Shown: positions 1 to 53,300 of the stretch, piece by piece | Layout of the letters: each line of letters opens with the position of its first letter | Position numbering within the stretch: position 1 is the stretch's first letter | NCBI RefSeq assembly: GCF_001194135.2 | Contig: NC_068995.1 | Location: 37,790,196 to 37,843,495, forward strand | From: Octopus bimaculoides | Lineage: Eukaryota | Length of the DNA: 53,300 bases | Direction of reading: 5' to 3' | Translations under genes and position numbers: made by a program | The notes under the pieces: generated by a model | The model's database searches: none | What the model saw: the letters and a program-made list of their open reading frames with translations, nothing else | Told to the model about the DNA's origin: nothing

Positions 1-632
1 ATATATATATATATATACACATACACGCACACACATACATTTTAAAACTTCCCTAGTTTCTGATTTGAATCCGTTCAAGAATTATGTAACCTTCATTTTA
101 TAAAAAATTATAAAAATACCCTGAAGAGATTTTATCCGATAACGTTTACAATGTAGCCAATTGGATTTGGCCCAGATGTTTCGAACATTACTTACGAGCT
201 AGAATTGAAAGGTATGTATGTTTTTTTATGAGTTCGTTTTGTACCTTTCAAAGAATTAAAAATCTTATTTGTATTTAAATTTAACTTCAAACTATGATGC
301 GAATAAATTAACTCTACATCACAAACTCTCCATTTTCTTACCTTATTAATAATAATATATTTCAAAGCATCGGAATAATCCGCAGCATACATAGGTGCAC
401 TCATATATACATGTTATAATATAAAATATATAAATACATAACTACATGAATGTACTTGCGATGTTGTATGTCTGTATTAAAGTCATGAGGATATTAAAAT
501 ATGAACATGGTGAATGTATAGCGGTAATCGAAATAGATGAGAATTTTGGTATAAAATCATTATCAGAAGAATCTTCAGCAGATACAAATTCTAACCACCG
601 TTTCGAGAAAATATAGGTCGGTATGGTCGAGT

Positions 633-1442
633 TAATTCCAAAGTGATTAGGCTCAACCAATAAGTATTATTGCATGACCAACCTCAGAGATCACTGCGCG
701 CCATTACATACATACACACACACACACACACNNNNNNNNNNATATATATATAAACCATTATGCCTACATTTTAATCTATTATTGGCTGCAATTATAGATC
801 CTAGATTGATCGTAGTTGAGTACGATAATTTAAAGCAGGATCCATTACGTATGGGATGATATCTATGAGCTACATACGTGCAAAACAAGGTAGAAGAAAA
901 AGTACGCGAATACCAAGGATAGAGTAATATGCTTTATTATAAAAGCTGCAAAATATTCACAGAACTGTTACTCAGAGTTCCACGTTCTCGTTCATTGGAC
1001 AGCTTTCAAGAGTACTTTTGATGTATATAGTATTCACCAAAACTTCGTAACATAAATTATCCTTGGATGGAATTTATAAACATTTTAATGCATCGTTACG
1101 CGGGCTTCTTAAGATCATAGTACGTATTCCTGAGATGATTACTGTGTGGTGCATAATATCCGCGGCCATAGGGTAAATCATCTTCATGGATTCATTTGTT
1201 CGTGGAATATAACGTTAATTTCTATATTTGTCTGTACAGCTCAATGCAACCCCAGCAAACTGGTTCACCAATCAGCATTATTACTCTCTGACTGGTATAA
1301 TGGAATAGGAGCTTCATTTGCACATTCAAAACATTTCCGGTAAGCACATATATATATATATATATANNNNNNNNNNNNNNNNNNNNNNNNNNNNNNNNNN
1401 NNNNNNNNNNNNNNNNNNNNNNNNNNNNNNNNNNNNNNNNNN

Positions 1443-1483
<41 letters not shown>

Positions 1484-1562
1484 CATATCATTGGCGCGCA
1501 GTGATATCTGAGGTTGGTCATGCAATAATACTTATTGGCTGAGCCGAATTACTTTGGAATTA
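633..1562. mobile_element. Element bounded by ~80 bp inverted repeats (633-714 / 1487-1562), probably a decayed DNA transposon or foldback element
   Basis: taattccaaagtgattaggctcaaccaataagtattattgcatgaccaacctcagagatcactgcgcgcca recurs as a reverse complement with few mismatches. Both outer ends have TA (633-634, 1561-1562). The interior has a faint ITVWCIISAAIG string at about 1138-1175 resembling Tc1/mariner VTVWC motifs. Confidence 0.55.
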
Positions 1563-3021
1563 TCTAAGAGAACACATGTGCATGTTTCAATGTAGCTGTG
1601 TGCGAGCGTCATTGTCTGTCAATGTTCTGAGTCCGGTAAGTATCAGAACAGGCTGCTTGAGTGATAGACCGGAAAAGATAGAAGTTATATCGAGATAGCT
1701 TGCCAATTTTTCGTCATATTTACTGATTAAATATGAATTCTTTATAATTTCCACGATTATTAGATTTTTCAGATTCAAAATGACCTCGAAATGATAATTC
1801 CTGACGACCTAAAAAAATAACTACATCAATCAATCGTTGCAGAATGGATCTGCTTCGTCTAACGTATGCTCCGTTTTTTTTTACACGCATCTAACTGTAA
1901 GTCTATGCAAACATTCCCGAATGTCTCAAGATGTATGCTTTTGAGAACGTTCATGTTTTAACATAGCCATATATAAAACATCATAATCTTTATAATTCCA
2001 AAGAGTTTTTTTTTTAACAAAGCAACACGTATGGCCATCAGAATAACATATTAAGCGTGCCACAACCAGTTAACCTTTTCTTTTCATACAAATGAACTTG
2101 AAATGAAGTTCTTGCTGTAGCTTCGCGAATCATGTAGTTTCAGTGTTGATCAACCAACATTTATAATTAATTGTTTCCTTTCAAATTCTATTTTTGAGAA
2201 GCTATTTTTCAACATTTCTTCCATAACATGCATTTCAGGCATTTGGACAAATATTTCAAAAATCCTAAAGATAGTATGAAAGTAATAGAGCACGTGTGTG
2301 TGTGAGTGTGCGTGTGAATAGGAAATCGTTTTCAACAAAGCGCAAAGATAATTTTAGTAAAGCGACGAAAGCTATATTATATTTTTGATTTCAGAATTTT
2401 TGAAAATTTGTTCAATACAGTGGTTGGTTAATGATAATAATTACGAAACTTACGACAGAGCAAAATAGAAATTCGAAAGACACAGTAACATTTGAGCTGA
2501 TTAATTAAGGATTATGGGCTTGTTGATATGTTTTGGTCAGAATATTTACGACGTAAAAACCCATTCAACCATTTAGCCTGTCGCATTATCGACATCAATT
2601 ACAACGTATTGCTGTCAAATAACTGATAGAAAGGGAAGGGAGAAGCCAAAACTGTAACATTAATTTTTCTCAAAGCATACCTTCCGTAGTTATTTTATCG
2701 AATTAAAGAATCATACAGGCGTTGATTTTGCAGATAGGCAGGATAGAAATGATAGTTATTGAAAGATAGGAACGGGAGGACAATATATTTCATACGCGTT
2801 TCTTTAAGCATGCCTAGAGGAAGCAGAATAGAGCATGTACATACAACAAAGCAACAAATCTGGACGGGTTTCCTTTGAAGTAACTATTTTAGCTCAGTTT
2901 CCAATGATTTGGACAACTTTCCCATGTGGTTATAAATACATTACCTTCTTACATTAATTTTTGAGTCATGCAAAAGATAAACGGACATGTAGTGCATGAC
3001 TTGCATGACCCGGCTGCACAG

Positions 3022-3077
3022 TCCACACTGACGAGGCTCAGAGTTAAATACCCAAAAGCCGAAACCTGGTCTGTGGA
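3022..3077 (+). ncRNA. Minimal type-I hammerhead ribozyme with intact catalytic core
   Basis: Stem I tccaca(3022-27)/tgtgga(3072-77); core CTGACGA 3028-34; stem II ggct(3035-38)/agcc(3057-60); GAAA 3061-64; stem III ACC-t-GGT; cleavage triplet GTC ending at 3071. Confidence 0.85.
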
Positions 3078-3394
3078 TATCCTCAATTGCATAATAGTTT
3101 TATTTGTGCTGTTAAATGTTATAATTCTTTCTGTTTTCCTCGCATACTGTTTTTCTCTGTGATATTGGTGCGCTAAGGTGGATTAATTTAAGACTTAGCT
3201 CTTATTTCTAGCAGGTAGATAGTTATTAAGCATCATTACGCTTCGTGCAAATTTATAATTCATAGTTGTTTAAAGCTATTATAACTGCGTTCCACCCATG
3301 CCACTACTGGTGATATCATCAAATTTAGAATTTATCCACAGATGATATGAACAGTAGTGACATCTAACTTCAAATCTCAGTGTTTGAATGTTTC

Positions 3395-3432
<38 letters not shown>

Positions 3433-3520
3433 GAGAATATACAAATAATAACAACAGACGAGGACAGGTGGTGTAAATAACAAAAGTATATATTAGTATG
3501 ACGCTCGGGAATACGGAAAG

Positions 3521-3557
3521 TCTTTGACGTTTCGAGCTACGCTCTTCAACAGAAAGA
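3521..3557 (-). ncRNA. Minimal hammerhead ribozyme motif with one core substitution (A6U), inside a Penelope-like terminal repeat (~3431-3625)
   Basis: Minus strand reads tcttt CTGTTGA a gag-cgtag-ctc GAAA CG TC aaaga. It has a 5-bp stem I, a 3-bp stem II, a palindromic ACGT stem III and a GTC site. Confidence 0.7.
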
Positions 3558-4531
3558 ATACGGAGACAAGGAGAAAAACACGGAGAAAAAAATTGAATAG
3601 TGTTCAGTCAACGGTCAATCATAATNNNNNNNNNNNNNNNNNNNNNNNNNNNNNNNNNNNNNNNNNNNNNNNNNNNNNNNNNNNNNNNNNNNNNNNNNNN
3701 NNNNNNNNNNNNNNNNNNNNNNNNNNNNNNNNNNNNNNNNNNNNNNNNNNNNNNNNNNNNNNNNNNNNNNNNNNNNNNNNNNNNNNNNNNNNNNNNNNNN
3801 NNNNNNNNNNNNNNNNNNNNNNNNNNNNNNNNNNNNNNNNNNNNNNNNNNNNNNNNNNNNNNNNNNNNNNNNNNNNNNNNNNNNNNNNNNNNNNNNNNNN
3901 NNNNNNNNNNNNNNNNNNNNNNNNNNNNNNNNNNNNNNNNNNNNNNNNNNNNNNNNNNNNNNNNNNNNNNNNNNNNNNNNNNNNNNNNNNNNNNNNNNNN
4001 NNNNNNNNNNNNNNNNNNNNNNNNNNNNNNNNNNNNNNNNNNNNNNNNNNNNNNNNNNNNNNNNNNNNNNNNNNNNNNNNNNNNNNNNNNNNNNNNNNNN
4101 NNNNNNNNNNNNNNNNNNNNNNNNNNNNNNNNNNNNNNNNNNNNNNNNNNNNNNNNNNNNNNNNNNNNNNNNNNNNNNNNNNNNNNNNNNNNNNNNNNNN
4201 NNNNNNNNNNNNNNNNNNNNNNNNNNNNNNNNNNNNNNNNNNNNNNNNNNNNNNNNNNNNNNNNNNNNNNNNNNNNNNNNNNNNNNNNNNNNNNNNNNNN
4301 NNNNNNNNNNNNNNNNNNNNNNNNNNNNNNNNNNNNNNNNNNNNNNNNNNNNNNNNNNNNNNNNNNNNNNNNNNNNNNNNNNNNNNNNNNNNNNNNNNNN
4401 NNNNNNNNNNNNNNNNNNNNNNNNNNNNNNNNNNNNNNNNNNNNNNNNNNNNNNNNNNNNNNNNNNNNNNNNNNNNNNNNNNNNNNNNNNNNNNNNNNNN
4501 NNNNNNNNNNNNNNNATATATATATATATAG

Positions 4532-5075
4532 CATATGGTCCAGTTATAAACAGAGCAAATTTTAGCAATTTCTTGGAGGACTGAAAAAAAATGATGAATA
4601 GCCTCGATCGATTTTCGAATTTTATTGGGTTCTCTTCGGAGAGGTCTCCATCATTCTGACAGTCTTCGCATAATCTAATAGCCAAAATGTTTATATACTT
4701 AGCAAATGCAGCACTTAGTCCGTGAAGGAAACTCTAATTTGCATACCGAAAATGTTTAATACTCTATAAATACCAGCAGCCTGTGAACGGGGATTTTAGT
4801 CCACACAGGATCAAGGTATGATATAATATATATGTAACATATGGTATAATTATAACTAGGGCAAATTTTAGCCATTTCTCCACAAAAATAAAAAAAACAT
4901 AATGAACGACCTTAATCGATTTTCGAACCGTATTGGATTCTCATCAGAGGCGCATACATCATTCTGACAGTTTGGAGATAAAGAACCAGTCAAACTCTTT
5001 ATATACTCAACAAATGGAGCATTTATTCTATGAAGGAGTCCCTGATTTGCATACCGAAAGTGTTTAATAGTCTGC
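4532..5075 (+). repeat. Diverged tandem duplication with a ~306 bp period
   Basis: Shared anchors catatggt (4532/4838), gcaaattttagc, atcgattttcgaa, catcattctgacagt and atttgcataccgaaa. Confidence 0.8.
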
Positions 5076-5391
5076 CTTTGTGCCTCTGTTTGTTCCCCAC
5101 CTCCGCTTGATAAGCGGTATTGGTGTGTTTACATACACGTACCTTAACGATTCAGTAAAACAAGGTCAAAGAAAAAAGTACCAGGCATAAGGAATCAATA
5201 GCCGGTGTCGATTTGTTCGATTAAAATTCTGATATCCTTGTTACTTACTAGCTTTATATNNNNNNNNNNNNNNNNNNNNNNNNNNNNNNNNNNNNNNNNN
5301 NNNNNNNNNNNNNNNNNNNNNNNNNNNNNNNNNNNNNNNNNNNNNNNNNNNNNNNNNNNNNNNNNNNNNNNNNNNNNNNNNNNNNNNNNNN

Positions 5392-5584
5392 ATATAGGAT
5401 AAAATCTTTATAAGAATTTATCATGTAGTTAGCGTGAAAAAGACCTCATAAGGGAAAAAAATATTAATTATTCCCTATAAATATATTTTAAAATTAATAT
5501 ATTTATAATTAATAAATTTTTCCCTTATCGGGTTTTCTTCACGCTAACTACTTGATCAATTCTTATAAAAATTTTATCCTATAT
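5392..5584. mobile_element. Foldback/MITE-like palindrome with ~80 bp arms
   Basis: atataggataaaatctttataagaatttatcatgtagttagcgtgaa... pairs with ...ttcacgctaactacttgatcaattcttataaaaattttatcctatat around an AT-rich spacer. Confidence 0.8.
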
Positions 5585-6079
5585 TTAAATTGTAAATTTA
5601 ACCAGAATATATTCAGTGCTGAATTTTATTCTGAACAAACACGTGTACCGATATGCAAATTGAAAAGCCCGACTCTTACATAAATATAGAGGTATAAACA
5701 ATTTCTATGTACTATGCTGGATAAATGGGGTGTCTGGTATGTTGATTTTTATTTATTTTTATATGTCTTGACTATGCGTGTACTGAAGAGTAAGGAGTGC
5801 ATCTTGCGCCCTGATTAAAACAAACCCTAAACCTTCTATAGATATGCAAAAGTATCTGCTTCAATACGGTACAAAATAGGGCCACTACTTGAAGAAAAAG
5901 GCTCACCGACTGCAGACCCCCAGAAAATCAGTAACATACTGAATATGTAATACACGAGTGCTTTCACCACTTCCCTGGAACACTTGAAATTAGCTATGCT
6001 TGATGAGTTCTTTGGCTCCACAGATCTACACAGCAAAATGGCAATTATTGAGAGCATTAACAGAGGAAACTGATGTGAT

Positions 6080-7370
6080 ATCAATAAGGGAAGTAGCAGA
6101 GAAGACGCTCCGAATTATAGACTTCTCTCTCTAACTTCCCATGTCAGCAAAGTAATGAAGCGCATTGTCAGGAAGAAACTAACTGCGTTCTTGCAAAATA
6201 ATGATGTGCTTACTGACACCCAGCATGACTTTTGCCGAGGCAGAAGCTGCCTTACACAGGTTTTGCAACACTATGACTGGATGTTGAAACAATTAATTCA
6301 TCACTCAGTTGCAGATGCGATAATCTCGGCTTTGCAAAGGCTTTTGATAAGGTTGATCATGGGATGACATGTCACAACCTACAGAGACTCGGTATAACTA
6401 GGAAAATCGGAGAGTGGTTGCATAACTTGTTGAGAGACTGAAGGCAGGCTGTAGCGGCCAACGAAGCCCTCTCCACGGAGACATTAATAGAAAGTGGAGT
6501 GCCTCTGGGAACTGTATTGGGGCCACTGCTGTTCATGGTGGCACTTTCAGACATGCCATCACTTACACAGACAGCCTCACTTAGTAGCTATGCCGATGAC
6601 ACAAATTTAGTACAAGCAGTCAAGGAACATTCTGATGCCAATCCCCTACACAAAGACCTAGATGCTACATATAAATAGGCTGAGGACAACAACATGCAAT
6701 TTATGTAGGCAAATTCCAAGCATTCCGCTACCAGCTAATTGGTGCTAAAAAGTCACAACAACAATAATTTGGACCAAAAGAGTGGCAATCCTAAAATCAC
6801 ATTGGGCGGGTGATCTTGGGATTGATATGAGCAACAATGCCTCGTTTCCCATGCATGTCACCAAGATGGTGGCAGTGTGCAGGAAAATGGTCGAATGGAT
6901 TCTGAGAACCTTCAAAACAAGAGACCAGGAAAATATGCTGTTCCTATGGAAGGAATTTGTTCTCAGCCGTCTGGACTACTGCTCTCAACTGTGGTCACCT
7001 AACACTGTAATAGCAGAACTTGTGGCGGTTCAGCGATGCTACACAAGGAAGATTGCATTAATGGAATAGCTGAGCTACTGGAAGAGTCTAAATGAAACAC
7101 GATTCTACTCTCTGGAGCGAAGACGGTGAGCTATGCAGTGATATATGTGTGGGAGATATTGGCGGAGCTGGCACCAAACTTTGGAATTGAGAGTTATACC
7201 AGACCTCAAAATGGACGTCACAGCACTGTTCAAAAACACCCAACTGTCTCATCTAAGGCTAAGACCATGTACTGCAGTAGCTTGGGATTCGAGGGCCATA
7301 GCTATGTAATTCCTTACCAAAACATCCATGGAATGAGACTAGATGTTTTCAAGAAACAGCTTGACTGAAG
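6080..7370 (+). mobile_element. Decayed CR1/L2-group LINE, ORF2 reverse transcriptase and C-terminus
   Basis: Across frameshifts and stops: NYRLLSLTSHVSKVMKRIV, QHDFCRGRSCLTQ, FAKAFDKVDH, SGVPLGTVLGPLLF, YADD (6589-6600), DLGI, SRLDYCSQLWSP, YSLERRR. Confidence 0.9.
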
Positions 7371-7489
7371 CAGTTTGCCACGCGTTGACATTAAACTCTG
7401 CTGTGAATGAACATCAAGGTTTATCGTTCTAGCTCGCTTCCGCTATTTACAACACTGCTTGGAAGGAAAGTGTGTAGCGTGTGATTGTC

Positions 7490-7760
7490 GCACTGACCAT
7501 GACAGAGAAAGTTCTCATGGCGATACCTCCTCATAGGCTACGCAAAGTTGCAGAAGTCGTATGGAGAGAAGTTTATGAGCCGAACATAAGTGTATGAGTG
7601 GTTCAGACGTTTCGAAGATGGCCGAAAAATGTCGATATTAACAAGCGTTCTAGGAGACCCGCAACCGTCAGACCTTAGAAAAGTATCACTGATGTACGTG
7701 GAGCTGTGAGGGGAGATCATCGAAGCACCATCCGTGAGTTGTCAAAGGATGTGCACGGGA
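7490..7760 (+). mobile_element. mariner transposase N-terminal (HTH) fragment
   Basis: Translates to KLQKSYGEKFMSRT*VYEWFRRFEDGR...KRSRRPAT. Confidence 0.75.
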
Positions 7761-7809
<49 letters not shown>

Positions 7810-7847
7810 CAGATGATGTGCGTATATATATATGACATATATACCTT

Positions 7848-8108
7848 TATTCTTTTATTCTTTAATTAGTTTCAGCCATTTGACTGCGGTTAAGCTGGAG
7901 CACTGCCTTTAGTCAAGCAAATCGACTTCAGGACTTACTCTTTAGATGTGGTGTGTTTACATCCCCGTAACTTAGTAGTTTGACAAAAGTGGCCGATAGA
8001 ATAAGTACTACGCTTACAAAAAGTAAGTCCTGGGTTCGATTTGCTCGATTAAAGGCGGTGCTCCAGTATGGTCGCAGTTAAATGAGTGGAACAAATAAAA
8101 TAATAAAA
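7848..8108. mobile_element. MITE with ~90 bp terminal inverted repeats; partial relatives at ~5085-5235, ~20210-20375 and ~33655-33870
   Basis: The left arm ...tttcagccatttgactgcggttaagctggagcactgcctttagtcaagcaaatcgacttcaggacttac is the reverse complement of the right arm gtaagtcctgggttcgatttgctcgattaaaggcggtgctccag... Confidence 0.75.
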
Positions 8109-10361
8109 GAACACACACACATATGTTTATTAATCGGCAGAAATTACAGCGACTCATTAAAGATACATTCATGTAGTGGTAGTTCAGTAAATATTGTTGG
8201 ATGTCACTGTACAACCTGTATTAAATGCTAGAATTGCTGTATTTTTTTACTTGCATACTTAAAATAATTAATATATATATATATATACCTGAACTATACA
8301 TGTAACCTGAAGACCGTGGGTGAGTATCTGTCTGTGGCTGCATTTAAATTATATTTTGGCGCAGGCTTGGCTACAGTGAAAAAATTCATTTTCCTGATGC
8401 GCGGCACCTTGGACAGAATTCTTCTATATGTGTTTTCTTAGTGTGTGAGTTTATATTTTTGTATCTATGGTTTCCAACTCGCTACCGTTTGACAGGTATA
8501 AAGGCTCTCCGTAAAATATTTGTGGTCCAATGGCTGATACAAGTAAAGGAGTGGATAGACAGGCAACAGGTAAGCATACCGAAACGCACACACACATACC
8601 CCCCACGCGCGCGCGCATACACACACATACATACATATATATAATGCTGTTCTTTGTATTTTTTTTAAACACAGTATTTCCAAACGGAATTTGTTAATTG
8701 ACACCTTTCTATTTTTAATGCAAAGAATATATTTAGTAAGTAAATTTCTAGTTATTTGTATACTTTCATTTTTGTTAGCTCTCCTTTCTCTAGTCTTCAG
8801 TTTCTTGCCAACTAATTGATTATATTTGACTCCTTAGCTCCGGCTATTCCTTTCTGTTTCTAGGACCCTACCTGATTTTCTCACGCCCTATTCAAATAAA
8901 TTTCTTGCCTTTCCTTCAAGGTAATATCTGTAACTAAATGTTTCTTCTATACTTGCTGTGAATTCCATTAACAGTATCATATTCCTCATTCATTTCATAG
9001 ACTCCAACAGCGTAAAATATGTGAACATTTGTATCGAATTATTTTATGAGCTGTTTATATTGTATAAATATATATTTGCCTTAATGCTCTGCAAACGACT
9101 AATGGTATATTTGAATGAAGCATTCTTCATCTGACAAGTTAATGAGCTGTCAAAGAAATGTTTATCTACTTCTCTACGTCTTTTTGTAATGTCCTTGTCG
9201 ATATCGGTATTCATTAAACATTATGTTCTTATTATTTTGCTCTTATATAATAAGTTTATCGCTGAAAATATTGCGAACTGCTGAAATATTATGCAGTTGA
9301 CTTCAATCTGGACAACTGCGTTATGATTCAGATTTTGGTTAAATTATGAAAAAATCACGTTTTTGTTATGTATTTATAAACGAGCTAAATTGAGTTTTGA
9401 AGAAGAATAACAAAGAAACTGCTATTTTAATATGTGAGAAGCAAACCGAAAAACAGCACAGAACACATCGAAATTAGAAATATTAAGAGTGACCTGAAAG
9501 TAATCATATTCGATGAAATGAGAGAAGAGATATTTAATTAATTAAAATCATACTCTAATGACAAGAAAAAAGTCATTGTTTAAAAGGTCACGTATGGAAC
9601 AGAATTGAAGTGCACAAAATTCGAATTTTAAGTTAATTAAGATTAATAATCTATAAAATACTGAGTGGATTAAGTTTAATTTTTAGAAGTCACTTGATAG
9701 CTATAGGCATTTTGTACGCTTATTTCATTTCATCGAATAACATAATCTTAGTCTTTAGCACAACTTAGGATATGTATGCATATGTATGCGAGTGTAGGTA
9801 GAGACATACATATATATTTATGTATGCACATATTTATGTATGCACATATACATGCAGATATGTATGCATGCAAGAATATGGAGAATTGTTCATCCTCAAA
9901 ATTTATTTTACAACTTCATACAGGACATTTTTATGGTTATTAGGACCTACACGTGTTTCTACTGCACGGAGTATGTGCAGATGCACATACAAGCAAGCAC
10001 AATTGTATATGCCGCTTCTTTCAAGGTATGTCCACCTGCTCACCAGCTAGTCTCGCTTCCATAATGTTTCCAGAGAAGCGAACACGGAATTACCCATCGG
10101 AGGAATTAACAGCTTCAGTGACAACTCATAGTAGTCATAGACATTAAATACTAATCAATGCAGTTAACCAGAACCTTAAACACAACACAGAGCGGCCACG
10201 ATATCTGCCCAGCTAATGTATCCCTCCAAACTCACAATATATAAATATATAACTGATAGTTTATTAACACAAAAAGAGATACATATGTACAGTTAATTTT
10301 ATCCTCCAAGTGCAACAACTCTTATCTCTTTTATCATATCTCCTGAAATTCGTTGTAGGGA

Positions 10362-10466
10362 TTCTTCTTCTTCTTCTTCTTCTTCTTCTTCTTCTTCTTC
10401 TTCTTCTTCTTCTTCTTCTTCTTCTTCTTCTTCTTCTTCTTCTTCTTCTTCTTCTTCTTCTTCTTC
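10362..10466. repeat. (TTC)n microsatellite of about 35 units
   Basis: Read directly; it explains the poly-Glu ORF 10299-10481. Confidence 0.98.
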
Positions 10467-11276
10467 AGAAGGACCGGACATAGAATCATGGCTAATATTT
10501 CAGTCATTGCATATATAATGACCTGAGCACAATATCACTTTGTTATTTTCTAGTCTGTTATTTTACAATCTTTTGAAGATTTTCAAAATCATTTCCATCC
10601 TTTTTCATTCATTTTCCTAAATTAATTCTTTATTTCCTTCTTTCCTTTTCCATGATTTTTTTTTGCGTCTATAACGCGCCTTCCCTTGAGTAAGACTAGG
10701 TTTACTTAAGAGGATATATTTACACAAAAATATAGAAGATGAATATACAGTTGTGTTTGATTTGGATTACAGATAAAAGAATATGGTTCATAACTTTTTC
10801 GTAATTCCATTTCATCCAGCTACCAACTTGCATAGTAATTCCTATTTATCTAACATTGATAATATTTCCTAAGCTGTTTCTCAATATATACTATAGAGAA
10901 TTATCATCATGTGCATTGATTAAGTAAGTAAAATATACAAAATAGGATCTGAATTATATACGTAAGCACGTCTTTATAAGAACATGCGCGCACACGTAAT
11001 AAACATACGCACACACACATACACGCAATCGTCCAAAGGCACGAACACACACACGCGTATATATTGGTCATACAAACATATTTTGCATGTATGTATCTAG
11101 ATGATCATTTGTTTAAGAATGTGGAGGAATTGTATATTTCCTGAAAGCTCCCATGTTTATAATTCCAAATTTATTGTACCGGTATATTATTCATACACTT
11201 ATAAGAAATATGTGTTTTGCTTAAATGAGCCGACAAAAAATGTTCATGAATTCAGCTTGAATAAAATTTATGTTTA

Positions 11277-12196
11277 CGAGGTGGTATTAAAAGCGTCCCG
11301 GACAACTTACGCTTAACAAAAAATAAGTCATTTACCTAAGTGTTGACATAATCTTCGAAATAGTCACCTTGCGAAGTAATACACCGGTCCCAGCGTTCCT
11401 ATCACTTTTGCAATCCGGCGTGGAAGTCGTTTTGCGTAAGCGAGTGCAGCACCTTCTGCGATTCGCTCTTGATTTCGACAACGAGGTTAAAACGGCGACT
11501 TTTGAGTTGCATTTTCATTTGAGGAAAGATGGATGTCTGCAGGTGCTATATCTGGCAAATAGGACTGATAGAGAAGCGTTGCCATGTTGTTCTTTGGCGG
11601 GAAACTCACGAGTGTGGAGAGCTCGGTAACAGGGTGCATTGTCCTCGTGAAGTTTCTAATTCTTAGCGCTCCACAGATCCGGTCGCTTTCACCGAATGTC
11701 CTCCCTCAAACTCTCTAAACATCGCAATAGAACCCTCGATTAACGGTCTGACTCGGGATGGGGGTGAATTCTCGATGCACAATGCTACATTTCTGTAGGT
11801 GACGCTCGTAGCAAGTTTTCCAGATCGCTCATCGCCTTCCAGGGATAGTCTGCTTTTGAAGTGCCCATGCCAAAGGAGACATTGCGTACGACCCATTGCT
11901 TTGTCGCCGTAAGCATGCCGAAGCATACTGAATGTCTCTGTAGCAGACTTCCTAAGTTTAACACAAAAATTCACGTTGCCTCTTTGTTTTCGTCCATAAC
12001 AAAGTCGTACACTACAGCATGCATGTGATAACCCCCCCCCCCCACAAATTCCGCAACTTTCGAAGTGAACACTACAATGTAACTCGCCAGGCTGCCTCAT
12101 TAACGTTACTGCCAGCTTTCACTGTGCACGCAACCGTGTGCTGCTATTACCTGGTACTCTACAGAACTAGTGCAGGAACTTTTTGATTCCACCTCG
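11277..12196 (-). mobile_element. Internally deleted mariner element with TIRs and TA target-site duplication
   Basis: TIRs cgaggtggtattaaaagcgtcccggac and the reverse complement of gtgcaggaactttttgattccacctcg, flanked by TA (11275-76, 12197-98). The N-terminus reads NVNFCVKLRKSATETFSMLRHAYG. The C-terminus has a YLPDIAPAD-like motif and ERWDRCITSQGDYFE. The catalytic centre is mostly missing. Confidence 0.88.
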
Positions 12197-12418
12197 TATG
12201 TGGATCTTCCCTTTTGTCTTCTCTAGTTTTATACATGCATATTTGTGTGTGTGTGTGTGTGTGTGTGTGTNNNNNNNNNNNNNNNNNNNNNNNNNNNNNN
12301 NNNNNNNNNNNNNNNNNNNNNNNNNNNNNNNNNNNNNNNNNNNNNNNNNNNNNNNNNNNNNNNNNNNNNNNNNNNNNNNNNNNNNNNNNNNNNNNNNNNN
12401 NNNNNNNNNNNNNNNNNN

Positions 12419-12473
<55 letters not shown>

Positions 12474-12779
12474 AGAAGGCTCTTTGTTTTGCTTTTGTAA
12501 AGATTAAATAAAGGCAAGATCGTTTTTGTCTGTAACGTAATGAAATTGCATTTGCTTTGTGTGAGAATTCGAAACATATTGTAAAGAATTACTTTTTGAT
12601 ATAAATATAGATAAAAAGTGGAAACAAATTCTTGTGGAATATCTCATTTAATAAATAGAGTCATCGTCGCAAGCACTCCTACAAAAATGAGCTCAGTTCG
12701 AGTTTTTAATCACTATAAATAGCTACCAGTTACTATTATATTATTGGAGAGAACATTATTATCACTTAAGGGCTCCCCA

Positions 12780-13310
12780 TGGTCCATCGCTTCGCTCTAC
12801 CCAAACAACTGTGAGAAATGCTGATGAAAGGCCTTCTGCATCTCCTGTCTTTCGATCAAGTGCCCCTGTTCGTCACTTAAAGACAGTGCAGAGGTTTCTA
12901 TGCCCCTCCGCCTCTCCACACGACGGGCCCATCCAGCAACGCTAATACCGTCTCTGTCTTGACTCTACAGCCTTTGTGTTTGGCTTGTGGGTGACGGAAT
13001 AATACCGTTCTCGCCGCCAATACTCTGGATGCAGAGCCTGATGCTATGGCCTTAGTTAACTGCACTTCTATTCTAGACTCCTCCAAACTTAGCTCTTTGC
13101 TAAATCTAAGAGACTCTAAACGAATGGCTCGTTTGATGACGCACCACCATCTGTTCACGATGCCCTCTGAACTAATTCCCTAACCCGAGTACGGAAGACT
13201 TTACTAGTCAAAATAGACTTTTTCATCTTCCAGTACCCGGGCCCCTGTCTATGCTACTTAGCTAACTGTATCTCGCACGTCACAAATTTACGATCCGTCA
13301 AATTTGTGTG
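12780..13310 (-). mobile_element. Tx1/L1-clade LINE fragment (endonuclease-RT linker)
   Basis: Minus strand reads GPGYWKMKKSIL...NRWWCVIKRAIRLESLRFSKEL, matching the GxGYWKxNxSxL motif of L1/Tx1 ORF2. Confidence 0.6.
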
Positions 13311-14643
13311 AAATCCGTTGAAATTGGTAAACGTCTAGCTGAAAATGAATTGGAGACAACTTGATTGCGAAATCCCATAAGGAATCGGTTTATCGATTTT
13401 TTTCCACTCCTCAATTTTTGTTTTCCGTTTTTGGAGAACTTAAAGCATTCAAAGATCCCAGGAGACCTATGTAATGTTGGCATCAAGTTTGAATAAAATA
13501 CATCAAATTTGGTAAAAGTTATGGTTGNNNNNNNNNNNNNNNNNNNNNNNNNNNNNNNNNNNNNNNNNNNNNNNNNNNNNNNNNNNNNNNNNNNNNNNNN
13601 NNNNNNNNNNNNNNNNNNNNNNNNNNNNNNNNNNNNNNNNNNNNNNNNNNNNNNNNNNNNNNNNNNNNNNNNNNNNNNNNNNNNNNNNNNNNNNNNNNNN
13701 NNNNNNNNNNNNNNNNNNNNNNNNNNNNNNNNNNNNNNNNNNNNNNNNNNNNNNNNNNNNNNNNNNNNNNNNNNNNNNNNNNNNNNNNNNNNNNNNNNNN
13801 NNNNNNNNNNNNNNNNNNNNNNNNNNNNNNNNNNNNNNNNNNNNNNNNNNNNNNNNNNNNNNNNNNNNNNNNNNNNNNNNNNNNNNNNNNNNNNNNNNNN
13901 NNNNNNNNNNNNNNNNNNNNNNNNNNNNNNNNNNNNNNNNNNNNNNNNNNNNNNNNNNNNNNNNNNNNNNNNNNNNNNNNNNNNNNNNNNNNNNNNNNNN
14001 NNNNNNNNNNNNNNNNNNNNNNNNNNNNNNNNNNNNNNNNNNNNNNNNNNNNNNNNNNNNNNNNNNNNNNNNNNNNNNNNNNNNNNNNNNNNNNNNNNNN
14101 NNNNNNNNNNNNNNNNNNNNNNNNNNNNNNNNNNNNNNNNNNNNNNNNNNNNNNNNNNNNNNNNNNNNNNNNNNNNNNNNNNNNNNNNNNNNNNNNNNNN
14201 NNNNNNNNNNNNNNNNNNNNNNNNNNNNNNNNNNNNNNNNNNNNNNNNNNNNNNNNNNNNNNNNNNNNNNNNNNNNNNNNNNNNNNNNNNNNNNNNNNNN
14301 NNNNNNNNNNNNNNNNNNNNNNNNNNNNNNNNNNNNNNNNNNNNNNNNNNNNNNNNNNNNNNNNNNNNNNNNNNNNNNNNNNNNNNNNNNNNNNNNNNNN
14401 NNNNNNNNNNNNNNNNNNNNNNNNNNNNNNNNNNNNNNNNNNNNNNNNNNNNNNNNNNNNNNNNNNNNNNNNNNNNNNNNNNNNNNNNNNNNNNNNNNNN
14501 NNNNNNNNNNNNNNNNNNNCCTTTTATATATATACAGACATATATACATATATAGCGAGAGACAAGCATACACACACATATGTGTGTATATAGATATATA
14601 TCTATATATTTATATACATACATATATATTTAAATCCATATAA

Positions 14644-14686
<43 letters not shown>

Positions 14687-14908
14687 CGCCAGTATATGGT
14701 TAATAGCTGCCAATAAATTTGTTGGTTGTTTGATGTCTCCAATATCCAGAGCATGACGGGAAATACACGTTTTGTCAATTATAAATCAGATAGCTTTTAC
14801 AATATAGTAAATTTAGTTCATACTGATATAAAATCTGGATAAATAATATGCATGTATTGCATATGTATAAGGTGAAATTTGTTTCTGTGTCACGGGTAAC
14901 GCTATAGA

Positions 14909-14909
<1 letters not shown>

Positions 14910-14948
<39 letters not shown>

Positions 14949-14989
14949 GTATGTATGTATGTATGTATGTATTTATGTATTTATGTATG

Positions 14990-15061
<72 letters not shown>

Positions 15062-15094
15062 CATCCATCCATCCATCTCTCTATCTATCCATCC

Positions 15095-15148
<54 letters not shown>
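14910..15148. repeat. Compound tetranucleotide microsatellite (TATG)n(TCTG)n(TCTA)n(TCCA)n
   Basis: Read directly. Confidence 0.97.
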
Positions 15149-15157
<9 letters not shown>

Positions 15158-16559
15158 CTCCTGTTTTATATAATTTAGTTTTCCGTTAAGGTAAGATCAA
15201 GAGAAAATGTACTCCATGTGGTGAATGTTAGTTACTGTTTTATTTACTCTATATATAGTCTTGAGGTACTAAAAGTTTCATATATTGAAAATATTATCCT
15301 GGCAGGTTTTAAAACACGCCTAGTTTTCCCAAGTAACCTGCTGCCTCTGGGCACATGACCTATACAAGTTGCAAGTCAGAACAATAGAACAAGAGAAATC
15401 ACGAGAAAATACCAGAAGTTGGAATGTTGAAAAAAGCCGAAACAGAAACAAAAAGAGAAACAAAAACATATTAGAGTTATGTCCCCTTTGACCGTAGAAT
15501 CTGAAAGCTATATGGTGTAGAATCAACAGACAAAATCTAATATCTGCAATACAGCTACTGAATCCGGAGAAGGTTGTGTTCTAGAAGTCGCCAAAAGAAA
15601 TTGTTCCATATATTTGCAATTCAGCAGTTCAGTTGAATTCTGATATCTAAGAAGGATAAATCGGTCTTTCGGCTACGCGTAATTTGAATCTTGTTTATCC
15701 ATTTACATATTGCATAGATTCTTCTCAGATTATTCATTTGAATGTAGGAAATGTGGAGCTAGTCTTCAAAACACACACGTGGGTACAAACTTACTGGCTT
15801 TACTTTTGTCCATATTGTGATATAGCTTGCAGGAAGAACTCCTGGATACTCTGAACATTCCGGACCAAACAGAAAGATGACATCAGACCATCGCCTCTGT
15901 TCCCCCCCACCACCCACACACACCAAACAAAACATTACGATAATTGAGTCACTCAAGAAAATATTCACTAAGAAAATAAAGGGCATGACCGATCTTGTAT
16001 ATTGGCATCACCATTAAATATTCAATATTTATACTCTCTACGCCATTGTTAACAGTACTTGATTTACACAATGTGAGAATATACCATCCTAGTATCAAGA
16101 TTGAACGAAAAATATTTCCTTGAGAAAATGAGTGGAGTTATCCTAGTTTCGATTTAGAAAAAAGTGACTTTCTGCAGTAGGTTCATAGTGACTGTGGCTT
16201 TGTGTGCTGCCATAACATGCAAAATTTACTGGAGAAAATAGGAATTCCAATCTACTACTCAACTAAATGGCGACTGATCTTCGATATCTGAAATCGAAGA
16301 TTAAAGTGTTTCCTCCTCACAATGACAATTTATATGATAGGGTTCCAATGGAGCAGTCAATTTGCTTTCGTGAATGTATGGTGACATAAATAGAGTAGAG
16401 CTATTGACTTGTTGCATTACCACAAGCACAATTGGATCATCTGTGCTGACCTTAAAATGCTATGTTGCCTACTGGGTCAGCAACACTGATACATCAAGTA
16501 TCCTTACTTTCTATCCATGTGTGACAGAAGAGATCGGTAAAATCATTGGGTGCAGAGGA

Positions 16560-17193
16560 ATTGGCCTCCAAGATCTAACCTCAAACCTGGTGATCTGCAC
16601 ATTCTACAAATGACACATTGATATAAAGAAAATTATATTCCTACCTCTGAACATGAAACTGGACTTCATAAAGCAGTTCATTAAAATATTTCCAACTGAA
16701 GGCGAGTGTTTCGAATATTCACTTTGTCATATCCTGGCCTGTCAATTGAAAAAAAAAAAAGAGCAAGGTCATTTTGATTGATGGTCAATAGATTCGACAG
16801 CTCATCAAAGACGAACATTTTATTGAGACAATGTCAGAATTCGAAAAGACCAACATTCAAAGACTTTGTTAATAATTTTCTTGGAAATACACAAGCCAAG
16901 CAAAGAATTACAACGAAATTGCTCAGATACCACCAGAAAGCTACAAAACACTCAGTTATTGCTTGAGCACGAAGTTTGCATTTTCTGCATACCCATCTTG
17001 CTCACTTCCCAGAAACTTCGGTAAGGTCAGCAATGAGCAAGGTGAAAGAATCTACCAATACTTGAAAGTCATGGAGGAACAGTATCATGGTAGATGGGAT
17101 ATAAATAATATGACTGATAATTGTTGGAACATAACCGAAATTGTCCAGAGAGTGAACGCTAGGAAAAGTTATGAGAGCAAATTTTTAGCTTAA
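16560..17193 (+). mobile_element. Decayed DNA transposase, probably CMC/Chapaev3-like
   Basis: Frameshifted segments MKLDFIKQFIK, DGQ*IRQLIKDEHFIETMSE, FKDFVNNFLGN, LHFLHTHL and NFGKVSNEQGERIYQYLKVMEEQYHGRWD match a widespread invertebrate transposase with an SDEQGERFHQ motif. The superfamily label is from memory. Confidence 0.65.
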
Positions 17194-17620
17194 GTAGTTA
17201 ACCACAATTTAAATTACTGTAACATCTTTTCTATGAAAAGCATAAATTTGTACAAACATTACAATTAAGCAAAATTTTATTGTCAGATACCGTATATTTA
17301 TGGTTTTTCAGGTAAAGCGAAGGTATCCTGAAATGGTTAATGTGATACAGAAAAACGGAAGTCATTTTGGAAACAGAATTGAGGCCAGCCGTTAATCTAA
17401 AACAAGCGTTAGAAAATTTTGCTTCACACGGTAATCAGTAGTATAAAATTGGTACTTGAAGATGATAATTTTTTCAATGGTATGAAAATGTTCAACGAAA
17501 TTTAAGCTGCTGTTCCTTTGCATATATTGCTGTGAGTACTTTTATTGCTTTGTATATGTAGCTGAAACGTTAGTAAATGACATTGCATTTTCAAGCATTG
17601 AATTGTATGGTTATCTACCT

Positions 17621-17637
17621 ACTTTTATTTCTTTCAG
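17621..17637 (+). promoter_or_regulatory. Candidate 3' splice acceptor of a 5'-UTR intron, receptor copy 1
   Basis: acttttatttctttcag, 532 nt upstream of the ATG. A homologous site with homologous downstream sequence lies upstream of copy 2. Confidence 0.5.
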
Positions 17638-18169
17638 ATTGCCGAGTCACCTTGTTACTTCGTACATATTTGGCACCAAATAATTACTTCAATTTTTCCA
17701 TTTATAAACATTGCTACGTGAACGGATATCTATTTGGAATCGCAGTCGTATAAGTATTAAAGCTGACTTGCATAGATACTTCTAACGCAATTAAATGATT
17801 AAATATCCTTGTCTAATCAAGTGGAAAAATAATATTCTCATTTTAATAACCAATTTAACCCGAAAAAAAAAGCATCTTCATGAAATATTGTATATATCAA
17901 AACACATTTAAAAATAAGTGCTGCATTGTGGGATAACTCGTTGCTTACATAGTGCATTTAAAGTGAGATTTGTGTATTAAATGCATTCTATAAATCTGTA
18001 GTGTTCTCTCGAAAACTCTATATATCTTATTTCGTTTAGCAATGCTAAACTGTACAACAGTTATTTAGTTCAGCACAACGATTACAAAATTGATACAAAA
18101 AAAAATATTTACTGGGAAACATTAGCACAAGAATATACCAATATAAAACACTTGAAAATATTACAGAAA

Positions 18170-19369
18170 ATGATGCTCATGAAATATTTGACTTTTAGCT
18201 TGAGTTCAATTGTATTGATAGTAAATTCCAACCCAACGCATGAGGATGAAGAGCGATTGAAAAATACCTTGCTTTTGAATTATAGAAAAGATATAAGACC
18301 TGTTTTTAATCTGTATACAACTATTGATGTAAGTATTAACTTGACTCTTCACACACTGTATGACTTGGACTTCGTAAATAACTTACTGAAGGCTCGGTAT
18401 TTGATTTCAGCATGGTGGACTGATGAATATCTGACCTGGAATCCATTGGACTATAACAACATTGAACACATATATATACCAGAAAATCTTATATGGACGC
18501 CATCTCTGATGATGTGTAATTCAGTGAATGAGCAAGGTGATTCGAATATCAATCGCGAAGTATACGTTGACTATGAAGGAACAGTGTATTTGTGGTCTCT
18601 TAAGTACATAGAGACCTATTGCCAAGTCAACGCTTATACGTATCCATTTGATGTCCATTACTGCGGAATAGAAATGTGTGTTCCTTTACATTCTCCTAAC
18701 GAAACAAGAATACAAACAATCTATTACCGGAATATGAATTTTACAGAAAACTACAAGTGGGATATTCATTTCTCTGGTGAGGCAAATGGCAAAGTCGAAG
18801 AATTCAGTTATGCATTAGTGGGAATGAGGTTACGACGTAAACTCACCGTAGGAATCCTAGCTATGTTGATTCCGACAGTAATGATGACTATTTTAACTGT
18901 TTTTGTTTTTCTTCTGCCTCCTGAGTCAGGGGAGAAAGTCTCTTTAGCAACAACAATATTTTTATCAAACGTCTTGTATCTTGTTCAAATCGATAAGAAT
19001 ACACCAAAAAATTCGAAAAATCCTTCACTGCTTATCTTATATTTAATGTTATTGTCAATGTTAAGTGGTATCGTCACACTTGGATCTGTGGTTATAAGCA
19101 AGTTGCATGTTAATCAATCATCTCAAGAAAATAAAAACAAAACTCAAAATAACAAAGTTGCAGATGCTTCAATAATTTCCACGGTAAAATCACAAACTCT
19201 TCATGAAAAAGAACTTCAAAGTAAGAAAAAGAGAAACTGCATTTCCGATCACGAAAGACTGGATGCCATATTTCTAAAAATTGCCATCGTATTATTGGTT
19301 ATAATTTCAATAGTGTTTTTAGTTTTGTTATTTGAGTTTGATGACTTACAAGACCAACAATATTTATGA
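18170..19369 (+). CDS. Atypical nicotinic acetylcholine receptor-like Cys-loop subunit (cephalopod chemotactile receptor-like), copy 1; 399 aa, uninterrupted CDS
   Basis: First ATG at 18170 (the track start at 18152 is TTG). Signal peptide, RP(V) motif, WTD.YL.W, WTP, Cys-loop C-x13-C (CQVNAYTYPFDVHYC), pre-M1 LRRK, M1, PPESGEK-M2, M3, short intracellular loop, M4. No vicinal CC. Confidence 0.95.
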   Translation: MMLMKYLTFSLSSIVLIVNSNPTHEDEERLKNTLLLNYRKDIRPVFNLYTTIDVSINLTLHTLYDLDFVNNLLKARYLISAWWTDEYLTWNPLDYNNIEHIYIPENLIWTPSLMMCNSVNEQGDSNINREVYVDYEGTVYLWSLKYIETYCQVNAYTYPFDVHYCGIEMCVPLHSPNETRIQTIYYRNMNFTENYKWDIHFSGEANGKVEEFSYALVGMRLRRKLTVGILAMLIPTVMMTILTVFVFLLPPESGEKVSLATTIFLSNVLYLVQIDKNTPKNSKNPSLLILYLMLLSMLSGIVTLGSVVISKLHVNQSSQENKNKTQNNKVADASIISTVKSQTLHEKELQSKKKRNCISDHERLDAIFLKIAIVLLVIISIVFLVLLFEFDDLQDQQYL

Positions 19370-20020
19370 TGTGTCTGTTAATTTACGAATCATAATTTTT
19401 ATCTTTTATTTTTCATATATCCTATATATTTTCTTAGACATTCTATGATCACGACGGAGTTTCGGTGTAATCAAAATATTTAAAGAATTTGCCTTGTACT
19501 TCTAAAACTCAGTCCCGATTGCTACTATAGATATATAACTGATATTAAATAATTAAATGTGCCATTGCCATGCTACAGTGTATTTGAACAAAGTAGTAAT
19601 GAAGAGAGTTATTGCTTTCGCAAATAAGGCTTAATTTAAATTTCAAGCATGATATTATAAATTTTAATAAGTTTGATAATTGTAATTTGGTCAGTAATTC
19701 GTTTCGAAGGTAGTGGCGTAAAAGATTCAACTGTAAACAGCGACATTTATGAATTATACATCTAAGGTTATGTGTTATTACAAGAAATGCAAGCATATGG
19801 GGATGCGTCGAAATATACGATCATGTAACACATTCATATTCGGTATATGAAAGTGAGCATTGAAGAACAGTTAATATTGTAAGGAAATAAGTGACACAGA
19901 AAATAAAAGTGTTTTAACGTCTTTTGAGTTTAGTGTTACACCGTATGACATTTTACATAATCTCTTTGATACATATATGTATATATGTGTGTGTGTGTGT
20001 GTATGTGTGCGTGTGTATAT

Positions 20021-20168
20021 ATAGGCGTGACTGTGTACGAAGAATCTTGCTTTCTAACCACATAGCTCTGGGTTCAGTTCCACTGAAGTGTATTCTTCAC
20101 TAACATCGGGCCGACCAAAAACTTGTGAGTGGATTTAGTAGATAAATACTGCAAGAAGCCCGTCATAT
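20021..20168 (+). mobile_element. Degenerate copy of an abundant tRNA-related SINE
   Basis: Homologous to the cleaner copy at 25116-25282 (gggttcagttccactg, cgggccgacc, ttgtgagtggattt, aagaagcccgtc). Confidence 0.75.
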
Positions 20169-22609
20169 ATTTAGATATTTATATGTCTCTATGTGTGTGA
20201 CCTTGTGAGTGCGTTTGTCGCCCCCATCATCGTTTGAGAACCGTTTATTCCACATAACGTAGCAGCTCGGCAAATGAGACTGATAGGCTTTAAAAATAAG
20301 TCCTGGGATCAAATTGTTTGATTAAAATCTAGCATGGCCGCAATCCAATGACTGAAACAAAAGATAAAAGATATAACAAATATACGAATGCAGAAAATCA
20401 AATCTTTAATTGGTGATTCCACTATGCAATATCGACGATGGTTTCTGTTGTATCAACATATAGAGATACAGGAAATATCAGTCAATCTGAAATAAGCGAA
20501 AATGTATGTTAACACAACATTATCAAGGCAATGCAAAATTTGTTAAATTCAAAGTGATATCTTACGATAATCGGGGCTATGCCCGTCTGCTTGTCCGTTT
20601 GTCCATCTCTCTGTCTGTTCCCTCTTCGCGGCCAGAAGGTTGGACCAGTGGTTACGATATTTTTTAGGGTTACAAAGACCCTCATCTGGAAGGGTTTTAG
20701 CGTTAAACAAATCAGAAAGTATGATTCTTTCGTGGATATCGGTTTTTGAATTGACGAACCAACTTCGCATTTTTATTAAAAATTCACCGACGGCGAGTAA
20801 CTCTGCATTTTCATCGTATACTTGATGGCTCCATCGTAGATACGAAGGCGAAAATAAATGGGAAAAAGTGTATGTCAGTATATAGTGTGGGTGATTATTT
20901 AGTGGTTAAAATGTGTCCGTCTCGAGCAGGATTCGAAACGGCTAATCGAAACGGCTGTTGTTTACATCTTGGTTTTGTCAATCAACATAACCCACTATAA
21001 CAGAACATCCAGACATTATTCGCATAGATCAGTGAAAGTTAAGTCTTGGTTTGATTTTTTGCAACCCTAAAGATTCAGCTCGTGCATTTACTGCAAATAT
21101 CGCACATGGCCAGACTTTAGATCTGTATTTTAAACGACTACACATTTCTGTAAGACATCAACCAATAATCAAACAATCAAACATATCCTCTTCATGGATG
21201 ATTTGAATTTGTATGAAAGGGATAAGGCACAAATGAGTTCTTTGTGGAACACGGTCCTTGCTTTAGTGTTGATTTTAGAAAGTAACTTGGACTCAAGAAG
21301 TGTGGTATAATGTACACGAAAGGAGGCAAGGTATAATCACTGGAATTACCTTCTAGAGAATTGATTAAACAAATTGAAAAGAAAGGCCACAAATGCCATG
21401 GCATACAAGAGTTCAACGAAACCATGGAGAAGGAAATGAAAGAACAACTTAGGGGTGGAATATTTCCGAAAACTAAGATTGGTGTTGCACTCAAAGTTCA
21501 CCGGATGGAACTTATCCGAAAACTAAGATTGATATTGCGCTCAAAATTGACCGGATGGAATAAAATCCAAGCAGTTAATATATGGGCAATAACATCATTT
21601 AGGTATGGAACTGGAATCATAAACTCACAAACGAAAGAACTGATGAACATAGATATGCAGTCAAGAAGAATATTGACGGTATACAAAGACTTCTACATTA
21701 AGAGAGGCACCGATAAGTTATACTTGCCCAGAAAAAAAAAATGGGACAAGTTTGATCAGCTGTTAGGATTGTATCAAAACAGAGGAAACCAACTTAAGGG
21801 TGGTATGTAACCGTGGAACTATCGTTGAAACATATGAATAAGCCCGGCGTCAACAAAGTTGATAATTTGGTAAAGAAAGGAAGACTTAGAGAGGAAAAGA
21901 AGGCAAAGAAGAAACAGCTTGCTAGGAGAGAAAATGTATAGTCAGTTTGCATGAGATACGAACACGAAGACAGCTACAGAAGACCGGTGGCTATGGATGA
22001 GAAATAGTGATCTGAAAATAGAGAACTAAGTACTAATATGAGAGACACAAGAACAAGTATTACGAACTATATGAAGTGCAGTATCGACGACACTATCGAG
22101 AGTTACAAACGCGGAAGGTGTGGTGAGAGGGGTGAAACGGTATGGCACGTCGTTAGCGAATGTCCGAAATTCGTACAACGCGATTACAAATGACGACATG
22201 ACAATGTTGCGAGAACGATACATTGGGAGCACTAAGAAAACCACAGCCTATAAAGGGCAAGACGTGGTCTGAGAAAACCCTCGAAGGAGCCACCGAAAAT
22301 GAAGATTGCAAAATCGTGTGGGATGCAACGATTCAGTTCGATCGCCTGACCGGACATCGGAAGCCGGACACTGATGTGGCGAATAAAAAAGAAAGATTTT
22401 GCATGATAATCAACATAACAGACTCATAGAAAAAGCTGAACAACTACGACGATTTGAAGTGGGAAATACGAAGGTTGTGGTATATGAAGAGAGAAGGCGT
22501 GATATCAATAATAACTGGCGCACTTCGAATTATCAGCACTTATTAAGACTCAAACAGATTGTACTTTATTTACATTTGACGGATATTTGTCCTCATCTTG
22601 TTTATTGTT

Positions 22610-22652
22610 AACACAACGTTTCGGCTTATACCTGGTGCCTTCATCAGGAGTC
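22610..22652 (-). ncRNA. Minimal hammerhead ribozyme motif in a Penelope-like terminal repeat (22561-22700)
   Basis: Minus strand reads gactc CTGATGA a ggc-accaggtataa-gcc GAAA CG TT gtgtt. Stem III is palindromic ACGT and stem I has one mismatch. Confidence 0.7.
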
Positions 22653-22716
22653 TTGGGGAAATTTCGAACGAGAGTTCTCATTCCTAAGGTAATTTTTGAT
22701 TTTGTGGTTGTTGTTG

Positions 22717-22764
<48 letters not shown>

Positions 22765-22765
<1 letters not shown>

Positions 22766-22826
22766 GGCGTAGTAGTTAAGAGCGCGGGCTACTAACTCTG
22801 AGTTCAATTCCAAGCAGTGACTTGAA
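22765..22826 (+). mobile_element. tRNA-derived SINE head between microsatellites
   Basis: A-box-like TGGCGTAGTAG and B-box-like GAGTTCAATTCC, with no tRNA cloverleaf 3' half. Confidence 0.6.
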
Positions 22827-22838
22827 TAATAATAACAA

Positions 22839-22935
<97 letters not shown>

Positions 22936-23049
22936 CATCGAAAATACCTTTGGGAATGAGAACACGNNNNNNNNNNATAATAATAATAATAATAATAATA
23001 AACATCGAAAATACCTTTGGGAATGAGAACACGTTCGACATTTCCCCAA

Positions 23050-23092
23050 GACACCTGATGAAGGCTGGAGGGTATATCAGCCGAAACGTGTT
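23050..23092 (+). ncRNA. Minimal hammerhead ribozyme motif, inverted sister of 22610-22652, in repeat ~23008-23150
   Basis: gacac CTGATGA a ggctg-gagggtatat-cagcc GAAA CG T gtt; a small deletion affects the cleavage site and stem I 3' strand. Confidence 0.65.
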
Positions 23093-23384
23093 AACAACAG
23101 GCAAGATGAGGACAAAATCCGTCAAATATAAATAATGTAAATAATGTACCTAATTCCTCATCTCTTATATATAGAACTGTATTATCAAAGAGATTGATAG
23201 AAAAGCGCAGACAGAACATCTACAAAAATTAGCATCCCTAGAAACTGCAAGAATTCTTCGCGTGACATAGAACTTCTGGTCCGTATCAACGATTTCAGGT
23301 CATCATAAATATTGAACGTTTTACCATTCAAAGTATTTTGCAAAATTCGAAATAAATTGTAATCTAATAGTGCAAGGTCAGGAC

Positions 23385-24371
23385 TATAAGGAGTTGCAAA
23401 TATAAGTAGACAATAAGTGGGAAAAATTAATATTTACTTAATCACTTCCCAACCAAGCTCCAATTACTAGCAAAAACGCGTGCGGTATAGTGATGTGGTG
23501 GAACACGATTCCTATACGATTTGCCAATTCTGGTTGTTTTCCTTTAATTGCATCCTCTAGTTTCAATAGCTGTTGACAGTAAACATCTGAGTTGATCGTT
23601 TGGTTCCTTGGAAGTAGCTCAAAATACACAACACTTTTGTAATCCCACCAAATTGACAACATTACCTTTTTGTTGAGGCAATTTAACTTCCGATGTGGTT
23701 TGTGCTGGTTCATTACGCGAGGACCATGATTGTCTTCGATTATTGCTATTGTAGACAACCCATTTCTCATCACCAGCGATGATTTGCTTAAAACAAGGTC
23801 GATTTCATTGCATTTGAGAAGCATATCGCAAATATTGATTCGTTGTGTTGAGTGAATCTCTTTATGTGGAACCCAAATATCGAGCTTCTTGATGAGTCCA
23901 AGTCATTTTAAGTGTTTTTCAACTGTTGTATGTGGTACATTTAACCTCTCTACAATCTCCCGTGCAGTTATATGACAATTAGATTCAATTGTGGCTTTGA
24001 TTCGGTCATTATCATCTTCTGTAGATCGTCCAGAGCGTTCTTCAACTTTCAGTGAAAAATCTCCAGAACGGAATTTTTGAAGTCATTTTTGACATGTACA
24101 TTCTGTTAAGCAATCAATATCATAAACTTCACATATATCTTTGTGAGCCTCAGCAGCAGTCTTGCCTTTATAGAAATAAAAAAAGCAAAATATGGCGAAC
24201 ATGTTCGTTTTTGCACCCTATGTTAAAATTTACACTGAAATAGCAGCTGTAAACAAAATTAGGCGCAGTTTGCTTCTAAAGTAAACTAAAATTGACAAAG
24301 CTTAAAAAAAAAAAAAAATTGTAACTCTATCCATTTGCGAAAATTAGAATTACTTCCTTGCCAACCTTATA
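23385..24371 (-). mobile_element. Decayed mariner element
   Basis: KKVMLSIWWDYKSVVYFELLPRNQTINSDVYCQQLLKLEDAIKGKQPELANRIGIVFHH. The ends resemble diverged TIRs (tataagg..ttg.caa). Confidence 0.85.
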
Positions 24372-25115
24372 TACATATATGTATATATATANNNNNNNNN
24401 NNNNNNNNNNNNNNNNNNNNNNNNNNNNNNNNNNNNNNNNNNNNNNNNNNNNNNNNNNNNNNNNNNNNNNNNNNNNNNNNNNNNNNNNNNNNNNNNNNNN
24501 NNNNNNNNNNNNNNNNNNNNNNNNNNNNNNNNNNNNNNNNNNNNNNNNNNNNNNNNNNNNNNNNNNNNNNNNNNNNNNNNNNNNNNNNNNNNNNNNNNNN
24601 NNNNNNNNNNNNNNNNNNNNNNNNNNNNNNNNNNNNNNNNNNNNNNNNNNNNNNNNNNNNNNNNNNNNNNNNNNNNNNNNNNNNNNNNNNNNNNNNNNNN
24701 NNNNNNNNNNNNNNNNNNNNNNNNNNNNNNNNNNNNNNNNNNNNNNNNNNNNNNNNNNNNNNNNNNNNNNNNNNNNNNNNNNNNNNNNNNNNNNNNNNNN
24801 NNNNNNNNNNNNNNNNNNNNNNNNNNNNNNNNNNNNNNNNNNNNNNNNNNNNNNNNNNNNNNNNNNNNNNNNNNNNNNNNNNNNNNNNNNNNNNNNNNNN
24901 NNNNNNNNNNNNNNNNNNNNNNNNNNNNNNNNNNNNNNNNNNNNNNNNNNNNNNNNNNNNNNNNNNNNNNNNNNNNNNNNNNNNNNNNNNNNNNNNNNNN
25001 NNNNNNNNNNNNNNNNNNNNNNNNNNNNNNNNNNNNNNNNNNNNNNNNNNNNNNNNNNNNNNNNNNNNNNNNNNNNNNNNNNNNNNNNNNNNNNNNNNNN
25101 NNNNNNNNNATATAT

Positions 25116-25277
25116 ACGACGGGCTTCTTTCAGTTTCCGTCTACCAAATCCACTCACAAGGCCTTGGTCGGCCCGAGGCTATAGTAGAAGACACTTGCCC
25201 AAGGTGCCACGCAGTGGGACTGAACCCGGAACCATGTGGTTGGTAAGCAAGCTACTTACCACACAGCCACTCCTGCG

Positions 25278-25282
<5 letters not shown>
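25116..25282 (-). mobile_element. Well-preserved tRNA-related SINE; relatives at ~8355-8420, 20021-20168 and ~34010-34140
   Basis: Minus strand reads aggcgcaggagtggctgtgtggtaag (A-box-like)...gggttcagtccca (B-box-like)...gcaccttgggcaagtg...gaagcccgtcg, flanked by TA repeats. Confidence 0.85.
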
Positions 25283-25310
<28 letters not shown>

Positions 25311-25419
25311 TCATGCATATATTTGCATATATGAACAAGGGAACCTAGTAAATCTTTTATACATTCCTAAGTACGTGTATGCCTATATAATGCTTATATT
25401 CATATCTACCTATGTAAAC

Positions 25420-25451
<32 letters not shown>

Positions 25452-27239
25452 GCGCACACACATACACACACTCTCTCACTCTTTCACACGCACATACACA
25501 CACACATGATATATGCTTGAATCTTCAACACGTGTACATTCACATACGCGTAAATATATATAAGCGTACAAGTGCGTGTGTGTGCGTACTTGTGCGTATC
25601 TGTTTATTTACGATCAAACGTGTGCACATGGCAGAGTACTTCTTTGGCTTACATTTATGACCGTTCTCAGAGAAAGGTATTCTCACTGGAATATATAAAA
25701 AGTTATACCTGTTTGCAAATATAGGTCATTTATAGTATATACAGTGTTGTAGTGCTATTCATATGCAAGTAATAAGAAAAACAAATATATGATTAATTGA
25801 TTTACTTAGGACACAGAAACCACAAAAATAGGTTTTTAAAGAGACGCACTTGTATAGGAAGTATGCATATATGTATGTGAAAAATAGGGGCTTAGGGTTG
25901 TATAGTTATTAAGACTAATCAAATAAAATATAGTTAAATGTAAAGTTAAAATACATTATATACAAAACTAATAGGGCCTAATCTGTATATGTGTTAAACT
26001 TGTGAAGTTAAGTAATTATATATGTATGATAAAAGCGGGATTGATACTGAAAGAAGTAAAATAAATATATTACTTGATACCATATTCAAATCTAAATATT
26101 TCTCTATTTGAACAATAAAAAGATGATAATATGGAACAAATCTAAATGTATGTGTTTACATGGCACACACCCTGGTGTTTATAGAAAAAAACTGAAGTAT
26201 TAATTTGACGATATGTAGTGAGACTGTGATATGACTGTATCAGACAAAGTAAGTAATACAAGTTCGGGACATGACAGGATATGGAGTCTAGGAATTTATA
26301 AGACAGGAGTGCAAATAGGAGTAAATGTAATGAAGAGCAGACAAAGTCTGATACGTTAATAGAAAAAAAACATGTTACACAAATGTGGAATATATGTTTG
26401 AAATATCAATACCCGGTTGGCTTCAGATATATTTCTAGTTATTCATATAATTCTTTATTTCGGAATAGAGATAATTGTGTAGGCATTATATATCTCCCTA
26501 GTAAGAGGAGGAAGCATTTGAAGTGGTGATGCAAAAGTGGATTCTATAATTTTCCGGTTAATATAGTAGCGATGAACACCATTGTCCTTCACATTGCTGT
26601 TTGTAGAAAGGTTTGTTGCACCTGTTTTATGCTGTACCTAAATAAAAATATATGTTGTATACACCTGCATATGAATGTAATTGGTCTTTAGTGTGATGCA
26701 CATATGGCATTTTGTATTGCTATTTCCTATTATCTAGCAAGATATATGAACATTTATTTTCTTTTTTGACAGAGTGAGGTTGACTAGTGGGGCATTGTAG
26801 TGTTGGATCCGTTTTGAATTTCTATGCCATAATTTCTTTATAGTAGTAATGACTAGGTCGAAAATTTACACTAAACATTTTCTTCAATTCGTTTGCTACT
26901 ACTTTTATTTCAAATATTAAGGGGGATATCTGAGCAGGTATTCAAGCCATATTATACTAAATAATATTCATACCTCTTTATAGTAAAACATTTAGTACTT
27001 TGCATAGGATTCTATTTTTTACTTTTTGTGTCCGTGAAACATCTCCTAGTGGAACCTCATTCTATATTTGTGCTATACTGATAAATATTTCTTTAACTCA
27101 AATATACTTATAATCCTTTAACTCACATTATCAATTGGTTTCTTGGTATTTACGGAGTGACTGGAGCATTAACAGTTACCGGATAACATGTCCAGAATTC
27201 TTTTATTAAATAGTGGATAAGTAGAAGACTTCAAGTTGA

Positions 27240-27890
27240 GATTAATGTGTAAGATTGTAACAATGCAAACATCAGTTCTGAAACTAAAGGTTTACGAACT
27301 TTAAAGCGAGTGAGGCCATTTTCTATTAAGTGTATTCATCAAAGATTATTGCATGAAACTTAGGACGTTATCTAAAATAAATAAATCTGTTAGATAACAA
27401 ACCACTGATCCAATGACGAGTAACACTGGAATATCGATGTATCAGCGTTATGTTCACCAAATAAAATACATTTAAGAAAGAAGGAATTTTACCATCGTAC
27501 GTAACAATTTAAATATTTAAATGAGTAATTGGAGTGTTTGACTATGGCTAAAACCAACTTCCTATTAAATTGGGATCAGAAACAATGAAGAACAATTCTG
27601 CGATGTCAGAAAGCAATAATTATTCACACTTTTCACATATTTAAATGACTCTCATTATACTGTATACAGTGAGTATTATTTTTATATATGAAGTCAAATA
27701 CATGTATATTATTATAACACAAACTATTGTAGAATGTTGTGATTTTGTAGCACAATGACATTTAAATATTTACACACAACTTGAAATAAAACATATTGAT
27801 TTGTCTGTGTTTCCCATAATAAAATTACTTTATCGAATATTGACTGATTTCAAAAATCGGTGTGTCTCTGTCTTATTAAATTTCTGTATA
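27240..27890 (+). other. Non-coding block paralogous to 50380-51030
   Basis: Colinear anchors: taacaat.caaac, ga.gcca.ttt..a.taagtgt, att.ttgcatgaaa.ttag, tccaatga, ggaattt.acc, gtcagaaagc, ttaaatgactc, tttttatatatgaagt, ttataacacaaactatt, ttattaaatttctgt. Confidence 0.75.
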
Positions 27891-30800
27891 TAAATCAGAA
27901 TTACGATTGATGCCAACAGTCACGATGATGACAACAAAGACAAAGAAGCGGATGCTGAGGAATTGTGTCAATGATGGTGATGGGGAGGAGGAGGAGGAGG
28001 AGAAGAGGGAGTAGAAGGAACAGCATGAGGAGCGAGGCTGAGGTGGGGGTGGAGGAGGAGCATGAAGAGACAAAGGAAGCAAATACTGCTGCTGTTGATA
28101 TAATTTCGTAAGTGGAACCTGACTGTGATACGGCTGTATTCCGAGTTTTTTATAATTTTTACCAAAATCAATTGTGGCATGCCAAACGACAATCTACACA
28201 CACGCGCGTGCGCGCATATAGATATAGAGGAAGTCCTTCTCAAAAATGTATTTGCACAATCAATGATTATAAATTTGGTGATTATTAAACTACATTACAT
28301 TTTCAATGTGGAATAGAATCTGCCAAACTGATGAGCATTTGGCTTCAGAGAATGCTGGTAATGCTAAGTAAAGGAGCTGCAAGCACCAAGAATTGTTTCC
28401 TTCGGTATTTATGCGCATTCTTGTTCAAAGGCTGATCATTTGTCGACTGTTGCCTGTTTTGTAGCTTTTATGTATGCTCATAAGGATGTTTCGTGGTGTG
28501 AATTCCGATAACGGTGGTGGGTATTCTACTATTTTTTGTTCAATCCACTTGTTTAATAAGACCCAAACAAGGTAGTGAATGTGGTAGACTGGGGGCAGCT
28601 GTAGGGCTGTGAAAGGAAATTTTTTTGTTCTATTTTATAGCGATTGAAACCCGAACCGCGACATATTAAATTAAGATTCACAAATGAGCCAATTATTATG
28701 CAAATGACAAGTGGTATGATTCCACTGAATTAGACCCCTTCCCCACTATAAAAACGTTTTGGCGCCTAACCCGACCAGGCGGTCTCTGATATTCGCGCAG
28801 AATACCTTGGGCATTTACACAAGACATACCTCTAAGACCCGGCGTATTCGGGCTTTCGAACAGACAACTACGAGTAAGAAAATAATTTCGCACACTTACC
28901 TTTCTAAAGACACAATGCAGTTCTCCCCTATGAATCGGCGGTTTTATTATCAGCATCTTTCTTTAGAAGACAGCCAGTAAATCATATCCAGAAATATATA
29001 TATATATTAAAAGTTAAAAGTTCGAGATTTGCTTCCTTTGTCATACATGTAGCCAGCTAGATCACACGATGATAGTCATTTACAATACAAGACACACCAA
29101 AAAGCAACCACCACACCAAGTGTGACAAAACAAAATGGTGAAAGTTCATTTGTTGCACGGTTGCACCCTACTCTAACTAAATTGTTCTTATGTGATATGC
29201 AGGTTCTAGGCCCCTAGTGTGTGCAATTTTGGTGGTTAACTGAGCCATCTATTTTAGGGTAACCTTAGCAACACGCACAACGTTTGTAGTAAAGTGTGCA
29301 TCTTCTACCAATCTTGCCAAGCAACATTACCGAATCTCCACTTTTAGGTCGGCATCATATTTTTTGAGGGCATTGATTTATTTTGGAATGTAATTTTTAT
29401 CAGCTGTTAATGATTATATACATTCCACGGAGAAACTGTATATTCAACATATCTTCTACGTCTTCTTTAGCTAAATACCTTCCATAAAACAATCGGTAAC
29501 CAGAGACTGGGGACAAAGCCAACTCATAACGATCGATCCATACCACACGATGCAGATGCTGGAAATATAAGTAGACATTAAATAGAGAAATTTATTATTG
29601 ATTTAATTGTATAGAGCAACTAGCCAGATATTATAAATTACTCTATCAATACAGATCAAAAGGATGTTACCCGTGCACTATAGATTTTTAACAAAATGTA
29701 GATAAACGAACATGCTGGCGAGATTTATGGAACCATCGTCACTGACGTTCAGCCTGGTGAGAATGGTGCGACATGTCTTTATTGGTAAGCATAAAACTTG
29801 CGTTGTCGGAGTTTTAGTGCGCATTTTGGTGGCAGAAACTCAATGAAACGAAGGAAGAATTATGTCATAAACAGATAGGGTATACTGGACGCGTGTATTG
29901 AATTTCTGGTAGATATAGGCGTTTTATGTATAGTTCTTTCGCCGGTATTCGGAGACGGTGGATTTTATGCCTAAATAGATAGAAGAGGTAAGGTGTTACA
30001 TGTAAAGAAAAGTAAGCTAATCCAAGTTTGGAATGGTTGTGTGTGAACAATTTTCAGCTTTTTCTATTTTCTAATTTATTGCAACGACGAGCGGATTAGG
30101 AGGAATTGTAACTAAATATAATAATAGGGTAACTCAGTGGCAAATCTAGTAGGAACCATACCATTGATTGTCTATTAATCCATGAAGACCTCAAACTCTT
30201 AAGAAATGCCTGAGAGAATGTTGTTAATAAACCGGTTTCTCGTGTCTCACCGGATGAGCATAAATGAATCTAAAACGTTTAGAAATAACAAATTTATATA
30301 TCTAGTAGCTATTTTGGATGCATCTAATATTTATCCAGGTGACAGAGTATCAAATCGTTCTATATAGCGCGTTAATGAAATATTGTGGAAGCACATATTC
30401 AGTTTACCAATGTGTATGTATGTATGTATGTATGTATGTATGTATGTATGTATGCATGTATGTATGCATGCATGTATGTATGTGTGTATGTGTGTATGTA
30501 TGTATGNNNNNNNNNNNNNNNNNNNNNNNNNNNNNNNNNNNNNNNNNNNNNNNNNNNNNNNNNNNNNNNNNNNNNNNNNNNNNNNNNNNNNNNNNNNNNN
30601 NNNNNNNNNNNNNNNNNNNNNNNNNNNNNNNNNNNNNNNNNNNNNNNNNNNNNNNNNNNNNNNNNNNNNNNNNNNNNNNNNNNNNNNNNNNNNNNNNNNN
30701 NNNNNNNNNNNNNNNNNNNNNNNNNNNNNNNNNNNNNNNNNNNNNNNNNNNNNNNNNNNNNNNNNNNNNNNNNNNNNNNNNNNNNNNNNNNNNNNNTTGC

Positions 30801-31824
30801 ATGCTTTCAACGAATGGGAAATCGAAATCATGCGTAAACGACTCCTTTCGCCAGAAAAGGAAAGATTTGGCAGCTATTCCTTGCAAACCCTGTTAATACG
30901 TAATAGGTATTTCGGATCGTTTATCGCAAATAGCAGTTACATGGTAGCAGGGAGTGTTAGAAATAGCAGCTAAATCTTTGGAGGTGAGATAAGTTGAAAG
31001 CACTCGAAAAAGACTATAGAAAAAAAAACTATTTCACACCGAGGTTACGAACGGGTCTTTTCCGAAACATTTACCGTATTTTTAAAGTCATTTTCACTTT
31101 AAAACATATTTTAAATATTCCAATAAATACACTTGAAAGTAATTTTAAAAAACATTAAAATATTGTCTGTTTAAAGAAAGCTAAAATATAAATACTTCGT
31201 GTACGAACAACTTATATCTTTGAAATCACATTCGCTTAAGAATATTTCTAAATGATTAAAATATTGTGTTTAACAAAAGCCAAAATAGAAACATTTGGTG
31301 TAAAAAGCAAATCATATTTTTTCGTTAAGTCACTTTGTTAATACGAAAGTTAAGAGTTTCATCCCTTTCATGGTTAAGTTATTTTCGGAATGTTTTCCCA
31401 TTATGTACCGTTTTGGGAATTTGTGCCTTTGAAACCCCTAATATCTCAACATCCACTTGTCCTATTGACATGAATCTTGTCATTCCATACGTGTTCCGTC
31501 TGTATTCGCATTTCAAGAGGTACTTAATTCATAACATTTTTCCATTATATGCCAGTTTGGCATGGGTAACATTGCAAACAAGCAATATTCAAGTTAGCTT
31601 TTAATGTATTACAGATGTATAAAGGAATTATTTATAACAAGGACTCTTCTTCTAAGCATCACGTTTGCTAAGTATTGGAGTTAAAATACTCTAAAGCTAC
31701 AAGAATTAGCACTGAATTTTCGCAGGCATGTTTATATATCATTCCTGTTATATATATTTTTATTGGAAAAGCGCATTTGTTATATTTAGTTCTTTTATAT
31801 ATATTTACTAATTTTGTATATATG

Positions 31825-31888
<64 letters not shown>

Positions 31889-32504
31889 AGGGGTTTGTAT
31901 GATAGAGGAATATATTATTTAAAAGAGTTCCAACTGTGTCTGTTTTTTTATGTTTTATTTATATTATAAAATTAATGTGGGATATAGATTATGGAATATA
32001 TAATATAAATCGTAAAATGAAATGAAGTATTGAATGTCTTATTGAATATATGAAATATTGAATATTAAATCAATATAAGGATTAGTATACTTTCCTGCTT
32101 TATAGCAGTCATCAAGTCTGACAGATGCATATATGGTAAAAAGTTTCTTTTTGAAGACCAACAGCTGTATTTGCATACCACTATCTCCTCTCCAGGCCAC
32201 CGAAGTGAAAAGCAAAGGTTGGTACCTCATGACACCAGTGACGTCGCATCTCATTTGTACAGCTGAATTAACAGGTTAACAGGAGCAACGTGAAATAAAG
32301 TGCTTTGCGCATGGGGACAGCATATAGCTAGCTCCGGGAATCGACCTTACAACCTCGAGACGGGGCTCTAACCACACACATATATAAACATATATGTATA
32401 AACATCGTCAATCGATCACATAATAAATTTACTGCCACATATCGTCCGGAGAAAGCAGCCCAAATGACGCTGAGTTTCAAAGAACACCTGAACGCCACAA
32501 GCGA

Positions 32505-32720
32505 AGAGAGGTGAATATAGATATTTCCGTCTTGAACGGGGTCGATAAATGGTCTCGAAATGACCAGTCTGAAACCTTGACACTCTGAGTTTCCATGTGG
32601 AGTAAGGTTTCCTTCATCTCTCCATGGATTTCCGGGGCTCGTTTGCCTTGCAAAAAGCGGAACTTCAAGACTGCCTGTGCTTTAATTTTACCAAAATTCA
32701 TTGTAAGAACTACCACCATG
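32505..32720 (-). mobile_element. mariner fragment (N-terminal HTH plus a terminal remnant)
   Basis: MNFGKIKAQAVLKFRFLQGKRAPEIHGEMKETL. Confidence 0.65.
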
Positions 32721-33428
32721 CGTTGACACTTCTGACACAAAAGAGGCTTTTGTATACCATGATGATTTTCTTTTGCATATCTTTTCCTGGATAGGTATAC
32801 TATTACCACCGTAAATGTAACAACTCTAACTTTTCGTGATAGCTTTAAGTTAGGAACGTTCCAGCACCCGCCTCGCATATTACAATGTAACGATATTGTA
32901 TCGATCAATTGCTGTTATATGTCGATGAACATAAATCCTTTGAGTAATGGTAGTTACTTGGCGAGGCGAGCAGACACACAATCCCACTTAACTGAGCACT
33001 AGTCTATCGCAGGGCAGATGTCAGGCGATCCCATATATATATANNNNNNNNNNNNNNNNNNNNNNNNNNNNNNNNNNNNNNNNNNNNNNNNNNNNNNNNN
33101 NNNNNNNNNNNNNNNNNNNNNNNNNNNNNNNNNNNNNNNNNNNNNNNNNNNNNNNNNNNNNNNNNNNNNNNNNNNNNNNNNNNNNNNNNNNNNNNNNNNN
33201 NNNNNNNNNNNNNNNNNNNNNNNNNNNNNNNNNNNNNNNNNNNNNNNNNNNNNNNNNNNNNNNNNNNNNNNNNNNNNNNNNNNNNNNNNNNNNNNNNNNN
33301 NNNNNNNNNNNNNNNNNNNNNNNNNNNNNNNNNNNNNNNNNNNNNNNNNNNNNNNNNNNTGTGTGTGTGTGTGTGCGTGTGTGTTTATATATGTATGTAT
33401 ATATATATTCTTTTTTTTAATATATAAG

Positions 33429-33597
33429 GGCGGCGAGCTGGCAGAATCGTTAGCGCACCGGGCGTAATGCTTAGGGGTATTTCGTCTACCGCTACGTTCT
33501 GAGTTCAAATTCTGCCGAGGTTGACTTTGCCTTTCATCATTTCGGGGTCGATAAATTAAGTACCAGTTAGGAACTGGGGTCGATGTAATTGACTTAA
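33429..33597 (+). mobile_element. tRNA-derived SINE with a Deu/Nin-like central domain; sister copy at 44705-44905
   Basis: A-box-like ggcagaatcgttag, B-box gagttcaaatt, and gcctttcatc.tttcggggtcgataa.ttaagtaccagtt shared with the 44.8 kb copy. Confidence 0.75.
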
Positions 33598-33895
33598 ACT
33601 CTTTGTCTGTCTTTGTTTCTCCCCTTCTATGTTAAATATATATGTAAATATATATTTTTCTTTTACTTGTTTGTCTTGTTTCAGCCATATGAGAGCTGCC
33701 ATGCTGCAGCACCGCTTTGAAGGGTCGTAGTCGACCAGATTAAATCCAAGACATCTTATTTTTAAGCCTCGTACTTATTCTATCGGTTTCCATTGCCAAA
33801 CCGTTAAATTTCAACAACAACACCGGTTCCCAACCGGGGTGACGTGGGGGGGGTCACACATGCACATATCTATGCATGTATGCATGTATGTATGC

Positions 33896-33949
<54 letters not shown>

Positions 33950-36307
33950 TTCTCTATCTATCTATTTCTCTAATCTATCTATCTATCTATCTATCTATCA
34001 GTCTATCTATCTAAGAGGATCTTCTGTCAGTTTCAGTCTACCAAATCCACTCACAAGATCTTGGTCGCAACGTGGCTATCTTTGAAGACACTTGCACAGA
34101 ATGCCACGCAGCGGAGCTGAAGCCGGAAGCTAGATTCTTAACACGCAAGCACAATCGCACCCATGCGCACACGCACACACAGGCACACGCGCACAAATAC
34201 ACACACACACATACACACATACACACAAACACGCACAACAACATATTTTGTAATCAATATAGGCGGAACTTACTTCGAAAATGAAAGAAGCATGCTATAT
34301 TCATCTTTTACTTAAGCTATTGTTTGTGATCAATTTGTTGCATGTTTGCGACTTCACAGGGTGTCTTTCAATTAAATGCGTCGAATATAATATTCGTATT
34401 ACTAACACACACACATACACAAATATATAATATANNNNNNNNNNNNNNNNNNNNNNNNNNNNNNNNNNNNNNNNNNNNNNNNNNNNNNNNNNNNNNNNNN
34501 NNNNNNNNNNNNNNNNNNNNNNNNNNNNNNNNNNNNNNNNNNNNNNNNNNNNNNNNNNNNNNNNNNNNNNNNNNNNNNNNNNNNNNNNNNNNNNNNNNNN
34601 NNNNNNNNNNNNNNNNNNNNNNNNNNNNNNNNNNNNNNNNNNNNNNNNNNNNNNNNNNNNNNNNNNNNNNNNNNNNNNNNNNNNNNNNNNNNNNNNNNNN
34701 NNNNNNNNNNNNNNNNNNNNNNNNNNNNNNNNNNNNNNNNNNNNNNNTATATATACATATATATATATATATATATACATACACATATACACACGCATAT
34801 ATCTATATATATACACACATACATGCGCGCACACAAATACACAAGCACTCTCACACACACATATACTTCTATATATGCATATAAACTCATTAACATATTG
34901 GAGTGTGCGTCAAACACACGTATATATATAACCTATGACTTTCAGTTTTTAAGAATATCACTCTGTGTAGCTATTGTGTTTCTACAGTGCATAGAAAAAT
35001 CTGAATTTGTTTTGAACGAATGATTTCAATATATGGTCAGTATCAGAATTTCATGACTTGCTTTTTTTCTGAAATTTCTTTATTTGCTGTAGTTTAAATC
35101 TTTATAGTAATGAACCAACATAGTTCCTGCAGTATTTTCTTTATTTCTTTTCATTTTGCTGTGAACTTATTATACAGAAAATAAGGCTTCGATATCTACA
35201 ATACACCGAAGAAATCAGGTAAATATTTTATTTATAGACTAATGATGATGTGCTAAGGTTATTGTTCTAACATTATTTTATACATGGGCGGTGTGCTCAG
35301 TATGTTCCCGGTAATGTTATGGGTAGGAAACGCTACTTAGGTATACCTAAATTATATCCCATATCTTTCCTATCTGCCGTTTCTATAATGATTTTAGCGA
35401 TTTGGAGTTGGTAAGTCGTACGTTACATATTCTGTGCCACTCCACATATAATTATATCTCTTCCTCTCATCGCCATTATTATCTCCATTCTACTGTACTA
35501 CACATAGAAATATGCATCTTCTTTCATCTCCAAAATGACATCTGGTACAACGTCCTGAAACCGTCGACTTATAATGATACTTAGAGATGTTACTGGTGCC
35601 AATGGTTCCCATTTGCCTATATCATCGGCATGAACGATATCATATGCCTTGTTACAATTGAAAACGGGGATGTATTTGATCTGTTGGACTAAGAGTAGAG
35701 AGTGGAACCTAGAGGTACAGCATAGTTGATTGAATTATAACAGACATAGATCAGCCACCACGACGTGACAATCAGAGATAGCCAGAACACATGGGCAGGA
35801 AGTCACAATAGACGATTTTCAAAACAGGTCTTGAGGATACAATAGTTAAATTTTGCCACCTGCTTCTAGAATAAGAGTCCACATCTCAATTAGTTGACAA
35901 TGTACTCAATTAGTTTGAGATTACGCAGGCTTTATGGCAGTCGAAAAAGATATCGATATGAAAATGAATTTCATAAAAAATAGAAATATTGAAATGATAT
36001 TAAGCACAATATACAGAAATACAAAGATATTCATTTCCTTTCTAATAGAGGGATATAATACTGTATCAATAGTATCTATCATATTATTTTTTTCTAAAAC
36101 ATTGCCAAATATTTTCGACTACATAAATAAAATATTTCTTACATAATATATAATTTCATATCGTATCGTATATATGTATTTTAATATGACCTTTTATATA
36201 AATACAAATACNNNNNNNNNNNNNNNNNNNNNNNNNNNNNNNNNNNNNNNNNNNNNNNNNNNNNNNNNNNNNNNNNNNNNNNNNNNNNNNNNNNNNNNNA
36301 TACTTAC

Positions 36308-36340
<33 letters not shown>

Positions 36341-36354
36341 TACACACACATACA

Positions 36355-36426
<72 letters not shown>

Positions 36427-36459
36427 AGTAATTGAGAATGTATGTCTGTGTGTGTGTGT

Positions 36460-37752
36460 GTGTGTGTGTCTGTGTGAATCCATAAAACTCCAGAACTACA
36501 CAACCAATTTCGTTCAAATTTTACACATGCCTTACTTAGGGTCCCGGTTGTGTTTTAGTCAAAAAGAAAATTTAACTTCCTGCATACTTCCAGACCACAG
36601 CAACATATCTCCTCCGCTCTTTAAGTATTACGTGTCAAAAGTGAAACAAAAGCACTCATGTCATTGGAACCGGAATCTCAAAAACATTGTTATTATTAAA
36701 TTTATGCATTTCTCAATTAATTTGGAGATATTTGCTATCGAGTTGCAGATTTTGAAGAATGCATTTGGTGATTAATTTCTTTATTTCTCGGGCAAAATTT
36801 ACAACTTAGAATAAAAAAATAAAATTATTATTTCATTCAAAAATTGATGAGCTTTGACTTTAGTGATGACTTGAAATGGTAAATATATTTTCTAACTGTA
36901 TATGCTTGAATAAACATAGTTTTCTTTATATTAAGCAATTCATTATAATTACATTTACGATGTGCCTAAATAAAAACCATCGTTATAGATCAGCATTTCT
37001 CAACCTTTTTTGCGATTTGGCTTCCCTTGGACATTGACAAAATTTATTTCGGCTCCCCTGTGTTGATGAAAAATTTAATCCAGCTTCCCATGTATCTGAG
37101 ATAGACCGGCCGGCCCATGACAAATCTGACAAAAGGGGGGACCCGCAGAACTACCAGCTCACGAATTGCTAAGGGATTTAGATGCTCCAATAATGTGCAA
37201 TGGGTACGCGGATGATTATCAAAAAACTGTGCTCCCTTGATCTGTAGGCAACAATCTTGAATGAACCGGCCGCTGGCTAAGACATTCTTATAATTCCCAT
37301 GTCCCTTACTCACTCCGATACGACCTACAAGTTTAAACAGATGCAATTTCCCATCAAACTCTGCTTTCCCATGACAATCAACACGGCGCAAGGACAATCA
37401 GTGCAAGTGGTTGGTTTGAATCTGACAGAGCAAGTATTCTTACACGCACAACTGTACGTTGACTGTCCCCATGGTCTTTCTATTTGTGTACCCGAGGGAA
37501 GGACGAAGAATGTTGTCTACCAAGAGGTACTCTAATGATAACAACGTCAACTTCAACTACTCCAATTTCAACTCCGCAATTTTTTCATCGTTCTGCTTTG
37601 CTCTCCTTACTAACTCACCATGACATTCTTTTTTTCTACCAAGATCCGTCGCCCAAACACTACTTCGTATCCACTTCTTCCTCTTTTTTTTATGTCTTCG
37701 TTTCTCTCTTCGCGTCATTCTCTAACCGGGTGAAACCGGGCTTAGCCGCTAG
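36460..37752 (+). mobile_element. Helitron remnant: PIF1-type helicase C-terminus plus 3' hairpin and CTAG end
   Basis: LPAHEL...CNGTRMIIKKL...FKQMQFPIKLCFPMTINTAQGQSVQVVGLNL...QLYV...KNVVYQEVL (37144-37535). Hairpin ccgg-gtgaaa-ccgg at 37726-39, then CTAG (37749-52) followed by T. The 5' boundary is approximate. Confidence 0.85.
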
Positions 37753-38418
37753 TATATATATATANNNNNNNNNNNNNNNNNNNNNNNNNNNNNNNNNNNN
37801 NNNNNNNNNNNNNNNNNNNNNNNNNNNNNNNNNNNNNNNNNNNNNNNNNNNNNNNNNNNNNNNNNNNNNNNNNNNNNNNNNNNNNNNNNNNNNNNNNNNN
37901 NNNNNNNNNNNNNNNNNNNNNNNNNNNNNNNNNNNNNNNNNNNNNNNNNNNNNNNNNNNNNNNNNNNNNNNNNNNNNNNNNNNNNNNNNNNNNNNNNNNN
38001 NNNNNNNNNNNNNNNNNNNNNNNNNNNNNNNNNNNNNNNNNNNNNNNNNNNNNNNNNNNNNNNNNNNNNNNNNNNNNNNNNNNNNNNNNNNNNNNNNNNN
38101 NNNNNNNNNNNNNNNNNNNNNNNNNNNNNNNNNNNNNNNNNNNNNNNNNNNNNNNNNNNNNNNNNNNNNNNNNNNNNNNNNNNNNNNNNNNNNNNNNNNN
38201 NNNNNNNNNNNNNNNNNNNNNNNNNNNNNNNNNNNNNNNNNNNNNNNNNNNNNNNNNNNNNNNNNNNNNNNNNNNNNNNNNNNNNNNNNNNNNNNNNNNN
38301 NNNNNNNNNNNNNNNNNNNNNNNNNNNNNNNNNNNNNNNNNNNNNNNNNNNNNNNNNNNNNNNNNNNNNNNNNNNNNNNNNNNNNNNNNNNNNNNNNNNN
38401 NNNNNNNNNNNNNNNNNN

Positions 38419-38458
<40 letters not shown>

Positions 38459-38569
38459 CATACATACATCTACATACCTCACTAGCATCATAGCCCACTA
38501 GCTATTCTATCTACATATAAGTGGCCACTAAATATTCTATCTGTATATAAATATAAACTTGCAGAAACA

Positions 38570-39815
38570 CATAGTTAAGTTTAACACGAAACAATACATG
38601 CAGGTTCAATTTGCAGCCATTGGTGTCGGTGTAGCTGGAGATATGGGTGACTTCTTCATGGCCTGGTGGGACAGAAAAGGTAAGCAATCGTTAGCAGAAC
38701 AGTCCACAACTCTTCTACTTTACACTAGGTATGTAGATGACATTAATATCTTAGTTAAGACCAACTCTAGTAACGGTAATGTAGAAACTAAGAGGAACAT
38801 AATGGACAGCATCTAGTAAGCAGCTAACGCCATCCACCAAAGTGTCAAGGTATCTATACATTACCTCACTAAGCACAACAACAATAGACTCCCCGTCCTT
38901 GATACTGAACTTTGGTTAAAGGCTATGAACAACTGAGTGCACCACATCCACTGCTATTACATGGAACCCATATCTTCGAAATAAGCTGTTAACAAGGACT
39001 GAGCTTTGTCACACAACATGAAAATTAATATACTGATAGCAGACGTAGGTAAAGGAGCTACGTGTCCCCACTTTGCAAACCCTATGAATCGAAGAAACAC
39101 CACATGCAATTCTCTGGATATGATAAAAAAAATAGGGTTCGAGTATACAGGGGTGCTAGAAAGAAGTTAGATAACATTATATGTAATGAAACCAGTGATA
39201 CCTGACAAACATATGGAAGCAAATGCGGGAGTAGAATACAAAGATCTTGCGACAAAAGAAACAGGTTGACCCGACAAATATCAAGGAGTGATGTTTGTAG
39301 AATCCAGAGTCCATGGGGAACTAGCCCGTAGATTTCGGAAAGCTCTGAAGGAGACCAGACTCGACATTAAGATTGTTGAACAGCTAGGGAACACCATCAA
39401 ACCACAACTATGTTCGACGTACCTCATTTGAGAATACCATATGCAGCAATGATATTTGCATGATATATAGGATTAGTCCTGGCATTAACTGTTAAACTAG
39501 AGATGTAGTCTACAGCATAAAGTGCATAGAAGGTACTTGTAAAGACATTAACATAACATACAGAGGGGAGACATCTAGGAGCATTGTGGAAAGATAAATC
39601 AACATTTGGGACAATATGACGACAAAAAACAATTTTCCATACTCTACCAACATGACAAGGAACAGCATGGAGATAACCTAGGTCAACTTGACATCCGCAT
39701 ATCATCCATGCACCCGAAGGACCTAACCCTCAGAGTACGTCCTCCTAAATTGAATATCCGCAGTACTAAATAGGAAATATACGTAGTAGGTAACCATACC
39801 CTCATAGCCACAGTT
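38570..39815 (+). mobile_element. Decayed Penelope-like element (RT plus GIY-YIG endonuclease)
   Basis: YTRYVDD (YVDD 38730-41), LPVLDTELW, QFSGYD, YQGVMFVE and C*TRDVVYSIKC...YRGETSRSIVER (39490-39597). Confidence 0.8.
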
Positions 39816-41160
39816 CATATTTATATGCACGTTAGCGGGCTGTTATGTAGATGTGTGTATGTGTGAGTGTGTGTATGTATACGTATATGTATATGCACAT
39901 GTATGTAAGCAAACGGATATGAATGCAAACAGATTGACATACAGACGGATACGTACATAGGTAATATGAACAGACAAGCACACATATACACACACATACG
40001 CAAATGAAAACTGAAACACATGATCATATACACATACACTTCGCTTCATACAAGGACACATAAGGAGACACACATCCACACATATAGAGATACACATCCA
40101 TACATACATACAGACACAGGACATGGCTACAAAAACCAATAAAAACACACAGACACACCCAGACATGCACATACACACATGCAAATACACACACATGACA
40201 CACACACACATAAATAAACACAAACACGAATACACAAACACACAAATACGAATATGCAGAATAAATATAAACGTACACACATACATACATATAAACGTAT
40301 GTACACAGACATACATATATACGTATGTACACAGACATACATATATATACATTCATACACACATGCATGCATACATACATACATATATACATACATACAT
40401 ACACACATACATACATACATAGATAAATTCATGTGTTTGCACACACACACTGGCCCACACACATGCGCACAAACAAAAAGAACGCAGCTCGGATAACGAA
40501 CAGAATCAACGACTATTGAAAACATTGGAAGACGCAACGAAAATTATAGAAAAATAAATGAGTTGGCATCTTTAGCGTGTATTCAATAAAAAGGAACTAA
40601 TAGAGAATGACTCTCCCCAGATACAGCAAAATGTGCTTTAGCACATGAATCTCACATAAAGAATCTTGCAAACCAAATCGCCAAATGAAATATATATATA
40701 TATATATATATATANNNNNNNNNNNNNNNNNNNNNNNNNNNNNNNNNNNNNNNNNNNNNNNNNNNNNNNNNNNNNNNNNNNNNNNNNNNNNNNNNNNNNN
40801 NNNNNNNNNNNNNNNNNNNNNNNNNNNNNNNNNNNNNNNNNNNNNNNNNNNNNNNNNNNNNNNNNNNNNNNNNNNNNNNNNNNNNNNNNNNNNNNNNNNN
40901 NNNNNNNNNNNNNNNNNNNNNNNNNNNNNNNNNNNNNNNNNNNNNNNNNNNNNNNNNNNNNNNNNNNNNNNNNNNNNNNNNNNNNNNNNNNNNNNNNNNN
41001 NNNNNNNNNNNNNNNNNNNNNNNNNNNNNNNNNNNNNNNNNNNNNNNNNNNNNNNNNNNNNNNNNNNNNNNNNNNNNNNNNNNNNNNNNNNNNNNNNNNN
41101 NNNNNNNNNNNNNNNNNNNNNNNNNNNNATATATGCGGAGTATGTATGTATCTATGTATA

Positions 41161-42440
41161 ATCAGGTCATTAACAATGAAATGTCCGATTTTCTAACGCA
41201 CGAGGTTTGACAGTCGTTAACCCTAATGTTTTACCCCGACAATTTTTTATTTGACAACATTGAAGAGTTACATTATCACTTTCCGAAATGCAATTCATGG
41301 TGTCTGATTATATTGTAAGTTTTCTCTTGTAAATCAATGTTTGTGAAACCATGAATAGATAAATAAAAATACAAATCGTGTTGTTTATGAATATGAGTTC
41401 CGTCGTGGAATCAATGCATCTGAGACAGCTCGAAGCATCAGTAAAGAAGATATGGCTAATGAGCACACTGTACGTCGAGGATTTGAGAAGATCCTGTCTG
41501 GTGACTTTACTCTTGAATATCAGTCCCGTCGCATACATGAGACGAAGTTGGGTAATGATGCGCTGGAAACTGTAGTGGAAGCGAATACATCTCAAACTAC
41601 ACGTGAATTAGCAGCAAGCTTTCGATTCCAACAGTATTGGACCATCTGAAACAAATCGGCAAGGTAAAGACGCTGGACAAGTAGGTACTACATGAACTGA
41701 ACTGAAGAAGCATCAAATGACACGTTGTCTTGAAACTTGATGCTCTTTGCTGTCACGACATAAGAGCAAACCATTTTTGTATCGTATTGTTGCGTGTGTT
41801 GAAAAATGAATTCTTTTCAACAATAGCAAACGTTCTGCACGGTGGGTGGATAGAGACGAAGTGCCAAATCACAATTCAAAAAAGAATATTCACCCCAAAA
41901 AGCTAATGGTGTCTGTTTGTTGGTCCAACGCTGGTGTCATACGGTACAGCTTCATGAGGCCTGGTATCTCAATTAGAAAAGATCTATACATCAACCAATT
42001 GGATGAAATGATAACTGAATTTACAATTAAACAACTGAGATTGGTCAATAGAGACAGGTCAGTTCTCTTGCAAGACCACATGTTGCAGAAAACAAAAACC
42101 GCTACTCAAATTACAGGAACTGAACTTGGAAGTAATCTGTCATCCACCATATTCACAAGACCTTGTACCAATGCACTATCACATTTGCCAAGCATCAGAC
42201 AGCATTTTGCTAGGAATAAACTTCAAATGTGAAGAAGATGCAAAAACCTCCTTTCGTGATTTCATCACCTCTTGCTCGCCAGAATTCCTCGCTGCTGGCA
42301 TACAAAACGCTAACGATAAAATGGCAAAATTGCGTTGATAATTTAGGTGTATACTTTGATTAAATGCATTTCTATTTGTTGAGATAAATTAAAATAAATT
42401 TCCAGTTCAAAATCAGACATTTCATACTTAATGACCTGAT
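41161..42440 (+). mobile_element. Full-size (~1.28 kb) but inactivated mariner element
   Basis: TIRs atcaggtcattaacaatgaaatgtccgatttt and the reverse complement of aaaatcagacatttcatacttaatgacctgat. Remnant motifs ACVEK*ILFNN, KKLMVSVCW, LLQDH and HPPYSQDLVP, with stops and frameshifts. Confidence 0.9.
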
Positions 42441-42759
42441 GCATACATATGTATCTATGCATGTGTGCACATTTGCATGTAAGTTTGTACTATGCATGTA
42501 TGTGTGTGTACGTGTATGTGTGTGTATGCATATACATATACATGCGTGCGTTGTGCACGTTTGTATGTATGCATGAATTCTGCATATCCAAGTGCTTGTG
42601 TGTCCATGCTTATGCGTTTTTGTGTGTGTGTTTGTGTTCACGTTTGTGAATTTGTATGTGTGTATGTGTGTGTCTGTGTTTGTGTGTATTTGTGTGTACC
42701 TCCGTTTCCTTGTGTGAGCATGTTTGTGTCTGTTTGTGTATGGGTTTGTGTGACTATGT

Positions 42760-43405
42760 GAACTGTGGTTATTGGGGTGTGACACTTCTTAATGAGGAAG
42801 TACTCTTCTACTTCTCTGAGTGTTGGGTCCTTCGATTGCTTGGATAGAATGCAGATGTCAACTTGACCCACTGTTCCTCCACGTTGGTCTTTGGTATACT
42901 GGTAGAGTATGGAGGATTGTTTTTTTGTTGTCATTTTGTCTCAAATGTTCATTCAGTCTCTCCGGAATGTATATTATATTATATTCTTGTCTTTAGAAGT
43001 CCCCTCTATGCACCTTAGGCTGTAGACAACATGTCTAGTTCAAAAGTGAATGCCAGGGTTAATCTTAGATACGCTGCAAGTTATCATGTGGTATTTTCCG
43101 TCCTACATCGTTGCGATCTGATGGAGATCCGTGGCTTTTCAACGATTTTAATGTCGAATTTATCCACCTTCCGAGCTTTCCTAAATCTAAGGACAAGTTC
43201 TCCGCAGGCTGTGTCCTGTACAAACATCACTCCTTGATATTTGTCGGTCTTCTACCACGTGTTGACCCTGTTTGATTGGTCAGAAACTATTTGTCTCCTA
43301 TTCTAGTCTTTATTTCTATATCTCGGGCAGGTACCACTGGTTTCATTACTTATAATGCTATCTAACTTATTTCTAGCACCCCTGTAGACCCTGTGCACAA
43401 AAAAA
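42760..43405 (-). mobile_element. Second copy of the same Penelope-like family (3' half), inverted relative to 39130-39815
   Basis: The reverse complement shares tacaggggtgctagaaa.aagttagata.catta, ccgacaaatatcaaggagtgatgtttgta, gtctacagc.taa.gtgcataga and tccatactctacca. Confidence 0.85.
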
Positions 43406-43406
43406 C

Positions 43407-43472
<66 letters not shown>

Positions 43473-43491
43473 ACAATTATTCAGTAGCCAT

Positions 43492-43552
43492 GATAAAACT
43501 CCGAGTTTCAGATGTCACTGCGGAAACCCACGCCGGCATCTCTTCAGTTATC
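43492..43552 (-). ncRNA. Hammerhead ribozyme motif within a ~280 bp Penelope-like terminal repeat (43472-43750)
   Basis: Minus strand reads gataa CTGAAGA gatg-(22 nt)-catc t GAAA CTC g GAG TT ttatc. It has a 5-bp stem I, a near-palindromic stem III and one extra U before GAAA. Confidence 0.65.
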
Positions 43553-44704
43553 GGGCCATCGAAAAAAACGCTATGAAAATGACCGTTAAAACAAAAGGAA
43601 ATTACTGTGTGATTGACCGTTATTAAGACAAAAGAGCTATAAGAATGACCGCTAAGTAAAAGGAGGGAGTAAAGGTAAGGGAGTAGAAATCTTCATAGTA
43701 ATTGCGTAAACGTGCATGTCCATATATACACATGAGCGCCACCACACCCACTTGCTCACCGATACATTCGCCAAAAAATATATACATACCCGCATACACA
43801 CTCGAACACACGCGCACAAAATGTTTGTTCATTTCAGTTTTTCTTTCATTCTTTCTTACTTTCTTTAATTACAGTCTTGAGTTGTTTCTTGTCTCTCACT
43901 TCTTTTATCCCTCTTGAATTTTCTCGCTCTCTCCTTTTTATATTATCCCCTTCATTTCTATTTTTACCTTTTCCTCTCTCCTTGTCTCTTCTTTCTTTGC
44001 CGATCCTTTGTTGTTTTTTTCTTTCTATTTCTCTCTCAAAATACTTATAAAATGTTTCGTAATCTATCCATCTTCAGACATGAGTTCTCTGTAACCTAAT
44101 GTAATACGGCTTTATCCAATGATCGATTGTAGTAATTATCCAATTGTACGTGGGCCACCAAACCAAATTTCTTGACCACCATAATGGTAAAAGCTATTTA
44201 GGAACCAACGATACAATTTTGTGCTTATAATATACATACATTTACATACATATGTTTTGAGTTCGACCTGTGCAGAAACCAATATACATTACAATTTGGG
44301 AATCACTACGTCAGTGTACTTATCCATGTTTGATTTTTCACTCACACGGTGTTAAAGAAAATTCTAAACAACAGAATAGATGTGGTACCACCTACTTGTA
44401 CTTCACATATCATTTCTACATAGCGACGGAAGCAAATTTGGATATTTGGTTTCTTGACAACTATGTTCTCACTATTACAATTTCCGATAACCACCTCTTG
44501 CACGATGGCGGCAAACGGTAATCTACTGAATCATCTGCTCCTTTTTCAGCATTATGTAAATAATCAATTATATGACATGAAATTCATAGACGCACAAATA
44601 TTGAGCAGGACAAAATTTCAGTAGTATGAGAAGAGTTGAAGAAATTTGATTATTTTTGTAAAGTAGATCAGGGTCTATACAGATTTCGTTCTGATTGTGT
44701 ACCG

Positions 44705-44905
44705 TTATTCTCCTTGTTTGCAGGAATCTTTGGTATGCCAGGCGAAGTGCTCAGAGGTATTTCGTCTGCCGCTACATTCTGAGTTCAAATTCCGCTGAGG
44801 TCGACTATGCCTTTCATCCTTTCGGGGTCGATAAGTTAAGTACCAGTTGAGTACCAGTGCAATGTGATCGATTTTCCCCCTCCCCACAAAATCCTGACCT
44901 TGTGT
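44705..44905 (+). mobile_element. Deu/Nin-like SINE, sister of 33429-33597
   Basis: Shares ggtatttcgtct.ccgctac.ttctgagttcaaatt and gcctttcatcctttcggggtcgataagttaagtaccagtt. Confidence 0.75.
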
Positions 44906-45000
44906 CTATAGTAGATCGGATTATTATCCTTGTTTGCATTGTTGAAACATTATTGTCATGATACTTTAAAAAAATATTGATACATATGACATTTTCTAGA

Positions 45001-45015
45001 ACTTGTTTCTTTCAG
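45001..45015 (+). promoter_or_regulatory. Candidate 3' splice acceptor of a 5'-UTR intron, receptor copy 2
   Basis: acttgtttctttcag, 618 nt upstream of the ATG; homologous to 17621-17637. Confidence 0.5.
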
Positions 45016-45633
45016 GTTGCTGAATCACCGAGATACCCTGTATATTTATGGCATCAAAACATTTCTTCATTTATATCAAAGAAGACAGTCTGATGTTGTG
45101 TTCAGTTTTGAGACTGGAATTATAATACCAGATATAGATATATATATATATATATATATATATTTGTACTTGTATCTAAAAAATATGAAATAGAAAATAA
45201 CTACTTATATAACAACATTCGAGGGAATATATAAATGGAAATAATTAAACAACTTTGACTCTTCAGATGGCAAATTACCTTCACATTTACACCTTATAAT
45301 TTAAAGGAATAAATTGACCAGAACATTTTTCATATAGGTATTATACATTGCAAAACACTTTTTGAAAAGAAATACCGAGCATTTTACGATAATTCATTGT
45401 TTGTATACTGCATTTAAAGTTGGTTTTATGCTCCTGTTGAATGATTCAGCTCTATCGTTATCTAGATAACTTCTAGTATATCATCTTGCATCAATAACAA
45501 AGTGAATAACGCTCATTTACGCAAAATTTAATATAAACATTACAATATTAAAACATATCGATATTTAATAGAAACAGTTATCACAAGAGTTGAGATAAAC
45601 TAATAGTTAACTCTCATTGAAATATAATTGATA

Positions 45634-46827
45634 ATGATGTCCATAACATATTTTGTTTTCAGTTTGACTTCGATTATTTTAATAGTAAAATCTAATCCGA
45701 CGCACGAGGATGAAAAACGATTGAAAGACAACCTGCTGTTGAATTACAGAAAAGATATAAGACCTGTTATTGATTTGTTTACTTCTGTCGATATATATAC
45801 TGATTTGGATCTTCATACACTCTATGATTTGGACTTTGTAAATAACATACTCAAGGCTCGGTATATGATTGGGTCATATTGGACCGACGCATATCTAATC
45901 TGGAAACCATCAGAATATAACAATATTACAGAAATAAATTTACCAAGACAGGAAATATGGACCCCATCTCTTATAATGTGTAATTCAGTGAATGAACCAG
46001 ATGATACGAATATCAATCAAGAAACCAAGATTTATTATGATGGAACTGTCGAGATGTGGTCACTTAAGTACATAGAGACCTATTGCCAAGTGAACGCTTA
46101 TACGTATCCATTTGATGAGCATAAGTGCGAAATACATATATGCGTTGCTGTACAATCTATTCGTCAAACGAGAATACAAAAAATGTATTACAAGAATCTA
46201 AATGTTACAGAAAACTACAAGTGGGATATCAATATGTTTGGAGTGGTATTTCAAGAAAATGATGCGGGCAGTCAGGCATCTGCGGTGATGTATCTACGAC
46301 GCAAACCTACAGTAGGAATCATAGCTATGCTGATTCCGACTGTAATGATGACTGTTTTAACCATTTTTGTATTTGTTCTGCCGCCTGAATCAGGAGAGAA
46401 AGTTTCTCTAGCTACGACAATATTTTTATCAAACGTTTTGTATCTTGTTGAAATCGATAAGAATACACCGAAAAATTCGAAATATCCGTCACTTCTCATG
46501 TTATATTTAATGTTATTGTCAATGTTAAGTGGTATGGTCACACTTGGATCGGTGGTTATAAGCAAGTTGTATGTTAATCGGTCATCCCGAGAAAAGAAAT
46601 CGACAGACCGAAAGAAAAACAAATCTCAAAGTAACAACATTGCAGATATTTCAATAATTTCCATGGTAAAATCTGAATCTCTTGAAGGGGAACTTCAAAG
46701 TAAGAAAAAGAGAAATTGTATCTCCGACTACATAAGACTGGATGCCATATTCTTAAAAATTGGGATTGTTATATCGATTATAATTTCAATATTATTTACC
46801 ACTTTGCTATTTACACCAATGGAGTAA
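45634..46827 (+). CDS. Atypical nicotinic acetylcholine receptor-like Cys-loop subunit (cephalopod chemotactile receptor-like), copy 2; 397 aa, uninterrupted CDS
   Basis: First ATG at 45634. Same architecture as copy 1, with Cys-loop CQVNAYTYPFDEHKC, PPESGEK-M2, four TM helices and no vicinal CC. It aligns without gaps to copy 1 through M3. Confidence 0.95.
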   Translation: MMSITYFVFSLTSIILIVKSNPTHEDEKRLKDNLLLNYRKDIRPVIDLFTSVDIYTDLDLHTLYDLDFVNNILKARYMIGSYWTDAYLIWKPSEYNNITEINLPRQEIWTPSLIMCNSVNEPDDTNINQETKIYYDGTVEMWSLKYIETYCQVNAYTYPFDEHKCEIHICVAVQSIRQTRIQKMYYKNLNVTENYKWDINMFGVVFQENDAGSQASAVMYLRRKPTVGIIAMLIPTVMMTVLTIFVFVLPPESGEKVSLATTIFLSNVLYLVEIDKNTPKNSKYPSLLMLYLMLLSMLSGMVTLGSVVISKLYVNRSSREKKSTDRKKNKSQSNNIADISIISMVKSESLEGELQSKKKRNCISDYIRLDAIFLKIGIVISIIISILFTTLLFTPME

Positions 46828-48638
46828 CAAGTTCAACAATATTTATTTCCAAATATTTCTCAGGAAACCCAGTATATTATCTGAGAAATGCTATGTTCGT
46901 TCAGGGGGAATAACAGAAAATTTAATGTTGGCTCAGTATTTCTTTAAAGATGGTGCACAAGAAATCTTTGGTCTTTAATCAAAAGTAATGATGGAGTGAA
47001 TTAATGTTTACGCAAATAATGCTGGAATTTGAATATCAAGAATGATGGCAAACATTTTCATAATTGAAGAATTGTACGACATTTCACATAAGATTTATTG
47101 GCGTAAAACAGACAATCTGATGAGCGATATCTATGAATTATATATTCAAGATTATTTCTCCGTTACAACAAATAGAAATGCATTGGGTTGTATGAAAGTG
47201 CACAAGCCTTTAATGAACTCATCTTCAGAATATGAAAGTGGTGTCGTAGAGAATCAACGATTATTACGCCTGCTGTTTTGAGATATCCTCCTTATGACAT
47301 TTTAAATAATTTCTTTGGTACTTATATGGACCAAAGCATAACATCTAGTATATAAAAAATATCTCTGTGTATCCAGGTACAACTACATTTTGATGAATAT
47401 ATTTATATATATATATATATATNNNNNNNNNNNNNNNNNNNNNNNNNNNNNNNNNNNNNNNNNNNNNNNNNNNNNNNNNNNNNNNNNNNNNNNNNNNNNN
47501 NNNNNNNNNNNNNNNNNNNNNNNNNNNNNNNNNNNNNNNNNNNNNNNNNNNNNNNNNNNNNNNNNNNNNNNNNNNNNNNNNNNNNNNNNNNNNNNNNNNN
47601 NNNNNNNNNNNNNNNNNNNNNNNNNNNNNNNNNNNNNNNNNNNNNNNNNNNNNNNNNNNNNNNNNNNNNNNNNNNNNNNNNNNNNNNNNNNNNNNNNNNN
47701 NNNNNNNNNNNNNNNNNNNNNNNNNNNNNNNNNNNNNNNNNNNNNNNNNNNNNNNNNNNNNNNNNNNNNNNNNNNNNNNNNNNNNNNNNNNNNNNNNNNN
47801 NNNNNNNNNNNNNNNNNNNNNNNNNNNNNNNNNNNNNNNNNNNNNNNNNNNNNNNNNNNNNNNNNNNNNNNNNNNNNNNNNNNNNNNNNNNNNNNNNNNN
47901 NNNNNNNNNNNNNNNNNNNNNNNNNNNNNNNNNNNNNNNNNNNNNNNNNNNNGATCTATATATAATAACCCATTCGCCCCTACAAGTGATCCTTATATGT
48001 AGCCAAGGGAAGTACACCATTCATTTTCCTAAGTCATTTGGCAAAAGTGAAATTGAATAACATTATTTTTTAGTATTTGAACTGTTAGAATTATATTCTC
48101 AGTTTATACAGCAGAACACTCAAACAAGTAAATAGTATTTTCCTAAACAATAGATCCACTTATTCCGGTTTTTGTGTTATTCACAAATAGACCAACACTA
48201 GCGCCACTGAAGGTAATATTCTCTGAGAACGCACAGAGTTATTTACTTTGAATTGTTATTATCTCATATCTGATTAGCCTGTTATTACATAGCATGCTTC
48301 ACGATTTTAGTATACATGCCTTATTAGTATTTCCTCCTAAGCTCTATATACTCTGGGAAAGCATTAACACCTTTTATCGGGGCTACATAATTTTAATACT
48401 TACTATCGGGTAACTAATTTCATATCATTGCATAACTGATTTTATAATTTGGGTATTCCTAACTTATTAGCAATTCCTAAAACCAAGATCCTGCGAAAGG
48501 TAGTCCGGTATTCTCTGTAAATGCACAAAAAACTGTTTTAAAGGCTACATACTTTGTATTGTTATTATTGGATTGGCGAGAACAGAACCAAGGGATAAGC
48601 TCCGCCATCTCGGGAATTACTGTGTACGTGAGCAAGTG

Positions 48639-48680
<42 letters not shown>

Positions 48681-49098
48681 NNNNNNNNNNNNNNNNNNNN
48701 NNNNNNNNNNNNNNNNNNNNNNNNNNNNNNNNNNNNNNNNNNNNNNNNNNNNNNNNNNNNNNNNNNNNNNNNNNNNNNNNNNNNNNNNNNNNNNNNNNNN
48801 NNNNNNNNNNNNNNNNNNNNNNNNNNNNNNNNNNNNNNNNNNNNNNNNNNNNNNNNNNNNNNNNNNNNNNNNNNNNNNNNNNNNNNNNNNNNNNNNNNNN
48901 NNNNNNNNNNNNNNNNNNNNNNNNNNNNNNNNNNNNNNNNNNTGTATTTCATGTAAAAAAATTGTCTTATTTCGATAATTTCAACCAATCACTGACAAGT
49001 ATTCAGCTGTTTACAGTTACTCCTAAGCGGTGCAAAGCGTATTTAATCTCCATTACTTCTGACATTTTGTAGAGAGGCAACACATGTGTGTTCCTTTT

Positions 49099-49128
49099 CC
49101 CTAACCCTAACCCTAGCCCTAACCCTAA
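49099..49128. repeat. Short interstitial telomere-like tract (CCCTAA)x5, one unit variant
   Basis: ccctaa ccctaa ccctag ccctaa ccctaa, read directly. Confidence 0.9.
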
Positions 49129-49490
49129 TTGACTTGCTCCTTCCCTCAAAAACCAGGCCTTGTGCCTATAATAGAAAGGTTTATTAGCTACTGCCAATAT
49201 GCTTCACCCATTTTTTAACACGGAAATAATAATTTTATCACCGTCAGAATCGTTTGAGAATCGTTTGTTTACGTAGTCAGCACTTACTCCATTCGGCTCA
49301 ATGGACGTCAGTCATTGGTCGAAATTACAGAAATACAACAACTTTAACATAAAATAAGTTGCAATATAATAATTTTTCTTAAGAAGACTAAGAGAAAAAG
49401 ATGTTTTATATGACACATTCTACCAGTGTCCCAAATTTCAAAGTGTTTCGTTAAGAGAATACTGGTGCCCCCGTTTTGAACTAGATCCGA

Positions 49491-49654
49491 AAAAACAACT
49501 ATTAACAAATTCATCGATGAGATATATTATTCAAAACATCTAGAAAAACGAATATACCACAAAAACTCTATTCCAAAAATCAATAAATATAAAATAATAT
49601 TAAATAATATTAACTGACATTTTTCATCGTTGAATTTGTTAATAGTTGGTTTTT
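49491..49654. repeat. 30-bp inverted repeat around a ~100 bp AT-rich spacer (small MITE-like)
   Basis: aaaaacaactattaacaaattcatcgatga versus the reverse complement of tcatcgttgaatttgttaatagttggttttt. Confidence 0.7.
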
Positions 49655-50199
49655 ATCTAAATTATATGTATTATATATTGGGTAATTTGATTTAGAATTG
49701 CTAAACTGCATGTTCCCTGTAAGTTTTGACCATACGTGCACTGATGAATAAAAGATGCAGTTTACTACATAGTTTTGCTGTATTAATTATGAAACCAGTG
49801 GTTTGCCGTTAAGTTAAAAGATTTTAGGGGGTTAGCTTTGAAGGTTGCATTCCCGCGATCGGTAAACATGTGCTTATTTTGGTAGTTTTGACTTATTAAG
49901 TCCCTCTAAGCGTGAGGCTTTATTTTATAATAATGCCCTTATATAGAAAGGTGAAGAGAATGAGAGAAAGGTTAAAGACATGAAGATGGAATAACATGGT
50001 TAAAACGTTTGTTGAGAGGGTTGAGATAAATAGATAACTATAAAGTGTTTAGGAGAGGGAAATTTTTTAATCATATGCTATATTATTGTGACTGGAAACG
50101 AAATAACTTAGCAACATAAAAAATGACAATCATCCTTTCTTTCTTAAATAGTTTCTCTTAATCATTTTCGTTCCGTGGAATTTCCACAGGCTCCAGTAA

Positions 50200-50230
<31 letters not shown>

Positions 50231-50231
50231 A

Positions 50232-50329
<98 letters not shown>

Positions 50330-50379
50330 GTATAATGTGCATAGATGTTTTTCCTCTAAATGGTGTACGAGATTTCACA

Positions 50380-51030
50380 TTGAGTTTAACATGTAAAACT
50401 AACAATACAAACGCTATTTAAACGTTTACTTGTCTCAATTGCACTTAATTCTGTCTGACTGAAGCCAATTTACAATAAGTGTTAATTTTCTCATCTATCT
50501 ATTGATTAAAAATTGTTGCATGAAATTTAGTTTGGATGTCGTCTATAATACATACGTAAAACTGTTAGCTTATAAACCTCCAGTCCAATGAAAACTACAG
50601 AGTGGACTATTGATTTATAAGCGCTATTTATTTTCAAGTAAAAGTCATACTTGAGTTATGACTGATTATGAGGGGATGGAATTTAACCTACTCATTTACA
50701 TTAAATGAGATTCAGTACCTGAAAACTATACTTCAACAAAGTCAGAAAGCTATCATCCAACATAGTATTTAGATTTTTAAATGACTCACTTCAATTTTTA
50801 ACTACACACTAGGAGTGTTCTTTTTATATATGAAGTAGGTACATGCATTTTTATAACACAAACTATTCGGGAATGTTAGAAGTTTGTAATGGAACTGTTA
50901 AACATTTACAAGCAATTTGAAGAATCCCCATATTCATTTGTTCGTGTGTTCTATAATGAAATTTCACTATCTGCTTGAATAAAGAGTGCTCTGAAGAATT
51001 TGACTTTGTGTTATTAAATTTCTGTGGACA
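50380..51030 (+). other. Non-coding block paralogous to 27240-27890
   Basis: Same colinear anchors as listed for 27240-27890. Confidence 0.75.
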
Positions 51031-51148
51031 GGTGTGGCAGAGAAGACAGATGTTTTTGAAATGGTTATTACTCAGCCGCGAATGGAGGAACGTATGTCTG
51101 ACAGGTACCATTAAGACCGTGATGCCTTAGCATTTTGTTCCGTTTTAG

Positions 51149-51565
51149 ATGAAGCTATGACGCTCTGGACGATTGAGCGTCGCATGTTTGCCTACGACTG
51201 TTACGTGAAAAATAAGGAGTCTGCCACAAACGTTCAGCGTAAGTTTCGGCGTCATCTCAATATTCAACGAATTCAGGCTGTTCCCACCCGTTTCGCAATC
51301 TTTCGTTGGGTGAATGCACTTTGTACACGAGTTACACTAATGAATAAGAGATCGTAGGGGCGCCACGACAAGCTCTCAGCCGTCCAAATTGCTCTGCTGG
51401 GAGGTACTGCACTGAACTTGGCATTGGTAATCGATCGGTAAGGTGTATTTTGCATGAAAATCCGAGAGAACTGCACCACAAACCACTGTACATCCCGAAA
51501 GTGACGGTCTGGTGAGCTGCTGGATAAAGCTGCCGTCATTGGCCTTTCCTTTCTTGAAGACAATT
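51149..51565 (+). mobile_element. Internally deleted Tc1/mariner-superfamily transposase (DUF4817-type HTH)
   Basis: MTLWTIERRMFAYDCYVKNKESATNVQRKFRR...AVPTRFAIFRWV, then ENPRELHHKPLYIPKVTVW. Confidence 0.75.
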
Positions 51566-51567
51566 TA

Positions 51568-51609
<42 letters not shown>

Positions 51610-51669
51610 TTGAAGAAAAGCAACAAAAATTCAATAGGTTATATACATATAACTATAAATATAATATGC

Positions 51670-51930
51670 GACAATTATCCGGTAGCCATGAAAAAACTCC
51701 GAGTTTCGGAGTGTGCGGGCGCGCATGTGTATGTATGGACATGCACGCTTACGCGATTACTATGAACATTTCTACTCCCTTATCTTTACTCCCTCCCCTT
51801 ACTTAGCGGTCATTCTAACAGCTCTTTTGTCTTAATAACGGTCAATCACACAGTAATTTCCCTTTGTTTAACGGTCATTTTCATAGCATTTTGTTCGATG
51901 GTCCGGTAACTGAAGAGATGCTGGCGTGGG
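51670..51930. mobile_element. Rearranged copy of the 43472-43750 repeat: head in the same orientation, body inverted
   Basis: 51670-51710 matches 43472-43511 directly; 51711-51930 matches ~43527-43750 as a reverse complement. Confidence 0.85.
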
Positions 51931-52936
51931 TATATATATNNNNNNNNNNNNNNNNNNNNNNNNNNNNNNNNNNNNNNNNNNNNNNNNNNNNNNNNNNNNN
52001 NNNNNNNNNNNNNNNNNNNNNNNNNNNNNNNNNNNNNNNNNNNNNNNNNNNNNNNNNNNNNNNNNNNNNNNNNNNNNNNNNNNNNNNNNNNNNNNNNNNN
52101 NNNNNNNNNNNNNNNNNNNNNNNNNNNNNNNNNNNNNNNNNNNNNNNNNNNNNNNNNNNNNNNNNNNNNNNNNNNNNNNNNNNNNNNNNNNNNNNNNNNN
52201 NNNNNNNNNNNNNNNNNNNNNNNNNNNNNNNNNNNNNNNNNNNNNNNNNNNNNNNNNNNNNNNNNNNNNNNNNNNNNNNNNNNNNNNNNNNNNNNNNNNN
52301 NNNNNNNNNNNNNNNNNNNNNNNNNNNNNNNNNNNNNNNNNNNNNNNNNNNNNNNNNNNNNNNNNNCTAGCATTTTGCTGACAATATAATTCACGATATA
52401 TAATTATCTAGAAATAACAGGAAAATTTAATGAAACAAAAAATTAACCACAAAAATAATAGAGTTATCTAATCAAAAATTAAAAATTAATAACTACAAAC
52501 CGATATATACGCTAAAAAGGAATAACTATCCTATTTTAAACTTAATAATATTGTAATATGAAACGAAAATAAAAAAAATAAAAAAAGCAAATCTTTTGTT
52601 TACAAAATAGCCTTCTACGTGTACATTTTTAGAACCTAGTAAGAGGAATAGTAGTATCAATGAAGGGAGATGAGGTAAAATTGTAATACACTGAAGAAGA
52701 GGCTGAGAGAATAATAGCCATAACTGAAAGACCGATAGAATGTAATAACCACTTGAGAAAGAAAAACGGGAAATGTACTTTCTGTTCTCAACGTATGAAT
52801 GAGAAAGGAAGGGACGAATTAAGTAGAACAAAAACAACCATTCAACGCTGTGTGAGTATATGTGTATATGTGTGTATGAAAAAGGGAGGCATGTGAATGT
52901 TTGTGTGTGTATGCATGTCCGTGTCCGTGTCCCTGT

Positions 52937-52971
<35 letters not shown>

Positions 52972-53300
52972 TCTGTGTATTGGAAACGTTTCCATGCGTG
53001 CGTAATGGAAACGTACAACTCTGAAAATAAAAAAAAAAACTGACATCATTCTAATTCTGTTTGAGTATGTGTATGTGTGTGTGCTTGGGAAGTATGCTTT
53101 TATCTGTGATTATTCTGTACTTCATTTTGTACCTTGTTTAAATAAGAAATAGCCATCAATTATAAACAGCTCGGGCTCAGCTAATAATTGAATATAGAAA
53201 TATCAAAACGGTAGTAAGATAATTAAATGAATAAATTGTAAAAATCCACCGTCTCACAATCACAGATGAACCAAAATTAAATTACTCACAATATCTTTAA

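What the first reader, a model, noticed from the sequence alone, without database searches (positions are those of the whole stretch)
18170..46827. Tandem pair of uninterrupted-CDS, non-cholinergic nAChR-like receptors: part of a chemotactile-receptor-type array
Seen: two same-strand ~400 aa Cys-loop subunits with uninterrupted CDSs, 27.5 kb apart, in otherwise transposon-filled DNA. Both lack the acetylcholine-binding signature: loop A Tyr is Cys (MCNSV), loop B Trp is Pro/Ala, and loop C has no vicinal CC and is about 6 residues shorter than human alpha7. Established: octopus has a tandemly expanded, sucker-expressed family of atypical nAChR-like genes (Albertin et al. 2015), shown to be taste-by-touch chemotactile receptors (van Giesen et al. 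2020). Inference: these two belong to that family or a sister expansion. The family is known, but I cannot tell whether these paralogues have been deorphanised.
Basis: partly seen in the sequence, partly recalled or inferred. Interest (0 to 1): 0.85.

Follow-up and report, generated by a model that had tools for sequence, protein, structure and literature searches.

The report
Two octopus chemotactile receptor genes

Summary
Two same-strand, single-exon, gap-free ORFs (18170-19369, 399 aa; 45634-46827, 397 aa) are 69% identical and encode complete Cys-loop receptor subunits. The window is Octopus bimaculoides GCA_001194135.2, CM046615.1. Both are about 60% identical to the solved chemotactile receptor CRT1 (E 5e-142 and 3e-147), against about E-31 for human alpha7. 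In a bootstrapped tree they fall inside the Octopus CR clade (100%). They belong to a tandem array of at least 9 single-exon copies in 240 kb. Albertin et al. 2022 already describe this as a 26-gene, sucker-expressed cluster on chromosome 15. Both genes look functional: the ORFs are intact despite dS of 0.2-0.5, and the pore region is strongly constrained (omega 0.12-0.33). Their ligand pockets differ from CRT1 at positions where CRT1 mutants lose all responses, so I predict different ligands or heteromeric use. Expression and ligands could not be tested. Side findings: the only public protein for gene B is a chimera with a mariner relic, several neighbouring models are N-truncated, and "transposon-filled" is only partly shown.

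The parts
18170..19369 (+). Gene A: single-exon CR subunit CDS, 399 aa. Signal peptide is residues 1-20 (18170-18229), extracellular ligand-binding domain 21-224 (18230-18841), TM1-TM3 225-312 (18842-19105), short disordered cytoplasmic loop 313-362 (19106-19255), and TM4 plus tail 363-399 (19256-19366).
   Evidence: ORF. Pfam LBD and TM domains. The exact protein is already in NCBI, UniRef and EukProt as a single-exon model. CRT1 E 5e-142. AF2 pLDDT 80.9 with four TM helices. Best fold match is 8eis.
45634..46827 (+). Gene B: single-exon CR subunit CDS, 397 aa, from the conserved ATG; signal peptide 45634-45693.
   Evidence: ORF. Pfam. CRT1 E 3e-147. The ATG and signal peptide align in register with A, P0005, P0012 and CRT1. 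This exact protein is absent from the public collection.
17886..18169 (+). Upstream segment of gene A that is still alignable with gene B's upstream. It is the 5' end of the duplicated unit and probably holds the 5'UTR and proximal promoter (inferred).
   Evidence: blastn of the +/-5 kb units: A-B homology starts 284 bp before the ATG. Alignment A1.
45214..45633 (+). Upstream segment of gene B alignable with the upstream of A and P0005 (duplicated unit).
   Evidence: blastn: B-P0005 homology starts about 420 bp before the ATG, and A-B about 295 bp before it.
19346..19369 (+). C-terminal extension of gene A. The ancestral stop (TAA in B and P0005) is TTA here, so the ORF reads 7 further codons (LQDQQYL) of former 3'UTR before TGA.
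   Evidence: Aligned tail DNA of A, B and P0005. tblastn of A runs past B's stop codon.
19590..19979 (+). Weakly conserved 3' flank of gene A (67-87% to B's 3' flank); probable 3'UTR. AATAAA/ATTAAA motifs at 19544, 19552 and 19902.
   Evidence: blastn; motif scan.
46982..47398 (+). Weakly conserved 3' flank of gene B (67% to the 3' flanks of A and P0005); probable 3'UTR. It runs up to the gap at 47423.
   Evidence: blastn.
41359..42335 (+). Decayed mariner/Mos1-type transposon relic. It is not part of the receptor, but NCBI model XP_052829359.1 takes its first coding exon (41452-41634) from it.
   Evidence: HTH_48 at 41359-41646 (E 5e-4) and Transposase_1 at 41810-42229 (E 2e-19). tblastn of the P0002 N-terminus maps to 41452-41640.

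Best explanation
Genes A and B are two functional paralogues of the octopus chemotactile receptor (CR) family. CRs are intronless descendants of nicotinic receptor subunits that assemble into pentameric cation channels in sucker sensory cells. They are opened by poorly soluble contact chemicals that bind where acetylcholine used to bind.

Shown here: family membership, gene structure, position in the array, loss of the ACh-binding residues, retention of the channel machinery, and selective constraint.

Inferred from CRT1 and CR840 in the literature: assembly as homo- or heteropentamers, sucker expression, gating by hydrophobic ligands, and cation/Ca2+ permeation.

Further inference: the pockets of A and B differ from CRT1 at positions where single CRT1 mutations abolish all responses. 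They are therefore probably tuned to ligands other than CRT1's (nootkatone, norharmane, progesterone), or act only as partners in heteromers.
For: Membership.
- CRT1 is the top solved relative over the full length (E 5e-142 and 3e-147, about 60% identity), 100 orders of magnitude ahead of alpha7.
- The Octopus CR clade has 100% bootstrap and the A/B subclade 94%.
- The fold match to 8eis has target-normalised TM 0.95.

Gene structure and array.
- Every model spans exactly 3 x (aa+1) bases.
- At least 9 copies lie on one strand within 240 kb of CM046615.1: A 37808365, B 37835829, P0005 37850586, P0012 37888904, P0020 37933499, a nonsense copy 37938883, P0024 37956736, P0018 37982856 and P0013 38047762.
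- This matches the published 26-gene cluster on chromosome 15 (PMC9068888) and the published intronless structure (PMC13174522).

Loss of the ACh site: Y93C, W149P/A, and a loop C deletion without Cys-Cys.

Channel machinery kept.
- The Cys-loop is present.
- A's M2 is identical to CRT1's, and B differs by one residue at the outer end.
- Both keep the -1' Glu and 9' Leu.
- The acidic vestibule residue (CRT1 E104) is Asp in both.

Functionality.
- NG86 omega is 0.40 for A-B overall, 0.12-0.33 in TM1-TM3 and 0.41-0.98 in the ligand-binding domain.
- Under neutral substitution at the observed dS, the ORF stays open in 0.1% (d=0.10) or 0 of 5000 (d=0.24) simulations.
- A neighbouring copy does carry a stop codon, so decay is visible where it has happened.

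Divergent tuning.
- CRT1 Y39 -> T (A) or D (B), Y58 -> L/M, F124 -> L/L, A152 -> P/A, L153 -> L/V, L191 -> E/A, F192 -> F/G.
- In CRT1, Y39T, Y58V and F124V give no response to progesterone or norharmane (bioRxiv 10.1101/2025.10.28.685082).
Against: - There is no expression evidence for these two genes. No transcript-derived contig encoding either exact protein was found, and no RNA-seq tool was available.
- No ligand data exist for them in the held literature.
- A versus P0005 has omega 0.78 overall and about 1 in the ligand-binding domain. This could reflect relaxed constraint in one of the two rather than diversifying selection.
- Pocket predictions taken from CRT1 point mutants ignore epistasis.
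- NCBI annotates gene B with a spliced, signal-peptide-less product. If that product were the only transcript, B would not make a receptor.
Confidence: 0.88

Rival explanations
1. One or both genes are young, unexpressed or decaying duplicates (incipient pseudogenes) whose ORFs merely happen still to be open.
For: The array does contain decay: a full-length copy with one in-frame stop at L007 15385-16563. A versus P0005 has omega 0.78 overall and 0.98 in the ECD. Gene A has lost its ancestral stop codon. There is no expression evidence.
Against: Both ORFs are intact over about 1.2 kb at dS 0.2-0.5. Simulated neutral evolution keeps the ORF open in at most 0.14% of trials even without indels. 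TM1-TM3 omega is 0.12-0.33 in all three pairs. The signal peptide, Cys-loop, M2 and the paired pocket cysteines are all retained.
Confidence: 0.07
2. They are canonical acetylcholine-gated nicotinic receptor subunits, as their RefSeq name says ('acetylcholine receptor subunit alpha-like 2').
For: The RefSeq name. Pfam domains are shared with nAChRs. Alpha7 and Torpedo subunits are significant sequence and fold matches.
Against: They lack Y93, W149, Y188 and the C190-C191 pair, so they cannot be 'alpha' subunits by definition, and loop C is shortened. They are nested in the CR clade with 100% support, away from alpha7. Characterised CRs do not respond to ACh (PMC10338036; PMC11526382).
Confidence: 0.02
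3. Gene B is really a multi-exon gene producing the 459-aa protein XP_052829359.1, with a non-receptor N-terminus and no signal peptide.
For: This is the only public model of the gene. A polypyrimidine-AG motif exists at about 45660.
Against: Its first exon lies inside a decayed mariner transposase, with HTH_48 and Transposase_1 on the same strand. The 'acceptor' is the conserved Phe-Ser-Leu coding sequence that is also present in A and P0005, where it is not spliced. The in-frame ATG and signal peptide at 45634 are conserved with CRT1, A, P0005 and P0012. All other family members are single-exon. Such a transcript may exist as TE-driven read-through, but it would not yield a membrane receptor.
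Confidence: 0.05

Closest known systems
Octopus bimaculoides chemotactile receptor CRT1 (formerly CR518 by my recollection; PDB 8EIS, 9E6B-D, 9YI4)
   Same: About 60% identity over the whole length. Same length and topology, single-exon gene, signal peptide and Cys-loop. M2 pore lining is identical in A. An acidic vestibule residue is kept. W122, V151 and the C96/C150 cysteine pair are kept. The ACh aromatic box and vicinal Cys are lost in the same way. The predicted fold superposes at 1.6 A.
   Different: Pocket residues differ: Y39 -> T/D, Y58 -> L/M, F124 -> L, A152 -> P (A only), L153 -> V (B only), E167 -> R/K, S169 -> M/L, L191 -> E/A, F192 -> G (B only). Several of these positions abolish CRT1 responses when mutated. 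Gene A has a 7-residue longer C-terminus. The ligands of A and B are unknown.
P0005 (O. bimaculoides 'acr-2-like', 13.6 kb downstream of gene B) and its O. vulgaris relative P0004
   Same: Closest paralogue of gene A (74.5% protein identity, dS 0.20). Same strand and same array. The conserved 5' flank and start context (TTACAGAAAATG) are shared with A.
   Different: It lies outside the window. Its pocket differs again (Y39 -> I, A152 -> G, L191 -> Q). Its public model is N-terminally truncated.
Squid chemotactile receptor CRB1 (PDB 8EIZ)
   Same: Same cephalopod CR clade (99% bootstrap) and same fold (TM 0.83). The loop B Trp and the vicinal Cys are lost.
   Different: Only about 29% identity. 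CRB1 keeps the loop A Tyr and lacks the loop A/loop B cysteine pair. It is reported to sense bitter tastants rather than terpenes (PMC10338036).
Human alpha7 nicotinic acetylcholine receptor
   Same: Pentameric Cys-loop cation-channel architecture, the -1' Glu and 9' Leu of M2, and about 25% identity.
   Different: Alpha7 has the full aromatic box (Y93, W149, Y188, Y195, W55), C190-C191, a longer loop C, a long cytoplasmic loop and a multi-exon gene. A and B have none of these.

Membership tests
Cys-loop (pentameric ligand-gated ion channel) superfamily | N-terminal ligand-binding domain plus a four-helix transmembrane domain | tested here: met
   Pfam PF02931 (E 4e-31) and PF02932 (E 1e-14) above the gathering score in both genes. 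The AF2 model has a beta-sandwich ECD and helices 227-248, 254-277, 287-327 and 360-398.
Cys-loop (pentameric ligand-gated ion channel) superfamily | Signature Cys-loop, two cysteines 13 residues apart, with the FPFD-type motif | tested here: met
   A has C-QVNAYTYPFDVHY-C and B has C-QVNAYTYPFDEHK-C. Both cysteines are invariant in the alignments.
Cys-loop (pentameric ligand-gated ion channel) superfamily | Assembly into pentamers | not testable with these tools
   Inferred only, from 60% identity to CRT1, which was solved as a homopentamer (PDB 8EIS has 5 chains).
Cephalopod chemotactile receptors (CRs) | Monophyly with functionally defined CRs (CRT1, CRB1), separate from canonical nAChRs | tested here: met
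   NJ tree of 81 sequences with 100 bootstraps: CR clade 99%, Octopus CR clade with CRT1 100%, alpha7 elsewhere. The exhaustive search shows a steep drop after the CR group.
Cephalopod chemotactile receptors (CRs) | Intronless coding sequence | tested here: met
   Both CDSs are single uninterrupted ORFs. Gene A's NCBI model is single-exon. The spliced NCBI model of B is a TE chimera. The feature is described in PMC13174522.
Cephalopod chemotactile receptors (CRs) | Location in the tandem CR cluster on O. bimaculoides chromosome 15 | tested here: met
   At least 9 same-strand copies lie at 37.81-38.05 Mb of CM046615.1. The cluster is reported in PMC9068888. That CM046615 is chromosome 15 is inferred from accession order.
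Cephalopod chemotactile receptors (CRs) | Loss of the acetylcholine-binding residues (aromatic box, vicinal Cys of loop C) | tested here: met
   Y93C, W149P/A, W55L/M, Y188 deleted, no C190-C191, loop C 6 residues shorter.
Cephalopod chemotactile receptors (CRs) | Hydrophobic CRT1-type orthosteric pocket | tested here: inconclusive
   The inner-pocket residues W122, V151 and L/V153, and the C96/C150 pair, are kept. Several rim positions are polar or charged in A/B (T/D39, E191 in A, R/K167). No coordinates were available to measure the pocket.
Cephalopod chemotactile receptors (CRs) | Enriched expression in sucker or hectocotylus sensory epithelium | not testable with these tools
   No RNA-seq access. 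Only genome-derived contigs encode these proteins in the collection.
Cephalopod chemotactile receptors (CRs) | Not gated by ACh; gated by poorly soluble contact ligands | not testable with these tools
   Requires electrophysiology. Known only for CRT1, CR840 and a few others.
Canonical nicotinic acetylcholine receptor alpha subunits (as the RefSeq name implies) | Vicinal Cys-Cys in loop C plus the conserved Tyr/Trp aromatic box | tested here: not met
   None of Y93, W149, Y188 or C190-C191 is present. Not filed here.

The most novel reading that the evidence does not exclude
The A/B/P0005 subclade (94% bootstrap) may be a functionally distinct CR subtype. Its pocket has lost the CRT1 residues needed for terpene, beta-carboline and steroid responses (Y39, Y58, F124) and has gained polar or charged rim residues (T/D39, E191, R/K167). 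It would then detect a different, possibly less hydrophobic, class of contact cues, or serve only as a tuning partner in heteromers. Separately, the perfectly co-varying loop A/loop B cysteine pair (CRT1 C96/C150: 32 of 39 CR-clade sequences have both, 7 have neither, none has one alone, and 0 of 42 non-CRs have the pair) may be a CR-specific disulfide that replaced the Tyr/Trp core of the ACh site early in CR evolution.
Probability: 0.35. Interest if true: 0.4.

Novelty: already known. Interest (0 to 1): 0.15.

Why it matters
The CR family is a textbook-in-the-making case of a neurotransmitter receptor turned into an external chemosensor. Its existence, intronless structure, chromosome-15 cluster, lost ACh site and sucker expression are already published, so these two genes add nothing conceptually.

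The practical value is modest.

- **Uncharacterised members.** Of the 26-member family, the held literature names only CRT1 and CR840 as characterised, besides an unnamed panel of five. A and B are probably uncharacterised, and the pocket table gives concrete predictions: no CRT1-like ligand profile.
- **Defective public models.** Gene B's protein is a mariner chimera without a signal peptide. At least four neighbouring models are N-terminally truncated. One near-intact pseudogene is annotated as a fragment. These errors could distort family counts, selection analyses and cloning.

Tried and rejected
- **Primary papers.** van Giesen 2020, Allard 2023, Kang 2023, Albertin 2015 and the 2023 primer are not held. 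Their content is cited only through held papers that quote them.
- **Named CRs.** I tried to match A and B to named CRs (CR840 and others). The held preprints give no accession numbers or gene ids, and no supplements are held, so deorphanisation status stays open.
- **More CR copies in the window.** tblastn with both proteins found only chance-level hits (E > 0.1) besides the two genes.
- **Correct gene B protein.** I looked for the 397-aa form, the 396-aa form from the second ATG, and the TTG-start form in the 15-billion-protein collection. All are absent.
- **Transposon content.** Pfam on 20 intergenic ORFs gave 5 TE-related hits, one below the gathering score, and 15 with nothing. The repeat proxy reaches only about 17%. 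'Transposon-filled' is therefore not demonstrated, though non-coding SINEs would escape both tests.
- **RNA families.** Rfam at gathering thresholds found nothing in the window.
- **Canonical nAChR and pseudogene readings.** Both were considered and rejected; see the rival explanations.
- **Loop A/loop B disulfide.** It could not be confirmed. The structure tools return no coordinates, and the held papers do not mention it.


Full report
**What is there**

Gene A runs from ATG 18170 to the stop at 19367-19369 (399 aa). Gene B runs from ATG 45634 to the stop at 46825-46827 (397 aa). They are 69% identical. Each carries Neur_chan_LBD and Neur_chan_memb above Pfam's thresholds. tblastn with both proteins finds no third copy or fragment in the window.

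- The window has 17 N runs, and none lies in either CDS.
- The nearest gaps are 3.6 kb from A on either side, and 4.5 kb upstream and 595 bp downstream of B.
- Eight gaps (2,803 N) lie between the genes. The scan's program listed six; the other two are 37765-38418 and 40715-41128.
- The 27.5 kb spacing (27,464 bp start to start) is therefore an assembly estimate.
- Nearly all gaps are bordered by TA, CA or GA microsatellites, so they look like unresolved simple repeats.
- ORFs of this length are far beyond chance: the longest ORF in 20 shuffles of the non-CDS DNA was 236 aa (mean 133).

**Where it comes from**

Gene A's exact protein is already in NCBI, UniRef and EukProt. Both genes map to Octopus bimaculoides assembly GCA_001194135.2, record CM046615.1 (58.16 Mb). 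Window base 1 corresponds to record position 37,790,196, in the same orientation.

**What the genes are**

- Against all PDB sequences, the best matches are octopus chemotactile receptor CRT1 (9e6b/8eis): E 5e-142 for A and 3e-147 for B, about 60% identity from signal peptide to C-terminus.
- Next come squid CRB1 (E-41 and E-43), then alpha7 nAChR and 5-HT3A (about E-31 to E-33).
- An exhaustive HMMER search of 1.84 billion representatives shows the same cliff: 54%, 48%, then 35-37% identity for cephalopod CRs, then a broad nAChR-like plateau.
- I built a neighbour-joining tree of 81 sequences with 100 bootstraps. It used the CR hits, the nearest non-CR hits, and alpha7, 5-HT3A and CRB1 segments recovered from the printed HMMER alignments.
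  - The cephalopod CR clade has 99% support.
  - The Octopus CR clade including CRT1 has 100%.
  - A subclade of A, B, P0005, an O. vulgaris protein and two transcript-derived proteins has 94%.
  - Alpha7 lies elsewhere.
- An AlphaFold2 model of A (pLDDT 80.9; the only low-confidence stretch is the cytoplasmic loop, residues 327-358) is closest to 8eis (target-normalised TM 0.95, rmsd 1.6 A), then CRB1 (0.83).

HMMER's alignment of A to human alpha7 and a MAFFT family alignment agree.

| alpha7 feature | Gene A | Gene B |
|---|---|---|
| Y93 (loop A) | Cys (MCNSV) | Cys (MCNSV) |
| W149 (loop B) | Pro | Ala (= CRT1 A152) |
| W55 (loop D) | Leu | Met |
| Loop C | 6-residue deletion removing Y188, no C190-C191 | same |
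| Cys-loop (C-x13-C) | intact | intact |

The channel machinery is conserved. A's M2 is identical to CRT1's, and B differs by one residue (Q to E at the outer end). Both keep the -1' Glu and 9' Leu typical of cation channels. The vestibule acidic residue tied to Ca2+ permeation in CRT1 (E104) is Asp in both.

**Array context**

Look-ups of other O. bimaculoides family members place them all on the same record and strand.

| Copy | Start on CM046615.1 |
|---|---|
| Gene A | 37,808,365 |
| Gene B | 37,835,829 |
| P0005 | 37,850,586 (13.6 kb past B, 7 kb beyond the window edge) |
| P0012 | 37,888,904 |
| P0020 | 37,933,499 |
| Unannotated near-full copy | 37,938,883 |
| P0024 | 37,956,736 |
| P0018 | 37,982,856 |
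| P0013 | 38,047,762 |

- Every annotated model spans exactly its CDS length, so each is a single exon.
- Albertin et al. [quoted passage not shown] CM046615 is the fifteenth accession of the chromosome series (my inference).
- The intronless structure is cited as characteristic of CRs (PMC13174522).
- The 26-member count and the ACh-insensitive, hydrophobic-ligand gating are in PMC11526382 and bioRxiv 10.1101/2025.03.03.641191.
- The duplicated unit is compact: the CDS, 150-420 bp upstream and about 0.5 kb of weak similarity downstream. The rest of the intergenic DNA is unrelated.

**Are they functional?**

- Nei-Gojobori estimates give A-B dN/dS 0.40 (dS 0.48), B-P0005 0.36 (dS 0.52) and A-P0005 0.78 (dS 0.20).
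- TM1-TM3 is strongly constrained in every pair (0.12-0.33). The ligand-binding domain is relaxed or diversifying (0.41-0.98). This is the pattern published for the family.
- Neutral substitutions at half the observed dS leave the ORF open in 0.12-0.14% of 5,000 simulations at d=0.10, and in none at d=0.24, even ignoring indels.
- A neighbouring copy (L007 15385-16563) is full-length but has one in-frame stop. Decay is therefore detectable where it has occurred.
- I conclude that both genes are under purifying selection as channels. Expression could not be tested.

**Predicted tuning**

CRT1's mature numbering is the precursor number minus 20 (8 of 8 landmark residues match). The published CRT1 pocket positions map as follows.

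| CRT1 residue | Gene A | Gene B |
|---|---|---|
| L37 | N | D |
| Y39 | T | D |
| Y58 | L | M |
| W122 | W | W |
| F124 | L | L |
| C150 | C | C |
| V151 | V | V |
| A152 | P | A |
| L153 | L | V |
| E167 | R | K |
| S169 | M | L |
| L191 | E | A |
| F192 | F | G |

In CRT1, Y39T, Y58V, F124V and L37A each give no response to progesterone or norharmane. By inference, which ignores epistasis, A and B should not share CRT1's ligand profile. They may detect other cues or work in heteromers, which the literature says CR subunits form.

**Gene B's public model is wrong**

- The only public protein is XP_052829359.1 (459 aa, "acetylcholine receptor subunit alpha-like 2").
- Its first 64 residues map to 41452-41640, inside a decayed mariner element on the same strand: HTH_48 at 41359-41646 and Transposase_1 at 41810-42229 (E 2e-19).
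- A short second exon maps near 44722-44754. The acceptor falls inside the signal-peptide codons near 45660.
- That "acceptor" is the conserved Phe-Ser-Leu coding sequence also present, unspliced, in A and P0005. The ATG at 45634 aligns in register with the starts of A, P0005, P0012 and CRT1.

**"Transposon-filled"**

This is only partly supported.

- Mariner relics lie at 11666-12118 (-), 23441-23902 (-) and 41359-42335 (+).
- There is a sub-threshold RT fragment at 6074-6364.
- There are 18 tandem or microsatellite arrays.
- About 17% of non-N intergenic bases repeat, either within the window or against 105 kb of other array DNA. This is a lower bound.

**Verdict**

The novelty is nil at the level of the system: family, cluster, gene structure and lost ACh site are all published, and gene A is annotated as such. 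What remains open is the ligand and expression profile of these two paralogues. Interest is low (0.15).

Noticed in passing
window 41452-41634, ~44722-44754, ~45660 (NCBI model XP_052829359.1 = P0002): The only public protein for gene B is a chimera. Its N-terminal 70 aa come from a decayed mariner transposase and a small intergenic exon, spliced into the signal-peptide codons. The product would lack a signal peptide. The correct 397-aa protein is absent from the 15-billion-protein collection.
   Followed up: yes
L002 9962, L004 9902, L006 9830, L008 9935 (P0005, P0012, P0018, P0024): Four neighbouring CR gene models are N-terminally truncated in NCBI (342-387 aa). In each, the ORF continues upstream to an in-frame ATG, giving 396-400 aa with a signal-peptide-like start.
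   Followed up: yes
L007 15385-16563 (CM046615.1:37,938,883-37,940,061), plus fragment L007 16868-17564: A full-length CR copy with a single in-frame stop (…NYAHHI*PIINL…), annotated only as a 177-aa product. It is a very young pseudogene or a sequencing error. A further CR fragment lies just downstream.
   Followed up: partly
window 19346-19369: Gene A has lost the ancestral stop codon (TAA in B and P0005 is TTA here). It reads 7 more codons of former 3'UTR (LQDQQYL), lengthening the extracellular post-M4 tail.
   Followed up: yes
gene A residues C115/C170 (window 18512-18514, 18677-18679); gene B equivalents; CRT1 C96/C150: The Cys that replaces the loop A Tyr, and a second Cys five residues after the Cys-loop (loop B), co-vary perfectly. 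In the CR clade, 32 of 39 sequences have both and 7 have neither; none has only one. None of 42 non-CR relatives has the pair. This suggests a CR-specific disulfide across the former ACh site. C150A abolishes all CRT1 responses in a 2025 preprint. The held literature does not mention a disulfide, and I could not check coordinates.
   Followed up: partly
window genes A and B versus L002 (P0005): Gene A is closer to P0005 (dS 0.20, 83.5% DNA identity) than to gene B (dS 0.48), although B lies physically between them. This implies non-adjacent duplication, a two-gene-unit history with loss, or gene conversion limited to the CDS.
   Followed up: partly
window 37765-38418 and 40715-41128; all 17 gaps: Two further assembly gaps lie inside the finding's range beyond the six listed by the scan's program. 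Nearly all gaps in the window are flanked by (TA)n, (CA)n or (GA)n runs, so they are most likely unresolved microsatellites.
   Followed up: yes
window 11666-12118 (-), 23441-23902 (-), 6074-6364 (+): Additional decayed mariner/Mos1 pieces are present: HTH_48 (E 6.5e-6) and Transposase_1 (E 2e-21). There is also a weak reverse-transcriptase fragment (RVT_1 E 8e-5, below the gathering score), with further unassigned ORFs at 6749-7365.
   Followed up: partly

What the first reader, a model, noticed from the sequence alone, without database searches (positions are those of the whole stretch)
18770..18829. Divergence between the paralogues is concentrated on ligand-pocket loops while the pore is nearly fixed
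Manual gap-free alignment gives M1-M3 80/90 identical (89%) and mature ectodomain 129/204 (63%). Loop C (residues 201-220; copy 2 at 46234-46293) is only 4/20: FSGEANGKVEEFSYALVGMR versus MFGVVFQENDAGSQASAVMY. Beta1 (3/10), the loop E region (4/10) and post-loop B (4/10) are also hypervariable, beside invariant blocks such as HTLYDLDFVN and WSLKYIETYCQVNAYTYPFD. This pattern is expected from diversifying selection on ligand specificity (inference).
Basis: partly seen in the sequence, partly recalled or inferred. Interest (0 to 1): 0.7.

Follow-up and report, generated by a model that had tools for sequence, protein, structure and literature searches.

The report
Octopus chemotactile receptor paralogues, fast-evolving pocket
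The two genes are neighbouring "taste-by-touch" chemotactile receptor genes of the California two-spot octopus; their ligand-binding loops evolve fast under positive selection while the ion pore is held constant, which is real but already published for this receptor family.

Summary
Two intronless Cys-loop receptor genes (A 18170-19369, B 45634-46827, + strand) are 129/204 identical in the ectodomain, 80/90 in M1-M3 and 4/20 in the loop C hairpin. This clustering is non-random (scan-statistic p=0.004).

They belong to the Octopus bimaculoides chemotactile receptor (CR) tandem cluster and are about 60% identical to CRT1 (PDB 8EIS/9E6B).

- M1-M3 is under strong purifying selection (omega 0.14) with a normal synonymous rate, so gene conversion does not explain it.
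- Site-class tests find a class with omega>1 (M7/M8 LRT 52; 32 on the ectodomain alone; 20 in the A/B subclade).
- Those sites lie in beta1, beta2, loop E, loop F and loop C, with none in the membrane helices.
- They are enriched in the 15 published CRT1 ligand-contact residues (p=0.0008).

Nuance: taken as a block over the whole family, loop C has omega about 0.7-1. The acceleration is specific to the A/B/P2 subclade, and CRT1 orthologues conserve loop C.

This conclusion was already published (Allard et al. 2023 and later MEME/FEL work), so it is a correct rediscovery. Two side observations may be new: copy A is a recombinant, and its ectodomain evolved faster afterwards.

The parts
18170..19369 (+). 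Copy A: intronless chemotactile receptor (CR) gene, 399 aa plus stop
   Evidence: Intact ORF. Pfam Neur_chan_LBD and Neur_chan_memb. CRT1 (9E6B/8EIS) is the best PDB match, E=5e-142. Located at O. bimaculoides CM046615.1:37,808,365.
45634..46827 (+). Copy B: intronless CR gene, 397 aa plus stop; the NCBI model P0005 adds an upstream N-terminal extension
   Evidence: CRT1 is the best PDB match, E=3e-147.
18770..18829 (+). Copy A beta9 / loop C / beta10 hairpin (the finding); corresponds to CRT1 residues 181-200
   Evidence: 4/20 identical to copy B. Sites with P(omega>1)>0.95 at CRT1 positions 184, 190 and 191. Against copy P2, dN is 0.46 and dS 0.055.
46234..46293 (+). Copy B beta9 / loop C / beta10 hairpin
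   Evidence: The alignment is gap-free in the six-gene subclade.
18230..18841 (+). Copy A mature ectodomain (A residues 21-224)
   Evidence: 129/204 identical to B. Omega is 0.47 both for the A-B pair and family-wide. It holds 16 of the 19 sites with P(omega>1)>0.8.
18320..18349 (+). Copy A beta1 strand (TIDVSINLTL); contains the equivalents of pocket residues CRT1 L37 and Y39
   Evidence: 3/10 identical to B. CRT1 positions 35/37/39 have P(omega>1) of 0.86-0.92.
18620..18664 (+). Copy A Cys-loop (C-x13-C), inside the invariant 20-residue block
   Evidence: The sequence reads CQVNAYTYPFDVHYC. The block WSLKYIETYCQVNAYTYPFD is 20/20 identical to B.
18848..19117 (+). Copy A M1-M3 channel core (A residues 227-316); M2 is at 18932-18997
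   Evidence: 80/90 identical to B. Omega is 0.13-0.14 with dS 0.35 and a family synonymous rate of 0.87. No site has P(omega>1)>0.5. M2 is nearly invariant in all 14 genes.
46312..46581 (+). Copy B M1-M3 channel core
   Evidence: Same alignment columns as in copy A.
17886..19367 (+). Duplicated unit, copy A side (about 285 bp of 5' flank plus the CDS)
   Evidence: blastn gives 75% identity over 1525 nt to 45339-46846. No other homology is found between the two neighbourhoods apart from one 39-nt match.
45339..46846 (+). Duplicated unit, copy B side

Best explanation
Copies A and B are two members of the tandem, intronless chemotactile receptor (CR) gene cluster of Octopus bimaculoides. CRs are pentameric Cys-loop cation channels derived from nicotinic receptors. 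They sit in sucker sensory cells and are gated by poorly soluble molecules instead of acetylcholine.

After duplication, the gating and permeation machinery (Cys-loop, pre-M1, M1-M3) stayed under strong purifying selection, so every paralogue remains a working channel that can co-assemble with others. Residues lining the inter-subunit ligand pocket were repeatedly replaced under positive selection, which retunes ligand specificity. These residues lie on beta1, beta2, loop E, loop F and above all loop C.

Shown here: family membership, the divergence pattern, purifying selection on the pore, a class of sites with omega>1, and its overlap with published CRT1 ligand contacts.

Inferred: that the substitutions change ligand specificity in A and B, and that both genes are expressed in suckers.
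For: Family identity:
- Pfam domains.
- CRT1 is the best solved-structure match at about 60% identity, E around 1e-142 to 1e-147, against about 1e-31 for alpha7 and 5-HT3A.
- The window lies in O. bimaculoides CM046615.1, and further CR genes follow on the same strand at +42, +81, +175 and +239 kb.
- The canonical loop B Trp aligns to Ala in B and Pro in A. Loop C has no vicinal Cys pair.

Pore under constraint, not homogenised:
- M1-M3 omega is 0.13 with dS 0.35 for A-B.
- Family-wide, omega is 0.14 with a synonymous rate of 0.87.
- 49 of 90 codons are individually under purifying selection, and none is positive.

Positive selection:
- M1a/M2a LRT 37.3 and M7/M8 LRT 52.2.
- The tests remain significant on the ectodomain with its own tree (23.8 and 32.3).
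- They remain significant in the unsaturated six-gene subclade (17.3 and 20.0, about 7-8% of sites at omega 4-5).
- The null simulations are well calibrated.

Location of the selected sites:
- They are enriched in the 15 published CRT1 contact residues: 7/15 versus 19/189, p=0.0008.
- A-B differences are enriched there too: 10/15 versus 65/189, p=0.015.
- Loop C holds 7 of 20 sites with P>0.5, against 19 of 184 in the rest of the ectodomain (p=0.006).
- For A versus P2, loop C dN is 0.46 against an ectodomain dS of 0.156 (Fisher p=0.004).
- CRT1 position 192 carries six different residues in the six subclade genes, each one nucleotide apart.

Literature: site models and MEME already place positively selected CR sites in the pocket, including Y39, L191, W122 and F192 (PMC11526382; bioRxiv 10.1101/2025.10.28.685082; 10.1101/2025.03.03.641191).
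Against: - As a block, loop C has a family-wide omega of 0.74 (p=0.15 against 1), and its tip has 1.01. In the subclade the value is 1.72 (p=0.14). Only a post-hoc 13-codon core reaches 2.84 (p=0.03).
- The A-B pair alone is not significant.
- Per-site FEL-style tests on 14 sequences find no individually significant loop C codon.
- Loop C is conserved between CRT1 orthologues (omega 0.2) and between P11 and P14 (0.5).
- Recombination exists in this family and can inflate site-model tests.
- I used neighbour-joining topologies, naive empirical Bayes posteriors and my own code, on 14 genes out of the 235 used in the published analysis.
- Pocket mapping rests on the published CRT1 contact list and not on measured distances in a model of A or B.
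- No expression or ligand data exist for A or B.
Confidence: 0.85

Rival explanations
1. Relaxed constraint only. The variable loops are solvent-exposed and simply drift at the neutral rate, while the membrane core is constrained. No adaptive retuning of ligand specificity is involved.
For: Loop C block omega is 0.74 family-wide and 1.01 at the tip, neither distinguishable from 1. A-B loop C omega is 1.5 and not significant. No loop C codon is individually significant in the FEL-style test. Some candidate sites lie in the intracellular loop (CRT1 327, 332), where drift is plausible.
Against: M2a and M8 fit significantly better than nulls that already include a neutral class, in three data sets, with calibrated nulls. 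For A versus P2, loop C dN is 3 times the ectodomain dS (p=0.004). The same loop is under purifying selection in CRT1 orthologues (omega 0.2), so it is not intrinsically unconstrained. Candidate sites coincide with experimentally validated ligand contacts.
Confidence: 0.1
2. Concerted evolution artefact. Gene conversion between tandem paralogues homogenises the transmembrane half, so the pore only looks fixed. Patchy conversion tracts from other paralogues create the apparently hypervariable loops.
For: Copy A is demonstrably mosaic. Its ectodomain and M1-M3 are nearest P2/P3, while its intracellular loop and M4 group with P4 (29:1:0 informative sites, a shared 8-codon deletion, max-chi-square permutation p<0.0005). 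Synonymous divergence between A and B dips to about 0.16-0.17 around M3 and the start of the intracellular loop. Copy A's beta10 motif FSYAL resembles the distant CRT1 clade.
Against: M1-M3 synonymous divergence is substantial (A-B dS 0.35 against 0.52 in the ectodomain; family synonymous rate 0.87), while omega is 0.14. The conservation is therefore at the protein level. M2 is nearly invariant even between species and between paralogues only 50% identical overall. Copy A's loop C codons differ from its own clade by single nucleotides and share that clade's synonymous context, unlike the CRT1 type. The selection tests survive restriction to the ectodomain with its own tree.
Confidence: 0.04
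3. Alignment artefact. Loop C contains unrecognised indels, so non-homologous residues are being compared.
For: Two distant paralogues (P10, P18) have a 4-residue deletion in loop C.
Against: All six genes of the A/B subclade have the same loop C length, bracketed by the invariant KWDI and LRRK anchors. The first 8 codons of A and P2 are nearly identical at the DNA level.
Confidence: 0.01

Closest known systems
Octopus chemotactile receptor CRT1 (PDB 8EIS, 9E6B-D, 9YI4) and the O. bimaculoides CR family of about 26 genes
   Same: Copies A and B are about 60% identical to CRT1 over the full length. They have the same length, signal peptide, Cys-loop, near-identical M1-M3 and MA/M4 layout. They are intronless and lie in the same chromosomal cluster. 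They have also lost the acetylcholine-binding determinants. The pattern of a variable pocket and a conserved channel, with positively selected pocket sites (Y39, L191, F192 and others), matches what is published for the family.
   Different: A and B are uncharacterised paralogues from a different subclade than CRT1. Ten of the 15 CRT1 ligand-contact positions differ between A and B, and the CRT1 contacts L37, Y39, Y58 and L191 are replaced in both copies (F192 in B only). In this subclade loop C evolves fast, whereas CRT1 orthologues conserve it (omega 0.2). Their ligands are unknown.
Squid chemotactile receptor CRB1 (PDB 8EIZ)
   Same: The same CR branch of nicotinic-like receptors, with a recognisable full-length match (E about 1e-41 to 1e-43).
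   Different: Much more distant. CRB1 responds to bitter tastants, and the octopus-specific expansion is absent in squid (6-7 genes).
Alpha7 nicotinic acetylcholine and 5-HT3A receptors
   Same: The same pentameric Cys-loop fold and topology, with the orthosteric site at the subunit interface formed by loops A-F. These are the ancestral scaffold.
   Different: The loop B tryptophan is replaced (Ala in B, Pro in A), there is no loop C Cys-Cys, and the loop D aromatic is replaced by Leu (A) or Met (B). Neurotransmitter receptors have conserved binding sites, whereas the CR pocket diversifies.
Other tandemly expanded chemoreceptor families with positively selected binding sites (vertebrate V1R/T2R/OR, insect IR/GR)
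   Same: The same evolutionary mode: birth-and-death tandem arrays, often intronless, with adaptive change concentrated in ligand-contact positions and a conserved signalling core.
   Different: Unrelated folds and signalling mechanisms.

Membership tests
Cephalopod chemotactile receptors (CR) | Cys-loop pentameric ligand-gated channel architecture: ligand-binding domain, C-x13-C loop, four transmembrane helices | tested here: met
   Pfam PF02931 and PF02932 in both copies. The Cys-loop CQVNAYTYPFD(V/E)H(Y/K)C and M1-M4 are visible in the alignment to CRT1.
Cephalopod chemotactile receptors (CR) | Closer to characterised CRs than to any neurotransmitter-gated receptor | tested here: met
   CRT1 E=5e-142 (A) and 3e-147 (B), squid CRB1 about 1e-41 to 1e-43, alpha7 and 5-HT3A about 1e-31 to 1e-33. 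Both copies nest among octopus CR genes in the tree.
Cephalopod chemotactile receptors (CR) | Loss of canonical acetylcholine-binding determinants (loop B Trp, loop C vicinal Cys pair) | tested here: met
   In the HMMER alignment to 5-HT3A, the loop B Trp aligns to Ala in copy B, and the same column is Pro in copy A. There is no Cys in either loop C.
Cephalopod chemotactile receptors (CR) | Intronless gene within the tandem cluster on one O. bimaculoides chromosome | tested here: met
   Both are single uninterrupted ORFs. Five further CR genes lie on CM046615.1 between 37.81 and 38.05 Mb on the same strand. A cluster of 26 genes is reported in PMC9068888, and the intronless structure in PMC11526382 and PMC13174522.
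Cephalopod chemotactile receptors (CR) | Expression in sucker chemosensory epithelium | not testable with these tools
Cephalopod chemotactile receptors (CR) | Gated by poorly soluble hydrophobic ligands and not by acetylcholine | not testable with these tools
   This needs heterologous expression and a ligand screen.
Gene family under diversifying selection at the ligand pocket | A class of codons with omega>1 supported by likelihood-ratio tests | tested here: met
   M1a/M2a and M7/M8 are significant in three data sets. The null simulations are calibrated.
Gene family under diversifying selection at the ligand pocket | Selected codons map to ligand-contact residues | tested here: met
   7 of the 15 published CRT1 contact residues against 19 of 189 other ectodomain residues, p=0.0008. 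Mapping is by alignment to CRT1, not by measured distances.
Gene family under diversifying selection at the ligand pocket | Signal robust to recombination among paralogues | tested here: inconclusive
   The signal survives restriction to the ectodomain with its own tree and to the subclade. No formal breakpoint-partitioned analysis such as GARD could be run, and recombination is present.

The most novel reading that the evidence does not exclude
Diversification of the CR cluster is driven by two coupled processes. Recombination or gene conversion between tandem paralogues puts a ligand-binding and channel module onto a different intracellular-loop/M4 module, with a breakpoint near the end of M3. 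A lineage-specific burst of adaptive substitutions in beta1 and loop C then follows. Copy A would be a caught-in-the-act example. Its C-terminal third is orthologous to P4 of another octopus species, while its ectodomain is nearest its neighbour P2. Since then its ectodomain has evolved at omega about 1, with 24 changes against 9 on the P2 branch and a loop C dN/dS of 3-8. I found no report of gene conversion or domain shuffling in CRs in the searchable library.
Probability: 0.35. Interest if true: 0.45.

Novelty: already known. Interest (0 to 1): 0.22.

Why it matters
CRs are a textbook-quality case of a neurotransmitter receptor turned into an environmental chemosensor. The split between a frozen channel core and an adaptively evolving pocket explains how about 26 paralogues can widen the octopus's "taste-by-touch" repertoire while remaining able to co-assemble. 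Cryo-EM, MEME/FEL and mutagenesis have already established that for the family, so this finding adds only two more uncharacterised paralogues that follow the rule. The modest added value lies elsewhere. Loop C acceleration is subclade-specific, and copy A looks like a recent recombinant with an accelerated ectodomain. That makes A, B and P2 good natural material for experiments on ligand specificity.

Tried and rejected
- **Gene conversion as the cause of pore identity:** rejected. M1-M3 dS is 0.35 and the family synonymous rate is 0.87.
- **A CRT1-like conversion tract as the source of copy A's FSYAL motif:** rejected. The codons differ from A's own clade by single nucleotides, and the synonymous context matches that clade. 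A micro-conversion of about 8 nt cannot be excluded.
- **FEL-style per-site tests:** underpowered with 14 sequences, giving 6 sites at p<0.1, fewer than expected by chance. One result, A residue 138, has an implausibly high LRT for its rates, probably because the null fit stopped at a local optimum. I did not rely on these tests.
- **First FEL run:** timed out and was rewritten.
- **Quartet analysis in the ectodomain:** unresolved at 10:8:8. The placement of A as sister to P2_Obim in the ectodomain tree is therefore weak. Only the C-terminal A+P4 grouping is strong.
- **Pfam on the upstream exon of the NCBI copy-B model:** no match. Its transposon origin is inferred only from the adjacent mariner fragment.
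- **Primary papers:** Allard 2023, Kang 2023, van Giesen 2020 and the Current Biology primer are not held. Their content is cited through the review PMC11526382 and two later preprints.
- **Other scans:** no tRNA genes in the window and no third CR copy or fragment.
- **Not done:** a structure prediction, because a 60%-identical solved structure exists and the tools return no coordinates for measuring distances.

Full report
**What is there**

The window is AT-rich eukaryotic DNA with microsatellites and 17 masked N-runs. It contains exactly two Cys-loop receptor genes, both single uninterrupted ORFs on the + strand. Copy A runs from 18170 to 19369 (399 aa from the first ATG). Copy B runs from 45634 to 46827 (397 aa). 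A tblastn scan finds no third copy or fragment. Both copies carry the Pfam ligand-binding and transmembrane domains of neurotransmitter-gated channels.

The best solved-structure matches are the octopus chemotactile receptor CRT1 (9E6B, 8EIS), at E=5e-142 for A and 3e-147 for B and about 60% identity over the full length. Next come squid CRB1 at about 1e-41 to 1e-43, then alpha7 nicotinic and 5-HT3A receptors at about 1e-31 to 1e-33.

Copy A maps to Octopus bimaculoides assembly GCA_001194135.2, chromosome record CM046615.1, at 37,808,365. Further CR genes follow on the same strand:
- P0002, about 7 kb beyond the window's end;
- P0010 at 37.889 Mb;
- P0016 at 37.983 Mb;
- P0011 at 38.048 Mb.

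[quoted passage not shown] The intronless structure is a known hallmark of the family (PMC11526382, PMC13174522).

The canonical loop B tryptophan aligns to Ala in B and Pro in A, and loop C has no Cys pair. As expected for CRs, neither copy looks like an acetylcholine binder.

The duplicated unit shared by A and B is short. It runs from about 285 bp upstream of the ATG to the stop codon, at 75% nucleotide identity.

**Checking the observation**

- The two coordinate ranges translate to the quoted peptides.
- The ectodomain is 129/204 identical, M1-M3 80/90, and the loop C segment 4/20.
- The beta1, loop E and post-loop B decamers are 3/10, 4/10 and 4/10, and the two invariant blocks are 10/10 and 20/20.

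The heterogeneity is not chance:
- ectodomain versus M1-M3 identity, p=3e-6;
- loop C versus the rest of the ectodomain, p=4e-5;
- a 20-residue window this divergent anywhere in a shuffled ectodomain, p=0.004.

The segment spans the end of beta9, the loop C tip and beta10, and corresponds to CRT1 residues 181-200.

**Is the pore conserved by selection or by gene conversion?**

Nei-Gojobori estimates for A versus B give dS 0.35 and omega 0.13-0.14 in M1-M3, against dS 0.52 and omega 0.47 in the ectodomain.

I assembled coding DNA for 14 family members: six from O. bimaculoides, one from O. vulgaris, two from O. sinensis, and five from an unnamed octopus in SRA runs SRR118693xx. I fitted Goldman-Yang type codon models with my own code. 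The family-wide values are omega 0.40 and kappa 2.25.

With branch lengths fixed, M1-M3 has a synonymous rate of 0.87 and omega 0.14. The ectodomain has omega 0.47, the intracellular loop 0.49 and M4 0.46. The channel core therefore accumulates silent changes at a normal rate and rejects amino-acid changes, which is purifying selection and not homogenisation. M2 is almost invariant across all 14 genes, including pairs that are only 50% identical overall.

**Is the pocket under positive selection?**

Taken as a 20-codon block over the whole family, loop C has omega 0.74 (p=0.15 against 1), and its tip has 1.01. The A-B pair alone gives 1.5 on about 12 synonymous sites. Block-level evidence therefore does not exceed neutrality. 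FEL-style per-site tests on 14 sequences lack power.

| Data set | M1a vs M2a LRT | M7 vs M8 LRT | Selected class |
|---|---|---|---|
| All 14 genes, full length | 37.3 (p=8e-9) | 52.2 (p=5e-12) | 5.7% at omega 2.9 (M2a); 9.3% at omega 2.0 (M8) |
| Ectodomain only, own tree | 23.8 | 32.3 | same sites |
| Six-gene A/B subclade (synonymous tree length 0.9 per codon) | 17.3 | 20.0 | 7-8% at omega 4-5 |

I repeated the tests on the ectodomain alone because the family shows recombination (see below). In forty simulations under the M1a null on the subclade tree, 5% exceeded the nominal 5% threshold and the maximum was 10.1. The code is therefore calibrated, and the observed value exceeds every simulation.

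**Where the selected sites are**

Sites with posterior above 0.8 under M8, in CRT1 numbering (copy A residue minus 20), are:
- 35, 37, 39: alternate residues of beta1;
- 60, 62, 64: alternate residues of beta2, on the same face as pocket residue Y58;
- 69;
- 109, 112, 118: loop E region;
- 157;
- 165, 167: loop F;
- 184, 190, 191, plus 188 and 192 in the ectodomain-only run: loop C;
- 327 and 332 in the intracellular loop, and one in the C-terminal tail.

None lies in M1-M3 or M4.

The published mutagenesis set of CRT1 ligand-coordinating residues is L37, Y39, Y58, W122, F124, C150, V151, A152, L153, E167, D168, S169, E190, L191 and F192. Against that set:
- candidate sites are enriched: 7/15 versus 19/189 of other ectodomain residues (p=0.0008);
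- A-B differences are enriched: 10/15 versus 65/189 (p=0.015).

The inner pocket (C150-L153, F124, D168) is conserved in my analysis, as in the published FEL result. The outer pocket (Y39, E167, E190-F192) is variable, as in the published MEME result.

**Lineage specificity**

Loop C dN/dS differs sharply between lineages.

| Pair | Loop C omega |
|---|---|
| A vs P2 | 3-8 (Fisher p=0.004 against the ectodomain synonymous rate) |
| P2 vs its O. vulgaris orthologue P3 | about 2 |
| B vs P6 | 1-4 |
| A vs B | 1.5-1.7 |
| CRT1 orthologues (P7 vs P8) | 0.2 |
| P11 vs P14 | 0.5 |

This explains the block value near 1 over the whole family. It also argues against loop C being intrinsically unconstrained. 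The CRT1 F192 position carries F, G, S, I, C and D in the six subclade genes, each one nucleotide apart.

**Recombination**

Copy A is mosaic. Up to about residue 306 it matches P2 rather than P4 at 117 of 160 discriminating sites. Beyond that point it matches P4 at 46 of 73 (max chi-square 27.7, permutation p<0.0005). In the intracellular loop and M4, 29 informative sites group A with P4 against 1 and 0 for the alternatives, and A and P4 share an 8-codon deletion.

In the ectodomain the A/P2/P3/P4 quartet is unresolved (10:8:8), so which half was exchanged remains open.

Since then the A lineage has accumulated 24 ectodomain amino-acid changes against 9 on the P2 branch (p=0.014). Eight of the 24 are in the loop C segment and six in or next to beta1.

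Copy A's beta10 motif FSYAL looks like the CRT1 type, but its codons are single-nucleotide derivatives of its own clade's codons. I therefore read it as point substitution and not as a conversion tract.

A full-text search for gene conversion together with chemotactile receptors returned only the review, where the phrase occurs once, most likely in an unrelated reference title.

**Comparison with what is known, and verdict**

The review PMC11526382 states that site models of octopus CRs found numerous positively selected sites. [quoted passage not shown] 2023. Two later preprints add MEME/FEL on up to 235 CRs and mutagenesis of the same residues.

The conclusion is already in the literature. 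The two genes are ordinary, apparently intact members of a known family that follow the known rule. Interest is therefore low. There is a modest upside from the subclade-specific loop C acceleration and from the recombinant history of copy A.

**Caveats**

- The trees are neighbour-joining trees.
- Posteriors are naive, not Bayes, empirical Bayes.
- Codon frequencies are F3x4.
- Only 14 genes were used.
- Pocket mapping is by alignment to CRT1, not by measured distances.
- There are no expression or functional data for A or B.

Noticed in passing
window 18170-19369 (breakpoint about 19085-19099), compared with L002, L003 and L004: Copy A is a recombinant. Its signal peptide, ectodomain and M1-M3 are nearest P2_Obim/P3_Ovul. 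Its intracellular loop and M4 group with P4 of another octopus species (29:1:0 informative sites, a shared 8-codon deletion, max-chi-square permutation p<0.0005). The ectodomain quartet is unresolved, so the direction of exchange is unknown.
   Followed up: partly
window 18230-18841 versus L002:10022-10633: The copy A lineage is accelerated in the ectodomain: 24 amino-acid changes against 9 on the P2 branch (p=0.014), and A-P2 ectodomain omega is 0.98. Eight of the 24 changes are in the loop C segment and six in or near beta1.
   Followed up: partly
window 18986-18988 (A, Gln) and 46450-46452 (B, Glu): The only M2 difference between A and B is a Q/E switch near the extracellular end of M2 (about position 17', CRT1 Q253). 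The same Q/E dimorphism recurs independently in the P11/P14 clade. It adds a ring of charge at the outer pore mouth and could tune ion permeation.
   Followed up: no
window 41452-41634 and 44722-44754 (+), next to 41810-42229 (+): The NCBI protein model for copy B (459 aa) adds an N-terminal extension encoded about 4 kb upstream. That exon lies 176 bp upstream of a decayed mariner transposase fragment (Pfam Transposase_1, E=2e-19) on the same strand, and itself has no Pfam match. The intronless ORF with its own signal peptide looks like the real gene. The NCBI models of P0002, P0010 and P0016 are conversely truncated at the N-terminus relative to the genomic ORFs.
   Followed up: partly
window 23441-23902 (-), 11666-12118 (-): Further decayed mariner-type transposase fragments (Transposase_1 E=2e-21; HTH_48 E=6.5e-6) lie between and around the receptor genes. 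Such repeats could provide substrates for unequal crossing-over in the cluster.
   Followed up: no
window 17886-18169 and 45339-45633: About 285 bp of 5' flank is still alignable between A and B within a 75%-identical duplicated unit, and nothing beyond it is alignable. This is a candidate shared core promoter or 5' UTR for CR genes.
   Followed up: no
window-wide, e.g. 3626-4515, 13528-14519, 24392-25109, 37765-38418: There are 17 runs of N (10-992 nt), most flanked by TA- or CA-rich microsatellites. These are assembly gaps or masked simple repeats. The long ORFs that run through them are artefacts.
   Followed up: no
loci L004-L007, L009, L010, L013, L014 (SRA runs SRR11869384-94): An unnamed octopus species in these SRA runs carries clear orthologues of B, CRT1, P10 and P11. 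Its synonymous distances place it closer to O. sinensis (dS 0.24) than to O. bimaculoides (0.38-0.48). The species could not be identified with the tools.
   Followed up: no
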